Source of the DNA: Thermoproteota archaeon
GTDB taxonomy: Archaea; Korarchaeota; Korarchaeia; Korarchaeales; Korarchaeaceae
Direction of reading: 5' to 3'
NCBI GenBank assembly: GCA_027491395.1
Contig: JAOZFI010000039.1
Span: 9,147-73,146, forward strand
DNA: 64,000 nucleotides
The notes beneath the pieces are model-generated. The model worked only from the letters and a program-made list of their open reading frames with translations. It did not search any database and was not told where the DNA came from. Shown here one piece after another: positions 1 through 64,000 of this stretch. How positions within the stretch are numbered: the stretch's first letter is position 1; each line of letters starts with the position of its first letter. The translations under genes were made by a program, and so were the position numbers.

Positions 1-1
1 A

Positions 2-1696
2 GGTGGCAAGGGTCTTGGAGCAAAGTTGCTTTACGATATGACCGATGAGAGAACCGACCCGCTTAGCCCCGACAACCCTCTCATATTCGCAATAGGTCCC
101 TTCACTGGGACGGCCGTTCCTTACTCCGGTAAGGGGACCTTCATCTTCAGATCCCCCCAGACGGGGATCATAGGAGAGTCCGTAGTGGGAGGTACCTTCG
201 GGGCTGCCTTCAGGTGGGTAGGCTACACCGCATTGGTAATAACGGGCAGAGCGGAGAAGCCCGTCTACCTAGTCGTGAGGGAAGATGGTGTAGAGGTGAA
301 GGACGCCAGCCATCTCTGGGGGAAGACCATATACGAGACCGAGGATACCCTCAAGAAGGAATATGGACGCAGCTCCGTAGCGTCAATAGGTCCTGCCGGA
401 GAGAACTTGGTGAAGTACGCGGTGATAGGTAACGAGAAGTGGAGACAGGCCGGTAGGACCGGTGGGGGAGCTGTAATGGGATCAAAAAAGCTGAAGGCTA
501 TAGTTATCGATTACGATACCATGAAGTGGGACGCTGCGGACCCGGATGGTGTGAGGAAGTACACCTCAGAGGAGATAATACCTAGGGCTAGGGAGGAGCT
601 GAAATCGTACTTCGAGAAGGGGACGACGGGCTTAGTCGAGCTAGCGAACGAGTGGGGGTTCTTCCCCAGCTACTACTGGTCGAAGGGCAGCGTAGAGGGA
701 TGGGATAGGATAGCCTGGGAGGCAATAGAGAGAGAGGTATTCGTACACGCAAAGGGGTGCTTCGGCTGCCCGACCCCGTGTGGAAGGTACAGCAAGGTGA
801 AGGAGGGGAAGTACGCTGGAAGCGAGGTGGAGGTGGAATACGAGACCGTTTACTCGATAGGCGGCCTTGCTGCCGTCACCGACATAAAGGCTATAGTGTG
901 GTTGAATGACCTAATTGACGGGCTGGGCATGGACACCATCACGATAGGCAACATATTCGGCTTCGCAATAGAGGCCTACAAGAGGGGCAAGTTGGATCCC
1001 GGCTTCAAGCTCGACTACAGCGAGCCCGAATCCCTGTACGAGCTTACCAAGATGATAGCTGAGAGGAGAGGAGTGGGAGACCTGCTGGCTGATGGAGTTA
1101 GAGCTGCCGCTGAGAAGCTGGGCCTCCAAGATCTTGCGATTCACGTGAAGGGACTGGAGCCCGCGGGCTACGATCCCAGAACCCTGAAGAGCATGATCCT
1201 CAGCTACGGAGTCTCCTCTAGGGGCGCCTGTCACCTGAGGCTCACCGGCTACTTCGCCGACATAAAGGGACTTGGAGGAGACAGGAAATCTGTCACAAAG
1301 GAGAAGACGGAAGTATTAGCGGATCTTGAGGAGAAGGGCGTACTAGAGGATTCCTTCGTGATATGTAAGTTCACCAGAACCTTGATAGACTGGGAGCAAA
1401 TGGCCAAGTACTACACGCTCATAACCGGAAGAGAAACAGGCATAACTGACCTTAAAACTGCCGCTAGGCGCATAATAAACCTAGTGAGGATGTATAACGT
1501 GAAGCTTGGCGTGAGGAGGAAGGATGACAGACTACCTAAGAGACTCTTCAGGGAGTCCTTCATCCACGAGGGGGAGGAGAGGAAGATAACTGAGGAGGAG
1601 CAGGAGAGGTTCCTTGACTATTACTACGAGCTCAGGGGATGGAACAAGGACGGAGTCCCCAAAGAGGAGACCTTGAAGGAGTACGACCTGATATAA
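2..1696 (+). CDS. aor: Tungsten-containing aldehyde:ferredoxin oxidoreductase family protein; 5' end lies before the window
   Basis: Frame is open from base 2 (GGKGLGAKLLYD). Motifs AGRTGGGAVMGSKKLKAI, CFGCPTPC, EYET, YDPR and RGACH. Confidence 0.9.
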   Translation, partial: GGKGLGAKLLYDMTDERTDPLSPDNPLIFAIGPFTGTAVPYSGKGTFIFRSPQTGIIGESVVGGTFGAAFRWVGYTALVITGRAEKPVYLVVREDGVEVKDASHLWGKTIYETEDTLKKEYGRSSVASIGPAGENLVKYAVIGNEKWRQAGRTGGGAVMGSKKLKAIVIDYDTMKWDAADPDGVRKYTSEEIIPRAREELKSYFEKGTTGLVELANEWGFFPSYYWSKGSVEGWDRIAWEAIEREVFVHAKGCFGCPTPCGRYSKVKEGKYAGSEVEVEYETVYSIGGLAAVTDIKAIVWLNDLIDGLGMDTITIGNIFGFAIEAYKRGKLDPGFKLDYSEPESLYELTKMIAERRGVGDLLADGVRAAAEKLGLQDLAIHVKGLEPAGYDPRTLKSMILSYGVSSRGACHLRLTGYFADIKGLGGDRKSVTKEKTEVLADLEEKGVLEDSFVICKFTRTLIDWEQMAKYYTLITGRETGITDLKTAARRIINLVRMYNVKLGVRRKDDRLPKRLFRESFIHEGEERKITEEEQERFLDYYYELRGWNKDGVPKEETLKEYDLI

Positions 1697-1883
1697 TAGT
1701 CTTTATTATTCTTTTTAATTCCCGAGAAGGTCTGGACATTCATCTCTATCTCCACTGGCAGGGTGGATCGGTTTGCAAACTGATCACCATCGACCGTCCT
1801 AGAACTCATTCGTTCCGAAAAATCCGAAGCTCGATTCAACGTAGCGCTTCTTTTAATTTTACCTATATAAATCCCAGACAAGC

Positions 1884-1898
1884 TTATATTAATCAGAT
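1884..1898 (+). promoter_or_regulatory. TATA-like box followed by TCAGAT, upstream of peptide ABC operon 1
   Basis: TTATATT-AA-TCAGAT lies 50 nt before the ATG. The same motif is 49 nt before the ATG of operon 2. Confidence 0.55.
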
Positions 1899-1933
1899 CG
1901 GAGTGTTCCTTCGCCCCAAAAGGGGGTGTCACA

Positions 1934-3601
1934 ATGAGCGGAAAGGACTGGGGTATAGCGATAGTTCTACTTATTGTAGGCCTACTGATAGGCTATTTCG
2001 CAGTTGGACCGGGCAAGACGATCACCACCACCGTCACACAGACATCTGTCAAAACCGTGACGGTCACGCAAACAGCGGGCGCCCCTCCACCCAAGACCAC
2101 GACAACCCAGACCACGCCGCCCAAGAAATACGCTGACACCATAGTGATAGGAGTGACCGATAAGGTTTCCGACCTAGATCCGGCCAATGCATATGACTTC
2201 TATACTTGGGAGGTGTTCAACAACATAGGGGAGGGTCCGTTCAAGTACAAGCCAGGAACCACTGAGCTGATTAAGGGAATAATAGAGGACTACGAGGTCC
2301 AGGAAGGAGGTAAGGTCTACATACTGAAGCTCAGGAAGAATCTGAAATTCGCAGACGGGACTCCCTGCACCGCCAAGGACCTGAAGTGGTCTATAGATAG
2401 GGTGGCTAGGATAGAGGGAGACCCCGCGTGGTTCGTTCTCGACTTCGTCAACAAGACAGAAGTAATCGACGACTATACTCTAAAGATAGTGCTGAACCAG
2501 CCCGTGGCCTTCTATCCAGCGGTGCTGGCCGTCCCCACCTACTTCCCCATACCACCGGACAAGTATCCTGCCGATGAGATTTCTTCCGACAACACCGCTG
2601 GCAGCGTCGGTCCCTACAAGATAACCAAGTGGGTCAGGGATCAGGTCCTTATACTGGAGGCCAACCCCTATTACTACGGAGAGAAGCCCAAGACTCCCAA
2701 GGTTATAGTCAAGTTCTACAAGGACGCCACCACCCTCAGGCTGGCGCTGGAGAGCGGTGAGATAGACATAGCTTGGAGGACCCTAAACCCCACTGATATA
2801 AAGGACCTCATGAAGAAGCCCGGCATCCAGGTGATAGAGGGTAAGGGCTCCTTCATAAGGTACATCGTGTTCAACACGAAGATAAAGCCCTTCGACAACA
2901 AGAAGGTCAGACAGGCCCTTGCCGCCGCCCTCGACAGGAAGGCCATAGCCGAGAGGGTCTTCTTGGGCACAGTGGATCCTCTCTACAGCCTCGTTCCCAT
3001 GGGCATGTGGAGCCACATAGATGCTTTCAAGGAGAAGTACGGGGAGGCCAACATAGAGCTGGCCAAGAAGCTTCTCAAGGAGGCTGGCTACTCCGAGTCC
3101 AACAAGCTCAAGGTTGAGCTGTGGTACACGCCTTCCCACTACGGCGATACTGAGGCCGATGTCGCTGCTCTGATAAAGGAGGCCTGGGAGAAGACCGGAA
3201 TGGTCGAGGTGACCGTGAAGAGCGCCGAGTGGAGCACCTATCTGGAGCTCACTAGGAAGGGCCAGCTACCTGTGACCCTCTACGGCTGGTATCCCGACTA
3301 CATAGATCCCGACAACTACCTGTTCCCGTTCCTCCACACCGGATCCAACAGGTGGCTCGGTGAGCCGTACAGCAACCCCGATCTTGACAAGATACTGGAG
3401 AAGGCCCAAGTATCCCTAGACCAGAAGGAGAGGGAGCAGCTGTACAAGCAGGCCCAGCAGATATTGGCTGAGGATGCTCCTATAGTGCCCATATTCCAGG
3501 GCAAACTGTATGTGGCCGCCAAGAATAACGTGCACGGTATAGTGCTCGACCCGATAATGCTTCTCAGGTACTACCTGATCTACAAGGAAGCTGGTAGCTG
3601 A
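1934..3601 (+). CDS. dppA: Peptide ABC transporter substrate-binding protein (family 5) with N-terminal TM anchor and Thr-rich linker
   Basis: DLDPANAYD, LKFADGTPCTAKD, GPYKITKW, WYPDYIDPDNY; first gene of a dppBCDF operon. Confidence 0.92.
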   Translation: MSGKDWGIAIVLLIVGLLIGYFAVGPGKTITTTVTQTSVKTVTVTQTAGAPPPKTTTTQTTPPKKYADTIVIGVTDKVSDLDPANAYDFYTWEVFNNIGEGPFKYKPGTTELIKGIIEDYEVQEGGKVYILKLRKNLKFADGTPCTAKDLKWSIDRVARIEGDPAWFVLDFVNKTEVIDDYTLKIVLNQPVAFYPAVLAVPTYFPIPPDKYPADEISSDNTAGSVGPYKITKWVRDQVLILEANPYYYGEKPKTPKVIVKFYKDATTLRLALESGEIDIAWRTLNPTDIKDLMKKPGIQVIEGKGSFIRYIVFNTKIKPFDNKKVRQALAAALDRKAIAERVFLGTVDPLYSLVPMGMWSHIDAFKEKYGEANIELAKKLLKEAGYSESNKLKVELWYTPSHYGDTEADVAALIKEAWEKTGMVEVTVKSAEWSTYLELTRKGQLPVTLYGWYPDYIDPDNYLFPFLHTGSNRWLGEPYSNPDLDKILEKAQVSLDQKEREQLYKQAQQILAEDAPIVPIFQGKLYVAAKNNVHGIVLDPIMLLRYYLIYKEAGS

Positions 3602-3630
3602 ACCTCCCCTTTCCTTTTTATCTTTCCCGC
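3602..3630 (+). terminator. Intra-operon pyrimidine/U-tract after the binding-protein gene (candidate partial terminator)
   Basis: ACCTCCCCTTTCCTTTTTATCTTTCCCGC directly follows the stop codon. Confidence 0.5.
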
Positions 3631-3645
3631 TAGGGTGGATTCCAG

Positions 3646-4656
3646 ATGTCACTAAGGGCCTACGTGATAACTAGAATTCTTATGACGATCCCCATGATCC
3701 TCATTCTGCTGACGTTGGTCTTCCTCGTAATGAGAGTCCTCCCAGGAAATCCTGTGATAGCCATAGTCGGGATGAAGGCCTCTCCAGAGTACATAAAGAA
3801 GCTGGAGCATCAGCTGGGTCTCGATAAGCCCCTTTGGCAGCAGTACCTCGACTATTTGGGGAACCTGCTGAGAGGAGACTTGGGAAGGTCTATGATATGG
3901 GGGAAGAGGCCCGTCATCCAAGAGATAATGGACCACTTCCCCGCAACTCTTGAGCTGACGATAGGCGGCTTCTTGGTCAGCGTCCTATTGGGCTTAGCCA
4001 CAGGAATGCTTGCGGGGATAAGATCAGGTGGAAAAGTAGATGCATCCATGAGGATCTACAGCATCGTCGTGTATTCCCTCTTCATACCCCTGCTGGGAAT
4101 GATGCTTCAGCTCGTGTTCGGGGTCTGGCTCCACATGCTACCAGTAGGTGGGAGGATAGATCCGGGTATGGAACCTCCATCGATAACGGGTCTGTATGTC
4201 TTGGACTCGATCATAAGCCTGAAGATGAATAGCCTGCTCAACTCGTTGGCTCACTTGGCGCTGCCCTCACTCACCTTAGGGCTGGTCCTCTCAGGCATAT
4301 ACACTAGGTTGGTGAGATCCAGCCTGATGGAGGTGCTGGGTCAGGATTTCATAAGGGCTTGCAAGGCTAGAGGCCTCCCAGGAAGGGCCATCCTGTTCAA
4401 GCACGCGCTGAAGAACGCGCTCATCCCAATTCTCACCATGATGGGTCTTCAATTTGCTCTCTTGCTGGCCGGCGCCGTTCTCACCGAGACCACGTTTTCA
4501 TGGCCGGGAATGGGCACCTTCCTAGTCGAGAGGATAACGTATAGGGACTTCACAACCATACAGGGGGCAATAGTATTCTACGCCCTCTTCGTGGCCTTGG
4601 TCAGCCTGATCGTTGATCTGGTGTACGCATACGTCGATCCTAGGATAAGGTACTGA
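3646..4656 (+). CDS. dppB: Peptide ABC permease
   Basis: PGNP...LGLDKPLWQQY, EAA-type loop FIRACKARGL, ends DPRIRY. Confidence 0.92.
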   Translation: MSLRAYVITRILMTIPMILILLTLVFLVMRVLPGNPVIAIVGMKASPEYIKKLEHQLGLDKPLWQQYLDYLGNLLRGDLGRSMIWGKRPVIQEIMDHFPATLELTIGGFLVSVLLGLATGMLAGIRSGGKVDASMRIYSIVVYSLFIPLLGMMLQLVFGVWLHMLPVGGRIDPGMEPPSITGLYVLDSIISLKMNSLLNSLAHLALPSLTLGLVLSGIYTRLVRSSLMEVLGQDFIRACKARGLPGRAILFKHALKNALIPILTMMGLQFALLLAGAVLTETTFSWPGMGTFLVERITYRDFTTIQGAIVFYALFVALVSLIVDLVYAYVDPRIRY

Positions 4657-4662
4657 GGTGAT

Positions 4663-5523
4663 TTGATGAGAACGTTCAACCTCTCTCGCTTCCTCAGCTC
4701 GGTGAGGGATGCCGGGCTGGACGGTTACATGATGGTGGTCGGTCTGATTATAGTGCTGGCCGTTTTAGTGATGGCCGTGTTCGCCGAGTTCATAGCGCCC
4801 TACGATCCTGTCAAGACCGTGGGCATGCCCGTAACCCCTCCGTCCCCCGAATTCCCTTGGGGCACCGATACCATAGGAAGGGACGTATTTAGCCGCGTCG
4901 TCTACGGTTCTAGGACCATAATGGTGGTGATACTCATGTCCACCGCCCTGTCTATGGCGGTGGGCATACCTCTGGGCCTCATCTCAGGATATGTCGGAGG
5001 CCCACTCGACAGGGTATTCTCCCTAGTGATGGACAGCATATACGCCTTCCCTGGGCTCATACTCGCCATTGCGGTGGCTGCAATGCTCGGACCCGGCATA
5101 TACAACACGTCCATATCACTGGCCGTGGTATACATCCCCACTTACTTCAGGATGGTGAGGGGGCAGGTCCTCTCGCTGAGGGAGCAGCTCTTCGTGGAGG
5201 CAGCTAGGGCCTTGGGTGCGACTGACTGGAGGATACTCCGCAAATACATATTCCCCAACGTGTTCTTCATCATAGCGGTGGTGTTCTCCCTGAACGTGGC
5301 TGATGCCATCCTGACCGAGGCGGGTCTGAGCTTCCTAGGACTTAGCGTCCCGGCCCCAACGCCTGACTGGGGATTCGACCTGAAGAACGGCCAGAGGTAC
5401 TTCCTATCGGGCAAGTGGTGGCCCGTCGTGTTCCCAGGAACTATGATAATACTGCTGGCCTTGGGCTTCGGTCTCCTCGGTGAGGGACTCAACAGGATGC
5501 TTGGGCAGAAGGAGGTGAGATGA
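4663..5523 (+). CDS. dppC: Peptide ABC permease
   Basis: GTDTIGRDVFSRVVYG, FVEAARALGA, EAGLSFLGL, PDWG. Confidence 0.92.
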   Translation: MMRTFNLSRFLSSVRDAGLDGYMMVVGLIIVLAVLVMAVFAEFIAPYDPVKTVGMPVTPPSPEFPWGTDTIGRDVFSRVVYGSRTIMVVILMSTALSMAVGIPLGLISGYVGGPLDRVFSLVMDSIYAFPGLILAIAVAAMLGPGIYNTSISLAVVYIPTYFRMVRGQVLSLREQLFVEAARALGATDWRILRKYIFPNVFFIIAVVFSLNVADAILTEAGLSFLGLSVPAPTPDWGFDLKNGQRYFLSGKWWPVVFPGTMIILLALGFGLLGEGLNRMLGQKEVR

Positions 5524-6474
5524 GTGCTCTTGGAGATAGAGGACCTCCATGTCTACTACTTCACCAAGAGGGGCGTGGTCCGGGCGGTCGAGGGGGTCTC
5601 CTTCGAACTCGACAGGGCCGAGATACTGGGGATAGTGGGTGAGTCGGGAAGCGGGAAGAGCACGCTCGGACTGGCGATAATGAACCTAGTCCCCTCCCCA
5701 GGGAAGATAGTTAGAGGGAGCATCAGGCTGGACGGGAAGGACCTGACCAAGATGAGCGAGAAGGAGCTAAGGGATATCAGGGGCAAGGAGATAGCTATGG
5801 TCTTTCAGGATCCAATGACCTCCTTGGACCCCCTTATGAGGATAGGCGATCAAATAGTGGAGACTATCTTGGCCCACGAGGATGTGAGCAAGGAGGAAGC
5901 CAAGAGGAGAGCCCTTGAACTACTGGAGGAGGTGGGGATCTCCAGGGATAGGTTCAACGACTATCCCCATCAGCTCAGTGGAGGGATGAGGCAGAGGGTG
6001 ATGATAGCAATGGCCATCTCCCTGAACCCCAAGCTGATAATAGCTGATGAGCCCACTACGGCCCTCGACGTCATAGTGCAGGATCAGATAATGGAGTTAT
6101 TCTCCAAGTTGAGGGACGAGTTCGGCGTGGCGGTAATCCTAATATCCCACGATCTAGCTCTAGAGTTGGAGGTATCTGACAAGATAGGGGTGATGTACGC
6201 CGGGTGGCTCATGGAGCTCTCGAAGTCGGAGGAGCTAGCTAAGAAACCCCTGAACCCATACGCTAGGGAGCTGCTAAAGGCAATACCGAATGTGGAACTT
6301 GAGGAGCAGGAGCTCGTGTCCATCCCTGGGTCCCCACCAGATCTCCACGATCCTCCAAAGGGATGTCGGTTCCACCCTAGGTGCCCTGATGCGATGCCTA
6401 TCTGCTTCAAGGAGGAACCACCCACCAAATCGATTGACGGGAGGCTCGTGAAGTGCTGGCTGTACGGAGGGTGA
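5524..6474 (+). CDS. dppD: Peptide ABC ATPase
   Basis: GESGSGKS, LSGGMRQR, ADEPTTALD, C-terminal GCRFHPRC. Confidence 0.93.
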   Translation: MLLEIEDLHVYYFTKRGVVRAVEGVSFELDRAEILGIVGESGSGKSTLGLAIMNLVPSPGKIVRGSIRLDGKDLTKMSEKELRDIRGKEIAMVFQDPMTSLDPLMRIGDQIVETILAHEDVSKEEAKRRALELLEEVGISRDRFNDYPHQLSGGMRQRVMIAMAISLNPKLIIADEPTTALDVIVQDQIMELFSKLRDEFGVAVILISHDLALELEVSDKIGVMYAGWLMELSKSEELAKKPLNPYARELLKAIPNVELEEQELVSIPGSPPDLHDPPKGCRFHPRCPDAMPICFKEEPPTKSIDGRLVKCWLYGG

Positions 6475-6478
6475 TCGC

Positions 6479-7456
6479 ATGCTGCTAAAGGTGGAGAATC
6501 TGAAGAAGTATTTCCCGGTCGCTAAGACCTTCATAGAGCGGCTCCTCACGAGGGAAGAGAGGTACGTCAGGGCGGTGGACGGGATAAGCTTTCACATAGA
6601 GGAGGGAGAGGTCTTCTCACTAGTCGGGGAGTCGGGAAGCGGGAAGACCACCACCGGCAAAGTGGTGCTGAGGTTGATAGAGCCCACCTCCGGGAGGGTC
6701 ATCTTCCAGGGGAGAGACATAACCTCCTTGGGCAAGAAGGAGCTCCGACTGATGAGGAGGCACATGCAGATAATATATCAGGACCCATACGCGTCCCTCA
6801 ACCCTAGGATGAGGGTCGGAGAGGCCATAATGGATCCCCTGCTCATCCACAAGATAGCTGAGGGGAGAGAGGCCAAGGAAATGGTGCTGGAGATGCTCGA
6901 GAAGGTGGGACTCACGCCCCCGGAGACGTTCTTTAACTCCTATCCAGCCTACCTCAGCGGGGGACAGAGGCAGCGTGTCGCCATAGCTAGGGCCATGATC
7001 ACCAGACCCAAACTGGTGGTTGCTGATGAGCCAGTCAGCATGATCGACGTCTCACTGAGGGCTTCTATCTTGGATCTGATGATGGATCTCAGGAAGGAAT
7101 TCGGCGTCGCCTACCTCTTCATAACCCACGATTTGGCCGTAGCCAAGTACATCTCTGACAGGATAGCCATAATGTACCTTGGCAAGATAGTCGAGCTAGG
7201 AAGGACGAAGGTCCTATTCAAGAACCCCCTGCACCCCTACACCAAGGCTCTGCTGAGCGCCATACCCGTCCCTACCCCGGGCAAGAGGAAAGAGAGGCTG
7301 AGACTGAAGGGTGAGATCCCTTCAGCTATAGACATCCCTCCTGGATGCAGATTCCACCCGAGATGTCCCATGAGCTTCGAACCGTGCAATAAGGAGGAAC
7401 CCGAGCTCATGGAGGTGGAGCCGGGTCACTTCGTGGCCTGTCACCTGCACACGTAG
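6479..7456 (+). CDS. dppF: Peptide ABC ATPase
   Basis: [38 protein letters not shown]. Confidence 0.93.
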   Translation: MLLKVENLKKYFPVAKTFIERLLTREERYVRAVDGISFHIEEGEVFSLVGESGSGKTTTGKVVLRLIEPTSGRVIFQGRDITSLGKKELRLMRRHMQIIYQDPYASLNPRMRVGEAIMDPLLIHKIAEGREAKEMVLEMLEKVGLTPPETFFNSYPAYLSGGQRQRVAIARAMITRPKLVVADEPVSMIDVSLRASILDLMMDLRKEFGVAYLFITHDLAVAKYISDRIAIMYLGKIVELGRTKVLFKNPLHPYTKALLSAIPVPTPGKRKERLRLKGEIPSAIDIPPGCRFHPRCPMSFEPCNKEEPELMEVEPGHFVACHLHT

Positions 7457-7792
7457 AAAAAATTTAACACTCCTTTTTTGAAGTAGCTAGCTGAGAGTAA
7501 AGCCATTTTGGGATAGTTGAGGCCTCCTAGGATGGCCATCGATCGCCAGAATGAATCTCCCCCCTAGAGTGAAATCCTTGGTGACCTATGCTGTAGCTGC
7601 ATGTGAACCCTAACTTCTCATCCCTCACTGACTGCTCCGTGTGGTTTCCTCTCATTTGTAAGACCTCAGATATTAAACCCTCAAGATTCACCTTCGCGGC
7701 CAACAGGATCCATACCAGACGTTCTTGGCAGCCACTATATATAAACCTCCAGAAAGGTTTAAGAGCCCTAAAATTGATGGAAAAAGAGGAGG

Positions 7793-8102
7793 TTGAGTGA
7801 GAAAAAACGGTAAGATCACTCGATGAGATCAGGATCATCCTCAAAAGCATGAGAGCGAACTGAGGGAGAAGTACGGTGTGAAAAGAATTGGCATCTTTTG
7901 ATCCTTTGTCAGATGAGAAGCTGGAGAGGAAAGCGATGTCGATATACTCGTCGGGTTCGACAGGCCTATGGGACTCCTCAAATTTCTCGAGTTAGAGGAG
8001 TACATGAGCAATTTGATAGGTATGAAGGTTGATCTCATATCTAAAAAGGCGCTTAAACCCCACATTGGGAAATACATCTTGGAAGAGGTCGTTATGGTGT
8101 GA
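7793..8102 (+). pseudogene. Minimal nucleotidyltransferase (MntA-type antitoxin), disrupted
   Basis: Reads KHESELREKYGVKRIGIF*SFVR*EAGEESDVDILV...KVDLISKKALKPHIGKYILEEV. TGA at 7899 and 7914; -1 frameshift in the A-run at 7843-7846. 5' end approximate. Confidence 0.85.
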
Positions 8103-8443
8103 AGAGGTCTTATAGGGACTACATCCTCGACATTCTCACATCTATCGATGAGATCGAAGAATTTACCGAGGGCATGGATTTCTAAGAGTTTATCGGAGAC
8201 AGGAAGACTATAAACGCTGTTATCAGAAGCTTAGAAGTCATGGGAGAGGCTGCTAAGAAAATTCCACGCAAGATCAGGGAGAAATATTCAGATATTCCTT
8301 GGAAATACCTCGCAGGTATGAGAGATAAACTGATTCACGAGTACCATGGAGTAGACTTGGGGATCGTTTGGGAGGTCGTCAAGACCGAAATCTCTCCTCT
8401 GAGGCCGAGGTTTGAGAGGATTTTGAGAGAACTTGAGGAGTAA
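8099..8443 (+). pseudogene. HEPN/DUF86 (HepT-type) ribonuclease toxin, disrupted by an in-frame stop
   Basis: GTG start overlaps the MNT stop. MKRSYRDYILDILTSIDEIEEFTEGMDF*EF...IPWKYLAGMRDKLIHEY, with TAA at 8183 and an intact RxxxxH motif. Confidence 0.88.
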
Positions 8444-8576
8444 TCTCACTGCTCTCGTGATCTATTCCCTTCTCTTCTCTCTCCCTTGCGCGGGACATCC
8501 TCTTGCGGGAATGAGGAGTCAGCTTTCAGGCTGGAGGGAAGTACTGCTGTGAACTCAAAAGATGGGAGGGCTGGGC

Positions 8577-9464
8577 TCAGTGTTCGCCCTCCCTTCTACC
8601 CTCCTTGGAGAGCCAGTCCTTCACGATCTCCATCAGCTCCATGGGTATCAGGAACTTTGTGGCCTCGGAGGAACCTATCACCTTCAGCCCATCCAAGTAC
8701 TGAAGCTTCATGGTCTTCTCATCCAACGCCTTCGCGACCTCGTCTATGGTCTTGAGGGCCAAGGCGTAGCCCTCAGCCTTGAGTATCTGGGCCTGCCTCT
8801 CACCCTCGGCCTTCAGTATGGCCGCCTGCTTCTCGCCCTCAGCTACCTTTATTGCCGCCTCCTTCTTTCCCTCAGCCTCTGTTACCATGGCCCTCCTGTT
8901 ACGTTCAGCAGCCATCTGCTTTATCATAGCCTCCTGAACCGTTTTAGGAGGTAATATCTCCCTGATCTCTACGTTTGTTATCTTGACGCCCCATCGCTCG
9001 GTCACCTCATCGAGCTTAACTCTCAGGATGTTGTTTATCTCATCTCTCTTTGCTAGGACCTCATCAAGCATCATTTCTCCTATGACCGCTCTCAGTGTGG
9101 TGGTAGCTATTCCTATTGCCGCCCCCTTGAAGTCCGACACGTTGAGGACGCTCGCCATGGGATCCACCACCTTGTAGTAGACGATGAAGTCTATATCGGT
9201 GGGGGCGTTGTCCTTCGTTATGCAGGTCTGATGCGGCACATCGAAGTAGCTCTCCCTCAGGTCTATCCATATTATTTGGTCAATTATAGGAACCCTGAAT
9301 ACTATACCGGGCCCTTTCACCCCTAGAAACCTGCCCAGCCTCAGAATTACAAGCCTCTTGAACTCAGGCACTATTTTAATTGCCGAAGCTAGGAACAGGA
9401 TCAGGATAAAGACGACAACAGCTATAAGGAACTCTGACAGACCCAAAACTACAGCTTGGGTCAT
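8577..9464 (-). CDS. SPFH/band 7 (stomatin/prohibitin-like) membrane protein
   Basis: N-terminal TM, RLGRFLGVKGPG, QTCITKDN, RAVIGEM, RWGVKITNVEIREI, coiled tail AEGERQAQILKAEG. Confidence 0.9.
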   Translation of the reverse strand: MTQAVVLGLSEFLIAVVVFILILFLASAIKIVPEFKRLVILRLGRFLGVKGPGIVFRVPIIDQIIWIDLRESYFDVPHQTCITKDNAPTDIDFIVYYKVVDPMASVLNVSDFKGAAIGIATTTLRAVIGEMMLDEVLAKRDEINNILRVKLDEVTERWGVKITNVEIREILPPKTVQEAMIKQMAAERNRRAMVTEAEGKKEAAIKVAEGEKQAAILKAEGERQAQILKAEGYALALKTIDEVAKALDEKTMKLQYLDGLKVIGSSEATKFLIPMELMEIVKDWLSKEGRREGEH

Positions 9465-10672
9465 TCTCTCACCACCTTGACCTTAAAACCTTCAATATCA
9501 ACTATCCTCACCCTCTCCCCCTCCTCTATGCTCTCATTTGAAACGGCAGTCCAGAGCTCAGAGCCAACGAGCACCACTCCATCTCTATCCGGCCTTATAG
9601 CGACCTTAACTACTCCTGTTTTACCTATTACGTTTTCTGGACTAAGGGGACTTGTTCTTTTAGACAGGATCTCCCTTATCTTGTACAGATAGAACCCAAC
9701 AAGTCCGGAGAAAACAACTAGAGATACAATCACGGCTTCGACACTTAAGGTGGGTGCTATCAGTGGTCCAGATTCGTACACAAGCAGCAGGCCAATAGCG
9801 GAGATCACAGCGCCTGTCAGGGCTAGGAAACCGTGACCGGTCTTCAACTCGAGGAATATGGTCGTCGCTCCCATCACCATGAGTATTACAGCCGCTAGAC
9901 TCGCCCCGATGAGGCCGAACGCGTAGAGGCCCAGCACTATCATTATGGTCCCACTGGCCTCCATCACGAAGGTCGGGTGCGTCAGTCCAAGCAGCACGAG
10001 TATTATGCCTAGAATGAATATAACCCATGCATTCAGCGGATCCGTTATGACGAGGAGGAGGGATACCCTCACATCAGGGTAATATTCCTCTGTTTCTCTG
10101 GGCCAGCCCATCCTTTCCAGCGCTTCTAGAGAATTCTTCGCCGTGCAGTCCGCTATTCCATACTTCGAGGCCTCCTCAGCGGTTAGAGCTAGATTCTCCC
10201 TAACGAACAGTTCCGCAGCCGTTGAGTTCTTACCTGAAACCTCAGCTAAGCTCTTCATCCAGCTGGAGAGGGCGTTCACCACTTTCTCATCTCTCGGTCT
10301 AGGCTCGGCCGCCCCTATGGAAGATCCGGGTCCCATGCATATCTTATCCGCAGACAGTGCTATGAAGGCTCCAGCCGAGAATGCCTTTCCACCTGATGGG
10401 ATGTAGACGGCCACCCTCACCGGTGAAGAGCTGATTGTCCCTACTATCCGCTCAGTCGACTGGAGGAACCCTCCATCAGTGTTGAGGACTATGAGCACAT
10501 CCATGTCACTGCTCTCAGCAAGCTTCACTCCGGACGCGATGTACTCCGCCACACCCTCTGTGATGGTACCTTCTACCCTCAGCAGGAGGGTTCTACCACC
10601 ACTGGAGGCCTGCAGAAGAGGGGGAAGCAGGAGTGAGAGCATCAGTAATACAGTAAGCGTTGACCTTCTCAT
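9461..10672 (-). CDS. nfeD: NfeD (STOPP-like) membrane-bound serine protease
   Basis: Signal peptide, ClpP-like domain (NTDGG, AFSAG, IGAAEP, EK), TM region and C-terminal OB domain (GELWTA). Overlaps the SPFH gene. Start placed at the ATG following GGAG. Confidence 0.88.
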   Translation of the reverse strand: MRRSTLTVLLMLSLLLPPLLQASSGGRTLLLRVEGTITEGVAEYIASGVKLAESSDMDVLIVLNTDGGFLQSTERIVGTISSSPVRVAVYIPSGGKAFSAGAFIALSADKICMGPGSSIGAAEPRPRDEKVVNALSSWMKSLAEVSGKNSTAAELFVRENLALTAEEASKYGIADCTAKNSLEALERMGWPRETEEYYPDVRVSLLLVITDPLNAWVIFILGIILVLLGLTHPTFVMEASGTIMIVLGLYAFGLIGASLAAVILMVMGATTIFLELKTGHGFLALTGAVISAIGLLLVYESGPLIAPTLSVEAVIVSLVVFSGLVGFYLYKIREILSKRTSPLSPENVIGKTGVVKVAIRPDRDGVVLVGSELWTAVSNESIEEGERVRIVDIEGFKVKVVRE

Positions 10673-10973
10673 GGCTCCACTCATAAGCAGTAAGTATAGA
10701 AATTTAACCGTTGTTTTTTGGAGGACTCCCGATACCCCGGATTCTCCTTGAAGGGACGGAGAGTGTGGATGACACTTAGACACCTAGTTGCGCTAATTCT
10801 ATGTTACTATGTCGAAAATCTGTCCTATTGATGGAGGATCGCCGAGAGATGATGGGAAGATGAATCTCTCTGAGGCGTACGACCCCTCTCCCGAACCGGA
10901 AAAATCTTTTTGTTGGAAAAGGGAAAAATACATGATCTATCCAAGCTTGTGCTCCCCTATCTGAGGTCAAGAT

Positions 10974-10988
10974 TTATATTTGTCAGAT
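10974..10988 (+). promoter_or_regulatory. TATA-like box followed by TCAGAT, upstream of peptide ABC operon 2
   Basis: TTATATT-TG-TCAGAT lies 49 nt before the ATG and matches the operon 1 motif. Confidence 0.55.
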
Positions 10989-11022
10989 TTTGGGGCCTAT
11001 CTAACCATAGTGGGTGTTCTAG

Positions 11023-12726
11023 ATGAGTGGGAAAGATTGGATAGTCGTGATAGTCCTCCTGATCGTGGGGCTCCTTATAGGGTATTTTGCCGCGGGCCCT
11101 GGTAAGACAACCACTGTCACCGTGACACAGACCTCTGTCAAGACCGTGACCGTGACCCAGACTGCTGGCGCCCCTCCAGCTCCCACCACGACTAAGACGA
11201 CCACTACCCAACCCAAGGCCCAGATGAAGACCCCCGCTGATACCCTGATAATAGCTATGGATACCAGCGATGCGGTCTCTATGGATCCGGCTAGGGCTTA
11301 TGAGTTCACCTCATGCTTCGTTGTCAACCAGCTCTATGATAAGCTTGTGGATTTCGAGCTTCCTGATCTGGTCAATGTTAAGCCTGAGGTCGCTGAGAAG
11401 TGGGAAGTCAGCGAAGATGGCAAGGTTTGGACCTTCCATATAAGGAAGGGTATTAAGTTCGCTAGCGGTAATCCCCTCACCGCCGATGATGTCGTTTACT
11501 CCCTCCAGAGGGTAATTAAGCTTAAGCAGACCGCTTCTTGGGTTCTTACCCAGTTCGTCTCCACTCCCGAGCAGATAGAGAAGATCGATGACTACACCGT
11601 CAAGATAACCTTAGATAAGCCAGTAGCTCCGAGCTTCTTCCTCGCTACCCTGACGTTCACGACTTCCGCAGTCGTAGATAAGCAGGTGGTCGAGGCCCAT
11701 GCGAAGAACGGGGACATGGGAAGCGATTGGATGACCGATCACAGCGCCGGTAGCGGTCCGTTCGTCCTAGAGAAGTGGGATAGGGAAGCCGAAATAGTCC
11801 TTAAGGCCAATCCATACTACTGGAAGCCAGGTCAGCCAGCTGTGAAGAAGGTGATCATAAAGCATGTTCCCGAGCCCACGGATCAGCTCCTCCTGATAAA
11901 GAAGGGGGATGTTGACATAGCAACTGACTTGACTGCGGAGCAGGTCAAACAGGTTGAGGGTACACCCGGAATAAACGTGATAAAGGTGGAGAGGACCCAC
12001 ATAGTCTACTTGGGAATGAACGTTGCCGTGAAGCCGTTGGACAAGGAAGAGGTTAGGGATGCAATCAGGTACTGTATAGATTATGACAGCATAATAAACG
12101 ACATCCTGCTTGGAGCAGCGATAAAGTGGCAGACTGTCATTCCAAAGGGTCTGCTCGGAGCGAACCCGAAGACACCCTACAAGAAGGATGTGGCTAAGGC
12201 CAAGGAACTCTTAGCTAAGGCCGGTGTGCCCAATGGATTCACCATAGAGCTGACCACGCCGCCGACCTATCCTCAGATAGACATAGCAACCAAGATACAG
12301 GCTGACCTGGCCGAGTGCGGCATCAAGGTGAAGATCGTGCAGATGACCCAGTCCGAGATGTACGAGAAGTACAGAAAGCAAGGTCTCCAGCTTGTGCTCG
12401 CAGGTTGGGGGTCCGACTATCCGGATCCGGACAACAACGCCAAGGCTTTCGGTGACTACAGGGTGAAACAGCTCGCTTGGAGGAACTCTTGGTACGATGA
12501 CCATGCCGCCGATCTCGCCGAGAAAGCGGCCGTGGAGTTCGACAACAATAAGAGGAAGCAGATGTACCTCGAGCTCACTGACTACATACTCGACCACGGA
12601 CCCTACGCGATCCTCTACCAGACCCTCGCCCAGCACGTAGCGAGGGACTACGTGAAGAATTATCTGCCCGATCCGACGTTCTTCCTTGAGGACCTCTCCA
12701 AGGTGTCAAAGGCCGGAGGGAGCTGA
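11023..12726 (+). CDS. dppA: Peptide ABC substrate-binding protein (family 5, DdpA-like subgroup) with TM anchor and Thr-rich linker
   Basis: MDPARAYE, FASGNPLTADDVVYS, HSAGSGPF, WGSDYPDPDN. Resembles E. coli DdpA by recall. Confidence 0.92.
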   Translation: MSGKDWIVVIVLLIVGLLIGYFAAGPGKTTTVTVTQTSVKTVTVTQTAGAPPAPTTTKTTTTQPKAQMKTPADTLIIAMDTSDAVSMDPARAYEFTSCFVVNQLYDKLVDFELPDLVNVKPEVAEKWEVSEDGKVWTFHIRKGIKFASGNPLTADDVVYSLQRVIKLKQTASWVLTQFVSTPEQIEKIDDYTVKITLDKPVAPSFFLATLTFTTSAVVDKQVVEAHAKNGDMGSDWMTDHSAGSGPFVLEKWDREAEIVLKANPYYWKPGQPAVKKVIIKHVPEPTDQLLLIKKGDVDIATDLTAEQVKQVEGTPGINVIKVERTHIVYLGMNVAVKPLDKEEVRDAIRYCIDYDSIINDILLGAAIKWQTVIPKGLLGANPKTPYKKDVAKAKELLAKAGVPNGFTIELTTPPTYPQIDIATKIQADLAECGIKVKIVQMTQSEMYEKYRKQGLQLVLAGWGSDYPDPDNNAKAFGDYRVKQLAWRNSWYDDHAADLAEKAAVEFDNNKRKQMYLELTDYILDHGPYAILYQTLAQHVARDYVKNYLPDPTFFLEDLSKVSKAGGS

Positions 12727-12750
12727 GACTTCCCTCCCTTTTTCTCTTCC
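12727..12750 (+). terminator. Intra-operon pyrimidine/U-tract after the binding-protein gene
   Basis: GACTTCCCTCCCTTTTTCTCTTCC follows the stop codon. Confidence 0.5.
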
Positions 12751-12762
12751 GGGGGGTAGCTG

Positions 12763-13776
12763 TTGGACCTTAAGACGTACATATTGAGGCGTCTGGCCCT
12801 AATGTTGTTCGTCCTATTCGGAATAATTGTGATTACGTTTATCGTGTCTCATGTGATTCCTGCTGATCCTATAGGGGCCATTCTGGGACCCCAAGCTCCT
12901 CCCGAGCTTGTAGAGAAGGTTAGAAGGGAGTGGGGATTCGATAAGCCCCTTCCCGAGCAGTTCGTTGACTACATGGTGAACTTACTCCACGGTAACTTAG
13001 GCAAGTCCATAAGAACGAATAAGCCGGTGGCAGAGGACCTCATGAAGTTCTTTCCCGCGACGATCGAACTGGCAACGGCGGCGATGATAGTTGCCATAGT
13101 GATAGGGATACCCCTCGGTATAATCTCGGCCGTTAAGAAGGACAAGTGGCCCGACCACATCTCCAGAATATTTGCTCTAATGGGGGTGAGCATGCCCGTC
13201 TTCTGGCTGGGTCTCATCCTGCTCTTCGTCCTCTACTACCAGCTGGGAATATTTCCAGGGCCTGGTAGGCTGGATCCAGGGATAGAGGCTCCACCCAGAA
13301 TAACTGGCATTTTAACACTCGATAGCTTGATTACCGGGAACTTCGAGGCGTTCACGAATGCCGTATGGCATCTTATACTCCCCTCGTTCGTCTTGGGCTA
13401 CTACGCCTCTGCATCAATCACTAGGATCACTAGGACATCCTTACTCGAGGTCATGACCCAGGACTTCATAAGGACGGCCAGAGCTAAGGGCCTGCCCGAG
13501 AGGGTCGTGCTGTTCAGGCACGCCCTGAGGAACGCGCTCATACCCACTACCACCGTCATAGGGATGGCTTACGGAAGCCTGCTGGAAGGTGCGATACTCA
13601 CGGAGACCATATTCGCTTGGCCCGGATTGGGGAGGTACTCAACAGGTGCTTTCCTGTCTGTGGATTTCTTGGCGGTTATGGGCTCCACCTTACTGATAGC
13701 GGTGATCTACTCAGTGGCCAACTTGGTTGTGGACATACTCTACGCATTCCTCGATCCGAGGATAAGGTATGCCTGA
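12763..13776 (+). CDS. dppB: Peptide ABC permease (DdpB-like); TTG start
   Basis: ITFIVSHVIPADP, FFPATIELA, FIRTARAKGL, DPRIRY. Confidence 0.92.
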   Translation: MDLKTYILRRLALMLFVLFGIIVITFIVSHVIPADPIGAILGPQAPPELVEKVRREWGFDKPLPEQFVDYMVNLLHGNLGKSIRTNKPVAEDLMKFFPATIELATAAMIVAIVIGIPLGIISAVKKDKWPDHISRIFALMGVSMPVFWLGLILLFVLYYQLGIFPGPGRLDPGIEAPPRITGILTLDSLITGNFEAFTNAVWHLILPSFVLGYYASASITRITRTSLLEVMTQDFIRTARAKGLPERVVLFRHALRNALIPTTTVIGMAYGSLLEGAILTETIFAWPGLGRYSTGAFLSVDFLAVMGSTLLIAVIYSVANLVVDILYAFLDPRIRYA

Positions 13777-13788
13777 GGAGGTGCTCTC

Positions 13789-14673
13789 ATGAACTTAAGA
13801 GAGAAGGTCAGGGGCCTGATGGAGTATTTCAGATCCGAGGACTTTAAAATAACTCTAATCTTGGTGAAGAAGAGCCCTCTCACGGTCTTGGGACTCGCTC
13901 TGACCATATTCTTGGTGCTGGTGGCGATTTTCGCACCCTTCATAGCACCCTACGATCCCATAAAGCAGGACCTCAAGAATAGGCTTCAGCCCCCTAGCTG
14001 GGAGCACCCTTTCGGCACCGATCAGCTCGGAAGGGACATATTCAGCAGGGTGGTCTGGGGATCAAGGATCTCCCTGTTTATAGCCCTTATAGTTGTCGCT
14101 ATCTCATTCACCGTCGGAACTACCATAGGCATAATCTCCGGCTACTTCGGGGGTAAGGTTGACGAGGTTCTTATGAGGATCACGGACATGTTCATGGCAT
14201 TCCCCAGACTGGTACTCGCCTTGGCCGTGGCTGCCGCTCTAGGACCTGGGCTCTTCAACACCATGCTCGCCATAGCCTTCGTCTCTTGGGTCTACTACGC
14301 CAGGCTGGCTAGGGCTAGCACCCTCCAGATAAGGGAAGAGGTGTATATAGAGGCGGCTAGGGCGATAGGGGCCAGCGACAGGAGGATACTCTTCCTTCAT
14401 GTCCTCCCGGTAGTCATCGCGCCGGTAGTAGTTCAAGCCACCCTTGACATGGGCGGGACCATCCTCACCGCAGCCGGCCTCGGTTTCCTTGGACTGGGTG
14501 TCCAGCCCCCCACTCCGGAGTGGGGAGTCATGGTAAGTGAGGGGAGGAGGTTCATAACTGAACAGTGGTGGGTCTCCACATTCCCCGGTTTCGCGATACT
14601 CTTGGCAACGCTGGGCTTCAACCTGCTGGGCGACGGGATAAACGATATACTGAATGTCAGGGCGAGGAGGTGA
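13789..14673 (+). CDS. dppC: Peptide ABC permease
   Basis: HPFGTDQLGRDIFSRV, YIEAARAIGA, AAGLGFLGLG, PEWG. Confidence 0.92.
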   Translation: MNLREKVRGLMEYFRSEDFKITLILVKKSPLTVLGLALTIFLVLVAIFAPFIAPYDPIKQDLKNRLQPPSWEHPFGTDQLGRDIFSRVVWGSRISLFIALIVVAISFTVGTTIGIISGYFGGKVDEVLMRITDMFMAFPRLVLALAVAAALGPGLFNTMLAIAFVSWVYYARLARASTLQIREEVYIEAARAIGASDRRILFLHVLPVVIAPVVVQATLDMGGTILTAAGLGFLGLGVQPPTPEWGVMVSEGRRFITEQWWVSTFPGFAILLATLGFNLLGDGINDILNVRARR

Positions 14674-14677
14674 TTGA

Positions 14678-15667
14678 GTGAGCGACGACGGGAAAGGAGA
14701 GAATCTCTTGGAGATCAGGGATCTGTACGTTCAATTCCACACTCTGAGAGGCATAGTCAAGGCCATAGATGGCGTCAACTTGGAGGTGGGACATGGCGAG
14801 GTCTTGGGTCTTGTGGGGGAGACTGGCAGCGGCAAGACGGTGACGGGCCTCAGTATACTCAGGTTACTGGAGCAAAACGCCGAGATCACCGGAGGGGAGA
14901 TAATATTTCAGGGGAGAGACCTGCTCAAGCTGCCCCTCAAGGAGATCCTGAAGATAAGGGGGAGAGATATCTCAATGATTTTCCAAGAGCCGAAGGCCGC
15001 CCTGAACCCGGTCATGCAGGTGGGTGATCAGGTGGCCGAGTCCTTCCTAGTGCACGAGGAGATCTCCAAGAAGGAGGCGAGGGAGAGAGTCCTAGGGATA
15101 TTCAGGAGGGTGGGCCTCCCTGATCCCGAGAGGGTGTACAAGAGCTATCCCCACGAGCTCAGCGGGGGAATGGCTCAGAGGGTCGTGATATCCATGGCGC
15201 TCGCCCTGAAGCCGAAGCTGCTCATAGCTGACGAGCCCACCTCCGCCCTGGATGTGACAATACAGGCCCAGATAATGGACCTCTTTCGCGAGCTGATCAA
15301 CGAGATGGGAACCAGCGTCATCTACATAACACACGACATGGCCCTAGCTGCTGAGATAAGCGATAGGATCGCGGTGATGTATGCCGGCAGAATAGTGGAG
15401 GTGGCCGACACTGAAACGATATTCGAGAATCCCCTACATCCTTACACCCAGGGACTGCTGAAATCCATACCCAAACCGGGATATAGGGGGAAGCTCTTCT
15501 CGATGGAGGGGGAGATACCGCCCTTGATAAATTCACCCCCTGGCTGCAGGTTCCATCCCCGCTGCCCTAAGAGATTCGAACCGTGCGACAAGGAGGTGCC
15601 CAAGCTGATGGAGGTAGAACCAAGGCATAAGGTAGCCTGCTTCCTGTTCGGAGGTGCGTCCAAATGA
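14678..15667 (+). CDS. dppD: Peptide ABC ATPase
   Basis: [33 protein letters not shown]. Confidence 0.93.
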
Positions 15668-16659
15668 TGCTGGAGGTTCAGGATCTCAAGAAGTACTTCC
15701 CCGTACGCGGTGGCGTGATGATGAGGGTGATCGGTCATGTGAAAGCGGTGGACGGGGTCTCCATATCCATAGAGAAGGGAGAAGTCTTCGGCCTGGTGGG
15801 CGAGTCCGGGAGCGGTAAGACGACCTTGGGCAGGACGGTCCTCAAGCTGACCAAGCCCACCGGTGGGAGGATAATCTTCGATGGAAGGGACATAACCGAT
15901 CTCTCGGGCAAGGATCTCATTCCCCTGAGGAGGGAGATGCAGATAGTCTTCCAGGACCCGTACAAGGCCTTGCATCCGAGGAAGAGGGTGAAGGACATAG
16001 TTGGTGAACCCCTGATCATACACGAGGGGACCAGCGATATGGAAGTGAGGAGGAGGGTAGCGGAGATGCTCAAGCTGGTGGGGCTGAATGTGGAGCACAT
16101 GGACAGGTACCCGCACGAGTTCTCGGGAGGGCAGAGGCAGAGGATAGTCATAGCTAGGGCCCTGATCCTGAGGCCCAAGTTCATGGTGCTCGACGAACCT
16201 ACCTCTGCCTTGGATGTGAGCGTTCAGGCTAAGATACTCAACCTGCTGAGCGATCTCAAGGAACAGTTTGACCTCACCTTCCTACTGATAAGCCACAACT
16301 TGGCGGTGGTGCAGCATATGAGCAACAGGATCGGCGTGATGTACCTCGGGAAGCTCATGGAGGTAGCTTCCTCGCAGGAACTCTTCGAGAAACCGCTTCA
16401 TCCCTATACGAAGGCCCTCATATCGGCCATCCCTGTACCCGACCCTAAGCTAGCTAAGAAGAAGAGGAAGATGACCCTCAGGGGCGAGATACCGAGTCCC
16501 TTGCATCCGCCCTCCGGCTGCAGGTTCCACACTAGGTGCCCGTTCGCTAAGGAGATCTGCGAGAGGGAGGAACCACCTTTGAGGGAGGTGGAGCCAGGCC
16601 ACTGGGTGGCGTGTCACTTCTGGGATGAGTTGAGGGAGGTAGGAGTGTTAAATGCCTGA
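15664..16659 (+). CDS. dppF: Peptide ABC ATPase
   Basis: [33 protein letters not shown]. Confidence 0.93.
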
Positions 16660-16804
16660 GGATGGGGATAAGGAGGTTGAGCTCGAATGGAAGGATTACC
16701 TAGCCTTCGTGATCGCCCTCTTGACAACCAACCTCCTTCCCCTCATTCTGATAGGGATTCTAATGGTGATCCTCTCGTACCTCATCGTTCAACTCTTCGG
16801 CTGA
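16652..16804 (+). CDS. 50-aa hydrophobic membrane protein, not in the ORF track
   Basis: [50 protein letters not shown]. The ATG overlaps the dppF end and has GGAGTG upstream. Confidence 0.7.
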
Positions 16805-18062
16805 CCTCCTCCAACGACTTTTCGATTATGGAGAGGGCCTCCTCCACCTGTTCAGCCGTTATCGTTATCGGTGGCGTCAGCTTGATCACATTGTGATGCC
16901 TGCCCACGGTTATGGCCAGCAAGCCGTTTCTGAAGAGGGCGTCCTTCAGCTCAGACGCTAACCTCTTCGAGGGCCTCCCACCCTCCAGTATCTCAATTCC
17001 CTGCACGCATCCGATCCCCCGGGCATCGACTACATGATTGTATCTGGTGACGAACTCCCTTAACCCTCTCATCATCTCTTCTCCTCTTCTCAAGGCATTT
17101 TCCAAGAGATTTTCCTCTCTGATCGCCTCTATAGTCGCTAAGGCGGCCAAGACTCCCAAGTAGTGGCCAGCGTATGTGCCGAGGCTGCCGCCGCTACACA
17201 GATACCACTCCTCCACGAGATCGCCCCTGAAGGCAATAGCCGCTAGGGGAAGACCGCCCGCTATCCCCTTGCCCATGACTATGATGTCGGGCTCCACCCC
17301 GTGATGCTCTACCCCGAACCACCTACCCGTCCTTCCGAAACCCGTGTAGACCTCGTCGATTATGAGTAGAGCGCCTGTCCTCTCCGCAATCCCCCTGAGG
17401 CCCCTGAAGAAGCTGGAGGGTGGGAATAATACGCCCCCATGAGACTGGAGCGGTTCCACTATGATACCAGCCAAGTCCTCGGGTTCCACTGCCCTACCGA
17501 TGACCTCCTCCTCTATGAAATTAAGTACAGCATGAGAGCACTCCTCGCAGTCATCAGCCTTTAGAGGACATCTGAAACAGTTGGGGTAGGGCGCATATAC
17601 GGCTTCAGAGGTCCTAGGTGCGACCCGCCTCATCCCCTCCGTGGGAGAGGATTGCAAAGCATATCCAGTGAGCCCGTGATAGGCGCCGTAAAAAGAGAGG
17701 ATGACCTGCTTTCCCGTGGCGAACTTGGCCAGCTGAATAGCGAAATCACTCGCCTCGCTTCCAGTGGTGGCATACGCTATGGAGGCATTCTCGACGGGGA
17801 CGAGAGACCTGAGTTCCTCCCCGAGCTTCAGGAGAGGCTCGTTCGGGGCCAGTAAACCTGAAAAACCCGTTAACTTCTCCACCCCCTCCTTTACTTTCGA
17901 CACTACTTTGGGGTGGGCTTGACCGAGGGAGGTAGCCGCTCCGCTGAAATCCAAGAACCTCCTTCCATCTCTCGTCCATATTTCCGCCTTAAACCCTCTT
18001 TCGACGATGATTGGAAAGGAGGGAGGGCACTTGAATACCTTCGGGTAGAAATCTTCCAGCAT
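16782..18062 (-). CDS. Class III PLP-dependent aminotransferase or amino acid racemase/epimerase-like enzyme
   Basis: FLDF, TGSEA, GAYHG, DEVYTGFGRTG, MGKGIAGG (PLP Lys), GTYAG. Confidence 0.85.
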   Translation of the reverse strand: MLEDFYPKVFKCPPSFPIIVERGFKAEIWTRDGRRFLDFSGAATSLGQAHPKVVSKVKEGVEKLTGFSGLLAPNEPLLKLGEELRSLVPVENASIAYATTGSEASDFAIQLAKFATGKQVILSFYGAYHGLTGYALQSSPTEGMRRVAPRTSEAVYAPYPNCFRCPLKADDCEECSHAVLNFIEEEVIGRAVEPEDLAGIIVEPLQSHGGVLFPPSSFFRGLRGIAERTGALLIIDEVYTGFGRTGRWFGVEHHGVEPDIIVMGKGIAGGLPLAAIAFRGDLVEEWYLCSGGSLGTYAGHYLGVLAALATIEAIREENLLENALRRGEEMMRGLREFVTRYNHVVDARGIGCVQGIEILEGGRPSKRLASELKDALFRNGLLAITVGRHHNVIKLTPPITITAEQVEEALSIIEKSLEEVSRRVER

Positions 18063-18102
18063 AGGAATATGCGATCCTCATTCCTAAATACCTTGAAGGA
18101 AT

Positions 18103-18729
18103 TCAGCCTCCGGCCATGTAGATGGCCTCCTCAGCTATCTGGACCGCGTGGTCCGCCATCCTCTCGAGGTATCTGAGGATGAGTGTCATGGCCACAGCGC
18201 AAGCTGGGACCTTCTCAACACCAGTCAGGACCCTCTCCTTTAGGTAAGACTCGTAGGCCCCGTCCACCTTGTCATCCATCTCCATAACCCTCCTAGCTAG
18301 CTCTATATCCCTGGTCTCCACCGCCCTCAGGGCCTCCTTCACCATGGTCTCAGTTATCTCAGCTGGCTCAACCACGAGCTGGATGTCGCATTGGCTCATG
18401 TCCCTGAACAGGACTAGGGTCTGGGCTATGTTCCTAGCGTACCTGCCAAGCCTAACCAGCCCATAACTTATCTCCATGAGGGATATGAGGGTTCTCAGGT
18501 CCGACGCCATTGGCTGGAATCTGGCTAGGATCTCACTTATCTTGATTCTCAACTGTCCGTGGGTGAAGGACAGGATTTGAGCTCCCTTATCAACCTCCTC
18601 TAGGACGGTAGTAGGATCTGCCCTGCCTAGGAAAGCCTCGACGCACTTCTTGGTTAGTGAGAGGGATAACTCACTCGACTTGACGACCTCGGAGAAGACG
18701 GATTTTATCTCGGCATCCAATAACGCCAT
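18103..18729 (-). CDS. phoU: PhoU-family helical-bundle protein
   Basis: FQPMASDLR, MDDKVD, RYLERMADHAVQIAE. Start placed at MALLD. Confidence 0.8.
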   Translation of the reverse strand: MALLDAEIKSVFSEVVKSSELSLSLTKKCVEAFLGRADPTTVLEEVDKGAQILSFTHGQLRIKISEILARFQPMASDLRTLISLMEISYGLVRLGRYARNIAQTLVLFRDMSQCDIQLVVEPAEITETMVKEALRAVETRDIELARRVMEMDDKVDGAYESYLKERVLTGVEKVPACAVAMTLILRYLERMADHAVQIAEEAIYMAGG

Positions 18730-18802
18730 TTTCACATATCCCTTGGTCGAACTTACCCGCCCGATTTTATTATGTTTCCGCATGCTCAGGTAGGAGATCG
18801 AT

Positions 18803-19138
18803 ATGAGCGAGGAGGGATCTTTTAGCTTGGTGTTCGTGGCCTTCATGTTCATAGGAATGGGCGTAGGTTATCTGCTTGGGAACACAGCTGCTGGGCTCTT
18901 CATAGGAATGGGAGTGGGGTTCTTGGCCATGGCCTACCTCAAACCTAGGGAGAAGGGGATAGACTTGAGGAAGGGGCCTTGGGGCTCGGTGGCACTTGCT
19001 TTGGTGGGCTTGGGCTTCATCTTGGGTGGGACATCGCTGCTTCTGGGCTTCGAGATACCTTGGGATAAGTTGGGAGGGGTGTTCCTCATTCTGATGGGTT
19101 TGGCCTTCCTGGCCATGGCTCTGGGAAGGAGGGGTTAG
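18803..19138 (+). CDS. Small Gly-rich multi-pass membrane protein
   Basis: About four hydrophobic segments; GGAG SD; no family recognised. Confidence 0.65.
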   Translation: MSEEGSFSLVFVAFMFIGMGVGYLLGNTAAGLFIGMGVGFLAMAYLKPREKGIDLRKGPWGSVALALVGLGFILGGTSLLLGFEIPWDKLGGVFLILMGLAFLAMALGRRG

Positions 19139-19140
19139 AG

Positions 19141-20295
19141 TTAGCCGAATATGGCCCTACCGAAGTTTTCTCTCTCCCTCAGTAGCCTGTATCTGCCACC
19201 CTCAAGGGCGACGACCGCTGGTAACGGTCTGAGGTTGTATCTGCTAGCCATGGAGAACCCGTAGGCCCCGACATCGGCAATTACCACGAGGTCCCCTTCT
19301 CTGACCCTCGGCAGGTCGTACTCGCCAAAGAAGTCCGCTGACTCGCAGACGGGACCAGCAATCAGCACTTTCTCCTCAGGACCCTCGGACTCCGCCAGAA
19401 TCCTGTGCTTTGCTCCATAGAGCGCGGGCCTGAGGAGGTCGTTCATTCCAGCATCCAACAAAACCCACTTTCTCCCACCTATCTCCTTCACGTAGTTCAC
19501 CTTGGCAACGAGATAACCCGCGTCTCCAACTATGTACCTACCGGATTCCACGAATATGTGAACCCCTAATTCCCTGGATGTCTCACACACGATTTCAGCG
19601 TACTCTCCTAGAGGGAACTCTCCGGACCCTTCATAGGATATGCCCAAGCCACCTCCCAGATCAAGCACCTCCACCCCACCGAACTGCTCAACCAGGGATC
19701 GGAGCACATCCAACGCGTTGATAAAGGGTTCAACGCTCATTATCTGGCTCCCTACGTGTGTATGAAAGCCCCTCGTATTCATGTCACTTCTCAAAGACCT
19801 GAGGAGTGAGAGGGCCCTTTCAGGGGGGAGACCGAACTTCGTTCCTGGTCCTGCCGTCACGAGGCTCGGATGAGCCCCAGCTCCCAGTCCGGGGTTCACC
19901 CTCACCATGACATCCGTTCCCCCCAAATCTCTAAGGGTTCTAGCCTCGGATTCACTCTCAAGTGAGACTGTAGCCCCGTAACTAGCAGCTTCCGCGAGGT
20001 CCTGCCTTGAGGGACTCGGCCCCACGAGCACCACTTTCTCAGGGGGAACACCGGCCCACCTGGCGAGCATCACGCCGTAACAGGAGGGAACGGTGGCTCC
20101 AGAACCTAAGGAGGAGAGCATCCTGACGAGCTCCGGCTCGTGATTGGCTTTATATGCGTATGCAATCGTGTGAGGGCATTTCAGAGCGTTATCCAACCTC
20201 AGGAAGTTCTCTCTAACTCTGTCCATGTCCAGCAGGTAAATGGGGGTCCCGAACTCCTCCGCCACATCGCTAACATCGATCCCGGCTACTCTCAA
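19141..20295 (-). CDS. lysA: Diaminopimelate decarboxylase
   Basis: YAYKAN, RVNP...H...T...KFG, HVGSQI, DLGGG, ESGRY, GPVCES, GAYGFSMASRYN. Confidence 0.85.
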   Translation of the reverse strand: MRVAGIDVSDVAEEFGTPIYLLDMDRVRENFLRLDNALKCPHTIAYAYKANHEPELVRMLSSLGSGATVPSCYGVMLARWAGVPPEKVVLVGPSPSRQDLAEAASYGATVSLESESEARTLRDLGGTDVMVRVNPGLGAGAHPSLVTAGPGTKFGLPPERALSLLRSLRSDMNTRGFHTHVGSQIMSVEPFINALDVLRSLVEQFGGVEVLDLGGGLGISYEGSGEFPLGEYAEIVCETSRELGVHIFVESGRYIVGDAGYLVAKVNYVKEIGGRKWVLLDAGMNDLLRPALYGAKHRILAESEGPEEKVLIAGPVCESADFFGEYDLPRVREGDLVVIADVGAYGFSMASRYNLRPLPAVVALEGGRYRLLRERENFGRAIFG

Positions 20296-20419
20296 GGGCT
20301 CACCCTACGGCACAGAAATGTACCTGTACCAGTTAATTATCCTGACCAGTCGATACGCCCCGTCTACACCGACACTTCACCCTTTATATGTTGGCGGGGA
20401 GCTCCTCCCCGGTGGTCCA

Positions 20420-20986
20420 TTGAGACTCAACATCAAGGTCATAGCACCAGTGATCATGGCCGCCATCATGCTTATCGGAGTGATCAGCATGAGCTCCCCG
20501 CCCTCCCCCTTGGGGAGCGAGGAGTGGCCCCTCCCCCCAGCAGACATACCTCTCGAGAACATAACCTCCAACATGAACATCTCCGATTTCGTCTTCTTCG
20601 GAGGTCAGCCCGTAGCGAGTTTGGGAACGGGGTTAGACTTCCCGTTGGGGAGCACGGCCTTCTACTACGTTGGAGCTTACAAGAATAATACCTTCGTGGC
20701 ATTCGTTGTGGCCAAACTTCCAGATCCGCAGTACTCGGTTCAGTTTGGCGGAAGGGCCCTGAACTCCCTGAAGGAGAACCTCCCTGAGGAGAATGTGAGG
20801 TACTTGGTCACCAACGAGGGAGGCTTCTTGCAGTACCAAGGCACCAATCAGACCCTAGTGCTGTGGTACGGGCACTCTTGGTACTTCGAGATCATGGCGG
20901 GAAAGGGAGGGGACTTGGGGAGGGAAGCAGTTCAGGCGGTTAAGAGGGCCATCTACGAGGCTATACAGAAGGTTCAGAGGGCCTGA
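20420..20986 (+). CDS. Membrane-anchored extracellular protein of unknown function
   Basis: TTG start after GGTGG, N-terminal TM, Ser/Pro linker, aromatic-rich domain (LWYGHSWYFEI). The longer ORF overlaps lysA. Confidence 0.6.
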   Translation: MRLNIKVIAPVIMAAIMLIGVISMSSPPSPLGSEEWPLPPADIPLENITSNMNISDFVFFGGQPVASLGTGLDFPLGSTAFYYVGAYKNNTFVAFVVAKLPDPQYSVQFGGRALNSLKENLPEENVRYLVTNEGGFLQYQGTNQTLVLWYGHSWYFEIMAGKGGDLGREAVQAVKRAIYEAIQKVQRA

Positions 20987-22095
20987 ACCTTACCTCCCTC
21001 CTCGAAAACCACCTTCAACTTAAGCTTCTCCTCCTTCACCTTGAGATTACCCAACCCGGGCCCATCCGGCACTGTCCTGTGCCCGTCCTCGTAACCGGCT
21101 CCACCCTCGACGAAGTCCTCCTTGAGTGATATGTCGGAGTCCAGATCCGTCGTTACCAAGTTCCTCGTGGCCGCAGCGAAGTGGACTCCCGCGGTTATAC
21201 TGACCCCTCCTTCCATCATGCACCCTATCATGTTGGGTATGCCTGCCGCCTCGCTTATCGCGGCTATCCTCCTAGCCTTGAGGAGGCCTCCCGCCTTCGT
21301 CAGCTTTATGTTGATGTAGTCGGCGGCTCCCATCTCCACAACTTCGAGCGCGTCCTCAGGGGTGTGCACGGACTCGTCAGCCATTATCGGGATTGGGCTC
21401 ATACTTGTGAGCACGGCCATGCCCTCGAGGTCATCCCACCTAACGGGCTGCTCCGCCAGCTCCAAGTCGTACCTGTCCATCTCGGTGAGGGCCCTCATGG
21501 CCTCTTTGACGGTCCATCCCTGATTAGCGTCTATCCTCAGCCTTATGTCCTTCCCCACAGCGTCCCTCACCGCCCTGACCCTGGCCACATCCTCCTCCAC
21601 TCCGGTTCCCACCTTGAGCTTGATGACCCTGAACCCCCTCTCAACTATCCTCAGAGCCTCCTCGGCCATCTCCTCCGGTCTCTTTATCCCTATGGTGAAG
21701 TCCGTCTCGACCTTGTCCCTGTACCCGCCCAGCAGGTCCCTCACCTTGACTCCGAGGATCTTCCCCTTGAGATCGAAGACAGCCGTTTCTAGGGCGAACT
21801 TCGCTGAATTGTTACCCAAGATTGCCTTGTCCATCTTCTCCTCTATTCTCTCGACATCCATTGGGTCCTCCCCTATCACCGCTGGGGCTAGAGTGTGCAT
21901 GGCAGCTACTATGGTGTGCTCGCTCTCACCGATTATCCTCCTCGCTGGTGAGGCCTCGCCCCACCCAACTCTGCCCTCATCATCGAATACCTTTACAACT
22001 ACATCCGTGCTGCTCGTGGAAGTGCCCAGCGAGATGGTAAACGGCTGTAAGTAGGGAAGATCTACGGTATAGACCTCTATCCTCTTAATGGACAT
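20974..22095 (-). CDS. L-Ala-D/L-Glu (dipeptide) epimerase, enolase superfamily MLE subgroup
   Basis: KLKVG, DANQG, EQP, ADES, INIKLTKAGG, GCMME and the DLD signature. Confidence 0.87.
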   Translation of the reverse strand: MSIKRIEVYTVDLPYLQPFTISLGTSTSSTDVVVKVFDDEGRVGWGEASPARRIIGESEHTIVAAMHTLAPAVIGEDPMDVERIEEKMDKAILGNNSAKFALETAVFDLKGKILGVKVRDLLGGYRDKVETDFTIGIKRPEEMAEEALRIVERGFRVIKLKVGTGVEEDVARVRAVRDAVGKDIRLRIDANQGWTVKEAMRALTEMDRYDLELAEQPVRWDDLEGMAVLTSMSPIPIMADESVHTPEDALEVVEMGAADYINIKLTKAGGLLKARRIAAISEAAGIPNMIGCMMEGGVSITAGVHFAAATRNLVTTDLDSDISLKEDFVEGGAGYEDGHRTVPDGPGLGNLKVKEEKLKLKVVFEEGGKVQAL

Positions 22096-22192
22096 GAGAC
22101 CCCCTGAGGAATCACGCTCGTTAGGGATAAAGTTACCCGCTCCGTCAACTTTCCCGTAGGAGAACCTTTAATCTCGCGAACTTCCCGATTCA

Positions 22193-23281
22193 TTGATGGC
22201 CAAGAAGTGTCCCGATGATAATCCGTATCATGTGGTAGCCGAGCTTCAAGAGCCTCTAGGAGATGGAAGGGTCAGGTGCCTGGCCTGCCCAAGGAAGTGC
22301 ATAATCCCACCGGGAATGTACGGCCTGTGCAAGACCAAGCTCAATGTGGATGGTACGCTCTGTGAGGTGAACTACTCGAAGGTCAGCAGCGTGGCCATGG
22401 ATCCCATAGAGAAGAAGCCCTTCTTCCACTTCATGCCGGGCAGCTATGCCTACAGCATAGGCACCGTGGGCTGCAATCTCTTCTGCGAACACTGTCAGAA
22501 TTGGGTGATAAGCCAATCGGATCCCGAGAGCTTCCGCTACCTCAGAGATCTGCCCCCAGAGGAGGCTGTCAGGGAAGCTGTGGAGCTAGGTGCCTCGAGC
22601 ATAGCCTTCACCTACAACGAGCCCACCATAGTGAGCATGGAGTGGGTCGTTGACGCGGCCAAGCTGGCCAAGGACTTCGGTCTCGCAACTCTCAGCGTGA
22701 CCAACGGTTACTGGAGTGAGGAGGCTAGGGAGAGGTTAATCCCCCTGATAGATGCCGCCAATGTGGATGTCAAGGCATTCACCGACGACTTCTATAGGAA
22801 GGTGACCAAGGCCCCGTTTCTGAGGCCCGTCTTAGACACTGTACTCGCTCTTAAAAGGGCCGGAAAGCATGTTGAGGTGACTTACCTCATAATACCCACC
22901 CTAAATGATGGTGAAGAGGAGATCAGGACTTTCGCTAGGTGGATAGTTCAGGAGGTCGGAGACGACACTCCTGTTCACTTCTCACGTTTCTACCCGCATT
23001 TCAGGATGAAGAACCTTCCCCCGACTCCGATCGAATACATAAAGAGAGCTATCAGGATAGCTAGGGATGAGGGTGTTAAATTCGTTTACTCAGGGAATGT
23101 CCCGGGCGATCCAGACGAGAACACCTATTGTCCAAGGTGCGGCACTCTACTGATAAGAAGATACGGATTTACCATAGAAAAGTGCAATCTTTCTGAGGAC
23201 TCGAGGTGCCCCCAATGCGGCGAATCCATAACCATAGTGGGTCCTTGCACTGAATCCGGGGGCTGGCTGGGTTACTTATGA
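22193..23281 (+). CDS. amrS: AmmeMemoRadiSam-system radical SAM enzyme (PflA-like)
   Basis: CLACPRKC, DPIEKKPFFHF, CNLFCEHCQN, FTYNEP, HFSRFYP, C-terminal CPRCG/CPQCG. Confidence 0.85.
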   Translation: MMAKKCPDDNPYHVVAELQEPLGDGRVRCLACPRKCIIPPGMYGLCKTKLNVDGTLCEVNYSKVSSVAMDPIEKKPFFHFMPGSYAYSIGTVGCNLFCEHCQNWVISQSDPESFRYLRDLPPEEAVREAVELGASSIAFTYNEPTIVSMEWVVDAAKLAKDFGLATLSVTNGYWSEEARERLIPLIDAANVDVKAFTDDFYRKVTKAPFLRPVLDTVLALKRAGKHVEVTYLIIPTLNDGEEEIRTFARWIVQEVGDDTPVHFSRFYPHFRMKNLPPTPIEYIKRAIRIARDEGVKFVYSGNVPGDPDENTYCPRCGTLLIRRYGFTIEKCNLSEDSRCPQCGESITIVGPCTESGGWLGYL

Positions 23282-23358
23282 TCGGTTGATCATTTTGCCA
23301 GTTGACATGGGTTTCACCGAAAACCTTTTTAAGCAATACCCCTAATGTCCGGCGGCCG

Positions 23359-25272
23359 GTGAGATCCTTGGAGACCATCATAGAAGCCGGCGTCGATATA
23401 TTGGGGAAGATCCCTTGGAAGGACGCGTCTTTTGAGGAGAAGGTACAGGCTTTGAACGAGATGTGGAAGGAAGGAGAGCAGATTAAAAAGCTACTAGAGG
23501 AGAGCACTGATCTAGAGGAGGCAAGGAAGAAAATCTACGACTACTTGGCATCGCTCGAATGGGAGCTCAGGGTAGGCAGGATAAAGCTTCATAGGATCGA
23601 TTACTGGCTTGCATTGGAAGCCATAAAGAACTTCAGGAACATAATCTCACCGGAAAACGAGAAGATAGCCACCTTCAGCACCCTTGAGTATTTGTGGCGG
23701 CTAGCGAAGGAAGGAGAGAGGTTCCTCGACAAGGTAAGCATGGGCTTCATCCTCGAGTTCAAGTACCTGTTCAAGGCGATTCACGGGAACTCTAACTACG
23801 CCAAGGGATGGATCCACGATCTCTTGGGCGAGGAAAAGGCCAAGATAGTCCACGAGTTCCTTAGGATAGGCGGAAGGGAGGGCGCCATTCTCAGGTCCGA
23901 GTACCTCGATGAAGTGGCCAAGCTGGTGAAGCAGTATTTCGGCAGGTTCACTTTCGGCCTAGACCCCAAAGTCATAGAGAAGAGAGAGCAAAACATCCAG
24001 AAGATCCTCGATTACTTCGGAGCCACCAGAGACGACTGGATGGACTACAAGTGGCACTTCAAGCATGTGTTCAAGAGGCTGGAGCACGTGGACATGCTGA
24101 AGGAGCTAGTTCCCCTGACGGAGGAGGATGTCGAGAACATAAAGATGGCCATAGAGAACAGGATACCCTTCGGCATCACTCCATACTACCTGCACCTCTT
24201 CGACTTCGAGAGGGCCGACAGGAAGTGGGATCCCCAAGTCAGGGCTCAGGTGATCCCGCCAAGGTGGTACCTCGAGGAGATGATCAAGCACAGGCAGGAC
24301 AGGAACTACGTGTTCGACTTCATGAAGGAGCACGATACCTCCCCGCTGGAGCTCGTTACTAGGAGGTATCCGATGATAGCCATATTGAAGGTGGCTGACA
24401 CGTGTCCGCAGATATGCGTCTACTGCCAGAGGAACTGGGAGATAGAGGAGGCCTTCAGTCCAGTGGGCATACCGCCGAAGGCCCTAATAGACAAGGCCAT
24501 AGAGTGGTTCGCCAACCATGAGTCCATGATGGATGTGCTACTCACCGGCGGTGACCCTGCAATCCTGAACGATAGGTACATGGAGTACATCCTCAGTCGT
24601 CTGGCTGAGATAGACCACATCAAGAGCATCAGAATAGGGAGCAGAATAGTCGTAACCGTGCCTATGAGAATCACCAAGGAATACGCGGAGATGCTGAGTA
24701 GTTTCATCGAACCCAACAAGAGGAACGTGATGTTCGTCACCCACGTTGAGAGCGCAGAGGAGGTCACCCCCTACATGGCCAAGGCTGTGAAGACCCTAAG
24801 AGACCACGACATCTACGTGTACAACCAGCAGGTCTACCAGTTCGCCACCTCTAGGAGGTTCCAGTATGTCCTCACGAGGATAGCCCTCAAGATAATAGGT
24901 ATAGATCCGTATTACAACTTCTATCCGAAGGGCAAGTTCGAGCAGAGGGATTTCCTCGTTCCCGTCGCAAGACTTGCCCAAGAGAGGAAGGAGGAGGCAA
25001 GGCTCCTACCCGGTCAGTATAGGACCGACGAGCCGGTGTTTAACGTCCCCGCTCTTGGAAAGAACCACATAAGGGCTTGGCAGGATCGTGAACTCATAGC
25101 CATAATGCCGGAGACTGGAAGCAGGATATATGTGTGGCATCCGTGGGAGAAGGGCATAGCTCCGGTTGATCCGTGGCCCTACGTGGATGTCCCCATCTAC
25201 GACTACCTGATGAGGCTTAAGGAGGTCGGGGAGGACATAAAGGAGTACGAGAGCATCTGGTACTACTACTGA
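23359..25272 (+). CDS. Long-form KamA-family radical SAM aminomutase-like protein (~637 aa)
   Basis: W.DYKWHF, FGITPYY, CPQICVYCQR, LTGGDP, IRIGSR, NQQV, VPALGK. GTG start chosen ~30 nt after CTTTTTAAG; the ORF track starts at 23302. Confidence 0.82.
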   Translation: MRSLETIIEAGVDILGKIPWKDASFEEKVQALNEMWKEGEQIKKLLEESTDLEEARKKIYDYLASLEWELRVGRIKLHRIDYWLALEAIKNFRNIISPENEKIATFSTLEYLWRLAKEGERFLDKVSMGFILEFKYLFKAIHGNSNYAKGWIHDLLGEEKAKIVHEFLRIGGREGAILRSEYLDEVAKLVKQYFGRFTFGLDPKVIEKREQNIQKILDYFGATRDDWMDYKWHFKHVFKRLEHVDMLKELVPLTEEDVENIKMAIENRIPFGITPYYLHLFDFERADRKWDPQVRAQVIPPRWYLEEMIKHRQDRNYVFDFMKEHDTSPLELVTRRYPMIAILKVADTCPQICVYCQRNWEIEEAFSPVGIPPKALIDKAIEWFANHESMMDVLLTGGDPAILNDRYMEYILSRLAEIDHIKSIRIGSRIVVTVPMRITKEYAEMLSSFIEPNKRNVMFVTHVESAEEVTPYMAKAVKTLRDHDIYVYNQQVYQFATSRRFQYVLTRIALKIIGIDPYYNFYPKGKFEQRDFLVPVARLAQERKEEARLLPGQYRTDEPVFNVPALGKNHIRAWQDRELIAIMPETGSRIYVWHPWEKGIAPVDPWPYVDVPIYDYLMRLKEVGEDIKEYESIWYYY

Positions 25273-25330
25273 TCCTCCCCCCTCCTTATTTTCCCAAACG
25301 TTTTTGATGGAATCGCCTCAGGCTAGTGGT

Positions 25331-26269
25331 ATGAGGAAAATCCTAGCCATAGCTCTAATCCCATTATTTCTGGCTCCCCTCGCCTACACCTTAGCGCAAC
25401 CCATAGCGATAGCCGAGTTACCCTTAGGATCCAAGCTTACATACAAGTTAGGGGGAGTTTACGTCGGTAACAAGACCTACGAGGTCTTGGGCTGGTCTTC
25501 CTCCCGAGGCAGGAGATGTAAACTGGTCAAAGTTAGTCTCTCCGTTAACGCCTCCGGTAGCTTCTTCTACAGGGGGATAAATTCCACTTCCGAGTTCTGC
25601 TACGACGAGAGGGGAAGACCCCTGAAAGAGGTCCTGTACATTCCACAGGAATTCAACTCGTCCTACACGAGGGTTGAGATAACCTATTGGTGGGAGGGCG
25701 AAGAGGTATTTCCTCACAGATCTTTGATAAGATTGATAGGTGAGAAAATGGAGAACTATGATGTGCTGCTCAATGAAGGACTTATGATCAAGGAATCTGG
25801 TGGAAAGACTGAGAAGTTCAGGGTAAGCAGCGAGAATCTCTCGAAGGTACTGCCTTTTGTTCCCGAGAGGCTAACGGAACCATATGTCGACCTGTCATCC
25901 ATCAGGCTGAAGGAGGGTTACGCGAGGAGGTACGGAGACTTCGAGGTGAAGGTGCTTTCTCTGGAGAATGTTCAGACCCCAGCTGGTCTGTTCCCTTGTT
26001 ATAAGGTGCTTCTCTCCGGTTGGACCGAGGACGGCCTTCCATATAACTCAACAGTTTACGTTACAGTGAAAGAACCTAGGTTCACCACCTACTATATTAC
26101 CAATATAATTGGGATAAAGCAAACTGGATACGTGGTTGAGGCCAATATCCCCGAGCCAGGGTTGAATAAGTGGATAATCTATCTCGTAATGGTATTAGTT
26201 ATGCTCGCTGTACTCGCGTTCTCACTCAAAAAGAGGAGGAAGGCGGGAGAGAAGCGAGTTACTTCTTAG
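25331..26269 (+). CDS. Exported protein with signal peptide and C-terminal TM/basic tail (DUF3108-like motif)
   Basis: MRKILAIAL signal, ENVQTPAGLFPCYKV motif, C-terminal TM followed by KKRRK. Confidence 0.65.
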   Translation: MRKILAIALIPLFLAPLAYTLAQPIAIAELPLGSKLTYKLGGVYVGNKTYEVLGWSSSRGRRCKLVKVSLSVNASGSFFYRGINSTSEFCYDERGRPLKEVLYIPQEFNSSYTRVEITYWWEGEEVFPHRSLIRLIGEKMENYDVLLNEGLMIKESGGKTEKFRVSSENLSKVLPFVPERLTEPYVDLSSIRLKEGYARRYGDFEVKVLSLENVQTPAGLFPCYKVLLSGWTEDGLPYNSTVYVTVKEPRFTTYYITNIIGIKQTGYVVEANIPEPGLNKWIIYLVMVLVMLAVLAFSLKKRRKAGEKRVTS

Positions 26270-27359
26270 AAGCTTCCTCCTCCATTTTCAGCTCCTCTCC
26301 CACATCCCACTCGCTTGATTTGGAGAGCTCTAAGGCTGGTGTCTCTACCGGACCCTCCGGTATGGCGCCCTGTGGCCTGAACATCAGGACGAGGATTATT
26401 ATCAGCCCTATTATGATATACTTCATGTAGGTCACGTCGAACTCAACCCTTATTCCCAAGAGACTCAGGAAAGACGGTGAGATGAACTGGTCCAAGGCGG
26501 TCATTATCAAGGTTCCCACGATCACTCCCTTGTTGTTGGCCATGCCACCCAGAATCACCATGGTGAGGATCAAGAAGGTTATCAGAGGCTGGAAGTCGTC
26601 AGCAACTACTCCCTGTATGTAGAAGGTCCTGAGGACACCAGCTATTGCTGCTAGGGCGCTTCCTATGATCATCACCTCTCCCCTCACCCTAGGTACCACC
26701 TTGCCTAGAGCCATCGCTGCAAGGTCATCGTCCCTTACCGATTTGAGCAGCCTTCCGAATGGAGATTTGGCCAACCTCTGCACATACACGTACGCCAGGA
26801 CGGCAAAGGCTACCACGACCACTGTGTACGCGAGGCTCCTCATGTGCACGTCCTTTATGAATGATAGAGGATTGGCTATCCCGGTGAGGCCGGTAAGGGC
26901 GCAAACGATTCCCTCCTCGTTTCTGGCTATGATTCTCCCCATGTCTCCAATGAATATGAGGGTTATCGCTAGAAAGTCCTCCTTCAGCCTCAGCGCGGGA
27001 TAGGATGCGGCATATCCGAACAAACCTCCCACGAAGGCTCCCAGCACGAGAGAGGCCACAAAGAGACCTATAGCTTCGGCTGGATGAGAGCTAAGGTACT
27101 CAGTCCTCAGTACGGATGCTTGCCCTGAACAGTATCCTGCTTTAATCCCAGCTATGTAATCAACAACTCTAGCCGTGAGGACGCCAGCCATGTAGGCTCC
27201 AACTGATATGAAGAATACGTGGCCGAAATTGGGTATCCCGCCGTAGCCGTACTCCATGTTCAAGCTTAGCGCAGCTATCAGGTAGATGGCGAACAGCACC
27301 ACGAAGGATGTGAAGATGGGTATGTACGACAATAGGAACTCTACCTGCACATCATTCAC
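26259..27359 (-). CDS. livM: Branched-chain amino acid ABC permease
   Basis: GIPNFGH, LRLKEDFLAI, SPFGRLLKSVRDD, FRPQG. Confidence 0.9.
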   Translation of the reverse strand: MNDVQVEFLLSYIPIFTSFVVLFAIYLIAALSLNMEYGYGGIPNFGHVFFISVGAYMAGVLTARVVDYIAGIKAGYCSGQASVLRTEYLSSHPAEAIGLFVASLVLGAFVGGLFGYAASYPALRLKEDFLAITLIFIGDMGRIIARNEEGIVCALTGLTGIANPLSFIKDVHMRSLAYTVVVVAFAVLAYVYVQRLAKSPFGRLLKSVRDDDLAAMALGKVVPRVRGEVMIIGSALAAIAGVLRTFYIQGVVADDFQPLITFLILTMVILGGMANNKGVIVGTLIMTALDQFISPSFLSLLGIRVEFDVTYMKYIIIGLIIILVLMFRPQGAIPEGPVETPALELSKSSEWDVGEELKMEEEASKK

Positions 27360-28281
27360 CTCCCTTGCTCATCTTCTCCTTTATCCACCCGATCACGTCG
27401 ATACCAGCGAAGCCCGTCGGCTTGAGTAGCAGGACTATGACGAGTATTACGAAGGATATCAGCGGTCTGTAGGCCGTGCTCACGTGGAAGTACGTGTTCA
27501 TGAAGGTGATGCCGAAGTTCTCGGCGAAACCGACTATCAGACCTCCTGCTATGGTCCCCCAGAAGCTGACCAGCCCTCCAAGTATGGAAGCCGCGAATAT
27601 CCTCAGCAGGGCGTACCATCCTATTTCGGGGGTTATCACGGAGTAGGCTGACCAGAGTCCGCCAGCTATACCGGTTATCCCACCCGCGATGAACCACATG
27701 AGCCTCCTGAGCGTGTATATCTTAACTCCAGAGACCCTAGCAAGGTCCTCATTGTCGGCCATGGCCCTCAGAGCCTTCCCTGGCTTGGTGTAGTGGAACA
27801 TGAGGTGCAGGAGCACGACGCTCGCTATGGTGATGGGGAACACCCATAGGTGTATGGTTGTTATGCCCGCTCTACCGAACCTCCCTATCAGCTGGACATT
27901 CGCCTTCGCTTGTACGGTAATCACCGCATTGAGATCCGCGTAAATGAATAGGATGTACCTGACCAGCAGACCTATGCCAATACTGGCGACTAAGAGGAAG
28001 AGAGGCTTCGACCCCCTCTTGATCATAGGTTTGAAGACTCCCTCGTCCATCGCAACCGCAAGCAAGGCTGAGGCGAAGAAGGCAGCTATCAGAGACTCTC
28101 CCAGTCCGTAACCCATCCAGTTCACGAGTAGAGCTGTGACGTAACCTCCGACAGTGACCAGCTCGGCGTGAGCGAAATTCGCTATCTTCGTGACCGAGAA
28201 GGACATGGTGAGGCCCAAGGCCATGAGGGTGTAGAGACTCCCTAGTGTCAGGGAGTTCATCAAAGGAACAGATAAATCCAT
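27352..28281 (-). CDS. livH: Branched-chain amino acid ABC permease
   Basis: LMALGLT, ANFAHAE, GKALRAMADN, LLKPTG. Confidence 0.9.
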   Translation of the reverse strand: MDLSVPLMNSLTLGSLYTLMALGLTMSFSVTKIANFAHAELVTVGGYVTALLVNWMGYGLGESLIAAFFASALLAVAMDEGVFKPMIKRGSKPLFLLVASIGIGLLVRYILFIYADLNAVITVQAKANVQLIGRFGRAGITTIHLWVFPITIASVVLLHLMFHYTKPGKALRAMADNEDLARVSGVKIYTLRRLMWFIAGGITGIAGGLWSAYSVITPEIGWYALLRIFAASILGGLVSFWGTIAGGLIVGFAENFGITFMNTYFHVSTAYRPLISFVILVIVLLLKPTGFAGIDVIGWIKEKMSKGGE

Positions 28282-28296
28282 AACATCACCTCCAAA

Positions 28297-29022
28297 TCAC
28301 TTTTTACCTAGGAAAGCCTCCACGAACTTCTCGTCCGCTAGAAGATCTTTCCCTGGGCCTTTCATCACTATCCTACCGCTGGAGAAAACGTAGCCAATGT
28401 CGCAGAAGCTCAGCGCCCTCTTTGCATGTTGTTCCACTAGTATGACGGTGACGCCAGTGTCGACTATGTCCCTTATCTTCATGAAGATCTGAGTCACCAC
28501 CTTAGGGGCTAATGCCGCGGCTGGCTCATCCAAGAGAAGAAGGGTAGGTCTACCCATTAAAGCCATAGCCATGGCAAGCATCTGCCTCTCTCCACCGCTC
28601 AGGGAGCCAGCTTTCTGCTTCTGCCTTTCTCTAAGGATGGGGAATATGTTGAGGATCTCCTCCATATCTTTCTTTATCTCCTCCTTATCCTCTCTAGCGT
28701 AAGCGCCCATCTCCAAGTTCTCCTTAACAGTCAGGTTCGGAAATACGTTGTTCACCTGGAACACGAACCCCAATCCTTTCCTGGCTCTTACCTCAGGGGG
28801 AAGCTTCGTGATCTCCTCTCCGTTGAAGATCACGCTCCCATTGAAGACCCTAGTTAGGCCGAAGAGGGTCTTGAGGAAGGTAGATTTCCCGGACCCATTA
28901 GGTCCTACTATGGCCGTGATCTTGCCCTTTTCCGCTTGAAAATTTACATCTTGAATAATTACTGCCTTCCCATATCCCGCAGTTAAGTCTCGAGTCTCCA
29001 CAATATACTCAACCATCCTCAC
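28297..29022 (-). CDS. livF: Branched-chain amino acid ABC ATPase
   Basis: GPNGSGKST, LTVKENLEMG, LSGGERQML, LDEP. Confidence 0.9.
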   Translation of the reverse strand: MRMVEYIVETRDLTAGYGKAVIIQDVNFQAEKGKITAIVGPNGSGKSTFLKTLFGLTRVFNGSVIFNGEEITKLPPEVRARKGLGFVFQVNNVFPNLTVKENLEMGAYAREDKEEIKKDMEEILNIFPILRERQKQKAGSLSGGERQMLAMAMALMGRPTLLLLDEPAAALAPKVVTQIFMKIRDIVDTGVTVILVEQHAKRALSFCDIGYVFSSGRIVMKGPGKDLLADEKFVEAFLGKK

Positions 29023-29777
29023 TCACCCAAATAGGCGTCTATCACCCTCGGGTCCTTGTAAACACCCTCAGGATCTCCATCGTATATTAGCTCTCCGTAA
29101 TTCATTACTAGAACCCTCTCTACGTAGTCGAACAGGATATCCAATCTATGTTCAATGATCAGGAAGGTCAGCCCGTACTCATCTCTTATTCTGACTATGT
29201 GACTGAAGATCTCCCTAGCCAGCTTAGGAGCTACACCAGCCGCGGGCTCATCTAATAGAAGAACCCTAGGCTCGGACATCATGGACCTAGTGATCTCAAC
29301 GAGCTTCATCTGTCCACCACTCAGCTCTGTGGCCCAATTGTTCCTCACCCTAGAGAGACCAAACTCCTTTATCGTCTTCAAGGATTTCCTTGCGTACTCT
29401 AACTCTTGATCCCTCCAGAGATGGTGCAGAGGGGCAATTAGCGGATTCTCACCCCTCTGATTTCTGTGGGCTACCATAACATTTTCGACAACGAGCATCT
29501 TTTCGAATAACCTCGGTACTTGAAAGCTCCTAACTACCCCTTTATGGTAGATGTCCCATGGATCCAGCCCTGTTATGTCCTCTCCTCTGAAGAAAATCTT
29601 TCCCCTGTTAGGCTTGTAGACCCCCGATATCACGTTGATAAGCGTGGTTTTCCCGGACCCATTAGGTCCAATCAGACCTACTATCTGACCCTCATTCAAA
29701 TCAAAAGTTACGCCGTCAACGGCTCTGATACCACCAAAATACTTGGCGACATCTCTAACCTGTAGGATAGCAGTCAT
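29019..29777 (-). CDS. livG: Branched-chain amino acid ABC ATPase
   Basis: FGGIRAVD, GPNGSGKTT, RSFQ, LDEPAAG, VIDAYLGE. Confidence 0.9.
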   Translation of the reverse strand: MTAILQVRDVAKYFGGIRAVDGVTFDLNEGQIVGLIGPNGSGKTTLINVISGVYKPNRGKIFFRGEDITGLDPWDIYHKGVVRSFQVPRLFEKMLVVENVMVAHRNQRGENPLIAPLHHLWRDQELEYARKSLKTIKEFGLSRVRNNWATELSGGQMKLVEITRSMMSEPRVLLLDEPAAGVAPKLAREIFSHIVRIRDEYGLTFLIIEHRLDILFDYVERVLVMNYGELIYDGDPEGVYKDPRVIDAYLGE

Positions 29778-29788
29778 ATATTATCACC

Positions 29789-29810
29789 AAAAAGGGGAGA
29801 GGGAGGAAGT
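29789..29810 (-). terminator. Intra-operon pyrimidine/U-tract after the Liv binding-protein gene
   Basis: Minus strand reads TGA-ACTTCCTCCCTCTCCCCTTTTT. Confidence 0.5.
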
Positions 29811-31148
29811 TCAGGGCTGCTCGTAGAAGGTCGTGGCCTTAGTAGTTCCATCATATTTGCCGATGGTCTTGAAGGTCCACTGACCGTCCACTATCCTTGG
29901 GGCCACGATGTCGTAGATAGGTACGGCAGCATCGCCGTACTCATCGAGCAGCTTCCATCCGGTCACGCCGTAGAAGTGCTTGCTTATGTAAGGAACTAGC
30001 TTCTGGAACACCCTGCCATCGTACTTGTGAGCCACGAGCACGGTCAGGCCAGCTACCCAGGCAGCATCATAAGCATAGAACGCGTAGGTGCTGGCCTCGG
30101 GGGACTCACCGAACCTCTTGGTGTACTTCTCTATGAACTCCTTCACTAATGGGTTTTCCTTGGATCCCACAGCAGGCGTGGTGGCCATGAAGTGCACGCT
30201 CTGCAGGAACTTGGCTATGTCCTCCTTGGCCTTGGGAGGCAGGAAGGTAGCCCTCTTCATGGAGTCAGGTCCGAACCACCTTACCTTGCTAAGCGTAGGG
30301 TCGAGCCTTGCAGCCTCGAGAATCTTTATACCGTCATCGTCGAAGGCTATTATGACAACGCCGGTCTCAGCATCGGCTCCGAAGTCGGCCACAGCAGCGC
30401 TAGCCCTCTCCACATCGGCGGAGAGGTCGGGCTGAGTGTGGTCATATATTATCTTAACGACCTGACCTCCGAGCTTCTTGAAGTTCTCCTCTATCAGGTC
30501 GGCGAGACCCTTGCCGTAGTCATCGCTCCTAGCCATTATAACAAGCTTCTTTATTCCCTGATCCCATATTATCTTGGCCAGAGCGGGACCTTGGTACTTG
30601 TCAGGGGACGGCATCCTGAAGCAGTAATCGTTCTTGACCATAGCAGCAGTTCCGGTGCTGCTCGGACTTATAGCGGTCATGTGGTGGGACTTGGCGTAGT
30701 CAAGTATGGCCTTACACTCGCTGGTAGCGAGCGGGCCAACGACCATCTGCACGCCAGCGGATGCGAGCTTCTCGTAGGCGGCAATAGCACCCTCAGCAGA
30801 GGTCTTGGTGTCCTCGTGGATGTATTTGAGTCTGACGGGAGAGCCAACCTCCTCTAGCATAGCGTTTATCTCCTCTATGGCTAGGATTGCCGCGTTTCTC
30901 CTCCTAGGACCGTCCACCGCGTAACCTCCAGTGACGGCGATGGCTAATCCGATTACATACTCCTTCTGCTCAGGCGCTGCAGCAGTTCCCGTCACGGTGA
31001 CTGTCTTGGTGACAGTCTGCGCACCGGCACCGCCCACGGTGACGGTAGTGGTGGACACGCTCACCTTACCAGGGGCGGCCACATAGCCCAACAGGATTCC
31101 TATGATGAATAAGACAATAGAAACTACTCCCCACGCTTTCGAACTCAT
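29811..31148 (-). CDS. livJ: Branched-chain amino acid ABC substrate-binding protein (LivJ/K-like) with TM anchor and Thr-rich linker
   Basis: AILAIEEIN, VVGPLATSE, ISPSST, FRMPSPDKYQG, DDYGKG, YAYDA. Confidence 0.88.
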   Translation of the reverse strand: MSSKAWGVVSIVLFIIGILLGYVAAPGKVSVSTTTVTVGGAGAQTVTKTVTVTGTAAAPEQKEYVIGLAIAVTGGYAVDGPRRRNAAILAIEEINAMLEEVGSPVRLKYIHEDTKTSAEGAIAAYEKLASAGVQMVVGPLATSECKAILDYAKSHHMTAISPSSTGTAAMVKNDYCFRMPSPDKYQGPALAKIIWDQGIKKLVIMARSDDYGKGLADLIEENFKKLGGQVVKIIYDHTQPDLSADVERASAAVADFGADAETGVVIIAFDDDGIKILEAARLDPTLSKVRWFGPDSMKRATFLPPKAKEDIAKFLQSVHFMATTPAVGSKENPLVKEFIEKYTKRFGESPEASTYAFYAYDAAWVAGLTVLVAHKYDGRVFQKLVPYISKHFYGVTGWKLLDEYGDAAVPIYDIVAPRIVDGQWTFKTIGKYDGTTKATTFYEQP

Positions 31149-31565
31149 TTACTCACCCCTTACAGGGCTTCTTAGGGAGCCTAGCGGTATTCCCCATTCT
31201 GATACTCTTAAAATTTACGGTAAAAGTATGAATGAGGCCATAAGCAGGCTCCTCTTTTGAATGGATTAAAATAAATTGACAAAGGTCACTATCCAAAAAT
31301 TACGTTGACATTTCCATCAATGACTTGAAGACGACGTCATTAAGTCCTAGAACGGCCGTTTTTATGGTATGACCTTCAGGATACTATAACACCCACATTC
31401 CCCTCTAACTAATGTAATCTGCCCCTGGATACATGTGCCAAGGCGAAATTGGGAGGGGCTTCAATTTACGACATGTTGACGATCTTTAGGGGTCTGGAAG
31501 GATATCCCACCCCCTTAACTAAAAATAGTTTCCCAACATGGAACATAATATTTTAACACAAAGGA

Positions 31566-32453
31566 TCAAGGACTCTTCGCTTGATCAGAGTGAGATCTGA
31601 GCCTTCTGTAACCGATCCAAGCCAAGGACGCGACTAGCAAGGGTATCGCTAGGAAAGCGGTTCCGACCACCAAGATATATATGGAACCCATCAGAGCCCT
31701 GCCCGCATCCTCAATTACCTTATCCCAGAAGCTCTTTTCCGTCGTGCCAGCTCCTCTCTTCTGGAGATTCACGTTAACGGTGGCGTAGTCCACCCTATTC
31801 CTCATGCTCTCCCTTATCGCCTCCAGCCTCTCTATTCTCTCCCTGACAGCTGAAAGGCGATCCTCTATCTCAAGAATATCTCTCACATTCTCTGCCTTGT
31901 TCAGAAGATCCAGTAACCTCTGCTCTTCAGCCCTAGCGTTCCTCAACCTAGCCTCCAGATCAACGAGAGCATCCGTCAGATCCACCGTGTTTATCTCCTC
32001 CAGTTTCACCTCACCCAAGGACCTGAGCTGAGGGAGCGCGTCGTCCAGGTTGCTCTTGGGTATCTTGATGGTGAGATATCCCCCGTCCTTAGTCACACTG
32101 GAGTGCTTAACGTAGCCACCCAGCGAGTAGGTTAGTTGTGCCACCTTATTTGCCGCATTCCTCACATCCTCTACTTCTAAGGCCATGGAAACCGTGATAG
32201 AGATGTCCCTACCGACCTCAAACGTTCCCGGGATGAAATCAGTCCCAGCTGAGGACTTGCCGTACTCCCCAGCAATAGCGGTCGTTCTGACGGTCTCTGG
32301 TTGGGGAGCCACGGGACCGTAGCCACCCTTCCCCTTCAACATTTCTCTGGTTCTTCCTCCTTGGAACTCCCTCTCTATTTTCGGATAGTAGATATATCCC
32401 GCCACGATCAGCGTGAGAAAGATTAACACCGCCACTAAATACCTCTTATTCAT
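31566..32453 (-). CDS. DUF4349-family membrane protein
   Basis: N-terminal TM, TIKIP, DLTDALVDLEARL, LEIEDRLSAVRERIERLE, VDYATV, C-terminal TM. Confidence 0.8.
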   Translation of the reverse strand: MNKRYLVAVLIFLTLIVAGYIYYPKIEREFQGGRTREMLKGKGGYGPVAPQPETVRTTAIAGEYGKSSAGTDFIPGTFEVGRDISITVSMALEVEDVRNAANKVAQLTYSLGGYVKHSSVTKDGGYLTIKIPKSNLDDALPQLRSLGEVKLEEINTVDLTDALVDLEARLRNARAEEQRLLDLLNKAENVRDILEIEDRLSAVRERIERLEAIRESMRNRVDYATVNVNLQKRGAGTTEKSFWDKVIEDAGRALMGSIYILVVGTAFLAIPLLVASLAWIGYRRLRSHSDQAKSP

Positions 32454-32526
32454 ACAGTCCCCGAACATAGGCAACTCATTCAACCTAAAAAGGGAGGGGA
32501 AAAGGTTCAATGGAAATTGAACCATT

Positions 32527-33393
32527 CTATTCCAAAATATTTGGATGGAACAAGAGGTGATCGGCCGCAACGGTCAGGACCTTCCCCCCGCACTCCTTCA
32601 ACATCTCCTTAGCCACCTTGTAGTGAGCACCCGTTGACATTCCTCCGAGCACCCCCTTCTCCGCCAACCTCTTTGCCCATGAGATCGCCTCATCGGGACT
32701 TACAGCTCTAACTTCATCCACGATGGACAGGTCTAGGTTTTCGGGTATGTGGAAGGAGTCGTAACCATCGATCTCTCCCTTGAACTCCCCCTCTATCCCG
32801 AACTTCTTGGCGATCTCCGAACCTACTGGCGTAACTGCAATTATTCTTGTATCATACTCCTCCTTGAGTGTACGGCCGACGCCCGTGATCGTCCCACCCG
32901 TCCCCACTCCCATGACGAAGACATCTACCTTTCCAACCTGCTCGATTATCTCGCGGGCCATGCTCTCCTGTCCCCGAGGATTCGCAGGATTTGAGTCTTG
33001 CATGAGGAAGTGAGCATCTCTTTCCCTCTGTATCCTCTCAGCGACGGAGAATATACTTCTAGGATCATCAGGAGGGACGTTGGGGCAGAGAGTGACGTGA
33101 GCACCTAGCCTCCTCATCAGAGATATCTTAACGGGACTGGCAGTTTCCTTAGCCACTATGTAGACCTCAAATCCCATCAATTTACCGTAAAAGGATAGGG
33201 CAACACCTGTACTCCCACTTGTGGCCTCTACTATTGCTCCTCCTATCCCCTTCCTGTCAATGAGATCTAACAGCATAGACACGGCCATCCTGTCCTTGTG
33301 ACTGCCTCCCGGATTCAGGTATTCAAGCTTGAATAGGATGCCATCTACCTCAACAACCGGAGTGTTCCCGATCTGCTCCCAGAGTTCAGCCAT
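32527..33393 (-). CDS. Cysteine synthase / cystathionine beta-synthase family PLP enzyme
   Basis: IGNTPVV, KLEYLNPGGSHKDR, GVGTGGTITG, GGMSTGA. Confidence 0.8.
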   Translation of the reverse strand: MAELWEQIGNTPVVEVDGILFKLEYLNPGGSHKDRMAVSMLLDLIDRKGIGGAIVEATSGSTGVALSFYGKLMGFEVYIVAKETASPVKISLMRRLGAHVTLCPNVPPDDPRSIFSVAERIQRERDAHFLMQDSNPANPRGQESMAREIIEQVGKVDVFVMGVGTGGTITGVGRTLKEEYDTRIIAVTPVGSEIAKKFGIEGEFKGEIDGYDSFHIPENLDLSIVDEVRAVSPDEAISWAKRLAEKGVLGGMSTGAHYKVAKEMLKECGGKVLTVAADHLLFHPNILE

Positions 33394-33445
33394 GACGGAT
33401 CCATGTAGGTGATACGGGCGAATAAATAAAAGGGGAGGCGAATCT

Positions 33446-33600
33446 TCAGCCAGCTCTCTTCATGAGTAGTATGGCGGCTGCTACGAAGACAGACAAGATG
33501 GGCAATTAGTGGCAACAGAAGACATATCTCCTCCAACTCTGTGTCTATCGGTTATTCTAAAGGCATGAACACATCCTTTTGTCTCACAGCTACTGCAGAC
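33446..33600 (-). pseudogene. Probable remnant of the C-terminal TM anchor of a lost surface protein
   Basis: Minus strand encodes LPILSVFVAAAILLMKRAG* followed by a CCTCCCCTTTT tract; upstream frames are broken. Upstream limit approximate. Confidence 0.35.
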
Positions 33601-33793
33601 CGAGGTAATAAATTAAGGTAGTTCATCGATCTTCACTAAAGGATTTAACCACTGATTACGTCTAGCTAGGAAGGATATGAGAGATCACAACTCCTTAAAA
33701 AATTCTATAAGCCGACAAAACGGGTTTCGGTCGCGCTCTATCTACATCTCGCTACCCCCCGCAAAAAAGATTGAAGGGGGGACTAACGAGGTG

Positions 33794-35482
33794 CTAATGA
33801 AGCCTCCTCCTCGTTAAGAATATGGTAATTAACGCTAGGATCACAATGAGCGGAACGGCTACGAGTAGAGCATTAACCCCTTCTCCTCCCGTCTCAGTAG
33901 TAGTCGTTATTTTAGTGACTGGGATACCGGACGTAGCTGCTCCAGTTTTGGATTTGGTAGTAGTCGAGGAGCCAGCAGCTCTTGTGGTTTTGGTTGTGGC
34001 AGGAGCACTTGAGGTAGCTTTAACCTGTTCACCTTCCAAGACCCTCACTCCCAACGACAGATTGGTTTCATATCCCCCACCTTGGGCCATCAGTAGGAGG
34101 GTGTGATCCCCTAGGGGTGCGTCAGCAGAAGCCCTGACGGTTACCTCTGTCTTAAAGGGTGGAACACCATCCTCTGGATCGAAGGAGAGATTTAGGCCTT
34201 CGGGCGTTTCCGCTCTCAGATGAACTTTCGACCAGAACTTGCCTCTAGGAATTAGATTAATTGAAAATGTTGTTGAGCCACCTCTCTTCACGGAGAGCTT
34301 GGTTGTCTCAGGCATGAGGAGGAAGTAGTCCTTTAAAACCTCTTTCTTTTCCTCCACCACTAATTTGACCGAAGCTCCTGAGAGGGAGAAGTACTCTTCG
34401 TCGTACCCGACTGGGACTGGAGAGAACTTGAGAGTATATTCACCCAACTCAGCGTTCTTACCAACCATCACATAAGATTCGAAAAAAGACCCATTGTCCA
34501 GAGGATGAACGTCTACGGTCACGCCATCTCCACCGAGTACCTCGCTTTTCACCTCTAATTTACCTAGGAATGTGCTATCTACAGCGATACGAAAACTGGT
34601 GTTCTCACCTGGATGCATGGTTAGAAGTGATTCGGTCATGGCTCTGAGGCTCACAGAGGGGCCTGTGAAGTTTATCATGAGGACTGGCGTGTACTCCGGA
34701 ACATTTCTCTTTTCAGTTAACTCTTTACTATAGAATTTCGCATAATATTGCGCTTCCTTTCTCAGGAACTCGTAGCTCTTGGCCTCAGCAGCTCCTCCCC
34801 CTCTGTAATTCGTGCTAGCTACGACCTCTTCCTCGCGGAAATACCTAGGTGGGTCTGGAGTTATCAGTATCCCGCAATTGGGCGCCTCTCCCTTCAAAAC
34901 GCGCCTATAGTAATCAGTGACGTTGAACCTATAATATCCTGTGCTCTTCTGGAACTTACCCAAAGTACCTTGATCTAGCAGGGTCTCCTCATGGGTTCCT
35001 CCAGCATCCCTCCATCTAGTTCCCTCCAACCTACTGAGCCATGAGACCTCGCTCTCCCTGAAGCACTCCTCCAGTCCATATATTTTGACGGGTATGCTGT
35101 CATAGGGAGTGTAGACATGTAGCTGGAGAATGGCTTCAACTACCTCAGAGCCCGGGGGTATGCTGCTAAGGTTAAAGTGGAGAAGTATATTCCTCTTATC
35201 CTTTACCTTATATATCTGTTTACATTTGATTATTTTATAATTAGGAGGATAACTGTAATCTATAACTATCTCGCAGTCGTATCTTGAAAGGTACTTGGAA
35301 AACCCTATTATCAAATAGTCCTCCAACCCAGCCTTCCAGTTGGATTTATCCTCCGCAACGTAGGAGTCAGATAGAGCGGGGATCTTCAAGGATGTGTGCT
35401 GAGGTTGAGCCGCCAACGGAATCAGGGAAGTGGAGAATACTAGGGAGAACAGCAGAATGAACCTAAATGAAGGACTGAACAA
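33794..35482 (-). CDS. Cell-surface protein: DNRLRE-like domain, Ig-like repeats, Thr-rich stalk, C-terminal TM
   Basis: DSYV...RNILLHFNLSSIPPGSEVVEAILQL, WRDAGG, FNVTDY; F.P..G.PPF repeat; TM followed by RRRL. Confidence 0.75.
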   Translation of the reverse strand: MFSPSFRFILLFSLVFSTSLIPLAAQPQHTSLKIPALSDSYVAEDKSNWKAGLEDYLIIGFSKYLSRYDCEIVIDYSYPPNYKIIKCKQIYKVKDKRNILLHFNLSSIPPGSEVVEAILQLHVYTPYDSIPVKIYGLEECFRESEVSWLSRLEGTRWRDAGGTHEETLLDQGTLGKFQKSTGYYRFNVTDYYRRVLKGEAPNCGILITPDPPRYFREEEVVASTNYRGGGAAEAKSYEFLRKEAQYYAKFYSKELTEKRNVPEYTPVLMINFTGPSVSLRAMTESLLTMHPGENTSFRIAVDSTFLGKLEVKSEVLGGDGVTVDVHPLDNGSFFESYVMVGKNAELGEYTLKFSPVPVGYDEEYFSLSGASVKLVVEEKKEVLKDYFLLMPETTKLSVKRGGSTTFSINLIPRGKFWSKVHLRAETPEGLNLSFDPEDGVPPFKTEVTVRASADAPLGDHTLLLMAQGGGYETNLSLGVRVLEGEQVKATSSAPATTKTTRAAGSSTTTKSKTGAATSGIPVTKITTTTETGGEGVNALLVAVPLIVILALITIFLTRRRLH

Positions 35483-35607
35483 ATTACCAGCCCGTTTAGT
35501 TAACTGTTAACTAACTTATTAGCATTACCATTGATTGAATTTATCAAGAAAGGAGCCCTCATTAGGCAGGTGCGATGATCTCACAAAAAATAAAACGTGA
35601 TTCCTCA

Positions 35608-36228
35608 CTAATTGCTGGCTTCAAGGATAGCTAAGCTGACTGCGAGCGCTGCCAGCTTAGATTCCGTTTGTGATTTACCTAAACCGATCACTAATAGGTC
35701 CCCCTCCGAGGGATGAAACGCTTCCTTGAGGGTAAACTCGTCCGCTGATCTATACCTGCCTAATGACTCCATGGTCTCAGGAAAGAGTAGCTGTCCGTCC
35801 TTGGTCATAAGGATGATAGCTCCCCTCCCTCCAGCCCTTACCGCCTCATCCCTGAGCTCAACGACATTGATTTTAGATCCGTAAGGAGGCCTCACCAAAA
35901 ATGCGATCACCTTACCCTTCACGAGATCTCGGAGATACAACTCCGTTGGGCCCTTCAGAAACTTTCTCAGTTCCTTGATTATCCTTAGACCCTTTTCCGT
36001 TAGGTAACATCCCCCCTTGTCCACTTCCAGATACCCAGATTCCCTGAGCCTCCTTATGAGGCTTCTCACACTTCCCTCTCCAATATCCATGAGATCAGCG
36101 AGCCTCTTCCTCCCAATGGGCCCTTCTTCTAGGAGCAGTAGCATCATTATCGCGTGTATTAAATTAAAATTGGGAGCTGGACCGGATAATCGCTTGATAG
36201 CATCTTTTAGCTCATCTAATACCCCCAA
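35608..36228 (-). CDS. Winged-HTH protein with DUF4443-like C-terminal domain
   Basis: PIGRKRLADLMDIGEGSVRSLIRRL, LTEKG, LRDEAVRAG, FPE. Confidence 0.7.
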   Translation of the reverse strand: MGVLDELKDAIKRLSGPAPNFNLIHAIMMLLLLEEGPIGRKRLADLMDIGEGSVRSLIRRLRESGYLEVDKGGCYLTEKGLRIIKELRKFLKGPTELYLRDLVKGKVIAFLVRPPYGSKINVVELRDEAVRAGGRGAIILMTKDGQLLFPETMESLGRYRSADEFTLKEAFHPSEGDLLVIGLGKSQTESKLAALAVSLAILEASN

Positions 36229-36299
36229 TTTGATCCGAGAAACTCCAGTAAACTTTATTAAATAACTTTTTGGATGGATAATCCATCCAAGGTGATTGG

Positions 36300-36740
36300 A
36301 TGGGAGAGAGGTCTTGGAAGGTCTTATCCCTTCTCCTCCTCGTATGGGCGGTAGTTGCCACTACACTCTACGTCAGCACAACTATAAGCGCCGAAAAAAT
36401 GGAGAATCAGCTAATTACCGTGAACATAGGTCTCAAATACAGGGATGGGAGGATAGAATGGCACAACTCCACGAAAGTGCCCTCAGGGAGTACCTTGCTT
36501 GACGCCACGGAGGTGGTGGCAAATGTCAATTATACGGTCTACCCAGGGATGGGCGCCTTCATAAACTCAATAAACGGTGTTAGGAACGAGAAACCGTACT
36601 ACTGGATGTGGTGGACATGGAACCCATCGATGGGATGGACTCTCGGACCGGTGGCAGCGGACAAGTACGTCCTCTCGAACGGGGAAACCGTACTGTGGTA
36701 CTATGAGGACACTAGCAAGTACCCTCCAACTAAACCGTAA
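36300..36740 (+). CDS. DUF4430 (transcobalamin C-terminal-like) membrane-anchored protein
   Basis: N-terminal TM, GAFINSINGV, YWMWW, GPVAADKYVLSNGETVLWYY. Confidence 0.8.
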   Translation: MGERSWKVLSLLLLVWAVVATTLYVSTTISAEKMENQLITVNIGLKYRDGRIEWHNSTKVPSGSTLLDATEVVANVNYTVYPGMGAFINSINGVRNEKPYYWMWWTWNPSMGWTLGPVAADKYVLSNGETVLWYYEDTSKYPPTKP

Positions 36741-36778
36741 ACCCTTCTTTTCATTATTGCCGCAGTTGAGCGGCTTCC

Positions 36779-36991
36779 TTAGGGAGCCGCTAGGAATGCA
36801 ATAATCCCGAAGGTAGCTGCCGTTAACCCAGTCATCAAGTGGATCAATCTGATATACTGGGAGAACCTCCTGAGCTTCTTTGGTATTACTAGAAGGACCA
36901 TCCCCGTGATCAGCGTTCCGATGCCGTACCACAAGGCGAGGTAGCCAAGTCCGTGGTGATCGAACACCAGGCCCTCGAGCACGAACATCAT
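36779..36991 (-). CDS. 70-aa two-TM membrane protein with His residues
   Basis: ATGA overlap with the upstream flavoprotein; FDHHG and LIHLMTG. Confidence 0.6.
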   Translation of the reverse strand: MMFVLEGLVFDHHGLGYLALWYGIGTLITGMVLLVIPKKLRRFSQYIRLIHLMTGLTAATFGIIAFLAAP

Positions 36992-37716
36992 ACCTTCCTC
37001 CCAACTGGAAACAGGTATAGAGGGTCTTCAGGACAGCTGACGATGTTCCTGACCTCTTCATCGTAAAATGCTCCCACAGCAACCGTACCTAGTCCGAGAG
37101 AGGTCGCTTGCAGATATATGTTCTGACCCACATGCCCAGCCTCCATGTAAACGTATCTGATGCCCCTCTCTCCGTATACCGACACTGTCCTCTCGAAGTC
37201 AGCTGCGATGATTATGCATACAGGAGCATCCTCGACCCATCTCTGACCCAACGCTGCCTTGGCCAGATCCCTCGAGAAATCTCCTGATTTCATTAAGTGG
37301 AGAAGGTGTCCGAAGGGTTCGTATCGATAGATCCCCGGGGGCAATCCTTCCACGCCTCCCTCCTTAACTGATACGTAGATCACAAGAGGATAGGTTGCCC
37401 CCGCACTGGGAGCCGCCCTGAAACCCTTCCGGGTGAAGGTGACTCCTTGGGCAGCCCAAAGCAACTGACCAATCTCCTCCAAGGTGAGTGGCTCCCTTAA
37501 GTAACTCCTTACGGACCTCCTCTTGTATATGGCCTCCTCTAAGCTCATCTCACCGCTCAAATTTGGTTCAGGAAGCGCAATATAGCTCTCCTCAATCCCT
37601 ACGAACTCCGATGAGGGTCTGTACTTCACTGCACCAGTGTATAGGGCTAAGTAAATGCTTATACCGATGAAAAGCAGGGTGAGGGGAATACTCCTATGTG
37701 CCGGAGGATATCTCAT
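36988..37716 (-). CDS. SagB/ThcOx-type FMN nitroreductase with N-terminal TM
   Basis: KRRSVRSY, LLWAAQG, RAAPSAGATYP, YMEAGHVGQNIYL, GAFYD. Confidence 0.85.
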   Translation of the reverse strand: MRYPPAHRSIPLTLLFIGISIYLALYTGAVKYRPSSEFVGIEESYIALPEPNLSGEMSLEEAIYKRRSVRSYLREPLTLEEIGQLLWAAQGVTFTRKGFRAAPSAGATYPLVIYVSVKEGGVEGLPPGIYRYEPFGHLLHLMKSGDFSRDLAKAALGQRWVEDAPVCIIIAADFERTVSVYGERGIRYVYMEAGHVGQNIYLQATSLGLGTVAVGAFYDEEVRNIVSCPEDPLYLFPVGRKV

Positions 37717-37803
37717 CCCTACTTTCCCCATAAGCTGGGGAAAAATATGTCTACCCAAACTTTTTAACTTCTGACCATTCAAAGGGGCCGGTGCTGCCCA
37801 TGG

Positions 37804-39228
37804 GTGACGGCCTTTGCTGAGATAAGGGTCTATAACACCTTGTCCAAATCGCTCGAGAAGTTCGTCCCTCTTCACGGTAAAAGGGTTTTCATGTTCGTGT
37901 GCGGTCCAACAGTATACGATTACTCACACTTAGGCCACGCAAGGACTTACGTGTTCTACGATACACTAGCTAGGTTCCTAAGGAAGATGGACTATTCGCT
38001 CTTCTATCTCCAGAACATAACCGACGTGGACGATAAGATCGTGAACAGGGCTAGGGATGAGGGTAGGCATCCATTGGAGCTAGCTAGGGAATTTGAACGA
38101 TATTACCACGAGGACATGGCCGCGTTGAACGTTACGAGCGTTAATCTTTACGCGAGGGCCTCAGATTACCTCCCTGAGATCTTCGAGCAAATCAAGGTAC
38201 TCCTAGAGAAGGGCCACGCCTACTTGACGGGGACCGGCGTGTACTTCGACATAACTACCTTCCCCGATTATGGGAAGCTGTCAGGTCAGAGGCCTGAGGA
38301 GCTCAGGGTTCACAGGATAGAGCCAGACCCAACCAAGAGGAACCCCGGAGACTTCGCATTGTGGAGAAATAGGCCGAGGGAAGAGTTCGGGTGGGAGTCG
38401 CCATGGGGGTATGGGAGGCCCGGATGGCACATTGAGGACACGGCGATATCGATAAAGCACTTCGGGAGGCAATATGACATACATGGAGGGGCTATAGAAC
38501 TGGCTTTTCCCCATCATGAGGCGGAAATAGCTCAAGCCGAGAGTTATACGGGAGTTAAACCGTTCGTCAAGTACTGGATCCACACGGGTCTGCTTACAGT
38601 CGAGGGGGAGAAGATGTCCAAGTCTTTGGGCAATTTCGTGACCATAAGAGAGGCTCTGAAGGAGTACGATCCCAATGTGCTCAGGATATTTCTCCTATCG
38701 AGGCATTACCGCTCTCCCATCGACTTTAGGTGGGAACTCTTGGATCAGGCGAAGAGCAGCTACGAGAGGATATTGAACGGATACGGAAACCTCATGGACA
38801 TGGATATCGTGGAGGAGGCGGGTGAACGCGAAGCTATTTTCTTGGAGGAGGTCGGCAGGATTAGGCGTAGATTCTTCGAGGCGATGATGGACGACCTGAA
38901 TACAGCTGAAGCTTTGGCTCAGCTCTTCGAGCTGGTGAGGGCCGTGAACTCTTACTACGAAGAGGGGGGCCAGATCACAGCTGTGGGCAGGACAGAGGTG
39001 ATCTCGGCCTTCACAGATATGTTCGATGTGTTGGGGCTGAGAATGGGGAGGGGCTACGATGAGTCAATGCTCCGCAATCTCGTCAGCATCCTGATAGACG
39101 TAAGGGCCGTCCTCAGGAGGAGGAAAGAATACGATCTCGCGGATGAAATAAGGGCCAGACTTAGGGAGATAGGTATAGAGCTACAGGATACCCCAGAAGG
39201 AACGAAGTGGAGGATAAAGAAGAGTTAG
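37804..39228 (+). CDS. cysS: Cysteinyl-tRNA synthetase
   Basis: CGPTVYD, HLGH, NITDVDDK, GRPGWHIE, HGGAIELAFPHHE, KMSKS. Confidence 0.96.
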   Translation: MTAFAEIRVYNTLSKSLEKFVPLHGKRVFMFVCGPTVYDYSHLGHARTYVFYDTLARFLRKMDYSLFYLQNITDVDDKIVNRARDEGRHPLELAREFERYYHEDMAALNVTSVNLYARASDYLPEIFEQIKVLLEKGHAYLTGTGVYFDITTFPDYGKLSGQRPEELRVHRIEPDPTKRNPGDFALWRNRPREEFGWESPWGYGRPGWHIEDTAISIKHFGRQYDIHGGAIELAFPHHEAEIAQAESYTGVKPFVKYWIHTGLLTVEGEKMSKSLGNFVTIREALKEYDPNVLRIFLLSRHYRSPIDFRWELLDQAKSSYERILNGYGNLMDMDIVEEAGEREAIFLEEVGRIRRRFFEAMMDDLNTAEALAQLFELVRAVNSYYEEGGQITAVGRTEVISAFTDMFDVLGLRMGRGYDESMLRNLVSILIDVRAVLRRRKEYDLADEIRARLREIGIELQDTPEGTKWRIKKS

Positions 39229-39235
39229 AGTCATG

Positions 39236-40933
39236 TCATCTCAGGAAGAGGGCTGCCTTCTTCAACTTCCTCTTTTGCTCTAGGAACATAACTATGGCGT
39301 CTGCGGAGAGCATTCCCACTACTTTTCCCTTCTTCGGATCTATCACGGGGAGGCAGCAAACCCCGAACTCGTACATCTTATCCAAGGCGATCATGAGGTT
39401 ATCATCGGGTTTGAGGAAGTCCACCTTCCTCACTATGTCTATCAGCTTCACCCTATCCCACTCAGAGGTGGGAATGTTGTTCACGTCCCTCAACGCGATG
39501 ACTCCCACGATCCTGTCATCCTTGGCCTTTACTGGGAAGACGAAATGATCTCTGTACTTGAGGAAGTACCTGTTGAAGAACTCCTTGACTGTCAGGTCGT
39601 CCCTTAACACAGGCGGTGGAGAGACCATCAGCTCCTTCACCCTAACCCTCTCCAATTCCTCTATCTTGGTGGTCTCTACTATTTTCTGGTTCTTGGGGAG
39701 GGAATACTTCCCCGATACTATGTAGGCAACAGCAGAAGCCACTAACCCGGGGATCACGTAAGCCTCGGACCCTGTAGTCTCAGCGACGAAGGATACGGCT
39801 GCTAGAGGAGTCTTGAACGCGGCGGCAAGGAAGGAGGACATCCCTAATGCTACGAAGAGGCTCGTGACGCTCGGATCCATGGTACTCATCGCTGACCCGA
39901 GGGTGGCGCCTATCACTATGGATGGAATGAAAACGCCGCCGATTCCTGCGCTCCCTAAGGTTAGGGCTGTGGCGATCATCTTGAGTACCGCCATCCCGAA
40001 GAAGAAAGTTGCATTACCCCCCCTGAAGGATAGCCTGACCAGATCGTAGCTCAAGCCGAATGGGTATAAGGTCTTCGTGGTAATTAGGGTAGCGATTGCA
40101 AGCAGCCCGACCGAAGCTCCTCCTACAACTCCCCTGAGTGTGTAACTCCTCCCCTCCATGATCTTTTCCACTAGAGAGACCGTCCTCACGAAGATAACCG
40201 AGAAAAAGCCCATGACTAAACCCTCCAAGAGACCTATACTGATGATGTAAAGATCGACCTCGCCGAAGGGCTTGAAGGCCTTGAATATAGGTTCAGCTCC
40301 CAGTATTGATATGAGGGTGAGGTAGGAGACCACGGAGGATATGAGCGCGGGGACCACTGCCTGATGAGCCATGTCATCCTTGTAAGGAACCTCTAATGCA
40401 AACATGAGTCCGGTCAGGGGAGCCTTGAATATGGCGCTCATTCCAGACGCTGCTCCTGTCAACAGCAGGATTCTTCCGTCTTCCTCTATTCCCAACCTGT
40501 CCATTAACCTCTTCACGGCAGCCCCAACTGCCCCTCCTATGTGGATGCTGGGTCCCTCCAGACCGGCGCTACCTCCCGACCCCACGGTCAGAACGGCTCC
40601 CAACGTCTTTACAGGAGCGTCTTTGAGTAACATCTCGCCCTCCCTATAATGATAAGCTTCCAAGACCTCCTCCGTCCCGTGAAAGTGAGGTAGCTTGGTC
40701 AGCTTTTCTCTTAGTATTCCCGTGACTGAGATTCCGACAAAGGGGACTATAGGGATGAGCCATAGATACCCACTTTCGGCAATCCTCCTCAGCATGAGCT
40801 CGGAGGCATCGAGAACAGATATCTCTAGCAAGGAAACGAGCAGCCCCGTTAGGAATCCCACGATGGAGGATACTGTTACCCACTTCACCAACATCTTATA
40901 GAGACCAGTGGATGGCCGGCTCACCCTGACCAT
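39236..40933 (-). CDS. CLC-family anion channel/transporter with C-terminal CBS pair
   Basis: GSAGLEGP, FKAPLTG, GGVFIPS, KTPLAAV, CBS domains. Confidence 0.88.
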   Translation of the reverse strand: MVRVSRPSTGLYKMLVKWVTVSSIVGFLTGLLVSLLEISVLDASELMLRRIAESGYLWLIPIVPFVGISVTGILREKLTKLPHFHGTEEVLEAYHYREGEMLLKDAPVKTLGAVLTVGSGGSAGLEGPSIHIGGAVGAAVKRLMDRLGIEEDGRILLLTGAASGMSAIFKAPLTGLMFALEVPYKDDMAHQAVVPALISSVVSYLTLISILGAEPIFKAFKPFGEVDLYIISIGLLEGLVMGFFSVIFVRTVSLVEKIMEGRSYTLRGVVGGASVGLLAIATLITTKTLYPFGLSYDLVRLSFRGGNATFFFGMAVLKMIATALTLGSAGIGGVFIPSIVIGATLGSAMSTMDPSVTSLFVALGMSSFLAAAFKTPLAAVSFVAETTGSEAYVIPGLVASAVAYIVSGKYSLPKNQKIVETTKIEELERVRVKELMVSPPPVLRDDLTVKEFFNRYFLKYRDHFVFPVKAKDDRIVGVIALRDVNNIPTSEWDRVKLIDIVRKVDFLKPDDNLMIALDKMYEFGVCCLPVIDPKKGKVVGMLSADAIVMFLEQKRKLKKAALFLR

Positions 40934-41055
40934 TTTCCCTCCTCTCGGCCCTCCACAGCAAAATAAAAAAAGGAATTTGGACTCGAAGACTTTGAAGTAA
41001 CCCGTGTGGAATAAGTTAATTAGCAAGAGGCCGGACCTCAACGAGAAGGGGGCGT

Positions 41056-41445
41056 GTGAGCATGGCGTTGGCTGATTCCCTCTCGTTCATTAAGAGGGAT
41101 AACTACTTGATCATGTCCTTCCTGATGGGGTTCATCGTTGGTCTTATTCCAGGGATAGGGGTTCTGGGGCCCCTAGTTGGAGGTTTCCTTTACTCGTACT
41201 TCTCCATATTCTACGGCGAGATACCGAAGGATCAGGGAGAGGTCATAAAGAGAGGCGCCGTGATGGGAGCCATACTGTCACTGGTGGACTTCGTAGTGGG
41301 TCTGCTCTTCTGGGGACCAATCCTCCCCATGGGAATTATGATGACCTTTTCGGCTCTCGTATTAATAAACACCTTCGTGGTCGGTCTCATAATAGGAGCC
41401 ATACTGGGAGGGATAGGGGGCTTCCTCTCCCTTCATGTGGAGTAG
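41056..41445 (+). CDS. Gly-rich multi-pass membrane protein (DUF5518-like)
   Basis: LGPLVGGF, GAILGGIGG; four hydrophobic segments. Confidence 0.6.
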   Translation: MSMALADSLSFIKRDNYLIMSFLMGFIVGLIPGIGVLGPLVGGFLYSYFSIFYGEIPKDQGEVIKRGAVMGAILSLVDFVVGLLFWGPILPMGIMMTFSALVLINTFVVGLIIGAILGGIGGFLSLHVE

Positions 41446-41522
41446 TCTCCCCTCTCTTATCATTTATCACCCTGTAACGGTTTATTTTAATACAGAGGAT
41501 TCCTGCCTCCTTGGTGTCTTGA

Positions 41523-42893
41523 GTGAGCTGGTCCGTCCTCGAAGCCCTGAGAACGAACCCCGACGTCCTCAAAGAAAGCCTGAAGAAGAGATACCTGCCC
41601 ACGGATCTAGTCGACAGAGCATTGGAGCTCGATGCTAGGTGGAGAGAGGCCGTAACCGAACTCAACAGGTTAAGGGAGAGGAGGAACGAGATAAATAGGG
41701 CTATCCCCCGTGCTGGTCCTGATGAGAGGCATGAGCTGATAAAGAGATCAAAGGAGCTCGGAGTCAAGGTCAAAGAACTGGAAGAACTAGTAAAAAAGCT
41801 CTCTGAGGAGAGGGACGCCATTCTAATGTCCCTCCCGTCCATAGTGCACGAGTCCGTGCCAGAGGGACCCGATGATACCTATAACGTCCCTATAAGGTTC
41901 TGGGGGGTTCCTAAGGTCCCAAGGAGCAAGCTCGAGAGGTTCAAGGGGGAGACCTCGGGTTTCAATGTGGAATATGAGCTGGTGGATTGGGAGCCCAAAG
42001 GACACGCTGACGAGTTGGAACTGGTGCTTAAGCAGGGAGACACCCTCAAGGCCGCCCAAGTATCGGGAAGCAGATTCTTCTATCTCTTCAGGGACATAGT
42101 CTGGCTGGAGCTGGCCCTAGTCATGTTCGCACTCGATCACATCACTAAGAAAGGCTTCATTCCCGTGTTACCACCCTACATGATGAGAGAGCAGTACTAC
42201 TTAGGCGTGACGGACCTGGAGACGTTTAAGGACAGCATTTACAAAATAGAGGGCGAGGACCTCTACCTCATAGCCACATCTGAGCACCCACTCATAGCCA
42301 TGCATGCTGGAGACACCTTCACTGAGGACGAACTGCCCCGCCTCTATGTGGGCGTGAGCCCTTGTTTCAGGAAGGAGGCCGGAACCCACGGCAAGGACAC
42401 AAAGGGCATATTCAGGGTACACCAGTTCACCAAAGTGGAGCAGATCGTCTATTCAAAGCCAGAGGAGAGCTGGGAGTGGCACGAGCGTCTCATCAGGAAC
42501 GCGGAGGAGATATATCAGCAGCTCGAGATCCCCTACAGGATTGTAAATATAGCGGCTGGCGATTTGGGCGCCTGCGCCGCCAAGAAGTACGACCTCGAAG
42601 CTTGGTTCCCTGCTCAGGGTAAGTACAGGGAGCTGGTCAGCTGCAGCAACTGTGTGGATTGGCAGAGCTACAGGCTCAAGATAAAACTGGATAGAAAGGG
42701 GAGAAGGGAATTCGTGCACACGCTAAACAGCACAGCCCTAGCAACTACTAGAACCATATGCGCCATACTAGAGAACCACCAACGCGAGGACGGAGTCGTG
42801 GAGATACCTAAAGTCCTAAGGAGGTACTTGGAGCCCTTCGAGGCGGCTCCAAAAGAGGTAATAGAACCAATAAAGAAGCTGTTGAAGGAGTGA
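41523..42893 (+). CDS. serS: Seryl-tRNA synthetase (type 1)
   Basis: N-terminal coiled arm, LIATSEH, CFRKEAG, GIFRVHQFTKVE, KKYDLEAW, ELVSCSNC, HTLNST. Confidence 0.96.
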   Translation: MSWSVLEALRTNPDVLKESLKKRYLPTDLVDRALELDARWREAVTELNRLRERRNEINRAIPRAGPDERHELIKRSKELGVKVKELEELVKKLSEERDAILMSLPSIVHESVPEGPDDTYNVPIRFWGVPKVPRSKLERFKGETSGFNVEYELVDWEPKGHADELELVLKQGDTLKAAQVSGSRFFYLFRDIVWLELALVMFALDHITKKGFIPVLPPYMMREQYYLGVTDLETFKDSIYKIEGEDLYLIATSEHPLIAMHAGDTFTEDELPRLYVGVSPCFRKEAGTHGKDTKGIFRVHQFTKVEQIVYSKPEESWEWHERLIRNAEEIYQQLEIPYRIVNIAAGDLGACAAKKYDLEAWFPAQGKYRELVSCSNCVDWQSYRLKIKLDRKGRREFVHTLNSTALATTRTICAILENHQREDGVVEIPKVLRRYLEPFEAAPKEVIEPIKKLLKE

Positions 42894-42895
42894 GG

Positions 42896-44281
42896 TCAGA
42901 ACCACAGCTTCCCAGGATTCATTATGCCGTTGGGATCCAGTAGCTCCTTTATCCTCCTCACGACCTCTAGGTAGCCCTCGCCCCTGACCGCCTTTATCTC
43001 CTCTAGGAAGAGCTCCTTCTTCGCCAAGCCTATGCCATGCTCACCGCTTATCGCACCTCCCAGCTCTATGGCAAGTCTTCCTATCTTGACGAACATCTCC
43101 TTGGCCTTTCTGAGCTGCTCCCCATCCCTTGGGTCGAAGCATATGGTAGGATGGAGGTTCCCGTCGCCAGCATGACCGAACACAGGCATTCTCAACCCAT
43201 ATTCTTTTCTCAAATTCTCCAGCTCCCTCAGAGCTATCATGAGCTTGCTCAGCGGCACGGTTATGTCCTCTAGGAGCACGCCCGGATAAGCCCTAGTCAC
43301 GGCAGCGTAGGCCCCCTGCCTTGCCAAGTAGAGCTGCTGCATCTCCTCCGGATTATCGCTAGCTCTAGTTCTACCTCCGCTCTCCTTCATGACCTGCTCC
43401 ACTTCCCCGGCCATCCTCCAGACCGCCTCCCTCGGCCCATCAACGTCAGCCACGACCATGGCCTCGGCCACCTCAACACCATATCCTAAGACCTCGTTTA
43501 CTATCTCTATTGTCTCCTTGTCCAGCAGCTCCAGCATCATCGGGACGTAGCCCCTCCTCCTTATCTGGGAGATGGCCCTTCCGGCATCTTCAAGCCTGTC
43601 GAAGGTCCCCATGACCCTGACGACCTTCTCCGGGAGAGGATATATCTTGAGCCAGGCCCTCGTTATCACCCCCAACGTCCCCTCGGACCCGATGAAGAGG
43701 GAGAGCAGGTCCGGACCCCACCTCCACTTGTAAACGGGCTCCCCTATCCTCAGCTTCCTTCCTCCCGCTAGGTAGAGCTCCATTGCGAGGACCCAGTTTT
43801 TCATCACCCCGAACTTGGCGCCCCTCAGCCCGCCTGCGTTCTCAGCCAGCGCGCCACCTATGGTGGCCACCCTAGAGCTCGCTGGATCGGGGGGGAAGAA
43901 GAAACCGTACTCCCTGCACGCCTTGTCCACCTCCAGAACCGTAGCTCCTGCCTCAGCCATCACGTAACCGTCATCCACGTTAACTTCCACCCTGTTCATG
44001 GGTGTCAGGTCCAAGACGATGGACTCAGGAGTCGTGGGTACGGGAGCTCCGGTGAGAGAAGTGCCGCTCCCCCTCGGAACCACGGGAACTCGCTCCCTGT
44101 CCGCTACCTCCAGCACGACTTTCACGTCCTCCTCGGAGCTGGCTCTCACCACGGCGCCGGGAGCCTGCTTGAACTCCGTGCTAGCATCCAATGAATAGGC
44201 GTACACATCCTCAGGCTCAGTTAGAACCTTCTCCCTTCCTATCCTCTTGGATATCTCGGAGATCGCTTCGGAGAATCCCAT
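42896..44281 (-). CDS. glcD: FAD-linked 2-hydroxyacid oxidoreductase (GlcD / D-lactate dehydrogenase type)
   Basis: PRGSGTSL, PPDPAS, IGSEGTLG, GHAGDGNLHP, SGEHGIG, MNPGK. Confidence 0.88.
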   Translation of the reverse strand: MGFSEAISEISKRIGREKVLTEPEDVYAYSLDASTEFKQAPGAVVRASSEEDVKVVLEVADRERVPVVPRGSGTSLTGAPVPTTPESIVLDLTPMNRVEVNVDDGYVMAEAGATVLEVDKACREYGFFFPPDPASSRVATIGGALAENAGGLRGAKFGVMKNWVLAMELYLAGGRKLRIGEPVYKWRWGPDLLSLFIGSEGTLGVITRAWLKIYPLPEKVVRVMGTFDRLEDAGRAISQIRRRGYVPMMLELLDKETIEIVNEVLGYGVEVAEAMVVADVDGPREAVWRMAGEVEQVMKESGGRTRASDNPEEMQQLYLARQGAYAAVTRAYPGVLLEDITVPLSKLMIALRELENLRKEYGLRMPVFGHAGDGNLHPTICFDPRDGEQLRKAKEMFVKIGRLAIELGGAISGEHGIGLAKKELFLEEIKAVRGEGYLEVVRRIKELLDPNGIMNPGKLWF

Positions 44282-44298
44282 GACATCACCACCCATCA

Positions 44299-45690
44299 TC
44301 AGGTTACACCGGCCTTCCCGGAGTATATGGCATAGGCCCTGCCATAAACTATGAGCTCTTGGACATGGAGCCCCACCGGACAGGCTTGGGAGCACTGTCC
44401 GCAGAGAACGCACGAGTAGAGCCTATCCAGAACGGCCTTGGGCCTTACAGGATCACCCTTCACGAGGGAATTTATCAAGGTCATCCTACCCCTCGCCGAC
44501 CTGCTCTCCAGCCTGTCCAATGCTTTGGCCGTGGGACACTCCACATTGCAGAAACCGCACTTCTTGCATTTGTCCGTCTCCCACTCGAGCATCTCAGCTA
44601 GGTCCTTTAGCTCTAGGCTCTTAGGTCTGGGGCTTGACGGGAATACCTTGTACCTATTGAAGCTCGGTTCCTCCGGCATCGTCTCCTCGATTCCGTTCCT
44701 CATAGCCTCGGCTACCAAGGATGCGAGGTCCTCAACGCTGATGTCCAAGCCAATAGCATCGAAGCCCGTTCTAAGCATCATTATGCACGCTGGACAGGAG
44801 GTGAAGACCATTTGAGCCCCGGTACCCTTCAACTCCTCTATCCTCGCGTAGGAGACCTTCCTAGCCAGGGGAGGTTGAGTGAGCTCCAGCCCCCCGTCAC
44901 CGCTGCATCCGGTATTCACTCCGTGCCTAGGAGGCTCCACGTACTTCACACCATCGATCCTGCTGAGGATGAATCTGACCTCGTCCACCACTCCCAGAGT
45001 CCTCGCCAAGTAGCAGGGATCGTGGTAGGTGACCTTAACCTCCCTGCCCAGCCTCAGGCGCACGCCCTTCTTGGCCATCTCCCTCGCGACGACCTCGACG
45101 AAGTGCAGGGCCTCCACATCCCACCCCTCGACGAACTCCGGGTAGTATAACCTGAAGGCCGTCGCAACTATCGGGTCCAGCGTGATCACCCTCCTCACGC
45201 CCAGTTCCCTGAACCTCCGGTGGACCCACTCCGCGTGCTCCTTGAACTCCCTCAGCAGTCCGTAGGTGTGCAGCGCTACGCCTGAGGGAGGTTCGTTCTC
45301 GAAAAGGTAGCCGACCTCGATTCCGAGGTTCTTAAGCACGTAAATCGCGTCTCTCAAACCCCTCTCATATCTCTCGTTGATTCGACCCCACAATACCTTG
45401 GCACCAACGGTGTATATCCCGAGCTTCCTCATGATTGGCCCGACCTTTGCTAGGGAGTTGATGTCCATGAAACCCTCCAGCCTCTTCAAAGCCCTGAAGG
45501 CACCCTCCGCGTATCCCATAACCGGGTACATCTCGCCGGCATAAAACACCGTGCCGTCCACTGGGCCCTTGGGCAGTAATCCCCTAGCCCACCTCGTCCT
45601 CTGATCCGCGCCCAATCCCAAGACATCGCCAACGGAAGTGGTATTTTCAGATGCGAATTTCACTATCTCCGGGACGGCCGTTCCCTTCAC
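44299..45690 (-). CDS. Fe-S subunit (GlcF-like) with CCG domains first and a 2x[4Fe-4S] domain at the C-terminus
   Basis: YHDPCYLAR, GCSGDGG, TSCPAC; C-terminal CKKCGFCNVECP and CVLCGQCSQACP. Confidence 0.82.
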   Translation of the reverse strand: MKGTAVPEIVKFASENTTSVGDVLGLGADQRTRWARGLLPKGPVDGTVFYAGEMYPVMGYAEGAFRALKRLEGFMDINSLAKVGPIMRKLGIYTVGAKVLWGRINERYERGLRDAIYVLKNLGIEVGYLFENEPPSGVALHTYGLLREFKEHAEWVHRRFRELGVRRVITLDPIVATAFRLYYPEFVEGWDVEALHFVEVVAREMAKKGVRLRLGREVKVTYHDPCYLARTLGVVDEVRFILSRIDGVKYVEPPRHGVNTGCSGDGGLELTQPPLARKVSYARIEELKGTGAQMVFTSCPACIMMLRTGFDAIGLDISVEDLASLVAEAMRNGIEETMPEEPSFNRYKVFPSSPRPKSLELKDLAEMLEWETDKCKKCGFCNVECPTAKALDRLESRSARGRMTLINSLVKGDPVRPKAVLDRLYSCVLCGQCSQACPVGLHVQELIVYGRAYAIYSGKAGVT

Positions 45691-45817
45691 CCGGGGACTT
45701 ACTCCCCCCGCTTACTTATTAGTGGAATGGATCCTACCGGAGAATCGTCCGCTTCCCCGAGATCTTGGATCTCAGCCGAGGGATCCAGATACCTTTATAA
45801 ATTGAAGATCGAGTGAA

Positions 45818-45958
45818 GGCGGAGAGGTGATCTCGCTGAGGGGGGATCGAGAAACTTCTCCCACGCCGTGACCCTCTCCTTGATCTCTCATTACTGGGGA
45901 GAGACCACATCACCGATCCCTTGAGGCGGGACCATGTCTCCTTGAGGAGGTGTCTACT
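45818..45958 (+). promoter_or_regulatory. Long, structured 5' leader of thrS (candidate cis-regulatory RNA)
   Basis: TTTATAAA at 45794-45801; imperfect stem 45818-45867; UCUCC-UUGA-GGAGG hairpin covering the SD. Confidence 0.4.
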
Positions 45959-47893
45959 ATGGTCAAGCTGAGATTGCCAGATGGGAGGGAGCTGGAGGCC
46001 AAAATAGGCGAGAGCATACTTGAGCAGATTCCTCCTGAGTCTGGACTCGTGGCTAAGGTGGACGGCAGGCTCGTGGATCTCACTTGGATTGTTCACGAGG
46101 GAGTGGAGACGATAGAGGTGCTGGACTTCAACTCCCCCGAGGGCAGGGAGACCTACTGGCACACCTCTTCCCATATACTGGCTCAGGCGGTGAAGAGGCT
46201 CTTCCCAGAGGCGAAGCTAGGAATAGGTCCTGCTATAGAGGAGGGCTTCTTCTACGACTTCGATCTCGGAGGAAGATCCTTCTCTCCGGAGGATCTGGAG
46301 AGGATAGAGGAGGAGATGAGGAGGATAGTGAGAGAGAACCTCCCAGTGGTCAGGGAGGAGATGGGGAGGGAGGAAGCCATCAAGCTGTTCAGGAGCATGG
46401 GCGAGGTATACAAAGTGGAACTCCTCGAGGAGATGGACGAGGATGTGGTCTCGGTCTACAGGCAGGGAGAGTTCGTGGACCTGTGCAGGGGACCTCATCT
46501 CCCCTACACCGGTTATGTGAAGGCCCTCAAGGTACTCCACGCCTCCTCAGCCTACTGGAGGGGTGACGAGAGGAACCCGGTGATGCAGAGGGTCTACGGA
46601 ATATCCTTCCCCACAGAGGAGGAGCTGAAGCGCTACCTGAAGATGAGGGAGGAAGCTAGGAAGAGGGATCACAGGATCGTAGGCCCGCAACTCGACCTCT
46701 TCTCCATGCCCTCCGAATTGATAGGGCCCGGTTTAGTGATCTGGCACCCCAAGGGGGCCCGAATAAGAAGGGTGATAGAGGATTTCCTAGTAAGGGTCCA
46801 TCTGAAGTGGGGTTACGAGCTCGTTTACTCACCCCACATAGCCTACACCAACCTCTGGAGGACCTCAGGTCACCTCAACTATTACAGGGACTTCATGTAC
46901 GTCTTCGAGAAGGAGGGGATAGAGCACGCAGTCAAGCCCATGAACTGTCCTTTCCACATACTCGTGTACAAGTCCAAGAGGAGGAGCTACAGGGAACTCC
47001 CAATGAGGCTGTTCGAGCTCGGCACAGTGTACAGGTACGAGAGGTCCGGAGTGTTACACGGCCTGCTCAGGGCTAGGGGGTTCACCCAAGATGACGCCCA
47101 CATCTTCACGACCCCGGAGAAGCTGGAGGAGGAGATATTCAGGGTCATAGAGCTGGACGAGTACCTGATGCGATCCTTCGGCTTCGAGGAGTTCAAGGTG
47201 GAGATCTCCACGTGGGACCCGAGGCGTCCCGAAGAATACATGGGGAGCGAGGAGGACTGGATCAGGGCTCAATCAGCTTTGGAAGAGGCGTTAAGGAATA
47301 AAGGCTACGAGTATGAGGTGATGGAGGGTGAGGCCGCCTTCTATGGACCCAAGATAGATGTGAAGCTCGTGGACTCCATAGGGAGGGAGTGGCAGCTGAG
47401 CACCATACAGCTCGACTTCAACCTCCCCAAGAGGTTCAATGTCACTTACGTAGACGCCGACGGGAGTGAGAAGACCGTCATTATGATACATAGAGCCCTT
47501 CTAGGATCCATAGAGAGGTTCTTCGGCATACTGCTCGAGCACTACGCCGGGAACTTCCCCCTCTGGCTAGCCCCAGTTCAGGCGAGGGTATTGCCCGTAG
47601 CTGAGAGGCATCTGGACAGGGCGAGGGAGGTTCTAGATCGCCTGCTCAGTGCCGGAATCAGGGCTGATCTGGATGACGCCAGAGGGACCCTTGGGTACAG
47701 GATAAGGGAGAGCGAGCTGGAGAAGGTACCGATCCTCCTAGTGATAGGTGACAGGGAGGTAGAGTCTGGTAAGGTGGCGGTGAGGCGCAAGGGCAAGGGG
47801 AACCTTGGGTCCATGGATCTGGAGGAGTTCCTCAGGGAGTTCACGGAGGAGTTCTTGCCGCCGGATCTGAGGGGAGGCTCCTCAACTTTTTAG
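45959..47893 (+). CDS. thrS: Threonyl-tRNA synthetase, full-length bacterial-type architecture (TGS, N2 editing, catalytic, anticodon-binding)
   Basis: WHTSSH, GIGPAIE, DLCRGPH, RDHR, KPMNCP, YRYE, FTQDDAH, AFYGPK, HRA. ATG follows a GGAGGTG SD. Confidence 0.96.
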   Translation: MVKLRLPDGRELEAKIGESILEQIPPESGLVAKVDGRLVDLTWIVHEGVETIEVLDFNSPEGRETYWHTSSHILAQAVKRLFPEAKLGIGPAIEEGFFYDFDLGGRSFSPEDLERIEEEMRRIVRENLPVVREEMGREEAIKLFRSMGEVYKVELLEEMDEDVVSVYRQGEFVDLCRGPHLPYTGYVKALKVLHASSAYWRGDERNPVMQRVYGISFPTEEELKRYLKMREEARKRDHRIVGPQLDLFSMPSELIGPGLVIWHPKGARIRRVIEDFLVRVHLKWGYELVYSPHIAYTNLWRTSGHLNYYRDFMYVFEKEGIEHAVKPMNCPFHILVYKSKRRSYRELPMRLFELGTVYRYERSGVLHGLLRARGFTQDDAHIFTTPEKLEEEIFRVIELDEYLMRSFGFEEFKVEISTWDPRRPEEYMGSEEDWIRAQSALEEALRNKGYEYEVMEGEAAFYGPKIDVKLVDSIGREWQLSTIQLDFNLPKRFNVTYVDADGSEKTVIMIHRALLGSIERFFGILLEHYAGNFPLWLAPVQARVLPVAERHLDRAREVLDRLLSAGIRADLDDARGTLGYRIRESELEKVPILLVIGDREVESGKVAVRRKGKGNLGSMDLEEFLREFTEEFLPPDLRGGSSTF

Positions 47894-47915
47894 CTTCTCC
47901 CCGCCCCTTCCGTAT

Positions 47916-48461
47916 ATGAGGTTCAAATCCCTGATCCTAGGAGTAGGGGCATTAGCGGTTCCACTGTTCCTTGTCTTCCTCTCGATAGCCTTTTCCCCTT
48001 GGTTTCGGTGGGAGGCTAACGCCCTCAGCGATCTAGGTCACTCCCTAAAGAGCCCCGTGGCTCCTCTGTTTAACGTGGGCCTCGTCACGGGAGGACTCTT
48101 GATGATTCTCTACTCCGTCCTCTACATGATTAGGAAGTACCCCCATACCTCGAAGCTCATGGCAGCATCTGGCTACTTCCTGATGCTGGTAGGGACCTTT
48201 GACGAGGTATACGGGGGGCTCCACTTCCTAGTATCTCTGTTCTTCTTCTTGGGGATCGCTATAGCAGCTATAATTTACAGTTACGAGGGGAGGAAGAACT
48301 ATCCGGTGATTTCCACCGTAGTAATTGCGGTCTCTTGGGCGCTGCAACTGTCCGGGGCCTGCCCGTGTGGTGAAGCGGTTCCCGAGATGATCTCGATTCT
48401 AGTGACCCTTCCGTGGTACTTGGACTCGTTGAGGAATGTGGAGAGGAGTCTTAAGTGGTAG
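47916..48461 (+). CDS. DUF998-family membrane protein
   Basis: WFRWEANALSDLG, FNVGL, VGTF.E, HFLVS, VPEM. Confidence 0.75.
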   Translation: MRFKSLILGVGALAVPLFLVFLSIAFSPWFRWEANALSDLGHSLKSPVAPLFNVGLVTGGLLMILYSVLYMIRKYPHTSKLMAASGYFLMLVGTFDEVYGGLHFLVSLFFFLGIAIAAIIYSYEGRKNYPVISTVVIAVSWALQLSGACPCGEAVPEMISILVTLPWYLDSLRNVERSLKW

Positions 48462-48465
48462 TGGG

Positions 48466-49620
48466 GTGGTGGATACGGAACTGCGGCGGAGAGAGGTCTA
48501 CAAAGCGATTATCTTGTTTGGACTCGTGAGCCTAGTGGGGGATGTGATCTATGAAGGGGCTAGGGCGGTAGCCCCATCCTATTTGGGAGCTTTAGGTGCT
48601 ACCGCCCTAGTGGTGGGACTGGTCTTCGGCGTCTCCGAGTTCGTTGGACTGTCCCTGAGGCTTGTCAGTGGTGTGTTGGCCGACATCACGGGCGCTTACT
48701 GGGCCCTCTATCTACTAGGCTACGGCCTGATAGTGTCGATACCCCTCCTCGGCCTGACCAACCTGTGGCCCGTGGCCGTGGCCCTGATCTTCGCTGAAAG
48801 GGTCGCTAAGGGACTCAGATCTCCAGCGAGGGATGTCCTAATCTCTGCAGTGTCCAAGGGTGTTGGCGCCGGGAAGGCGTTCGGCTTGCACGAACTCATG
48901 GATCAGGTAGGTGCCATCGCTGGACCGGCGCTGCTGGGCACGATTTTATTCCTCCGACCCAACGACTACTCCTCGGCCTTCCTCTCGCTCCTGATCCCTT
49001 ATCTCGTCCTGTTAACCTCGATCCTCTACATCTACTACAGGTTCAGGGCCGTGATCCCCTCGGGGAGGAGGACCAAGTTCAGCCTATCTGACCTCCCGAC
49101 TAACTTCTGGATATACACGCTGGCGGTCTTCCTGAACACGGCCGGTCTGATTCATGTCTCTCTAATTGTGCTTACCTCCAGCGAGGCCTTTTCCCCTTGG
49201 ATGGCCGCCTACCTCTATGTACTCATGCAGGCGGTGGATGCGATCTCCGCTCCGCTGGCGGGTCTCGCCTACGACAGGATGGGGAGGAAGGTGCTGTACC
49301 TGCCGTTCCTGCTCTCCCCGATACCATCCATAGCCACCCTGATGGGAGGAAGCAACGTGATCTTGGCGGTGATCTTCTTCGGAGTGATATACGGGATGCA
49401 GGAGTCCATCTACAGAGCAGCAGTATCAGATCTAGTCTCAATGGAGGTGAGAGGAACGGCTTACGGTATGTTCAACACAGCCTACGGTCTCGGTTTTCTG
49501 GTGAGCGGCTCACTCTTCGGGTACTTCCTCTACACCGGGGATGTGCTCTCGGGTACACTTTTCTCCGTTGCCGCGCAGATTGTAGCGGTAATCGCCCTCT
49601 ACAGGTCTCTACTCGATTGA
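48466..49620 (+). CDS. MFS transporter; start approximate
   Basis: About 12 TM, GVLADITG, ERVAKGLRSPARD, GLAYDRMG. Confidence 0.85.
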   Translation: MVDTELRRREVYKAIILFGLVSLVGDVIYEGARAVAPSYLGALGATALVVGLVFGVSEFVGLSLRLVSGVLADITGAYWALYLLGYGLIVSIPLLGLTNLWPVAVALIFAERVAKGLRSPARDVLISAVSKGVGAGKAFGLHELMDQVGAIAGPALLGTILFLRPNDYSSAFLSLLIPYLVLLTSILYIYYRFRAVIPSGRRTKFSLSDLPTNFWIYTLAVFLNTAGLIHVSLIVLTSSEAFSPWMAAYLYVLMQAVDAISAPLAGLAYDRMGRKVLYLPFLLSPIPSIATLMGGSNVILAVIFFGVIYGMQESIYRAAVSDLVSMEVRGTAYGMFNTAYGLGFLVSGSLFGYFLYTGDVLSGTLFSVAAQIVAVIALYRSLLD

Positions 49621-50511
49621 GATCCCCACCCCCTCTAATACCTCTCTTATCTTTGCCCTAACCTCGGCGGATTCTACCATGAGAGGGGGCCTGCACACCT
49701 CCTTCACCGGAGCTCCTAGTATCGACAGGGCAGTCTTTATCGCGGTCGGGAACGAGGATGCGAAGTCATATATCCTAGCAAGACTCGCGAGCTTTCTGAA
49801 CCCTTCCACGGCGCCTTTGAGATCTCCTGAGAGCCACGACCGGTGTATCGACAGGTGGATCTCGGGGGCAACGTTGGCTAGGGCCATGATCCCGCCGTCC
49901 CCTCCTAGAGCTAGGGTGTTGAGCAAGTGGTCATCCATCCCGGTCATCACCGAGAAGTCCGGCCTGACGGATTTTACCCTGACCACGAGATTTCGCATGT
50001 ATGAGACGCTGTCCTTTGTCACCTTCGCGCCTACCACGTTGGGGAACTCCTCAGCAAGCCTGACGTAGACGCTCACTGGGATGTCGTTCCCAGTTAGGGA
50101 CGGTATGTTGTATATGATGAGCGGTAGATCCAAGGAGTTGGCTATCCTGCTGAAGTGGTGAAGAAGCCAGTCCTCCTTAAGCTTGAAGAAGTAAGGGGGC
50201 ATCACCACGGCACCGTCTGCTCCTAGATCTTTCATCTCCCTACCGAGCGAAATGGCCTCCTCTGTATAATTTGAGCTTATTCCAGGAAGTATCTTGGGTC
50301 CCTCAACAGCATCCAGACTTATCTTCACTATGTCGAGCATCTCGTCCCTTCTCAGGTGAACGAATTCCCCTGTAGTCGAGTTGACGAAGATGCCGTCAAC
50401 TCCTTTCTCACTTAGGAATGAAACGAGCCATCTCAGGGCCTCTTCATCGATGGAAAGGTCCTCATTGAAGGGGGTTATCATCGGAACTATTACTCCGGAA
50501 AATCCCTTCAT
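49609..50511 (-). CDS. DapA/NAL-family aldolase-lyase; substrate uncertain
   Basis: PMITPF, STTGEF, YNIPSLTG, Schiff-base Lys in GAKVT, GGIMALAN. Confidence 0.85.
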   Translation of the reverse strand: MKGFSGVIVPMITPFNEDLSIDEEALRWLVSFLSEKGVDGIFVNSTTGEFVHLRRDEMLDIVKISLDAVEGPKILPGISSNYTEEAISLGREMKDLGADGAVVMPPYFFKLKEDWLLHHFSRIANSLDLPLIIYNIPSLTGNDIPVSVYVRLAEEFPNVVGAKVTKDSVSYMRNLVVRVKSVRPDFSVMTGMDDHLLNTLALGGDGGIMALANVAPEIHLSIHRSWLSGDLKGAVEGFRKLASLARIYDFASSFPTAIKTALSILGAPVKEVCRPPLMVESAEVRAKIREVLEGVGISIE

Positions 50512-50543
50512 ATGAATGAGAGGGGGAGGAGATCATATAATCC

Positions 50544-50726
50544 CTAGGTGGTGAGGGACCTCTGCAGTCCCTGAACGTACTTGGCAAGGAGGTAGGCCAT
50601 GGCCAAGTTAGTGGTGGCCATGAGTATGCCGACCCCTCCGTCGAATCCCATCAGGGTCAGCACCAGCCCTACATGGTAGGCGAGGGCGTTGCCCACCATC
50701 AATCCGAAGGTCCTCAAGGCCACCAC
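50544..50726 (-). CDS. ~60-aa two-TM membrane protein
   Basis: Hydrophobic ORF. A TATA at 50746-50754 favours a leaderless GTG near 50726. Confidence 0.45.
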   Translation of the reverse strand: MVALRTFGLMVGNALAYHVGLVLTLMGFDGGVGILMATTNLAMAYLLAKYVQGLQRSLTT

Positions 50727-50919
50727 CCCAGATCCCTCCATCAACGTTATAAATGCAAATCGCTTGATATCGTTTCATAACGTTTCAATAGGATCGTAAG
50801 GACCCTTCCAACTATTTCAGTTCGGTAGGAGGGAGAACTATGGGTAATTCCATGGGAGAAGATCATTTGGTGGAAGGTGAAGACTTTTGAGATCAGGGAG
50901 TAAGGTAACTGGAGTTAAC

Positions 50920-52008
50920 ATGAGAGTGTATTTGGACAACGAACTCTCACCTAGGCCCCCGGACGAGGTCGTAGAGTCCCTCATCCCCTTCTTCAATAAG
51001 AAGGCCTACGGATCCCCAAAGGTACCACATGAACCCGGTCTGGAGGCTTATCAGTTCATCCAAGAGGTGCTGGAGTACCTGAGCTCCCTGCTAGACTCCG
51101 ATGGCGATTTCACGATTGTAGGGAGCGGGACAGAAGCCAATAATCTAGCCTTGAGGGGCATCATCAGGTTCCTCAGTAAGAGGGGTAATCTGGTGACTAG
51201 TTCGGTTGAGCACAGGAGCGTGCTCGGTCCCCTAGAGGACCTATCCCAAATACTTGAGGTGAGGATGGCTCCAGTCGATGAGGACGGTCATGTAAGGGTT
51301 GAGGAGCTCGAGAGGCTAATTGATAGAGAGACAATTCTGGTCAGCGTCCAGATGGTGAATCAGGAGACTGGAGCGATCCACGATCTGGATGCGATCTCTG
51401 ACATAACTAGGGATAAAGGAGTTTTCCTGCACGTGGATGCCTGCGATGCCTTGGGGAGACTGCACATAGATCTATCCAAGGTGGACCTCCTCTCCTTAAG
51501 TGGAAGCAAGATCTACGGCCCCAGAGGAGTCGGTCTCCTTTACGTCAGGGAGGACTTGGATCTGGAGCCTATAATGTCGGGAAGCACTGGGATACAACTG
51601 CTAACTCCTGTCGATGTAAATATACCTGCTTTGGCGGGTTTCTACAAGGCCTTACAGCTGTTCGGATCCCCCGAAAAATGGGGGGAGGTGAAGAGGATGA
51701 GGGACAGGATATCTAGGGAGCTGGAGGGTACAGGTGTGGTAATGAATAGTCCACCGGACTCGATTGACACTATTAACTTTTCAGTGAGGGAGGGAGCCGG
51801 AGCCCTCATACTAGAGGCGAGTACACGCGGACTCTACCTGTCTCAGGGCACCTCCGAGCCAGTGAGCTACGTGCTCACCGCCATGGGGAGGGCTAGGAAG
51901 CTAGCCGCTAACGGCCTCGTGTTAAAGCTTCATCCATATATGAGGTGGGAGGAGGTCGAATTCACGATTGAAGTATTGAGCGACTTGCTGGGTGAGAAGA
52001 AAGCGTGA
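50920..52008 (+). CDS. IscS/NifS-like class V PLP protein lacking the catalytic Cys
   Basis: YLDN, GTEANN, EH, VNQETG, HVDA, SKIYGPRGVG. The loop reads LSQGTSEPV. Confidence 0.8.
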   Translation: MRVYLDNELSPRPPDEVVESLIPFFNKKAYGSPKVPHEPGLEAYQFIQEVLEYLSSLLDSDGDFTIVGSGTEANNLALRGIIRFLSKRGNLVTSSVEHRSVLGPLEDLSQILEVRMAPVDEDGHVRVEELERLIDRETILVSVQMVNQETGAIHDLDAISDITRDKGVFLHVDACDALGRLHIDLSKVDLLSLSGSKIYGPRGVGLLYVREDLDLEPIMSGSTGIQLLTPVDVNIPALAGFYKALQLFGSPEKWGEVKRMRDRISRELEGTGVVMNSPPDSIDTINFSVREGAGALILEASTRGLYLSQGTSEPVSYVLTAMGRARKLAANGLVLKLHPYMRWEEVEFTIEVLSDLLGEKKA

Positions 52009-52093
52009 AGAGGACGAGTTCTCACGGATCATTTCACATATGAAAAAAGGAAACTATTTCAAATATACTTTGAACTGAACCATGGTGCCCCAT

Positions 52094-53476
52094 ATGTCCG
52101 AGCACAAGCCGACTGTTGAGGAGCTTCTTAAGAAGGCTGAAAAGCCTTCCAAGCTAGCCCTTGCATATCACCCATTTTATGAGGGCAAGGTCCAGGTCAT
52201 GCCCAAATGTGTCGTCAGGGATGTGGACGACTTTGCCATATGGTATACGCCCGGAGTTGCAGCCTCGTGCAAGGTGATAAAGGAGGATCCCGAGCAGTCC
52301 TTCTACCATACCAACAGGTGGAATTACGTTGCCGTCGTGAGCGACGGCACCAGAGTTCTGGGCCTCGGCAATATAGGTCCGGAAGCAGGTCTACCCGTGA
52401 TGGAGGGTAAGGCCCTCCTGTTCAAGTATCTAGGGGGCGTTGATGCCTTTCCACTGGTTGTTAGGGCTCACAAGCCAGATGAGATGCTCAAACTCTTGGA
52501 ATGGATCGAGCCCAACTTTGGTGGGATCAATTTGGAGGATATAGAGAAGCCGAAATGCTATTACGTGCTGGAAGAAGCTAGAAAAAGGTTGGAAATTCCC
52601 GTATGGCACGATGATCAGCAGGGCACAGCAACTGTAGTCTATGCGGGTCTAAAGAATGCATTTAAACTAGTTGGTAAGGATATGAAGCAATCTAAAATAG
52701 TATTCTATGGAGCGGGGGCTGCTAACCTGAGAAGTGCAATAGTCTTGATAAAGGCAGGCGTTCCACCTAAGAACATAGTAATGATAGACAGCAAAGGGCC
52801 TCTCTACAGGGATAGACCAGACATGGAGAGTATAAAGGAGAAAGATCCATGGAAATACGATCTGACCATGAAGACCAACGGAGAAAACGCGAAAACCATA
52901 GAAGAGGCATTCAAGGGAGCTGATGCCTTGGTAGCCATGAGCAAGCCTGGGCCGGGAGTGGTTAAGAAGGAATGGATAAAGTTGATGAATGACGATCCCA
53001 TAGTATTCGCTTGTGCGAATCCAATACCTGAGATATGGCCATGGGAGGCCAAGGAGGCCGGAGCTAAGATAGTAGCTACGGGCAGGAGCGACTTCCCGAA
53101 TCAAGTGAACAATAGCCTCGGATTCCCCGCCATATTCAGAGGGGTCCTAGATGTCAGAGCTAAAACTATAACAGACGAGATGTGCATAGCCGCTGGAGAT
53201 GCTTTAGCCAAGTTCGCTGAGGAAAAGGGGATACATGAAGACTATATAATCCCAACCATGGACGAGTGGGAGGTCTACCCAATCGAGGCCGTTGCTGCAG
53301 CTGAGCAGTCCATCAAACAAGGAGTTGCTAGGAAGATCCTCAGCAGGAACGAGCTCTACGAGAGGGCGGTGAATATAATCAAGAATGCCAGAGAAGCAAC
53401 TAAGCTTCTCATGGAGAAGGGCCTGATACCCTCACCGCCTCCCGAGGAGGAGGTCTTGGAGAGCTACGGCCCGTAA
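52094..53476 (+). CDS. mae: NAD(P)-dependent malic enzyme
   Basis: [56 protein letters not shown]. Confidence 0.93.
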
Positions 53477-53566
53477 TTTCTCTCCTATTTTTCGAGCCCT
53501 CTTACTCCGGGGAGCCCCGCCAGCTGCATACAGTTCACTTTTTAACGCTGGGTGTCCTCCTAGCTT

Positions 53567-55177
53567 ATGCGGCTAAGCTTCGCAGCATTACTGACACTCT
53601 TGCTCGCATCACAAGCCCTCCCAATCCAAGCATCCCCGCAGGGTCTTAAGATCCTAATAATAGCCAACGAGTTCGATTCCAAGGCCGCAGATGTATTGAA
53701 GGCGGCCCTCTTGGAGCTTGGCATGAAAGTGGAGAGGTCCACTAAGCCTTCTGATGGTTACGAGCTCTATTTCGTCCTAGGTGGGCCGCTTGCTAAGGAT
53801 GTGGGACACCTCTCTAGGAAGCTGCTACCTCGAGAGGAGTCACAAGCTCTCATGAATGTTAGGGGGTACTGGACTTTTGTCCTCTCTTCCATTGATGGGA
53901 GGGACGCTCTGGTCATCGCGGGTCACACTAGAAAGGAGACCCTACAAGCCGTCAAGTCCCTCCTAGACAAAGGGATTGTGGACTTCGTGGTTGATAGGGA
54001 GGTGAGGATAGCACCCCCTCTCTCTGAAAAAGAGATGAGGAATACTACCTCGCTTCACTTCAAGTGGAGGTTCCCCCCCAAGGTGGGCAAGGACTACGAG
54101 TTCTCTCTAGATGTTCCCTTACCTCTAATAGATTTCTTTAAGGTCAAACCGAGGATGAAAGTGGTCGAGTTCAATGAGAGCAAAGAGACCCTGATATTCA
54201 CGTGGTACCTGATGGTCAGGACGCCCCACGACGATCCTTACATCTCCAAACTAGTAGAAAAGCTCGAATCCATTGCAGAGAGCGAGGGAATGGACGAGTA
54301 TAGGAAGCTCTGGTTCGTCGCCTCCTTCGTCCAGAGCCTGAAGTACTCGTTAGCAAACGAGTTCTCCCCCACCGGGGATTACCCCAGCTACCCGTTAGAG
54401 ACCCTTTACAGGGGTAACGGCGATTGCGAGGACCTATCAATACTCCTCATATCCCTCTACGAGCAAATGGGCTACAAGTCAGCCCTTCTGATAATGCCCA
54501 CCCACGCTGCGGCCGCTGTATCCATGAATCCTGAACTGGTGAGGTGGCCTCGTGTCAGGGCTGATGTGATAGACTTTGAGGGGACACCAGTTGTTCTCGT
54601 TGATCTTCTAGATCTCCAGAGAAAATTGGAGGAGGGACCAGCTTCCTTGGAATTCGAACTAGGTGGGACGAGCTACTTCTACGTGGAGACCACTAACTTC
54701 TTCATGCCAGGCGAGATTCCTGATCTGACGTGGCTGGCCGATCAAATAGGCTGGTACTACAGGGAATTCCCCCTCTTCGTCGTGAGCACGGAGGGAGTCT
54801 CCGTTCCACTCATAGCCAACTACATCATAGCCACTAGGAGGATAGGAGACGGGTACGGGGTTACGGTTATAGTCAAGGTAGCCAACGTGGGTGATAGGGA
54901 AACGGTTCCCCTCAGACTGGAAGCTCAACTCTACCCCCTAAGCCAGGTGAAGGTTGGAGGGAACGATCCCCACCTCGTGAGACTCGGGGAAGCTGGCGAT
55001 AGGTTGACCTTGGACAGGAAGGTCGAGCTGGTGGATGTGGGTTCCTTGAAATCGGGTACTGTAAAGACGATAGTGATCAACTTCTATACCGTGGTCTCAA
55101 AGATGGGCGCAGGCATCACTCTGAAGTACCAAGATTCGGATCTGGATTTCATCAGGATAAGGCCGTTCAATCCGTGA
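53567..55177 (+). CDS. Exported protein: S-layer-type N-terminal domain plus transglutaminase-like Cys-His-Glu domain
   Basis: Signal peptide; VLGGPLA...IAGHTRKET; YPLETL...GDCEDLS, PTHAA, YVETT. Confidence 0.75.
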   Translation: MRLSFAALLTLLLASQALPIQASPQGLKILIIANEFDSKAADVLKAALLELGMKVERSTKPSDGYELYFVLGGPLAKDVGHLSRKLLPREESQALMNVRGYWTFVLSSIDGRDALVIAGHTRKETLQAVKSLLDKGIVDFVVDREVRIAPPLSEKEMRNTTSLHFKWRFPPKVGKDYEFSLDVPLPLIDFFKVKPRMKVVEFNESKETLIFTWYLMVRTPHDDPYISKLVEKLESIAESEGMDEYRKLWFVASFVQSLKYSLANEFSPTGDYPSYPLETLYRGNGDCEDLSILLISLYEQMGYKSALLIMPTHAAAAVSMNPELVRWPRVRADVIDFEGTPVVLVDLLDLQRKLEEGPASLEFELGGTSYFYVETTNFFMPGEIPDLTWLADQIGWYYREFPLFVVSTEGVSVPLIANYIIATRRIGDGYGVTVIVKVANVGDRETVPLRLEAQLYPLSQVKVGGNDPHLVRLGEAGDRLTLDRKVELVDVGSLKSGTVKTIVINFYTVVSKMGAGITLKYQDSDLDFIRIRPFNP

Positions 55178-55186
55178 GGTGATCAG

Positions 55187-56281
55187 ATGGCCGGGGACAT
55201 GCTGGGGAGAGAGCTGCGCTTGATATCTTTCGGAGAGAGCCACGGAGGTGTGGTGGGAGCCGTTGTGGAGGGAGTCCCCGCTGGGCTCCCACTGGATGAG
55301 TCTGATGTGCAGGAGCTGCTCGATCTAAGGAGGCCCGGCCAGTCCGAGTACACCACTAGCAGGTCGGAGTCAGATAGGGTGGTGATCCTCAGCGGGGTCT
55401 TCAGGGGGAGAACCACAGGTGCTCCGATCGCGATGATAGTGCGGAACGAGGACATCGTTTCCTCCTATTACGAGGAGTTCCTGAGGACCCCAAGGCCCGG
55501 ACATGCTGATTACGTGGCTAGGCTCAAGTACGGGGGCTACAACGATTACAGAGGTGGGGGTAGGTTCTCAGGTCGAATGACCATCTCGATGTGCATGGGG
55601 GGAGCTATAGCGAGGAAGCTCCTTAAGAGTATCGGGACGGAGATTATAGCTTACTCGCTGGAGATAGGGGGAGAAAGGGCATCAGACTTCACGCTGGACG
55701 AGGCTAAGGAGTACAGGTATAGGAACCCAGTTAGGGCCCCCAACGAGGAGAGCTACAAGAGGATGGCCGAAGCCATAGAGAGTGCCAGAAGGGAGGGGGA
55801 TAGTGTGGGAGGGGTGGTTGAAGCCGTAGCTCTGAATGTGCCACCCGGTTTGGGCGAACCTCTCTTCGATACCATAGAGGGCGATGTGGCGAAGGCCATG
55901 TTCTCCATACCGGCTGTCAAGGGAGTGGAGTTCGGCTCTGGCTTCAAAGCGGCGAGGATGAAGGGATCGGAGCACAACGATCCGCTGGTAATAAGGGATG
56001 GGAAGGTGGCTTACGCCAAGAACGATCACGGTGGTGTCATAGGCGGCATTACCACAGGAGAGCCGGTCTTGGTCAGGGTCGCCTTCAAGCCCACCTCGTC
56101 CATAGCCAAGCCACAGCGTACTGTGGACCTTGAGGAGATGAGGGATGTGGAGATAAGGGTTAAAGGGAGGCACGATCCATGCATTGTGCCGAGGGCTGTA
56201 GTGGTGGTCGAGAGCATGCTGGCCTTCGTGCTAGCCGATCACGCGATCAGGGCCGGCCTCATACCCAAGGTGCTGAGGTGA
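55187..56281 (+). CDS. aroC: Chorismate synthase
   Basis: FGESHG, RRPGQS, PRPGHAD, GGGRFSGR, FKPTSSI, GRHDPC. Confidence 0.96.
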   Translation: MAGDMLGRELRLISFGESHGGVVGAVVEGVPAGLPLDESDVQELLDLRRPGQSEYTTSRSESDRVVILSGVFRGRTTGAPIAMIVRNEDIVSSYYEEFLRTPRPGHADYVARLKYGGYNDYRGGGRFSGRMTISMCMGGAIARKLLKSIGTEIIAYSLEIGGERASDFTLDEAKEYRYRNPVRAPNEESYKRMAEAIESARREGDSVGGVVEAVALNVPPGLGEPLFDTIEGDVAKAMFSIPAVKGVEFGSGFKAARMKGSEHNDPLVIRDGKVAYAKNDHGGVIGGITTGEPVLVRVAFKPTSSIAKPQRTVDLEEMRDVEIRVKGRHDPCIVPRAVVVVESMLAFVLADHAIRAGLIPKVLR

Positions 56282-56286
56282 AGTTA

Positions 56287-57630
56287 ATGGAGGACCTGAG
56301 AGCGAGGGTGAGGGAGGTAACCCTCAGGTTAGTGGAGTTGTATGCCGAGAGAATGTCCTTGATCAGGCAGATAGCTGAGTTGAAGAGGGAGAGAGGCCTT
56401 CCAGTCAAAGACGAGGCCGTGGAGACCAAGCTTTGGGACGAGGTTTCAGCCAAGTGTAAGGAGAGGGGGCTGGATCAGCTGGATTGCAGGAGGATCTTCA
56501 GCTTCCTGATCTCCTCCTCCATCAGAGCTCAAATCCCGGAGGGCGGCGGAGCAGGACCGCACGTGGAGGTCTTCAGGAGGGCCAAGGAGATCGAGAGGTC
56601 CGGCACGAAGGTGTACCACCTCGAGGTGGGCGAGCCTCCGTGGTCCTTTCCGCCAGCGGTCTTTGATTCCTTAGTGGAGGCCATAAAGAGGGGGGAGACC
56701 AGATACAGCACCCCAACTGGCACCTTCAGGTTCAGGGAAGCTGCCTCCGAGTGGCTCTCACGCAGGGACGGCATTGACGCCAATCCGGAGGAGGTAATAC
56801 CCACGCCGGGATCCAAGTACGCGATCTTCTCTATATTGTCCACCTTCCTCAGACCGGGTGACAGGGTGGGGGTACTGCTCCCTGCCTGGCCTGCCTACAG
56901 GGGAATGGCGTCTCATCTCTCCTTGGAGATGATCGAGATCGATTCGACTGAGGAGGTCGAGAAGCTTGAGGGCGTCAGAGCCTTCATCCTTTGCTCTCCC
57001 AACAATCCCGATGGGAAGGTGTGGTCCAAGAAGGAGCTTGAATCCCTGGCAGAGGTTTTGAGGGAGACGGGTGCACTTCTAATCAGCGACGACGCGTATG
57101 CGGAGTTATCGTTCTCGGAGAGGGTTCCCCCCTCTAGGGTGTACGAGAACACCATATCGGTGAACACCCTGTCGAAGGCTTTCGGAATGACCGGCTTCAG
57201 GCTGGGATACGTGCATGGGAATGAGGAGAAGGTGAAGAAACTGGCCAAGTTCATCGGCCTGACGATCACGAATGTCCCTGAGTTCATCCAAGAGGCTGGA
57301 GCTTCGGCCTTGGAGTCAGCTGGCGACTGGATTCCTAGGGTGATGGAGCACCTGATCTCCTACCTTGACTTGGCCATGAGGAAACTCGAGGGAGCTCCTC
57401 TCAAGATGAACAGACCTGATGGAGCACTATATCTCTTCCCAAGGGTGGAGCTCGATGACTTCGACTCGATGTACTTCGCGTTCAGACTGTTGGAGGATAA
57501 GAAGATAGCTGTCGCACCCGGATCGGGGTTCGGTCCCTACAAAGACAGGCTGAGGATCACTTACGCCAGTCCCGATGCAGATAAGGGATTGAGACTCCTA
57601 AGGGAGGCCCTACAGTCTTGGAAGTCCTAG
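56287..57630 (+). CDS. Chorismate mutase (AroQ) fused to a class I/II aminotransferase
   Basis: N-terminal LR...ER...K...D..E...S...Q; then GEP, PGSK, SPNNP.G, SKAFGMTGFRLG, APGSGFG. Confidence 0.85.
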   Translation: MEDLRARVREVTLRLVELYAERMSLIRQIAELKRERGLPVKDEAVETKLWDEVSAKCKERGLDQLDCRRIFSFLISSSIRAQIPEGGGAGPHVEVFRRAKEIERSGTKVYHLEVGEPPWSFPPAVFDSLVEAIKRGETRYSTPTGTFRFREAASEWLSRRDGIDANPEEVIPTPGSKYAIFSILSTFLRPGDRVGVLLPAWPAYRGMASHLSLEMIEIDSTEEVEKLEGVRAFILCSPNNPDGKVWSKKELESLAEVLRETGALLISDDAYAELSFSERVPPSRVYENTISVNTLSKAFGMTGFRLGYVHGNEEKVKKLAKFIGLTITNVPEFIQEAGASALESAGDWIPRVMEHLISYLDLAMRKLEGAPLKMNRPDGALYLFPRVELDDFDSMYFAFRLLEDKKIAVAPGSGFGPYKDRLRITYASPDADKGLRLLREALQSWKS

Positions 57631-58406
57631 TTGTGGGAGCTGGAGCCTTGGGCAGCGTCTTGGCAGAGTACTTGGTTAGAGAGCATTCGGTCTCAGTGTA
57701 CGATGTAGATAAAGGGAGATCTTCTCGACTGGCTGATCGGATAGGAGGTAGACCTATAGAGAGCTTGGGAAGTCCCCTCTTGTACGATGTGGTGGTAATC
57801 TCCGTTCCTATCTCTGCGACCCCCTCGGTGATTCGAGATGTATCCTCCAAGATGAATGGGGGAACGATAGTCGAGGTCTCGTCGGTCAAGTCGCATGTGG
57901 TTCCTTCGATGAGGGAGGCCAGTGGAAGGGGCATAGAGACTGTATCCATTCACCCTCTCTTCGGACCCGGACTAAGTGATCTATCTAGGGGGAGAGCAGC
58001 CCTTATCCCTATCGTCAACGCGGAGAGGGAACTAGAGATATCATCCTCCCTCTTCCCATTTGAACACGTGATTGTGAGCGTCGAGGATCATGATAGGGCC
58101 ATGGCATGGCTAGCCCTCGTTCATCTCATCCTACACGCCTTCCTCTCATCCTCCGAAGGTGAGGCCGAGGTAATCAAGTCGCTCGAGACAACGACCCTTA
58201 GGTGGTTCCTTAGACTGGGCGCTTCCTCACTACTCCAGAGTGAATCCCTGACGGAAGACCTCGTTAAGGAGAACCCGTACTTTCAGGAAGTGCTAGATCG
58301 CTTCTTAAGCTCGATGAGCCGGGATGTGGGGCAACTCAGGAAAAGGCTGAGGAGGTGGATAGACCTCCTCGATCTCGAATCGTCCTACAGATCCCTTTAC
58401 GGATGA
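57618..58406 (+). CDS. tyrA: Prephenate/arogenate dehydrogenase; TTG start
   Basis: GAGALG, SVPI, SSVK, HPLFGP, HDRAMA. Confidence 0.85.
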   Translation: MEVLVVGAGALGSVLAEYLVREHSVSVYDVDKGRSSRLADRIGGRPIESLGSPLLYDVVVISVPISATPSVIRDVSSKMNGGTIVEVSSVKSHVVPSMREASGRGIETVSIHPLFGPGLSDLSRGRAALIPIVNAERELEISSSLFPFEHVIVSVEDHDRAMAWLALVHLILHAFLSSSEGEAEVIKSLETTTLRWFLRLGASSLLQSESLTEDLVKENPYFQEVLDRFLSSMSRDVGQLRKRLRRWIDLLDLESSYRSLYG

Positions 58407-58413
58407 GGGTCAC

Positions 58414-59355
58414 TCACTCCTCTATCTCGGCGGGATCATCATCGGTGCTCGGCTCTACTTCCTCCTCCAGTATTTTCTGAACGAACACAGGATGCTGGAA
58501 CAGGGAATGATGCATCTCAGGTGAGTAGAACTTCGTCCTCCCCTCCAATCCCCTCTCCCTGAACCTCCTCGCTAGAATCTCAGTCTCTACATCTGGAGGT
58601 ACCACGTAGTTAGATCCGAAGGAAAACGTCCAATCGTCGGTGAACGATGGGATATAGGCTCTCGCCAAAGCATACTTGGGGAACACCTCCCTTATGGCCC
58701 TGTACACCCTTTGGAAAGCCAACCTGTTTATGTGCAGTCCGGTGCTGTGAGTTACCATGAGGCCGCCCTCCCTCAGGATATTCCTCACCTTTCCGTAGAA
58801 CTCCCTAGTGTATAGCCTGGCGGCCTGCCCATAGGGGTCAGTCAGGTCGAGGATGACCACATCGAACTTCTCCTCCACACTTTCCACGTAAGCCCTCCCA
58901 TCACCGATCACAAGCTTCAGCCTGTCGTCATCGAAGGCACCAGCCGGTACCTCTGGTAGATGCCTCGTCACCAGATCTATGACCGATCTGTCCAGTTCCA
59001 CCATGGTGACCTCCTCAACGGGATGCTTTAGTACCTCTCTCAGGGCTCCTCCATCTCCTCCACCTATTATCAGGACCCTCTCAGGCCTCTCAACAGATAG
59101 TAAAGCCGGATGAACGAGGGTCTCGTGATAGATGAACTCATCGTACAGGGAGAGCATCACTATGTGCTCTATGAAGAGCGACCTCCCGTAGAACGGGAAA
59201 TCAACTACCTCCACCAGTTGTCCCGCTTTACTCTGCTCTGAGGAGACGACCCTCTCCACGGGCGTCAGAGTGGCGAGGTTAGGACCAGCGTGCTCCAAGT
59301 AAAGAAGGATCCCATCGATGGTGCGCAGCCCGGGCTTCGGCAGCTTGGGGGACAT
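58414..59355 (-). CDS. speE: Polyamine aminopropyltransferase (spermidine synthase family)
   Basis: DEFIYHE, GGGDGG, VELD, GDG, DLTDP, LYTREFY. Confidence 0.85.
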   Translation of the reverse strand: MSPKLPKPGLRTIDGILLYLEHAGPNLATLTPVERVVSSEQSKAGQLVEVVDFPFYGRSLFIEHIVMLSLYDEFIYHETLVHPALLSVERPERVLIIGGGDGGALREVLKHPVEEVTMVELDRSVIDLVTRHLPEVPAGAFDDDRLKLVIGDGRAYVESVEEKFDVVILDLTDPYGQAARLYTREFYGKVRNILREGGLMVTHSTGLHINRLAFQRVYRAIREVFPKYALARAYIPSFTDDWTFSFGSNYVVPPDVETEILARRFRERGLEGRTKFYSPEMHHSLFQHPVFVQKILEEEVEPSTDDDPAEIEE

Positions 59356-59392
59356 AGGGCTCCTTATCCAGCCGGACTTAAAAATATGGTCA

Positions 59393-60460
59393 CTAGAGGA
59401 GGGATTTGGAGAGGAGCTCGGCTATGGAGTCTACATACTCCTCATCTATGAACCCCTCCTCCTGCAGGATAGCTAGTTCACCGTAAACGATCTCCCTCAG
59501 GTCCTCAGACAGGAGGTTACTTCCCCACTCTATCCTGTCCACCCTGATTATTGAGGAGAATCTCCTGTTCACCTCGGTCTCGTCGAAGAGTGAATCGAAC
59601 CTCCCAAGGAGGTCCTTGACCCTGTGGGTCAGTCCCGGGGTCTTGAACCTGAGATTGGATACTAGAAATCTCCTCCTAGCCTTTCCCTTTGTCTCGACCA
59701 GATAGACTGGTAAGAGAATCTCCCCTATGGGGGGCGCGGATCTCAGCGTGCTGACCAGTTCCTCATACGCCCTCGCAGCGCCTTCTATCCTCGAAATCAG
59801 AGAAGAGCACGCCCCCTCTATTCGGCTCCTCTCGTGCTGATACTCTCTCCTGAGGCTCGAGTCCGGTGGATACCTCTCAATCCACAAGTCCAGCTCCCTC
59901 ACCATCTCATCGCAGGAGAACCTCACCTCAGACGCGAGTCGAGTGAGCCTCCTAAGGGAGGACTCCAGCTCGTCAAGCCTGCCCATCAGGGACCTAACCT
60001 CTCTGGAGGAGAGGGGATCGCATTCGCGGCTGACTTGGAAGCACAGGTCAACTTCGGTCGTCCTACTCAGCAGAGGGAACAGGAAGCTGGGGGCGATTCC
60101 CTCTAATCTCACCTCCTCACTTGGGGGCCTGAAGGAAGATAAGGCGGACACTCTAGATGCGAAAGTCCTGTGATCCAAGGCAGTTCTCAGCGTGGAGAGG
60201 GCTGACTCCCAAGCTCTCACATCTTCCAACCTGTAGACAGGTTCTAGGGAGCAGACCCTGTCTATCACCACCGAGAGCCCATCCGCTGAGACTCCCTTAA
60301 GGGGAACGTACCCCAACCTAATGGAGTCGAGGACCTCCTCTTTCCTGCTGAACAGACCTTTCTTCTTCCTCTTCTCCTGTATGAAAGAGAGTATGGCCGT
60401 CAAGTGAGCCGCCAGATTATGTCTGGGATAATCCAATAGTATGTTCACGACCTCGGCCAT
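59393..60460 (-). CDS. Hypothetical protein with a central coiled-coil
   Basis: 355-aa ORF with native codon use, overlapping the AKR end; no family recognised. Confidence 0.65.
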   Translation of the reverse strand: MAEVVNILLDYPRHNLAAHLTAILSFIQEKRKKKGLFSRKEEVLDSIRLGYVPLKGVSADGLSVVIDRVCSLEPVYRLEDVRAWESALSTLRTALDHRTFASRVSALSSFRPPSEEVRLEGIAPSFLFPLLSRTTEVDLCFQVSRECDPLSSREVRSLMGRLDELESSLRRLTRLASEVRFSCDEMVRELDLWIERYPPDSSLRREYQHERSRIEGACSSLISRIEGAARAYEELVSTLRSAPPIGEILLPVYLVETKGKARRRFLVSNLRFKTPGLTHRVKDLLGRFDSLFDETEVNRRFSSIIRVDRIEWGSNLLSEDLREIVYGELAILQEEGFIDEEYVDSIAELLSKSLL

Positions 60461-61281
60461 CTCGATCTCTCCTCCAGTACACCAAGTTCCCTCACCAGCT
60501 CATCTGGTATCCTCCATCCAACCGATCCAGCTAACTCCTCCACATGATCTACGCGGGATGCCTTCGGAATTGCTACAACCATCGGCTTGGATATGAGCCA
60601 GTTTATCGCCACCTGAGCTGGGGTCTTTCCCAGCCTAGCAGCTATCACCTTCAGCTTCTGGGGTGGTCTCTTCGCCAGTCTCCCCCTGTCTAGAGGGCTG
60701 TACGCCATGAGGGTTATTCTCTCCCTCTGACAGTAGGGAAGCAAGTCCTCCTCGGGTTCCCTCACCCTAAGGCTGTACTCCACCTGATTGGTCACCACGT
60801 CATTATGCTCCAGCAGTTCCCTAGCTCTCTTCAACAGATCTAGTGAGAAGTTGCTCACCCCGATGTATCTCACGATGCCCTCGCTAATCAGCTCCTCCAT
60901 CGCCCTCAGCGTTTCCTCGAGCGGGTAGGATAGATTCGGCCAGTGGATGAGGTATATATCGATGTATGTACCGAGCCTCGCAGCGCTGGCCCTAGCTGCC
61001 CTCTTCACCGAATCGTACGCTAGGTTGGTCCCCCATACCTTGGTGACGATGGTGAGGGACTCCCTGTCGAAAGGTTTTATGGCCTCGCCAACCAGTTCCT
61101 CAGCCTTTCCCCACCCGTACATCTCCGCCGTGTCTATGAGCGTCATCCCCAGTTCAATGCCCCTCCTAAGCGCAGCTATTGCTTCCTCCTTGGGAGCTGC
61201 TTCTATCTGGTAAGTGCCGAGGCCCACCTTGGGTATCTTAACATCTGTACCGTCAAGCTCCTCGTATTCCACGGGGATCAC
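60445..61281 (-). CDS. Aldo/keto reductase
   Basis: GLGT, IDTAEMYG, TKV, LIHWP, IGVSNFS, NQVEY, AYSPL, IPKAS. Confidence 0.92.
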   Translation of the reverse strand: MIPVEYEELDGTDVKIPKVGLGTYQIEAAPKEEAIAALRRGIELGMTLIDTAEMYGWGKAEELVGEAIKPFDRESLTIVTKVWGTNLAYDSVKRAARASAARLGTYIDIYLIHWPNLSYPLEETLRAMEELISEGIVRYIGVSNFSLDLLKRARELLEHNDVVTNQVEYSLRVREPEEDLLPYCQRERITLMAYSPLDRGRLAKRPPQKLKVIAARLGKTPAQVAINWLISKPMVVAIPKASRVDHVEELAGSVGWRIPDELVRELGVLEERSRWPRS

Positions 61282-62857
61282 CCGCCAAAAGCTCCTGAGC
61301 TAAAGGAATACCGTTACCATTGAGGTCAAGTTGAAGGAGTCCGGAGGTTTTATACCTATCCGCTCCGGCCACTACGACCACTAGGGTATCGCCTTCCAAG
61401 CTCACGTGTACGACCTGCCCTCCCTCTATGAGGGAAGCCTTCTCGGCGCCGGATAGCAGAGAGGCGGCGATGTTTGAGGGCATGTTACTGTCGGTCGGAG
61501 CCTTGTGACCACCCAGCACGATGACCATATCGTAATTGCCGAACTCATCCGTGGAATTTATCCTTTGAAGGGTAACTCCTGAGGAGTTCGCAGCAGATAT
61601 GAGGTCCTCGGACGAGAGGTTCCAGTCTATATCGTTTGAGTAGACGGCCACCCTCCTGACACGGGTGGTCACATTGATCTCGTAAACCTTGTTCCTAGCT
61701 CCAGTGAACACGAGGGAGAGGACGCCTGACGCCTCTATCCCGTGGAGGGATGTAAGGGAGAGCGTGACATTGAAGGGCGGGATGCCGGACTGGGGAGAGA
61801 GGGACACGTTCAGCCATTCGGGAGAACCCAAGACCCCAGCGGATACTTCACCGCTGAAGTTCCCCGTGGGCACGACCCTCAGGGACACATTCCTCCCCAA
61901 TCCGCCGACTAGATCTACTCGGGAGGGACCCACCACCGAGAAGCCCTTCCTCTCGAGGACCGTGAGGTTAACCGGAGCTGAGGCCTCCATGACGCCCTCG
62001 GCCCTTATGACCACCGTGTACTCCCCTCCGGGAGCGGTGTCCGGAACCTCCAAGTTGAGGGTGCTGTTGAACGGGGGAAACCCCTGTTGAGGAAAGAACT
62101 CGTAGGAGAGAAAGTCAGGACCCTCCAAAGACAGGTTTATCGGTTTTGAGAGGTGGCCCGTCACGTACACCCTCATGCTTATGTTCTCTCCTTGAGTGAC
62201 CACCACCTCGGGGGCCTCGAGAACGATGCTCAGCGAGGCGGCCTCATACTCTATCGTAAGAACGGGCCCGTTAGATCCACTTACCTCCGAGTAGAACTCA
62301 TAGTAGCCCTCTTGTCCCTCAGCTATCTTGACTAGGAGCCAGCCACTGCTCTTCAACTCATTGTCGACGGCAGCTTGGACATAGGACGTCAGATTTATCT
62401 CGGCTTGTGGGAAGGAACCAGCTCCTTCGCCCCACTTCTCTATGAGATCTCCTCCCGGGTTGCTCCAAGGGAGGCCCGATCTCACACTGTTCCAAGTAGT
62501 TCCAAATATGTCTAGTTCTCCTCTCACGTCCCAGACCTCAATAGTGGGATTAGACGTGTTATATGTGGTCAGCACTAGACTAGCGTTGAGTATCTTGGAA
62601 TATTGAGGTATGTGCGATCTTATCTCACCTATATCGAACCTTAAAAGAGCTCTAGCTTCCACGGTGTCGTTGCCTACTGCGGTTCTGGATACTTTGAGGA
62701 CTTGAGAGCTGGCGTGAGGGGTATCAGGCTCCCAGCTGGCTATGTAACAGTCGACGTAGGACCTGACCGTAAGGGAGATACTCGCCTCCATCAATGAGAC
62801 GGGAGTGAGCAGGAGGACCATCGAAAGGATAGACAGCGATCTAACAGAGACCCTCAT
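61253..62857 (-). CDS. Cell-surface protein: DNRLRE-like domain, Ig-like repeats, C-terminal S-layer-type domain
   Basis: DCYI...RALLRFDI, WSNPGG, INLTSYV, GP.L; P..G.PPFN repeats; IVLGGHKA...VVAGADRYKT. Confidence 0.75.
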   Translation of the reverse strand: MRVSVRSLSILSMVLLLTPVSLMEASISLTVRSYVDCYIASWEPDTPHASSQVLKVSRTAVGNDTVEARALLRFDIGEIRSHIPQYSKILNASLVLTTYNTSNPTIEVWDVRGELDIFGTTWNSVRSGLPWSNPGGDLIEKWGEGAGSFPQAEINLTSYVQAAVDNELKSSGWLLVKIAEGQEGYYEFYSEVSGSNGPVLTIEYEAASLSIVLEAPEVVVTQGENISMRVYVTGHLSKPINLSLEGPDFLSYEFFPQQGFPPFNSTLNLEVPDTAPGGEYTVVIRAEGVMEASAPVNLTVLERKGFSVVGPSRVDLVGGLGRNVSLRVVPTGNFSGEVSAGVLGSPEWLNVSLSPQSGIPPFNVTLSLTSLHGIEASGVLSLVFTGARNKVYEINVTTRVRRVAVYSNDIDWNLSSEDLISAANSSGVTLQRINSTDEFGNYDMVIVLGGHKAPTDSNMPSNIAASLLSGAEKASLIEGGQVVHVSLEGDTLVVVVAGADRYKTSGLLQLDLNGNGIPLAQELLAGDPRGIRGA

Positions 62858-63638
62858 AGAATCTAGGCCTCCTGTCCCCGAAAATATCGTTCAGTTCATT
62901 TATCTTCTTGTTATCAGCGAGCTTAGGATCTATCTCCGCCACCATCACGTGCTCCCCCTCCTTGGGGGCTTGGACAAGTACTTTCATGCTTGGATCCACG
63001 ATGAGGGATCTACCCTCATACTCGAACCTCTTCCCTCCCCTCTCCTCCACCCCGCTCCTGTCCGAGAGGATGATGTAAACCCTGTTCTCGACGGCCCTAG
63101 CTAGGTCTACTGTGGGTGCGAAGGGGAGCACGAGGTTGGAGGGGTGAGCTATGACTTGGGCGCCTTTTAGGGCTAAGGTCCTCGCTGCCTCCGGGAATCG
63201 CCAGTCATAGCATATCATTACCCCCACCCTCATACCTGCCACATGGAACACCTGGAAGCCGGTATCTCCGGGCTCGAAGAACAGCTTCTCCTCGAAGAAT
63301 AGGTGGGTCTTCCTGTAAACTCCCTTCACATCACCTTTTTCATCGATGACCACTGCTGAGTTGTAGAATTTGTCGCCATCCCTCTCCGCGAAGCCAGCGA
63401 CCAAGGCGGTGGATGTCTCCTCGGCGAACTTCCTCAATTCACTCACGGTGTATCCCTCTAGATCCTCAGCTAGCTTTGAGACTTCTTCCTTACTCAGGAA
63501 GAGGTATCCGGTATTGAACAGCTCGGGAAAGACTAGGAGATCGGCCTCCACCTTGGAGGCGAGCTCTAAGGCCCTCGCCACGTTCCTCTCGACTTCACCA
63601 AATAGGGGATCGTTCTGGACGAAACCTACCCTCTTCAT
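62841..63638 (-). CDS. Carbon-nitrogen hydrolase (nitrilase superfamily)
   Basis: E-K-C triad: FPEL, YRKTHLF, ICYDWRFPE. Confidence 0.9.
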   Translation of the reverse strand: MKRVGFVQNDPLFGEVERNVARALELASKVEADLLVFPELFNTGYLFLSKEEVSKLAEDLEGYTVSELRKFAEETSTALVAGFAERDGDKFYNSAVVIDEKGDVKGVYRKTHLFFEEKLFFEPGDTGFQVFHVAGMRVGVMICYDWRFPEAARTLALKGAQVIAHPSNLVLPFAPTVDLARAVENRVYIILSDRSGVEERGGKRFEYEGRSLIVDPSMKVLVQAPKEGEHVMVAEIDPKLADNKKINELNDIFGDRRPRFYEGLC

Positions 63639-63678
63639 GCGCTATCCTAGCGAGGCCTACTATCGTGCCTATTAACCT

Positions 63679-63972
63679 TCACGGGATCAGCTCCATGAGG
63701 ATGAGCAGGATTATACCAGCTAGGATAAGCTTCCTACCTTTATATGTGAATATATCGCTCGCCCATAGCACCACTCCCAAGGCGATGAGTGTTCCAGCAA
63801 GGACCCTCCCTATAGAGATCGCGGACTCCTTCAACACGTTGAGTATGTTCATAATGCTCTGAGTCAACTCATTTATCGCACTCTCGAAGCTTGAAAACGG
63901 ATCTTGGGCCTTGACCACTAGAGGAGTCATTAAGAGCAATACTACAAGAGCTGAGTAGACGAGCGCCCTCAT
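63679..63972 (-). CDS. Small secreted two-TM protein with TrbC/VirB2-pilin-like layout
   Basis: Signal peptide ending VKA-QD, amphipathic helix, two TMs separated by YKGRK. Confidence 0.55.
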   Translation of the reverse strand: MRALVYSALVVLLLMTPLVVKAQDPFSSFESAINELTQSIMNILNVLKESAISIGRVLAGTLIALGVVLWASDIFTYKGRKLILAGIILLILMELIP

Positions 63973-64000
63973 CGTTCCAACCGAGGGGTTATGGGATAAG

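Follow-up and report, generated by a model that had tools for sequence, protein, structure and literature searches.

A probable lineage-specific N-terminal membrane tether shared by ABC-importer binding proteins of different families in Korarchaeota

Three ABC-importer binding proteins encoded in one 64-kb stretch of korarchaeal DNA (the window) begin with closely similar residues, which raises the question of what this common segment is, how it came to head different genes and what keeps it there. The source organism is an uncultured, hot-spring archaeon (Korarchaeia). All three proteins exceed the Pfam gathering score and lie in operons with permeases and ATPases (Table 1). SBP5-A and SBP5-B (A and B below) both belong to PF00496, and their nearest relatives elsewhere are different protein sets, in line with the claim of an earlier, sequence-only reading that the binding domains come from different subgroups. 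The third, a Peripla_BP_6 protein of different fold in a Liv-type operon (29811-31148, minus strand), begins MSSKAWGVVSIVLFIIGILLGYVAAPGK...TKTVTVTGTAAAP and fits the start consensus proposed in that reading. Compared with A and B, the helix of its anchor is longer by one residue and the stretch ahead of PGK is shorter by one, so that K28 keeps its place. A six-frame regular-expression search finds the motif at only three places in the whole window. The ATG codons of B and of the Liv gene each follow directly on a stop codon, which implies that the short N-terminal tail is real.

Table 1. Positions of the N-terminal modules, mature domains and operon partners in the window
Feature	Position	Strand	Description and evidence
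SBP5-A anchor	1934..2017	+	translation; AF2 helix 3-23; invariant L12/G16/G20/Y21
SBP5-A tail	1934-1948	+	MSGKD
SBP5-A TM helix	1949-2005	+	W6-V24
SBP5-A helix breaker	2006-2017	+	GPGK
SBP5-A stalk	2018..2128	+	translation; codon comparison; AF2 pLDDT 36-56
SBP5-A stalk, conserved TVT part	2018-2089	+	codons 29-52; TITTTVTQTSVKTVTVTQTAGAPP
SBP5-A stalk, fast-evolving T/P/K part	2090-2128	+	codons 53-65
SBP5-A mature domain	2129..3601	+	PF00496; begins YADTIVIGVTDKVSDLDPANAYDF; Pfam E 6.5e-94
A operon partners	3646..7456	+	ORFs; Pfam families of identical locus L001
A operon permeases	3646-4656, 4663-5523	+	
A operon ATPases	5524-6474, 6479-7456	+	
SBP5-B anchor	11023..11106	+	translation; codon comparison; stop codon directly upstream of ATG
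SBP5-B tail		+	MSGKD
SBP5-B TM helix	11038-11094	+	W6-A24
SBP5-B helix breaker	11095-11106	+	GPGK
SBP5-B stalk	11107..11232	+	TTTVTVTQTSVKTVTVTQTAGAPP (11107-11178), then variable T/P/K part
SBP5-B mature domain	11233..12726	+	PF00496; Pfam E 3.7e-98
B operon partners	12763..16659	+	two permeases, two ATPases; ORFs; syntenic loci L032, L034, L042
Liv-type SBP mature domain	29811..30962	-	PF13458 / PF01094; Pfam E 6.4e-33
Liv-type SBP stalk	30963..31064	-	VSVSTTTVTVGGAGAQTVTKTVTVTGTAAAPEQK
Liv-type SBP anchor	31065..31148	-	tail MSSKA
Liv-type SBP TM helix	31074-31133	-	W6-A25
Liv-type SBP PGK	31065-31073	-	
Liv operon partners	26259..29777	-	ORFs; N-terminal translations; comparable operon in L035
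Liv operon ATPases	29019-29777, 28297-29022	-	
Liv operon permeases	27352-28281, 26259-27359	-	

A codon-by-codon recount of A and B agrees with the figures first given for them: 46 of the first 52 residues are identical, and 29 of these 46 have synonymously different codons. The two segments (1934-2089 and 11023-11178) both translate to MSGKDW...TAGAPP at a nucleotide identity of 74%. The number of identical codons, 17, compares with 18.1 expected under random codon choice with the window's own codon usage, and NG86 yields a dN of 0.076, a saturated dS of about 3 and a dN/dS of about 0.03 for the module, while the remainder of the proteins is about 31-32% identical (36% over the full length). 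In gapped alignments of residues 1-52, A and B are 88% identical, against 30 ± 8.7% (maximum 58%) for A and 223 module-less orthologue N-termini, placing the A-B match 6.7 SD above unrelated N-termini from their own protein family. Since the similarity resides at the protein level and the codons are randomised, there has been no recent duplication or conversion in the window genome, as had been argued.

Pattern scans place the module in five binding-protein families (three SBP_bac_5 and two Peripla_BP_6) and at least six related Korarchaeota MAGs, with 17 genome and 12 metagenome loci recovered; it is restricted to this lineage and extends beyond the paralogues of the window. That the module heads all binding proteins, and binding proteins only, comes from these pattern scans, in which every real carrier is a binding protein and the sole exceptions are two chance bacterial TM matches, an RNase Y and a TPR protein with IGLLVGYFA-like strings. 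The remaining exported proteins of the window have ordinary signal peptides, and no curated Pfam or NCBIfam model matches the anchor-stalk segment. The korarchaeal module is probably a lineage-specific variant of a known archaeal binding-protein tether.

The motif derived from 32 distinct modules starts with a tail of five residues, M-x-x-[KR]-[DAT]-[WLF] when the first helix residue is included, followed by a helix of 18-19 (about 19) residues, (G)PGK and a TVT-rich stalk. Residue 3 is small in every case (G/A/S/T/V), the tail closes with D, A or T, and the helix opens with W, L or F. Within the helix, which reads LLxxGLxxGYxxA, L12, G16, G20 and Y21 are invariant; L12-G16-G20 form a stripe along it, aromatics (W6, Y21) stand at both interfaces, and (G)PGK breaks it at the outer-surface end. 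A periodicity test on the helix was not significant. The stalk comprises 35-45 residues, with alternating Thr/Val in the first half and a fast-evolving, T/P/K-rich second half; 24 stalk codons are nearly invariant in A and B, as opposed to 5-40% change among orthologues in the second part. In the AF2 model of A, residues 3-23 are helical, and the binding domain, predicted with confidence, begins near residue 66.

The first 60 residues hold no Cys and thus no lipobox (L-[AS]-[GA]-C), a motif that orthologues from Thermococcales and Archaeoglobales do have. Nor do these 60 residues contain an AxA-type site or RR, the twin-arginine motif that the N-region of a Tat signal peptide would carry. The helix of A (W6-V24) exceeds the 18 hydrophobic residues expected of an uncleaved anchor and is followed by GYFA[AV]GPGK without an SPase I small-x-small site, the -3 residue of any candidate site being F or Y by inspection. 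The module thereby resembles the plain TM signal-anchor tethers of Archaea and Gram-positive bacteria, in which an apparently uncleaved hydrophobic segment and a flexible linker hold the binding domain outside, likewise without lipobox, Tat motif or SPase I site. A PGF-CTERM/archaeosortase substrate was also considered and rejected: PGK is N-terminal and a C-terminal TM helix is missing, as the Liv protein ends ...TTFYEQP, the alignment of A and B reaches residues 554 and 565 without a hydrophobic tail, and AF2 predicts no C-terminal helix in A.

We consider it rather probable that the shared segment, composed of an uncleaved signal anchor and a flexible stalk, tethers ABC-importer binding proteins of a single korarchaeal lineage to the membrane, and that it was moved between genes and kept by selection. 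It would be the korarchaeal counterpart of the Sulfolobus bindosome-type N-termini, without the canonical cleavage site. The helix would be an uncleaved Sec/SRP signal anchor with its N-terminus inside, and the stalk would let the binding domain move beneath the S-layer and reach its own permease. Some features seem to ask for more than a plain anchor and a flexible stalk. TQTSVKTVTVTQTAGAPP is the same in A and B despite many synonymous changes, which appears more specific than a floppy linker requires, and the invariant L12-G16-G20 hints at specific helix packing; both count against so plain a tether. With the amino terminus counted, the tail K/R and D sum to a net charge of about +1, and the outer flank, with K28 and more positives in Liv-B, is also at about +1; so weak a bias, together with the conserved tail Asp, would be unusual for a plain signal anchor. 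Unlike generic anchors, moreover, the korarchaeal segment is 60-90% identical across five binding-protein families and has invariant L, G, G and Y as well as a conserved acidic tail residue. The helix-packing motif of glycophorin A reads LIxxGVxxGVxxT, and GxxxG is common in TM helices. The module helix resembles this motif in sequence; the chance RNase Y and TPR matches carry similar strings.

The module is under purifying selection, with an omega of 0.03-0.07 among orthologues. Between orthologues it evolves 3-6 times faster than the mature domain and so is not hyper-conserved in itself. Between the window genome and the MAG JALWYH, hand counts give 89-96% identity for the anchor versus about 42% for a DUF4349 anchor, about 35% for an NfeD signal peptide and 75% for a stomatin TM segment; for this pair the module is better conserved than the three control N-terminal hydrophobic segments. 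Together with the distribution over related MAGs, this means that two of the refuting conditions set in the sequence-only reading did not come true.

The statement that archaeal binding-protein anchors usually diverge fast is borne out between lineages. Anchors of class-III-like, lipobox or other type head the orthologues of A, whose mature domains are 56-82% identical, and those of B (45-91%), and the start of the A mature domain is common to orthologues across Archaea with differing N-termini. For one B orthologue the mature domain matches at 91% identity, yet the N-terminus is unrelated; P0134 and P0019-22 are close orthologues of this kind. By hand count, the B anchor is 86% identical to its paralogue A and 61% to its own Korarchaeum orthologue, and the SVKTVTVTQTAGAPP stalk is missing from the Korarchaeum B orthologues, which do retain the helix. 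The split of A and B predates the divergence of archaeal orders, and the module is nonetheless common to both. Different N-termini on close orthologues imply that the module follows the lineage rather than the gene and must have moved between genes. In the window the A operon sits between AFOR and B; Korarchaeum sp. lacks it at this place, and in GCA_027491985.1 it lies elsewhere. In JALWYH, A and B are 83% identical in nucleotides over the module, with near-identical tracts, and 29 of 44 identical residues share a codon versus 16 expected, which shows a recent conversion tract between the two genes. The module's history includes gene conversion or module transfer; the earlier exclusion of gene conversion stands for recent events in the window genome, but not for this history, given the JALWYH tract and the unrelated orthologue N-termini.

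Such a history might invite a purely neutral account, in which repeated conversion between neighbouring genes homogenises the 5' ends with no selection. It would explain the JALWYH tract and the tracking of lineage, but we regard it as highly improbable, because the synonymous saturation already contradicts it: the window A/B codons are fully randomised while the residues and the low dN/dS are maintained. In addition, residues specific to a family (V24 in A, A24 in B) persist across MAGs, and the Liv genes are 15-65 kb distant from A and B and differ by indels. We prefer to regard the tether as a lineage-specific cassette placed at the 5' ends of different-family genes by recombination or gene conversion, mostly before the radiation of this genus, with ordinary but fairly strong purifying selection presumably keeping it in each gene afterwards. 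The source of selection might be compatibility with the organism's membrane/envelope only, or a common partner packing on the GxxxG face. As a separate observation, N-terminal tethers are apparently swapped between genes much faster than binding domains evolve.

The sugar-binding proteins of Sulfolobus/Saccharolobus (GlcS, AraS, TreS; bindosome, Bas system) carry a class III (prepilin-like) signal peptide and an ST linker. The module resembles them in its short charged N-tail, its hydrophobic stretch of about 20 residues before a Ser/Thr-rich linker, its conservation across differing binding proteins of one genome (five families per lineage) and its setting in ABC-transporter operons (PMC2797410; PMC3047682; PMC4187195; bioRxiv 10.64898/2026.04.22.720090). 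Unlike them, it has no [KR]-[GA] site before the helix, where K/R is followed by D/A/T and then W/L/F; the tail is just five residues long, an invariant GxxxGY closes the helix ahead of (G)PGK, and the linker alternates Thr/Val instead of Ser/Thr. The class III criterion, written as a regular expression in the manner of FlaFind (Szabo 2007), asked for K/R at -2, G/A (S) at -1 and, at +1, a small hydrophobic residue, with the hydrophobic stretch following immediately. These three positions are important for class III cleavage (PMC3387779). Among 240 homologues screened, none of the Kor-type modules matched [KR][GAS]-hydrophobic, the sequences at this place reading K-D-W, K-A-W, K-T-W or R-D-[LWF], while many orthologues of other lineages were SPIII-like.

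We give a low probability to a non-canonical type IV pilin-like (class III) signal, in which a prepilin-type peptidase would trim the tail and the helices would co-assemble bindosome-like as in Sulfolobus, being conserved because all binding proteins must fit one assembly machine. Apart from the shared architecture, this would explain the conserved charged tail residues, which a plain anchor does not, and the uniformly small residue 3; canonical-looking KG|IS[KR] sites do occur in A orthologues of other Thermoproteota and another Korarchaeota MAG, PibD is tolerant of 3-4-residue leaders and of variation in the cleavage site (PMC4187195), and clade 4 type IV pilus ATPases are found in TACK archaea including Korarchaea (PMC4858521). 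On the other hand, besides the failed pattern and the residues flanking the site, a GPG breaker right after 19 hydrophobic residues resembles a TM anchor and not a pilin alpha-1 helix, and the 64-kb window encodes no prepilin peptidase (PibD/FlaK) or Bas-like ATPase/platform pair. 

Alternatively, the GYxAxPGK junction or the TVT stalk could be a sorting or modification signal for a dedicated enzyme or partner, such as an O-glycosyltransferase that modifies the Thr ladder or a docking partner in the S-layer that holds on to the TVT strand. Conservation is far higher in the first half of the stalk than in the second, a K-T-V-T-V-T core is present in all five families, strict Thr/Val alternation, as read from the sequence, gives an all-Thr face, and the Ser/Thr stretch beside the anchor is glycosylated in oligopeptide-binding proteins of Sulfolobus and Aeropyrum (PMC3387779). 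Nevertheless, we find this signal quite improbable, as the Korarchaeum B orthologues lose the stalk and retain the helix, AF2 gives the stalk a pLDDT of 36-56 without secondary structure, and no transferase lies near the module genes in the window. The stalk half also has the lowest dS and holds the JALWYH tract, so part of its identity reflects recent copying.

More generally, the sequence-only reading had proposed a dedicated machine that reads the motif. The conservation and lineage restriction of the motif support that reading in part. As for the machine itself, no docking partner, transferase or peptidase is recognisable in the window, AF2 gives the stalk low confidence and no secondary structure, and the class III motif does not match. 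Signal peptides of the YSIRK-G/S type, found on surface proteins of staphylococci and streptococci, contain a motif inside the export signal that is believed to direct these proteins to a specific location. The korarchaeal module is similar, by analogy only, in being a conserved export-signal motif common to unrelated surface proteins of one lineage; YSIRK, however, marks a cleaved bacterial signal peptide, and the motif, the envelope and the class of protein all differ. A dedicated partner may exist, and we offer the machine as a hypothesis for which the Sulfolobus bindosome would be the precedent. It is unlikely, though worth stating, that this genus clusters or assembles its binding proteins through an undescribed N-terminal module (K-D-W tail, LxxxGxxxGY helix, TVT strand) read by a divergent prepilin-type peptidase and assembly platform or by a common membrane/S-layer scaffold.

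For archaea without an outer membrane, the means of holding binding proteins close to their transporters have been worked out in detail in the Sulfolobus bindosome only. The module suggests another deep lineage in which all binding proteins are given a uniform N-terminus, by a different sequence solution. That tethers appear to be exchanged quickly between genes offers a concrete explanation for the under-counting of such systems by screens for canonical class III motifs. Annotators can use the module to place true start codons and to recognise the binding proteins of these MAGs, and experiments have defined targets in the tail, in the GxxxGY face and in the KTVTVT core. If the dedicated-partner reading were true, these archaea would possess a bindosome-like system that motif-based class III screens have missed, its module having moved as a cassette among transporter genes.

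The SBP_bac_5 binding proteins SBP5-A and SBP5-B (A and B) and the Peripla_BP_6 protein Liv-A share an N-terminal module of a short tail, a transmembrane (TM) helix and a TVT-rich stalk, the shared segment running from the ATG to near codon 52. Across codons 1-52, A and B have 46 identical residues, 29 encoded by different codons and 17 by the same codon, with a nucleotide identity of 74%; past residue 66-72, identity is only 31-32%. These counts and the consensus proposed in the sequence-only reading were confirmed by recount and translation. Liv-A fits the consensus as well, its N-terminus beginning MSSKAWGVVSIVLFIIGILLGYVAAPGK and containing TKTVTVTGTAAAP, and a six-frame motif search of the window found no copies beyond these three. 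To gauge chance similarity, the first 52 residues of A were aligned with 223 module-free orthologue N-termini, giving an identity of 30 +/- 8.7% (maximum 58%) versus 88% between A and B.

With codon frequencies taken from 30 genes of the window, random choice predicts 18.1 identical codons for the A/B module. Since 17 are found, the synonymous sites are saturated. The NG86 estimates are dN 0.076 and dS about 3, the latter noisy on segments as short as the module and not computable for its helix half. DNA tandem repeats in the stalk are limited to trivial 6- and 12-nt micro-repeats, and upstream of the ATG nothing is common except the TATA-box/promoter and Shine-Dalgarno consensus. A mechanically predicted ORF of 165 aa, which overlaps the 5' end of gene A in a different reading frame, was discarded as a cause of the conservation; it is unlikely to be coding because synonymous change in the A module is free, which excludes a second coding constraint.

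Features of the window discussed in the text
Feature	Coordinates	Strand	Basis or remark
A, SBP_bac_5 protein	1934-3601	+	ORF, translation, Pfam
Mature domain of A	2129-3601
B, SBP_bac_5 protein	11023-12726	+	ORF, translation, Pfam
Mature domain of B	11233-12726
Liv-A, Peripla_BP_6/ANF_receptor protein	29811-31148	-	ORF, translation, Pfam
ORF overlapping the start of A	1639-2136	+	mechanical; rejected
Stomatin/NfeD pair	8577-10783
DUF4349 membrane protein	31566-32570	-	TTG start as listed
Disaggregatase-repeat-like exported protein	33794-35482	-	cleavable-type signal peptide, predicted
Exported protein without Pfam match	53567-55177	+	cleavable-type signal peptide, predicted
Exported protein without Pfam match	61253-62857	-	cleavable-type signal peptide, predicted
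CBM96-like exported protein	25304-26269	+	cleavable-type signal peptide, predicted
Two adjoining radical-SAM-type ORFs	22193-25272	+	362 aa and 656 aa (latter a weak match)
Enolase-superfamily (MR_MLE) gene	20974-22095	-	adjoins the radical-SAM-type ORFs

Between MAGs, the mature domain varies less than the module: orthologous mature domains are 93-99% identical (omega 0.005-0.018) and orthologous modules 83-98% (omega 0.03-0.07), the second stalk half changing faster than the rest. Other N-terminal hydrophobic segments are less well kept than the module, as judged from three controls in one genome pair. Between the window genome and the related MAG JALWYH, the binding-protein anchors are 89-96% identical, compared with 75% for the stomatin TM segment, about 42% for the DUF4349 anchor and about 35% for the NfeD signal peptide (all hand counts), in agreement with the earlier proposal that the motif is conserved at the protein level. 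The dS values of neighbouring genes (1.4-1.6) and of B (1.17) are similar, implying vertical inheritance. The mature domains of A and B are themselves unusually constrained between MAGs, at 94-99% identity, and their neighbours are looser at similar dS, with omega of 0.07-0.09 for NfeD and only 55-91% identity for the DUF4349 protein.

Across Archaea, the mature domains of A orthologues remain 56-82% identical, all beginning ..YADTIVIGVTDKVSDLDPANAYDF, with wholly different N-termini, and B orthologues likewise carry wholly different ones. Some have class-III-like KG|IS[KR] signals (e.g. MRRRSGISRAAVG... in another Korarchaeota MAG), those of Thermococcales and Archaeoglobales have lipoboxes, and further orthologues have other TM anchors. 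The homologous protein P0134 has a mature domain 91% identical to that of B and an unrelated N-terminus. The general expectation that N-termini of archaeal binding proteins diverge fast is thus borne out. The Korarchaeum B orthologues (75-78%) retain the helix (..IVGAVIGYFAAGPGK) and not the stalk. By hand count over residues 1-28, the B anchor matches those of its paralogues A, SBP5-C and Liv-B at 86%, 82% and 75% identity, versus 61% for that of its own Korarchaeum orthologue; the anchor goes with the lineage and not with the gene. In another uncultured lineage, A- and B-orthologues (P0023 at loci L037-L039, P0140, P0145 and P0142) have in common an N-terminus M[RE]GVSK[AT]VWA...KP.PAP of class-III-like look. 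The sequences P0023, P0140 and P0145 belong to different assemblies or runs, and they hint that sharing one module may be common among the paralogues of a lineage.

The split between A and B long predates Korarchaeia, which excludes vertical descent of the N-terminus they share; the module has evidently been moved from one gene to another or homogenised among genes. This would be an old event in the window lineage, because the codons have been randomised since; purifying selection appears to have held the module from then on, with conversion still occasional. In JALWYH (contig JALWYH010000096.1; loci L014 and L007), the A and B modules show 83% nucleotide identity, a value exceeding that of either gene against its orthologues. 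Of the first 160 nucleotides compared, 1-20 and 106-157 match almost completely, and the same codon is used at 29 of 44 identical residues against 16 expected, which looks like a recent A/B gene-conversion tract between neighbouring genes. Neutral gene conversion alone is very improbable as the origin of the shared segment, being contradicted by the saturated synonymous sites. The earlier statement that the similarity reflects no recent duplication or conversion therefore stands for the window pair, with its randomised codons, but has to be amended for a probable transfer between the genes in their history and for the seemingly fresh tract in JALWYH. The A operon also appears to have moved, as indicated by comparing window positions 1934-10783 with loci L032, L042 and L041. 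In Korarchaeum sp. GCA_038873135.1 (L032), which has no A operon at this site, the B operon comes directly after AFOR, with an aminotransferase, PhoU and an Orn/DAP decarboxylase next; in the window, AFOR and the B operon are separated by the A operon and the stomatin/NfeD pair. The A operon of GCA_027491985.1 has an unrelated context.

Protein A is encoded on JAVALX010000026.1 (assembly GCA_032159035.1), and the nearest relatives are labelled Candidatus Korarchaeota or Korarchaeum. Scanning a single genome for each GTDB species located the module at 17 loci in six MAGs, in five families according to translation and Pfam: SBP5-A (555 aa), SBP5-B (567 aa), SBP5-C (621 aa), Liv-A (445 aa) and Liv-B (461 aa). 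A word-indexed search with a three-sequence N-terminal profile gave one match among 350 candidates, the word index being weak for such short, low-complexity queries. An exhaustive search with a profile across 1.84 billion representatives gave only 9 matches, arguing against a wide family at the stringency used; two are the true module and the others looser GY[FY]A + TVT anchors on other archaeal binding proteins. A metagenome scan with [VI]G[LA][LV][IV]GYFA returned the same MAG contigs, the Korarchaeum B orthologues and one SBP_bac_1 protein, with just two chance bacterial TM matches (RNase Y and a TPR protein) outside binding proteins. No curated Pfam or NCBIfam model scored above cut-off on the 80-residue N-termini. 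The remaining exported proteins of the window have ordinary signal peptides, the four predictions implying that standard signals serve non-binding proteins in this organism.

In the 32 distinct modules from which the motif was derived, the tail M-x-x-[KR]-[DAT]-[WLF] leads into a hydrophobic helix in which L12, G16, G20 and Y21 are invariant and A23 nearly so, and this helix is followed by (G)P[GS][KQR] and a Thr/Val stalk with the core K-T-V-T-V-T; the stalks of A, B and C also contain an AGAPP string. A test of helical periodicity in the variability of the TM helix gave a trend towards a conserved G-face that is not significant (p 0.09-0.58). The AF2 model of full-length A, a monomer and thus uninformative on oligomers, has a helix at residues 3-23, no secondary structure or ordered hairpin at residues 24-62 (pLDDT 36-56), and a confident binding domain from about residue 66. 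The DUF4349 anchor likewise ends AGY..YYP, so that the Gly-Tyr helix end is not exclusive to binding proteins in this organism; the listed start of that protein is probably too far upstream, MNKRYLVAVLIFLTLIVAGYIYYP being the likely one.

A lipobox, an RR motif, an SPase I site and a C-terminal anchor are all absent. We lean towards the module being a putative uncleaved signal anchor with a flexible stalk, which would tether the binding proteins beneath the S-layer, as has been described for the ST linkers of Sulfolobus (PMC2797410). This account does not fully explain why the tail keeps an acidic residue, why the helix has so little charge bias across it, why the LxxxGxxxGY stripe is invariant or why TQTSVKTVTVTQTAGAPP is exactly conserved, and two rivals are kept alive for these reasons. 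The module lacks the published class III cleavage motif, in its FlaFind definition, and a pilin-like, bindosome-type system would require a non-canonical leader, which we consider unlikely. Such systems do have precedents (PMC3047682, PMC4187195, preprint 10.64898/2026.04.22.720090), and the 2026 preprint reports class III signals on binding proteins as widespread in Archaea. That the stalk is a dedicated glycosylation or docking signal, closer to the recognition machine originally proposed, seems rather doubtful.

The module belongs to a kind already known, namely N-terminal hydrophobic tethers with ST linkers and N-termini common to the binding proteins of one archaeon. The libraries and literature searched contain no description of this sequence solution, including its confinement to a korarchaeal clade, its occurrence in five families with two folds and the absence of a canonical class III site. 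The module would be shared as a lineage-specific cassette, in which a resident, working 5' end may offer an incoming or diverging binding-protein gene the easiest fit to the envelope.

Follow-up and report, generated by a model that had tools for sequence, protein, structure and literature searches.

In Bacillus subtilis, the dppABCDE-ykfABCD locus encodes a Dpp importer together with the LD-carboxypeptidase YkfA, the L-Ala-D/L-Glu epimerase YkfB, and the gamma-D-Glu-diamino-acid endopeptidase YkfC. In the Escherichia coli murein tripeptide pathway, uptake occurs through MppA-OppBCDF, followed by the amidase MpaA, the epimerase YcjG, and LysA acting on the released meso-diaminopimelate (mDAP). 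E. coli also has the ddpXABCDF genes for a putative D,D-dipeptide importer and the D-Ala-D-Ala dipeptidase DdpX; even there, the Ddp substrate is annotated as putative only. In Pyrococcus horikoshii, racemases of the class III fold serve growth on D-amino acids, and the gene for one of them, PH0138, likewise lies in a cluster with a gene for a putative transporter (PMC13628549).

The sequence analysed here was a 64-kb window (the whole stretch of DNA under study) from a Korarchaeota MAG. The korarchaeon itself is not known to build a murein wall. On balance, and with some reserve, we favor the view that the locus serves cytoplasmic salvage of D-amino-acid peptides from bacterial peptidoglycan, as the archaeal counterpart of the murein-peptide recycling loci of bacteria. 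Family-level gene identities and a conserved neighbourhood were established; we infer the substrates and the order of the steps.

Gene content of the locus

The genes of the locus are listed below with their Pfam and NCBIfam matches. The ABC operon, PLP enzyme, LysA, and epimerase named in a preliminary description of this DNA are all real, with the right coordinates.

11023..12726, + strand: SBP_bac_5 substrate-binding protein (SBP1) of a Dpp-type peptide ABC importer (PF00496, 330 bits)
12763..13776, + strand: ABC permease, DppB/DdpB type (BPD_transp_1 and its N-terminal domain)
13789..14673, + strand: ABC permease, DppC/DdpC type (OppC_N and BPD_transp_1)
14678..15667, + strand: ABC ATPase, OppD/DppD type (ABC_tran and oligo_HPY)
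15664..16659, + strand: ABC ATPase, OppF/DppF type (ABC_tran and oligo_HPY)
16782..18062, − strand: class III (aminotransferase-fold) PLP enzyme, Aminotran_3 (PF00202)
18103..18852, − strand: PhoU-domain protein (PF01895)
19141..20295, − strand: lysA, diaminopimelate decarboxylase (TIGR01048, 357 bits, cut-off 298)
20420..20986, + strand: conserved hypothetical protein, about 188 aa, N-terminal TM anchor (no Pfam or NCBIfam match)
20974..22095, − strand: MR_MLE dipeptide epimerase, enolase superfamily, MLE subgroup (MR_MLE_N and MR_MLE_C)
22193..23281: AmmeMemoRadiSam radical SAM gene, between the epimerase and KamA-family genes
23302..25272: KamA-family radical SAM protein

The module genes are split between the two strands, with the ABC operon and the PLP gene running towards each other, so the module is not a single transcript; the preliminary description had already entered the mixed strands as a caveat. 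That description did not list the PhoU-domain gene (18103–18852). The protein scores 115 bits with TIGR02135, under the cut-off of 130. Its gene adjoins lysA in the window group, L008, L001, and L039, and persists in L005, which has neither lysA nor the PLP enzyme nor the ABC genes. It may encode a regulator; its membership in the module is uncertain. Membership is also uncertain for the hypothetical protein, which probably starts at the TTG at 20420 and has orthologues (44–95% identity) beside the epimerase or lysA in L010–L012, L008, L005, L001, and L039. The KamA-like enzyme had been suggested to act further on lysine as part of the system, an idea that gains no support: its gene shows no consistent linkage to the cluster and is absent from the module neighbourhood in most lineages.

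Conservation of the neighbourhood in archaea

In nine archaeal lineages, no more than 7 kb separates the PLP enzyme gene from a gene for a dipeptide epimerase, and the PLP enzyme is the one partner that the module always keeps at its core. A full Dpp-type ABC operon is adjacent in six of the nine; lysA is nearby in six and not within 10 kb in three. The arrangements were as follows.

Window group and L008: epimerase, hypothetical protein, LysA, PhoU, PLP enzyme, ABC operon
L009, L034, L036, and L037: epimerase, PLP enzyme (10-bp gap between these two), ABC operon
L001: epimerase, then PhoU, LysA, PLP enzyme, ABC operon
L039: epimerase, PLP enzyme, then PhoU, LysA
Methanodesulfokora L003, L035, and L043: NlpC/P60 divergent from epimerase, then AsnC, LysA, PLP enzyme, binding protein
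L023 and L041: LysA divergent from PLP enzyme, epimerase, ABC operon
L024: ABC operon divergent from PLP enzyme, epimerase
L053: M20 peptidase divergent from PLP enzyme; epimerase 5 kb and binding protein 9 kb away

The preliminary description had named absence of the clustering in relatives as grounds for refuting its proposal. The clustering is instead conserved there, and we conclude that chance does not explain it.

In L023 and L024, which are related to Desulfurococcales, the module's binding proteins share 70–74% identity with that of the window. In L023, where this value is 74%, the PLP enzyme is 52% identical, whereas the epimerase (of a different clade) is only 40% and LysA only 33% identical; this LysA still passes TIGR01048 with 382 bits. 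Non-orthologous lysA and epimerase genes in two lineages suggest that these partners were recruited separately. L005 has an epimerase 86% identical to that of the window, and its LysA, PLP enzyme, and ABC operon are gone without remnants. Judged from L005, the LysA-PLP-ABC block is accessory and dispensable.

Dipeptide epimerase

Among solved structures, the L-Ala-D/L-Glu epimerase YkfB of B. subtilis is the best relative of the epimerase (1tkk, 293 bits); E. coli YcjG is only 30% identical, and an NCBI protein from 'Candidatus Korarchaeota archaeon' is 98% identical. KxK (158–162), the second catalytic Lys in NIKLTKAGG, and the metal-binding residues of DANQ, EQPV, and ADES are all retained, as is DLD at residues 317–319. 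The preliminary description had read this DLD as the signature of an L-Ala-D/L-Glu epimerase. Assignment to the dipeptide epimerases stands, but DxD is general to that family, and the hallmark Arg is missing: at the position of YkfB Arg24 in the 20s loop, where YkfB, YcjG, and a Clostridium YkfB-like enzyme all have Arg, the window's enzyme has Gly and resembles hydrophobic-dipeptide epimerases. L-Ala-D-Glu may therefore not be its substrate; more generally, the enzyme probably acts on a dipeptide derived from murein whose C-terminal residue has the D configuration.

Class III PLP enzyme

The solved structures most similar to the PLP enzyme are two racemases of P. horikoshii, one for Ala/Ser (9wqz, 285 bits, 38% identity) and one of broad specificity (9wrf, 255 bits); E. 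coli GabT scores 224 bits. It falls under every NCBIfam equivalog cut-off, scoring 218–221 bits with argD models and 264–343 bits with racemase-type models. The YHG motif earlier taken as racemase-type is present; because GabT also has AYHG, the motif is not specific to racemases. The distinction lies in the residue that follows it, which is Arg in GabT, Gln or Met in racemases, and Leu here. L131, H208, Y239, and K394 stand in place of GabT R141, E211, Q242, and R398, without variation at any of the four positions among 7 orthologues; the Lys occupies the position of a carboxylate-binding Arg that even the Pyrococcus racemases retain. Loss of these four residues, with racemases as best solved relatives, speaks against a plain GABA or ornithine transaminase, an outcome on which the preliminary description had said its proposal would fail. 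The subfamily is restricted to Korarchaeia sequences (at least 69% identity) and three others at about 51%; beyond these, identity drops to 38%. By these comparisons the enzyme forms a narrow new subfamily, nearest the Pyrococcus amino-acid racemases, that has lost four hallmark aminotransferase residues. We predict that it acts as a racemase or epimerase and not as a 2-oxoglutarate transaminase.

Properties of these two enzymes bear on an alternative that we regard as unlikely though still worth serious weight, namely general salvage of D-residues in any peptide (heat-racemised, for example, in vents or hot springs), with no special link to murein and with lysA as merely a nearby lysine-biosynthesis gene. 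A constant core of PLP enzyme and epimerase, usually with the ABC importer, would fit such a role, as would the lack of lysA in three of the nine neighbourhoods, the missing Glu-binding Arg, the kinship of the PLP enzyme to Pyrococcus racemases that serve growth on free D-amino acids, and the source of the DNA, a hydrothermal-type metagenome. It is harder to reconcile with a DAP-specific decarboxylase by the module in six of nine lineages, including two LysA types only 33% identical, with the joint loss of lysA, PLP enzyme, and ABC operon in L005, and with the amidase homologue that adjoins the epimerase in Methanodesulfokora.

Amidase homologue in Methanodesulfokora

DvLysin is a gamma-D-Glu-A2pm amidase in which position A211 has been linked to specificity for free stem peptides (PMC4600125). 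It is the best solved relative (3m1u) of the NlpC/P60-SH3b protein encoded next to the Methanodesulfokora epimerase, which retains the YGWG, DCS, PRN, and GH motifs, has Tyr at the A211 position, and carries no signal peptide. A Clostridium homologue likewise lies beside an MR_MLE epimerase. Beyond two close relatives, identity falls to about 42%, with bacterial proteins. We regard the Methanodesulfokora gene as bacterially derived. Its sequence marks it as the putative MpaA/YkfC-type step otherwise missing. No MpaA, YkfC, LD-carboxypeptidase, or DdpX was recognisable in the window or in Korarchaeum-type relatives, in agreement with the earlier remark that no MpaA- or DdpX-type peptidase is visible in the window.

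The central proposal of the preliminary description, that murein D-peptides are imported and turned into L-amino acids, is strengthened by the neighbourhood kept in nine lineages, lysA in six, the non-orthologous lysA and epimerase genes of two lineages, and this amidase homologue; set against it are the missing epimerase Arg and the lack of an amidase gene in the window.

LysA and the dap genes

The earlier identification of LysA held: besides passing TIGR01048, the protein has only DAP decarboxylases as best solved relatives (2p3e, 1tuf, and 2yxx), and its conserved motifs all align (AYKAN with the PLP-Lys, HxHxGSQ, GGGLG, DAGMNDLLRP, CESAD, GAYG, and YNLRP).

We consider it improbable that the locus serves de novo lysine synthesis via diaminopimelate, with a biosynthetic LysA, a PLP enzyme acting as a DapC/ArgD-like N-acyl-diaminopimelate aminotransferase, and a transporter and epimerase that are unrelated neighbours. 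The equivalog match of LysA agrees with it, and E. coli ArgD, a class III transaminase, acts as DapC. A DHDPS-family gene at 49609–50511, about 29 kb from lysA and the sole member of its family in the window, reaches 198.7 bits with the dapA model (cut-off 206), but its product is nearer the E. coli KDG aldolase YagE (195 bits) than any DapA (about 150 bits). Apart from this YagE-like gene and two DHDPS-family genes in L053, no dap gene was present in the 64-kb window or the neighbourhood gene lists examined, and dapB, dapF, dapL, dapD, and dapE were found in neither. The PLP enzyme lacks equivalents of the four GabT residues, scores lower with argD than with racemase-type models, and has the epimerase and peptide importer, not dap genes, as constant partners; moreover, the block is dispensable in L005.

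Peptide importer

The binding protein is anchored in the membrane at its N-terminus and includes a linker rich in Thr. Among solved structures it comes closest to a peptide-binding protein (8upi) and to E. coli DppA. It retains, at residue 465 (GWGSD), the equivalent of DppA D408, which we take to bind the N-terminal ammonium of the peptide. Comparison was made with the E. coli Ddp, Dpp, Opp/Mpp, Nik, and Gsi paralogues. DdpB (48% identity, 288 bits; DppB, 273 bits) and DdpC (50% identity, 276 bits) were the top matches of the two permeases, and here the Ddp likeness noted earlier stands. It is weak, however: DdpA (205 bits) and DppA (204 bits) match the binding protein equally well, with identities of about 29–31%, and the top NCBIfam match of the DppC/DdpC-type permease, the D,D-dipeptide permease PRK09881, reaches 348 bits against a cut-off of 434. 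To judge from these scores, the Ddp resemblance does not discriminate, and specific D-Ala-D-Ala (Ddp-type) uptake gains no support.

Uptake of nickel or a metallophore/opine-type ligand that the neighbouring enzymes would process is hardly credible: the DppC/DdpC-type permease does pass the Opp2C 'nickel transporter permease' model (326 bits, cut-off 300) and the binding protein matches the NikA (165 bits) and CntA (127 bits) models, but DppA-type peptide binders score highest on that protein, its D408-equivalent Asp is kept, and the partners are a dipeptide epimerase and, in L053, an M20 peptidase.

Proposed pathway

In the murein-peptide salvage that we favor, the membrane-anchored DppA-type binding protein and ABC translocator would import short stem-peptide fragments with a free N-terminus, the candidates being L-Ala-gamma-D-Glu-mDAP(-D-Ala), L-Ala-D-Glu, mDAP-D-Ala, and D-Ala-D-Ala. 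The enolase-type epimerase would then flip the C-terminal D-residue of a dipeptide, making it cleavable by ordinary dipeptidases. As a third step, the racemase-like class III PLP enzyme would invert a remaining D-centre, most simply that of free D-Ala or D-Glu, and finally LysA would decarboxylate the D-centre of mDAP to yield L-Lys. An amidase would be needed for the gamma-D-Glu-mDAP bond; a candidate gene is in the cluster in Methanodesulfokora, whereas none was recognised in the window. If this scheme is true, every non-proteinogenic stereocentre of the stem peptide would end up in an L-amino acid that an archaeon living by peptide fermentation can use.

Comparison with known systems

The window's locus resembles E. 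coli ddpXABCDF in that DdpB and DdpC are the best paralogues of its permeases and DdpA ties with DppA; it differs in the low identity (29–50%), the missed DdpC equivalog cut-off, and the lack of DdpX. With the P. horikoshii racemases PH0782 (Ala/Ser) and PH0138 (broad-specificity), the PLP enzyme shares the class III fold and a non-Arg residue after YHG. Identity is only 34–38%, however, NCBIfam cut-offs are not reached, and the window's subfamily reads QSHGG (with His), DEVYTG (with Tyr), and NVIKLTPP (with Lys) against QGD(A)G, DEVQTG, and NVIRITPP in the racemases. A further difference is that a dipeptide epimerase invariably accompanies members of this subfamily.

The proposed route would parallel the E. 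coli murein tripeptide pathway, in which peptides are imported, mDAP and L-Ala-D-Glu are set free, an epimerase acts, and DAP is decarboxylated to Lys; in E. coli, ycjG, mpaA, and mppA are likewise neighbours. In contrast to E. coli, the window has no MpaA homologue, its lysA lies physically inside the cluster, and its binding protein is nearer DppA/DdpA (204–205 bits) than MppA (only 106 bits).

As in B. subtilis dpp-ykf, genes for a Dpp-type importer lie together with one for a dipeptide epimerase of the enolase superfamily, whose best solved relative is YkfB, and the leaderless SH3b-NlpC/P60 homologue beside the epimerase in Methanodesulfokora, as in a Clostridium, recalls the YkfC-YkfB pair. 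The window differs in having no YkfA or YkfC equivalent and no Arg24 equivalent in its epimerase. The archaeal module also adds a class III PLP enzyme and lysA, neither of which is known to belong to the Bacillus locus. Because the archaeal host has no murein to recycle, the role of the module would be feeding rather than recycling.

Organization of the gene cluster

A gene map of the module was built from an ORF listing and profile searches of the window. SBP denotes the substrate-binding protein of an ABC importer.

Features of the module and its immediate flank (coordinates, strand, description)
11023–12726, +, SBP, first gene of a five-gene Dpp/Opp-family ABC operon
12763–13776, +, permease of the same operon
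13789–14673, +, permease of the same operon
14678–15667, +, ATPase of the same operon
15664–16659, +, ATPase of the same operon
16782–18062, −, class III aminotransferase-fold PLP enzyme
18103–18852, −, PhoU-domain protein
19141–20295, −, lysA
20420–20986, + (probable TTG start at 20420), conserved hypothetical membrane-anchored protein, between lysA and the epimerase gene
20974–22095, −, enolase-superfamily dipeptide epimerase
22193–23281, +, AmmeMemoRadiSam radical SAM gene
23302–25272, +, KamA-family radical SAM protein (656 aa)

The source organism is a korarchaeon; the epimerase is 98% identical to an NCBI dipeptide epimerase from a Candidatus Korarchaeota archaeon, and its further relatives are from Candidatus Korarchaeum sp. 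and Candidatus Methanodesulfokora. DNA related to the window was found in hydrothermal-type metagenomes, and no RNA sequencing run was found to contain the region. The remainder of the window encodes an aldehyde:ferredoxin oxidoreductase, a second Dpp/Opp operon, a branched-chain amino-acid ABC operon (26259–31148), and a GlcD-like FAD oxidase with an Fe-S partner, a gene content that fits a peptide fermenter. Scans of the window for tRNAs and Rfam families gave no matches.

The GlcD-like FAD-linked oxidase (42896–45690, −) scored 381 bits with TIGR00387, below the cut-off, and is paired with a CCG/4Fe-4S subunit. The pair could be a D-lactate or D-2-hydroxyacid dehydrogenase, and it is kept near the module in three related loci (L001, L008, and L009). 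The hypothetical protein at 20420–20986 (~188 aa) matched no family; it is anchored in the membrane by an N-terminal transmembrane segment and contains a WPLPP motif. The 3′ end of its gene overlaps that of the epimerase gene by 13 nt on opposite strands.

Conservation of the neighborhood

We surveyed the flanking genes in nine lineages, reached from homologs of the epimerase and the PLP enzyme. A scan of the genome collection with the PLP enzyme returned only three close loci.

Gene order in related archaeal loci (Epi, dipeptide epimerase; hyp, hypothetical protein; PLP, class III PLP enzyme; ABC, Dpp-type operon)
Window group (PLP enzyme 88–100% identical) and L008: Epi-hyp-LysA-PhoU-PLP-ABC
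L009, L034, L036, L037: Epi-PLP 10 bp apart, then ABC operon; no lysA within 10 kb
L001 (Ca. Korarchaeum sp.): PhoU-LysA-PLP-ABC; Epi 7 kb away
L039: Epi-PLP; PhoU-LysA 6 kb away
L003, L035, L043 (Methanodesulfokora): NlpC/P60 divergent from Epi, then AsnC-LysA-PLP-SBP
L023, L041: LysA divergent from PLP-Epi, then ABC operon
L024 (Desulfurococcales archaeon): ABC operon divergent from PLP-Epi
L053: M20 peptidase divergent from PLP; Epi 5 kb away, SBP 9 kb away

In all nine lineages an epimerase gene lies within 7 kb of the PLP enzyme gene, and in five of them (with a 10-bp gap in L009) the two are adjacent. A lysA gene is present in six of the nine; a complete Dpp-type ABC operon is adjacent in six, and two more have the SBP gene only. 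The clustering pointed out in the preliminary description is therefore conserved among relatives. The gene families of the module and the conservation of their neighborhood are established; that conservation is the decisive result.

The partners are not always orthologous. Between the window and L023, identity is 74% for the SBP, 72% for permease C, and 52% for the PLP enzyme, but only 40% for the epimerase and only 33% for LysA, and the L023 LysA nevertheless passes the TIGR01048 model at 382 bits. Because non-orthologous epimerase and LysA proteins accompany the same PLP-ABC core, their sequences suggest that the epimerase and the diaminopimelate (DAP) decarboxylase were recruited separately in the two lineages.

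At L005, the otherwise syntenic site of a close relative with an 86% identical epimerase, lysA, the PLP enzyme, and the ABC operon are missing and have left no remnants; the lysA/PLP/ABC block thus behaves as an accessory unit. The 188-aa hypothetical protein is kept at L005 without the remainder of the module. Around the more distant archaeal epimerase homologs of L006 and L007 (49–61% identity) we found no such cluster, so the module is not common to all archaeal dipeptide epimerases.

The KamA-like protein had been put forward as a further step of the pathway, and we rejected it as a member of the module: outside the window group, L005 is the one locus where its gene is found with that of the epimerase, and there the rest of the module is absent. 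The AmmeMemoRadiSam gene is also kept in L005, so the pair that it forms with the KamA-family gene appears to be independent of the module. The KamA-family protein scored 332 bits with TIGR00238, did not reach the cut-off of any Glu, Lys, or Arg 2,3-aminomutase model, and has an N-terminal extension of ~230 aa that matched no family.

Two other surroundings were recorded. In L007 (a Thermoprotei MAG; 8505–19466), the gene for the 49% identical epimerase has an M24 peptidase gene immediately upstream and GH3 glycosidase and β-lactamase-family (PF00144) genes 6–8 kb downstream, with neither lysA nor the PLP enzyme; this could be a different murein-related context. Upstream of the module in L003 (516–7581) is an amino-acid catabolic neighborhood, comprising a saccharopine dehydrogenase-family gene, a second class III aminotransferase, and a set of arginine deiminase, amino-acid permease, and ornithine carbamoyltransferase genes.

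The epimerase and LysA

The dipeptide epimerase family (enolase superfamily, MLE subgroup) is characterized by MR_MLE domains, a KxK motif plus a second Lys, three metal-binding carboxylates, and a DxD motif for the dipeptide ammonium. The window protein contains the N- and C-terminal MR_MLE domains (PF02746 and PF13378), and its top solved relative was the L-Ala-D/L-Glu epimerase YkfB of B. subtilis (293 bits), followed by an Enterococcus dipeptide epimerase. When it was aligned to YkfB, the KxK motif (IKLKVG at 158), the second catalytic Lys (NIKLTKAGG at 262), the metal ligands in DANQ, EQPV, and ADES, and the DxD motif (DLD, 317–319) were all conserved. On these grounds the protein belongs to the family.

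Its assignment as an L-Ala-D/L-Glu epimerase with a DLD signature held only in part. Arg24 in the 20s loop of YkfB (PFKTALRTV), which we take to bind the Glu γ-carboxylate, is replaced by Gly in the window epimerase and in all Korarchaeia orthologs (PFTISLGTS). An Arg is found in the same loop of the E. coli L-Ala-D/L-Glu epimerase YcjG, and the identical PFKTALRTV occurs in a Clostridium epimerase whose gene adjoins that of a YkfC-like amidase. Three solved dipeptide epimerases in the alignment lack the Arg; these are presumably not Glu-specific. The scores with the curated L-Ala-D/L-Glu epimerase equivalogs were 265 bits for NF041118 (cut-off 500) and 125 bits for NF011708 (cut-off 343). By its loop residue and these cut-offs the protein is probably not of the strict YkfB/YcjG type. 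The DLD motif and the dipeptide epimerase family thus stand, but with Gly in place of Arg24 the substrate may not be L-Ala-D-Glu. DL-endopeptidases release mDAP-D-Ala from peptidoglycan (PMC4600125), and this dipeptide may be an alternative murein-derived candidate substrate of the window epimerase. Archaeal homologs of L-Ala-D/L-Glu-type dipeptide epimerases have been noted as unexplained (PMC3605383).

The assignment of lysA to meso-DAP decarboxylase was borne out. The predicted protein scored 357 bits with the TIGR01048 equivalog (cut-off 298), and its solved relatives were all DAP decarboxylases. Its fold-type III PLP and DAP-site motifs, namely AYKAN (PLP-Lys), HxHxGSQ, DAGMNDLLRP, CESAD, and YNLRP, line up position by position with those of the enzymes from Aquifex and Methanocaldococcus (2p3e and 1tuf), and we accept LysA as a DAP decarboxylase. 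In L010–L012, which are among the closest relatives (88–99% identical to the window), lysA (85–93%) and the PLP enzyme (88–92%) are less conserved than most flanking genes (the ABC genes, epimerase, and radical SAM genes, at 94–99%). This difference suggests relaxed or diversifying selection, or recombination.

The PLP enzyme

The top solved relatives of the PLP enzyme were the P. horikoshii Ala/Ser racemase (285 bits, 38% identity) and a broad-specificity racemase (255 bits), followed by the E. coli GABA transaminase GabT (224 bits). It fell under every NCBIfam equivalog cut-off, those of all transaminase equivalogs included; the racemase equivalogs NF004171 and NF045634 gave 286 bits (cut-off 639) and 264 bits (cut-off 800), respectively. 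The YHG motif, previously taken as the mark of a racemase, is shared with GabT and hence is no such sign.

None of the four hallmarks of 2-oxoglutarate-dependent class III aminotransferases is present. In the alignment, GabT R141 is replaced by Leu131, E211 by His208 (Asp in the racemases), Q242 by Tyr239 (DEVYTG), and R398 by Lys394 (NVIKLTPP; Arg is kept in the racemases). The four replacements are invariant in seven orthologs, from five Korarchaeia lineages and two Desulfurococcales-related lineages. The subfamily is narrow: identity is at least 69% within Korarchaeia and ~51% for three further sequences, and then falls abruptly to 38% for generic class III enzymes. With these replacements and the sub-threshold transaminase scores, the protein is, as judged from its sequence, not the plain GABA or ornithine transaminase that the preliminary description had considered.

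The PLP enzyme might be a new kind of stereo-inverting enzyme whose substrate is not a free α-amino acid. Its target would be the N-terminal residue of a D-peptide, or the D-center of DAP (peptide-bound or free) or of D-Glu; together with an epimerase acting on the C-terminal residue, it would turn dipeptides of D,D or mixed configuration (such as D-Ala-D-Ala or mDAP-D-Ala) into L,L-dipeptides with no prior hydrolysis. Lys394 in place of the α-carboxylate-binding Arg, His208 and Tyr239, and the tight pairing with the epimerase are compatible with this proposal and do not demonstrate it; we regard it as quite unlikely.

Residues 161–175 form a CxxC-x7-CxxC cluster (NCFRCPLKADDCEEC), in a loop absent from the racemases and GabT, that may be a metal site. 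It is kept in four of the five Korarchaeia orthologs. L001 has a truncated form and L023 and L024 incomplete ones, so the cluster was dropped as a defining feature of the subfamily.

The transporter

The window SBP is a cluster-C peptide binder, with the peptide-binding protein 8upi and E. coli DppA as its best solved relatives. It retains the Asp (GWGSD) equivalent to DppA D408, which presumably forms a salt bridge to the peptide N-terminal ammonium, and it has a deletion where DppA carries R355 and the surrounding residues. When the transporter genes were compared with the E. coli K-12 ABC paralogs by BLASTP, the permeases matched DdpB (288 bits) and DdpC (276 bits) best, and the SBP matched DdpA (205 bits) and DppA (204 bits) about equally, far above MppA (106) and OppA (105). 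For permease C the top NCBIfam match was the DdpC model PRK09881, at 348 bits and below its cut-off of 434, whereas it scored above the cut-off of a nickel-permease model. The likeness to Ddp on which uptake of D,D-dipeptides had been proposed is therefore real, but, given the DdpA/DppA tie and the results with these two permease models, it is not diagnostic of such uptake. No DdpX was found within the window.

The SBP of the second complete Dpp/Opp-type operon (1934–7456, +) shares only 35% overall identity with the first SBP. The first ~52 residues of the two proteins, a membrane anchor and Thr-rich linker, are nearly identical, a pattern suggestive of gene conversion or of a leader module common to both.

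An amidase homolog in Methanodesulfokora

Murein-recycling loci combine an importer, a γ-D-Glu-diamino-acid amidase, and an epimerase; of these three, the amidase is missing from the window. Only in Methanodesulfokora does the gene for the orthologous epimerase have an amidase homolog as its neighbor, a divergently transcribed gene for a 403-aa SH3b-NlpC/P60 protein. The best solved relative of this protein was DvLysin (3m1u); it also matched the Bacteroides YkfC orthologs 3pvq and 3npf (labeled dipeptidyl-peptidase VI in the PDB) and B. cereus YkfC (3h41). The YGWG, DCS, PRN, and GH motifs are retained, and a Tyr occupies the position of DvLysin Ala211, as in 23 homologs. A Tyr at this position restricts the enzyme to free stem peptides, and DvLysin A211Y became recycling-type (PMC4600125). 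Since the Methanodesulfokora protein has no signal peptide, it would act on imported peptides.

Beyond two close relatives, the nearest homologs of this protein are bacterial (~42% identity), which indicates horizontal acquisition. One of them, from Clostridium, is also encoded next to an MR_MLE epimerase. A homolog search found no protein of this type in Korarchaeum-type genomes, including the lineage of the window.

Proposed function and alternatives

We lean toward the salvage of murein-derived D-peptides as the function of the module, and infer the following substrates and order of steps. The Dpp-type importer would take up stem-peptide fragments. The enolase-type epimerase would act on a dipeptide, either L-Ala-D-Glu or mDAP-D-Ala, and invert its C-terminal D-residue, and the racemase-like PLP enzyme would invert another D-center, most simply that of D-Ala or D-Glu. 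LysA would convert meso-DAP to L-lysine. The amidase step would be encoded within the cluster only in Methanodesulfokora.

The main rival is general salvage of D-residues in peptides, for example thermally racemized ones. Here the lysA genes found beside the PLP enzyme would be unrelated to the pathway; we consider this rival somewhat unlikely. Lysine biosynthesis by the DAP route is very unlikely. No dapB, dapF, dapL, dapD, or dapE turned up across the 64 kb of the window or among the listed genes of the related neighborhoods; the survey covered these stretches, and the pathway could lie elsewhere in the genome. The PLP enzyme scores lower with argD/dapC-like models than with racemase-type models and lacks dicarboxylate-binding residues. 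The one DHDPS-family gene of the window (49609–50511, −) was rejected as DapA: it scored 198.7 bits with the dapA model, just below the cut-off of 206, and is clearly closer to the E. coli 2-keto-3-deoxy-galactonate (KDG) aldolase YagE (195 bits) than to any solved DapA (~150 bits). Two DHDPS-family genes, identified at the family level only, occur in the related neighborhoods examined, both in L053. Metallophore uptake by this ABC system, with its peptide-binding SBP, is highly improbable.

The conserved neighborhood offers a concrete, testable reason for the presence of dipeptide epimerase homologs in murein-free archaea: the D-amino-acid stem peptides of neighboring bacteria may be harvested by thermophilic archaea that ferment peptides. 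If murein-peptide salvage is correct, it would supply a defined molecular route by which archaea in vents and hot springs use bacterial necromass and would explain an apparently orphan lysA. The same catabolic logic would have been built from non-orthologous parts in two archaeal lineages, and in a third with a horizontally acquired bacterial amidase. The new PLP-enzyme subfamily, with its altered active-site residues, would merit biochemical study as a thermostable racemase or epimerase.

Comparison with known systems

Literature searches for links between Korarchaeota or other archaea and diaminopimelate, lysine biosynthesis, dipeptide epimerases, or peptidoglycan scavenging yielded nothing specific and turned up no account of such an archaeal system. 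The logic of the korarchaeal module matches that of E. coli mppA/opp-mpaA-ycjG with lysA and of B. subtilis dpp-ykfABCD. It differs from these systems in four respects. The korarchaeal host has no murein, so the role of the module would be feeding rather than recycling; lysA lies inside the archaeal cluster; the archaeal epimerase lacks the Glu-binding Arg; and its constant partner belongs to a new class III PLP subfamily.

Follow-up and report, generated by a model that had tools for sequence, protein, structure and literature searches.

The thrS leader of Korarchaeum and a candidate +1 frameshift that would sense the charging of tRNA-Thr

The window, that is, the whole stretch of 64,000 nt that was analysed, carries thrS, the gene for a bacterial-type threonyl-tRNA synthetase (ThrRS) and the single ThrRS gene of the genome. 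With the TATA box at 45794–45801 and the thrS ATG at 45959, a leader of about 130 nt is predicted, in line with the long leader proposed in an earlier note on this DNA. The main features on this side of the gene are as follows.

45794–45801, + strand: TATA box TTTATAAA of the thrS leader transcript
45826–45829, + strand: conserved GGTG, at a fixed spacing of 6 nt to YTG in 20 of 21 leaders
45937–45950, + strand: small hairpin TCTCC-TTGA-GGAGG, which can be folded over the Shine–Dalgarno (SD) sequence of thrS
45946–45952, + strand: thrS SD sequence GGAGGTG, preceding the ATG at 45959
45959–47893, + strand: thrS, 644 amino acids, with Pfam domains tRNA_SAD, tRNA-synt_2b, and HGTP_anticodon

An open reading frame on the opposite strand (45734–46174, − strand) was considered as an antisense gene over the leader and rejected, the frame being not conserved.

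In the alignment of Korarchaeum leaders, there is one conserved block only, the cassette GGTG-N6-YTG AGG AGG GAT CGA GAA ACT T, present in all 20 thrS-carrying Korarchaeum genomes and in one metagenome contig. As GGTG-N6-YTG AGGAGGGATCGAGAAACT-T, the cassette was recorded as invariant in 21 Korarchaeum leaders; in the present genome, it reads CTG AGG GGG GAT CGA GAA ACT T (AGG GGG vs. AGG AGG). A single copy occurs per genome, each time 5′ of thrS, 38–44 nt downstream of a TATA-like box (21 of 21 leaders) and 60–230 nt away from the thrS SD. Outside the cassette, the flanks and the leader length (59–157 nt) are unrelated between Korarchaeum clades. We did not find the cassette in other genera of the same class and, in exact-pattern scans of genome and metagenome collections, the matches outside Korarchaeum are at chance and without context. 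A regulon operator was rejected: the cassette is single-copy, and matches with three mismatches occur at chance level or in coding regions. Two rare codons are present in the cassette, CGA and GAA, which make up 2% of the Arg codons and 21% of the Glu codons, respectively. The ACT at 45854–45856 directly after GAGAA, to which the earlier note had drawn attention, is there, and the GAGAA-ACU stretch falls inside this sole genus-wide invariant block. The general idea of that note, a long, conserved, thrS-specific regulatory leader in which a Thr codon matters, is borne out: the codon is always Thr, with four synonyms.

Read as codons, the cassette and the leader around it contain the following elements.

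45827–45871, + strand: frame-0 mini-ORF, GTG ATC TCG CTG AGG GGG GAT CGA GAA ACT TCT CCC ACG CCG TGA (VISLRGDRETSPTP, then stop)
45837–45839, + strand: UGA that blocks the +1 frame immediately upstream of the cassette (YTGA in 20 of 21 Korarchaeum leaders)
45839–45848, + strand: internal SD-like element AGGGGGGATC (AGGAGGGATC in most relatives), predicted to pair with the 3′ end of 16S rRNA
45851–45857, + strand: proposed shift site GAA ACT T (P site, GAA; A site, ACT); AAA CTT after a +1 slip
45852–45971, + strand: +1-frame leader ORF (AAA CTT ... TGA), 39 codons, ending 10 nt inside thrS

The GTG of GGTG is found 27–33 nt from the start of TTTATA, a spacing typical of leaderless genes; in the leaderless genes of the same genome, the distance from the TTTATA start to the ATG peaks at 29–32 nt. 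The GTG at 45827–45829 is likely the start of the frame-0 mini-ORF, which would then be leaderless. With a putative transcript start further upstream, GGTG would act as the SD for the CTG at 45836–45838 as start codon. Across Korarchaeum leaders, the mini-ORF has 10–15 codons. In the relatives, frame 0 is open from the GTG to the Thr codon and, in each leader, a stop follows 3–18 nt past the Thr codon. TGA, TAA, and TAG replace one another at a fixed position of that stop between relatives, and one indel is of 3 nt. The codon after NAA is Thr in every leader (ACU in 20 leaders; ACC, ACG, and ACA elsewhere). Readthrough, or fusion of the frame-0 ORF to thrS, was rejected, the frames being inconsistent.

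The +1 frame behaves differently from frame 0. In 21/21 Korarchaeum leaders, it is open from the cassette up to −3 to +41 of the thrS start, through the whole leader, and, across 31 leaders, it stays open for 22–69 codons. Stop trinucleotides in frames 0/+1/+2 number 54/0/34 in the Korarchaeum leaders and 83/2/54 when the further leaders described below are included. The product of the dinucleotide-shuffle probabilities for the openness of the +1 frame is 10^−7.3 over 13 lineages; the remaining two frames are open as far as the thrS start in just one of 42 cases in Korarchaeum. A −1 frameshift was rejected, the +2 frame being closed in 20/21 leaders. In most leaders, the +1 stop occurs at −3, −2, +4, +5, +7, +10, +11, or +13 relative to the thrS start, with junctions such as UGAUUG, UGAUG, and AUGGUAA; exceptional positions are +20, +34, +41, and −28, and in three leaders the +1 frame runs on into thrS as an in-frame fusion. 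From the preceding stop up to the cassette, the +1 frame of the 21 Korarchaeum leaders contains no ATG, GTG, or TTG, and the same is true of two further leaders (L219 and L020). Solely the L008/L221 lineage has CGA in place of the UGA upstream of the cassette, and its start codon lies in the +1 frame.

The 3′ end of 16S rRNA, read from a congener, is GGAUCACCUCC. For the pairing of the cassette with GGAUCACCUCC, the computed stability is −13 to −14 kcal/mol, the duplex ending 1 nt short of GAA. Taken over the lineages, the range is −12 to −14 kcal/mol, and most duplexes likewise stop 1 nt short of NAA, with weaker pairing in L222, L223, and L020. The duplexes of the true thrS SDs end 1–3 nt before the start codon in most leaders, much like the SD-like element before NAA. 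Measured from GGAGG, GAA lies at an offset of 11 and AAA at 12; across the genome, the GGAGG-to-start distance has its mode at 12. We place the shift site at GAA ACT T because the frame-overlap windows of the leaders intersect there: on one side, L015 has a +1-frame TAG immediately 5′ of AAA and, on the other side, L012, L013, L017, and L021 have a frame-0 stop immediately 3′ of ACT. By the same overlap windows, ACN would be in the A site at the moment of the shift, with NAA in the P site. The candidate A-site codon is always a Thr codon, and the downstream gene is thrS.

Ten additional leaders, from homologues at 58–82% identity, were examined only once the frameshift idea existed. Their design is unchanged, but the cassette has diverged: an SD-like element is followed by NAA and ACN (for example, ATG GGT GGT CAT CAA ACA or GTG GGT GTT TGT CAA ACA). 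In these lineages, the letters of the cassette are replaced (GGTGGTCATCAAACA and similar), while the coding architecture, NAA-ACN, and the openness of the +1 frame are kept. In nine of the ten, this frame reaches the thrS start open; in the tenth (L020), it is open for 69 codons with a stop 28 nt upstream of the thrS start. The joint chance for five independent lineages is about 4e-5. In seven non-Korarchaeum leaders (L218, L220, L222, L223, L224, L226, and L019), the GUG of the SD-like GGUG is in the +1 frame, three codons before AAA. Two natural variants bear on the fate of the +1 frame. In L008/L221, the loss of 1 nt, combined with UGA>CGA, moves the start codon straight into the +1 frame, which continues in frame into thrS; in L219, the +1 frame likewise runs into thrS, which has no SD and seems to have no start of its own. 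Therefore, +1-frame ribosomes would normally go on to make ThrRS. In L219, the sequence suggests that ThrRS may be made only via a +1 shift, as with bacterial RF2. Among the homologues examined, this frameshift-type design is seen only in archaeal lineages.

We lean slightly towards a programmed +1 frameshift at NAA/ACN, similar to that of prfB but sensing Thr-tRNA-Thr, after which the shifted ribosomes would reach thrS and couple to it. A ribosome would initiate at the 5′-proximal GUG (or YUG) and translate the mini-ORF. After 8–9 codons, the internal SD-like AGGAGGGAUC would pair with the 16S 3′ tail and hold the ribosome in place, its P site on GAA and its A site on the Thr codon ACU. If Thr-tRNA-Thr arrives quickly, frame 0 would be kept and termination would follow 3–18 nt further on, far 5′ of thrS. 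If the A site stays empty, the ribosome would slip by +1 (GAA to AAA, with CUU as next codon), read the whole leader in the +1 frame, and terminate at or just inside the thrS start. It would then either re-initiate on thrS or open the ribosome-binding site, with more ThrRS as a result. The +1 frame would thus be fed by a frameshift and not by another route of entry, and the regulation would have the sign of more ThrRS when charged tRNA-Thr is scarce. The translating ribosome is more likely the sensor than a binding of RNA to tRNA or to ThrRS. The broader proposal is that at least two archaeal phylum-level groups (Korarchaeota, and lineages labelled Thermoprotei or Culexmicrobium) regulate thrS by a +1 frameshift in an upstream mini-ORF, with the A-site Thr codon as charging sensor and an SD-like element holding the ribosome on a slippery NAA (tRNA-Glu/-Gln/-Lys); we see an even chance that this is so.

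Several observations speak against the frameshift. There is a single sensor codon, in contrast to the codon runs of classical leader peptides. On AAA, tRNA-Glu or tRNA-Gln would re-pair with a mismatch at the first position. The seven leaders with a GUG in the +1 frame could start the long ORF unshifted. The +1 stops at +20, +34, +41, and −28 are far from the thrS start for termination–reinitiation. An imposed ribosome footprint had no consistent effect on the modelled accessibility of the thrS SD. The L008/L221 lineage keeps the cassette although no shift is needed there. Finally, according to a 2021 review (PMC8211752), one cellular frameshift is documented in archaea (a −1 shift, fucA1) and no cellular +1 programmed frameshift had been demonstrated.

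As for RNA structure, the whole leader (45811–45975) has a minimum free energy at chance level (z = +0.55 vs. shuffles). The long stem of the earlier note (45818–45867) reaches −21.2 kcal/mol (z = −1.57), a stability equalled by 17 of 200 shuffles, and its 5′ arm is probably upstream of the transcript start. The two strings of the alternative helix, GGGGGATCG and CGATCCCTT, are both present in the leader. The hairpin described as occluding the SD has its strings in place and can form; its stability (−7.1 kcal/mol, z = +0.14), on the other hand, is that of chance, and it is invariant in the closest relatives only, without covariation and absent from other clades. It may be melted by the +1-frame ribosomes, and the frameshift model works without it. 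In per-sequence folds at 37°C and 75°C, no common fold appears across the leaders. The stems around the cassette vary in register and sequence between clades, at chance level, and the alignment across relatives does not bear out the proposed stems. A search for a long-range partner of the cassette gave duplexes with the downstream leader at inconsistent positions and not clearly better than shuffles. With a ribosome footprint imposed in the thermodynamic models, there is no consistent change in the accessibility of the thrS SD. No terminator-like site, and no conserved oligo-T terminator, is present in the leader. K-turn or box C/D motifs, mimicry of the tRNA T-arm, complementarity to tRNA-Thr, and a remnant of a CRISPR repeat were looked for by eye and rejected, none being conserved across clades.

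The same data bear on a T-box-like riboswitch, the proposal of the earlier note, in which the ACU specifier would bind tRNA-Thr and the tRNA 3′ end would be sensed. The arrangement GAGAA-ACU does resemble the GAA-codon arrangement of specifier loops, and the conserved Thr codon 5′ of an aminoacyl-tRNA synthetase gene also speaks for it. However, cmscan of the window (45400–46300) with Rfam, RF00230 included, gives no match at E ≤ 10 and, in 14 related loci at E ≤ 1, no leader family is found (two tRNAs and a weak CRISPR-repeat match only). The nucleotide 3′ of the Thr codon is U or C in Korarchaeum, versus the conserved purine of T-box specifier loops. There is no conserved UGGA or UGGN in the leaders, though tRNA-Thr ends in UCCA, and no conserved antiterminator, sequestrator, or Stem I platform; with a single conserved block, the second block of a T-box is missing, and the resemblance of GAGG-CGGGACC to a T-box core is left without support. 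The leader is not a member of the T-box family, and we consider a T-box-like function very improbable. A relic co-transferred with a bacterial thrS, also put forward in the earlier note, finds no support: in the one bacterial homologue compared (WOR-3, L228), we recognised no cassette, only a short intergenic region.

A protein-binding site would make the ORFs incidental; the protein could be ThrRS, bound to its mRNA by analogy with the autoregulation of E. coli thrS, or a transcription factor, bound to the DNA just 3′ of the TATA box. Such a site would account for the invariance at the nucleotide level, synonymous sites and the rare codons CGA and GAA included, for changes within the block that are mostly non-synonymous, and for a single-copy, thrS-specific block at about +1 to +30, the zone where archaeal repressors act. 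But the block has no dyad symmetry; the tRNA-Thr loops are YU-NGU-AA, whereas the AGGAGGGATCGAGAAACT block has no GU and no anticodon-like NGU loop is conserved across clades. Moreover, the other lineages swap the nucleotides and keep the coding architecture, and the 83/2/54 distribution of stops is left unexplained. We give such a site little credence as the sole explanation; it could coexist with the frameshift mechanism. The odds are similarly poor for a classical leader-peptide attenuation, where a ribosome stalled at the frame-0 Thr codon would refold the leader so that the thrS SD is exposed or termination is avoided, with no change of frame. The short 5′ ORF with its conserved Thr codon fits such a scheme; a lone Thr codon without a run, the lack of conserved alternative hairpins or of an oligo-T terminator, a leader free energy at chance, and a stalled-ribosome footprint without consistent effect on SD accessibility do not, and the missing +1-frame stops are not accounted for.

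Two overlapping upstream ORFs with separate starts would need no frameshift at all. The long ORF would start at the GUG in GGUG or at a non-canonical codon (e.g., AUC), and the choice of start, or stalling on the short ORF, would set the ribosome supply to thrS; a long ORF ending at the thrS start would then be plain translational coupling. The seven leaders with a +1-frame GUG three codons before AAA agree with this. Yet an SD-like GGUG set 9 nt before the P-site codon necessarily gives a GUG in the +1 frame, so that those codons are not independent evidence, and such starts are absent from the 21 Korarchaeum leaders, L219, and L020. The conserved NAA-ACN and the early frame-0 stop are left unexplained, and a ribosome stalled 5–9 codons from the start would block both starts, with the wrong regulatory sign. 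On balance, this arrangement is unlikely, and the programmed +1 frameshift is the reading we retain.

The control of aminoacyl-tRNA synthetase levels in archaea is little understood, and we know of no description of T-boxes or classical attenuators there. If real, the frameshift would represent the first case of +1 recoding with a regulatory role in a cellular gene of an archaeon. Besides T-boxes and leader-peptide attenuation, it would also be a third route by which aminoacyl-tRNA synthetase synthesis is coupled to tRNA charging. It would further show, in a natural setting, an SD-like element at work on archaeal ribosomes during elongation, and a conserved regulatory +1 site would broaden the known range of recoding. 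The leader offers a concrete mechanism, open to mutational testing, in which the ribosome would gauge the charging of tRNA-Thr at a single codon and signal the result by changing frame. Compact and modular, the design consists of a start, an SD-like element, NAA, a sensor codon, and a leader ORF that ends at the target start, and it could in principle be re-targeted to other amino acids.

Among known systems, the E. coli thrS operator concerns the same gene family, with translational control via the 5′ leader. There, ThrRS binds mimics of the tRNA-Thr anticodon arm close to the SD; here, no anticodon-like stem–loops are conserved, the block is far from the SD, and the architecture is coding and not structural. 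With T-boxes (RF00230), the leader would share the control of an aminoacyl-tRNA synthetase by tRNA charging and a leader codon that specifies the amino acid; it differs in having no architecture for RNA–tRNA recognition, the codon being read, as proposed, by the ribosome. The leader-peptide attenuators (thrL of the thr operon, the pheST leader peptide, hisL), like the mechanism proposed here, have a short 5′ ORF whose cognate codons let the ribosome sense the charging of one tRNA and so control an amino-acid or aminoacyl-tRNA synthetase gene. Unlike in those, the thrS leader has one Thr codon and no terminator/antiterminator hairpins, and the output would be a change of frame with translational coupling, not transcription termination.

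In eukaryotes, Ty1 (CUU-AGG-C) and antizyme use +1 shifts at a slowly decoded A-site codon as sensors, and the shift proposed here would be triggered in the same way; their shift sites are different, without an SD-like stimulator, and the shift occurs inside the main ORF. Antizyme and hungry-codon frameshifting are mentioned in the 2021 review (PMC8211752). In archaea, coupling by termination–reinitiation at overlaps or very short distances is established (PMC6728339, PMC10666635). Like the upstream ORF of such coupled pairs, the +1 ORF overlaps or abuts the thrS start in most leaders, with its end at UGAUUG, UGAUG, or AUGGUAA, or no more than about 13 nt from that start; unlike them, it is a non-conserved leader frame, and overlaps of +20 to +41, seen in some leaders, are longer than those for which coupling has been shown.

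A close parallel is with prfB, the bacterial RF2 gene with its programmed, autoregulatory +1 frameshift. There are clear differences. The thrS sensor would be a Thr sense codon and its aminoacyl-tRNA instead of a stop codon and a release factor, the P-site codon is NAA instead of CUU, and the host is an archaeon. The site is in an upstream mini-ORF and not inside the regulated gene (except in the L219-like lineage, with its +1 frame fused to thrS), and the shift would yield a peptide that is not conserved and whose translation stops at the thrS start. In both systems, an SD-like element is set at a fixed short distance just 5′ of the shift codon (AGGGGG here, as in E. coli prfB), a stop in frame 0 follows the site closely, and the +1 frame is blocked upstream of the site and open downstream. 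In both, if the proposal is right, a slowly decoded A-site codon is the sensor, frame 0 terminates immediately, the product is reached through the +1 frame, and the sensed activity feeds back homeostatically on its own synthesis.

The thrS gene and the elements before it lie in the window as listed.

Features at and upstream of thrS
45794-45801, TATA box (TTTATAAA) upstream of thrS
45852 to a TGA at 45969-45971, leader ORF in the +1 frame
45946-45952, Shine-Dalgarno (SD) sequence of thrS, GGAGGTG
45959-47893, thrS (644 aa; tRNA_SAD, class II core, and anticodon-binding domains)
upstream of thrS, divergent CCG/4Fe-4S gene

An earlier note read this leader as T-box-like, with an SD-occluding hairpin. 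The strings it quoted are all found in the window (ACT at 45854-45856), and its coordinates do point to a genuine regulatory leader of an unusual kind; the T-box and hairpin reading, however, is wrong: every defining feature tested failed. That reading fails because Rfam (cmscan over 45400-46300, E ≤ 10) gives zero matches, because the structures claimed fold near the level of shuffled sequences (long stem 45818-45867, z = -1.57, with 17/200 shuffles folding equally well; SD-occluding hairpin, z = +0.14), and because 21 related leaders, folded at 37 and 75 °C, show no common architecture. The leader itself folds no better than shuffled sequence (MFE, z = +0.55). In 14 related loci, Rfam at E ≤ 1 returns two tRNAs, a weak CRISPR-repeat match, and nothing else. 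Bacterial promoter-like and terminator-like signals were sought at the site and none was found.

Among 20 congeners (ThrRS identity 73-98%) and one metagenome contig, the regions upstream of thrS differ in sequence and vary in length between 59 and 157 nt. Every leader of this set contains GGTG-N6-YTG-AGGAGGGATCGAGAAACT-T, 38-44 nt past the start of a TATA-like box. This cassette varies only at one A/G position, at the center of CGA (G, A, or T), and at its final base (T or C), apart from a few additional changes in the L008 lineage. The cassette is single-copy per genome, occurs solely before thrS and, within its class, is confined to this genus; exact-pattern scans (596 Gb of genomes plus metagenome collection) recover it solely in the thrS-leader context of this genus. 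A near-match (CAGGAGGGATCGATAAACT and close variants) recurs elsewhere (G013:C1:71016-71035, G015:C60:180-199, G001:C36:7681-7700, and G017:C60:3068-3087); the two copies inspected, in G013 and G015, lie within coding sequence with no relation to thrS. The leaders of clade C (L012-L018, L021) share a second, clade-specific conserved string, (A/G)TGAACCTC, placed before GGTG and 11-12 nt past the TATA box, a position that probably precedes the transcript start.

In 20 of the 21 leaders, the GTG of the conserved GGTG lies 9 nt upstream of, and in frame with, YTG AGG AGG GAT CGA GAA ACT. Its distance from the beginning of TTTATA is 27-33 nt; in leaderless genes of this genome, the TTTATA-to-ATG distance peaks at 29-32 nt. 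This frame 0 (product in the window: VISLRGDRETSPTP, then a stop) closes 3-18 nt past the Thr codon in all leaders, with TGA, TAA, and TAG exchanged at the same position and a single indel of 3 nt. Codons that are in the minority (CGA, 2% of Arg; GAA, 21% of Glu; ACT, 20% of Thr) are invariant in the cassette and, therefore, the constraint acts on nucleotides, as for a recoding cassette, rather than on a functional peptide. ACU has a single reader, tRNA-Thr(GGU), which is encoded by one gene and decodes it by G:U wobble.

The +1 frame has its UGA within YTGA, immediately 5′ of the cassette, with no ATG, GTG, or TTG between the two, and is open from the cassette to the thrS start in 21/21 leaders (22-54 codons); frame +2 is open to that point in 1/21 and frame 0 in 0/21. 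From the Thr codon to the thrS start, stop trinucleotides number 54/0/34 in frames 0/+1/+2. Over 14 representative lineages alone they are 39/0/21, for which (2/3)^60 = 3e-11; across 13 lineages, the joint probability from dinucleotide shuffles is 10^-7.3. Counted from the thrS start, the +1-frame stop lies at -3 (UGAUUG), -2 (UGAUG), +4, +5, +7, +10, +13, +20, or +41. Since peptides from the +1 frame show no relationship from one clade to another, selection would appear to bear on the act of translating this frame and not on its product. An antisense ORF of 146 codons (minus strand, 45734-46174) spans the leader and the thrS start in the window; it is probably spurious, with no conservation in other clades, and no conserved antisense ORF was found over the leaders.

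The windows in which the two frames overlap intersect, across leaders, at GAA ACT. In L015, CGA>CTA creates a +1-frame TAG immediately before AAA, and in L012, L013, L017, and L021 ACT is the last codon before the frame-0 stop. Hence the proposal of GAA in the P site and ACU in the A site; a ribosome so placed would slip to AAA and meet CUU next. The whole 98%-complete assembly yielded no 16S rRNA gene, and the anti-SD was therefore taken from a congener, G016 (16S 3′ end GGAUCACCUCC). Against the perfect SD, GGAGGUGAUCC, the cassette offers GGAGG|GAUC, that is, the SD minus its U. Its duplex with the 16S tail (-13 to -14 kcal/mol) ends 1 nt before GAA; at the real thrS SDs, the gap between duplex end and start codon is 1-3 nt in most leaders. 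Genome-wide, start codons most often lie at an offset of 12 from the first G of GGAGG (a sharp peak: 70 genes, vs. 11 genes at 11), and the GGTGAT-to-start offset peaks at 9. In the cassette, GGAGG stands at 11 from GAA and at 12 from AAA, with the GAUC half in canonical register with GAA. The SD-like element could thus stall the ribosome at GAA/ACU, the +1 slip bringing back the preferred spacing.

Further leaders were gathered after the hypothesis had been formed, from thrS homologs at 56-82% identity, and L019 and L020, the two other Korarchaeota, were re-read.

Cassettes of the ten test leaders
L218, L220: ATG GGT GGT CAT CAA ACA (diverged)
L222, L223, L224: GTG GGT GTT TGT CAA ACA and variants (diverged)
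L226 (labeled archaeon GB-1845-036 / Culexmicrobium): ATG GGT GAT CAT CAA ACC (diverged)
L019: GTG GCA GGT GAA AGC CAA ACA (diverged)
L020: GTG AAA GGC GGT CGT CAA ACA (diverged)
L219: TTG GGG AGG GAT CTC AAA ACG (diverged)
L221: L008 type

A putative P-site codon NAA followed by a Thr codon is present in 10/10, with ACA, ACC, and ACG occurring besides the ACU of Korarchaeum, and the frame-0 stop comes 6-18 nt past the Thr codon, again in 10/10. In 9/10 the +1 frame reaches the thrS start without a stop, ending at +4 to +34 or being fused to thrS; that of L020 runs for 69 open codons and closes 28 nt short of the start. Stops by frame (0/+1/+2) number 29/2/20. With the frame fixed beforehand, shuffle probabilities in five independent lineages are 0.35, 0.22, 0.36, 0.035, and 0.04 (product ~4e-5). 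No cassette was recognized in L225 (where thrS immediately follows another gene), L227 (Njordarchaeales), L228 (a WOR-3 bacterium), or L229. On the L227 contig (520-605), an ORF that opens just past the upstream gene's stop closes at an ATGA, in overlap with the thrS start (open from -77 to +1), perhaps as an unrelated coupling arrangement.

Natural variants bear on the sign of the regulation. In a Korarchaeum sub-lineage (L008 of G003; L221 of GCA_964425125.1), a spacer shorter by 1 nt puts the 5′ GTG straight into the +1 frame, the +1-frame UGA is now CGA, and no stop precedes the thrS ATG, so that the frame is continuous with thrS; the cassette is otherwise kept. The predicted ThrRS would carry a 23-residue N-terminal extension (MISRGGIEKPNSSGD...). 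In L219, a GC-rich homolog at 69% identity on a single short metagenome contig (ena:ERZ27227321:k141_196463, 150-290), the +1 frame is fused to thrS through the cassette; the called thrS start is a GTG lacking an SD, with no in-frame start upstream, and this ThrRS may itself need the frameshift. Transitions of this kind are to be expected only where ribosomes in the +1 frame normally go on to make ThrRS and, therefore, they support a positive coupling of the +1 frame to thrS. Archaea are documented to use termination-reinitiation where reading frames overlap (PMC6728339, PMC10666635). A caveat is that some +1-frame stops lie far within thrS; in modeling, an imposed ribosome footprint gave no consistent change in SD accessibility.

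Within the family, only this genus carries a bacterial-type ThrRS (G000-G020 vs. G021-G028); its sister genera have an archaeal-type thrS (~30% identity) and no cassette. Because, in addition, the nearest ThrRS homologs (58-69%) belong to other archaeal lineages, the comparison suggests a replacement of ThrRS by lateral transfer among archaea, the leader design coming along with it.

A translated leader coupled to thrS very probably exists, and its dual-frame character is robustly supported. For the passage between frames, the explanation with the best support is a +1 frameshift at a hungry Thr codon, which has somewhat better than even chances. Direct initiation of the long +1-frame ORF at the GUG inside the SD-like GGUG is kept alive by the seven non-Korarchaeum leaders in which that GUG falls in the +1 frame; this position is, however, a geometric consequence of SD-like spacing, and Korarchaeum, L219, and L020 fall outside this explanation. 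The invariant block could also bind a protein, which is compatible with frameshifting and could coexist with it.

According to a 2021 review, the sole cellular programmed frameshift reported in archaea is a -1 event, in fucA1 of S. solfataricus, +1 events being merely suspected (PMC8211752). A literature search found no aminoacyl-tRNA synthetase controlled by frameshifting in an upstream ORF. The SD-like element of the cassette, for its part, can be likened to the SD-like AGGGGG that prfB carries, and the ThrRS of L219 would possibly depend on a shift as RF2 does in bacteria.
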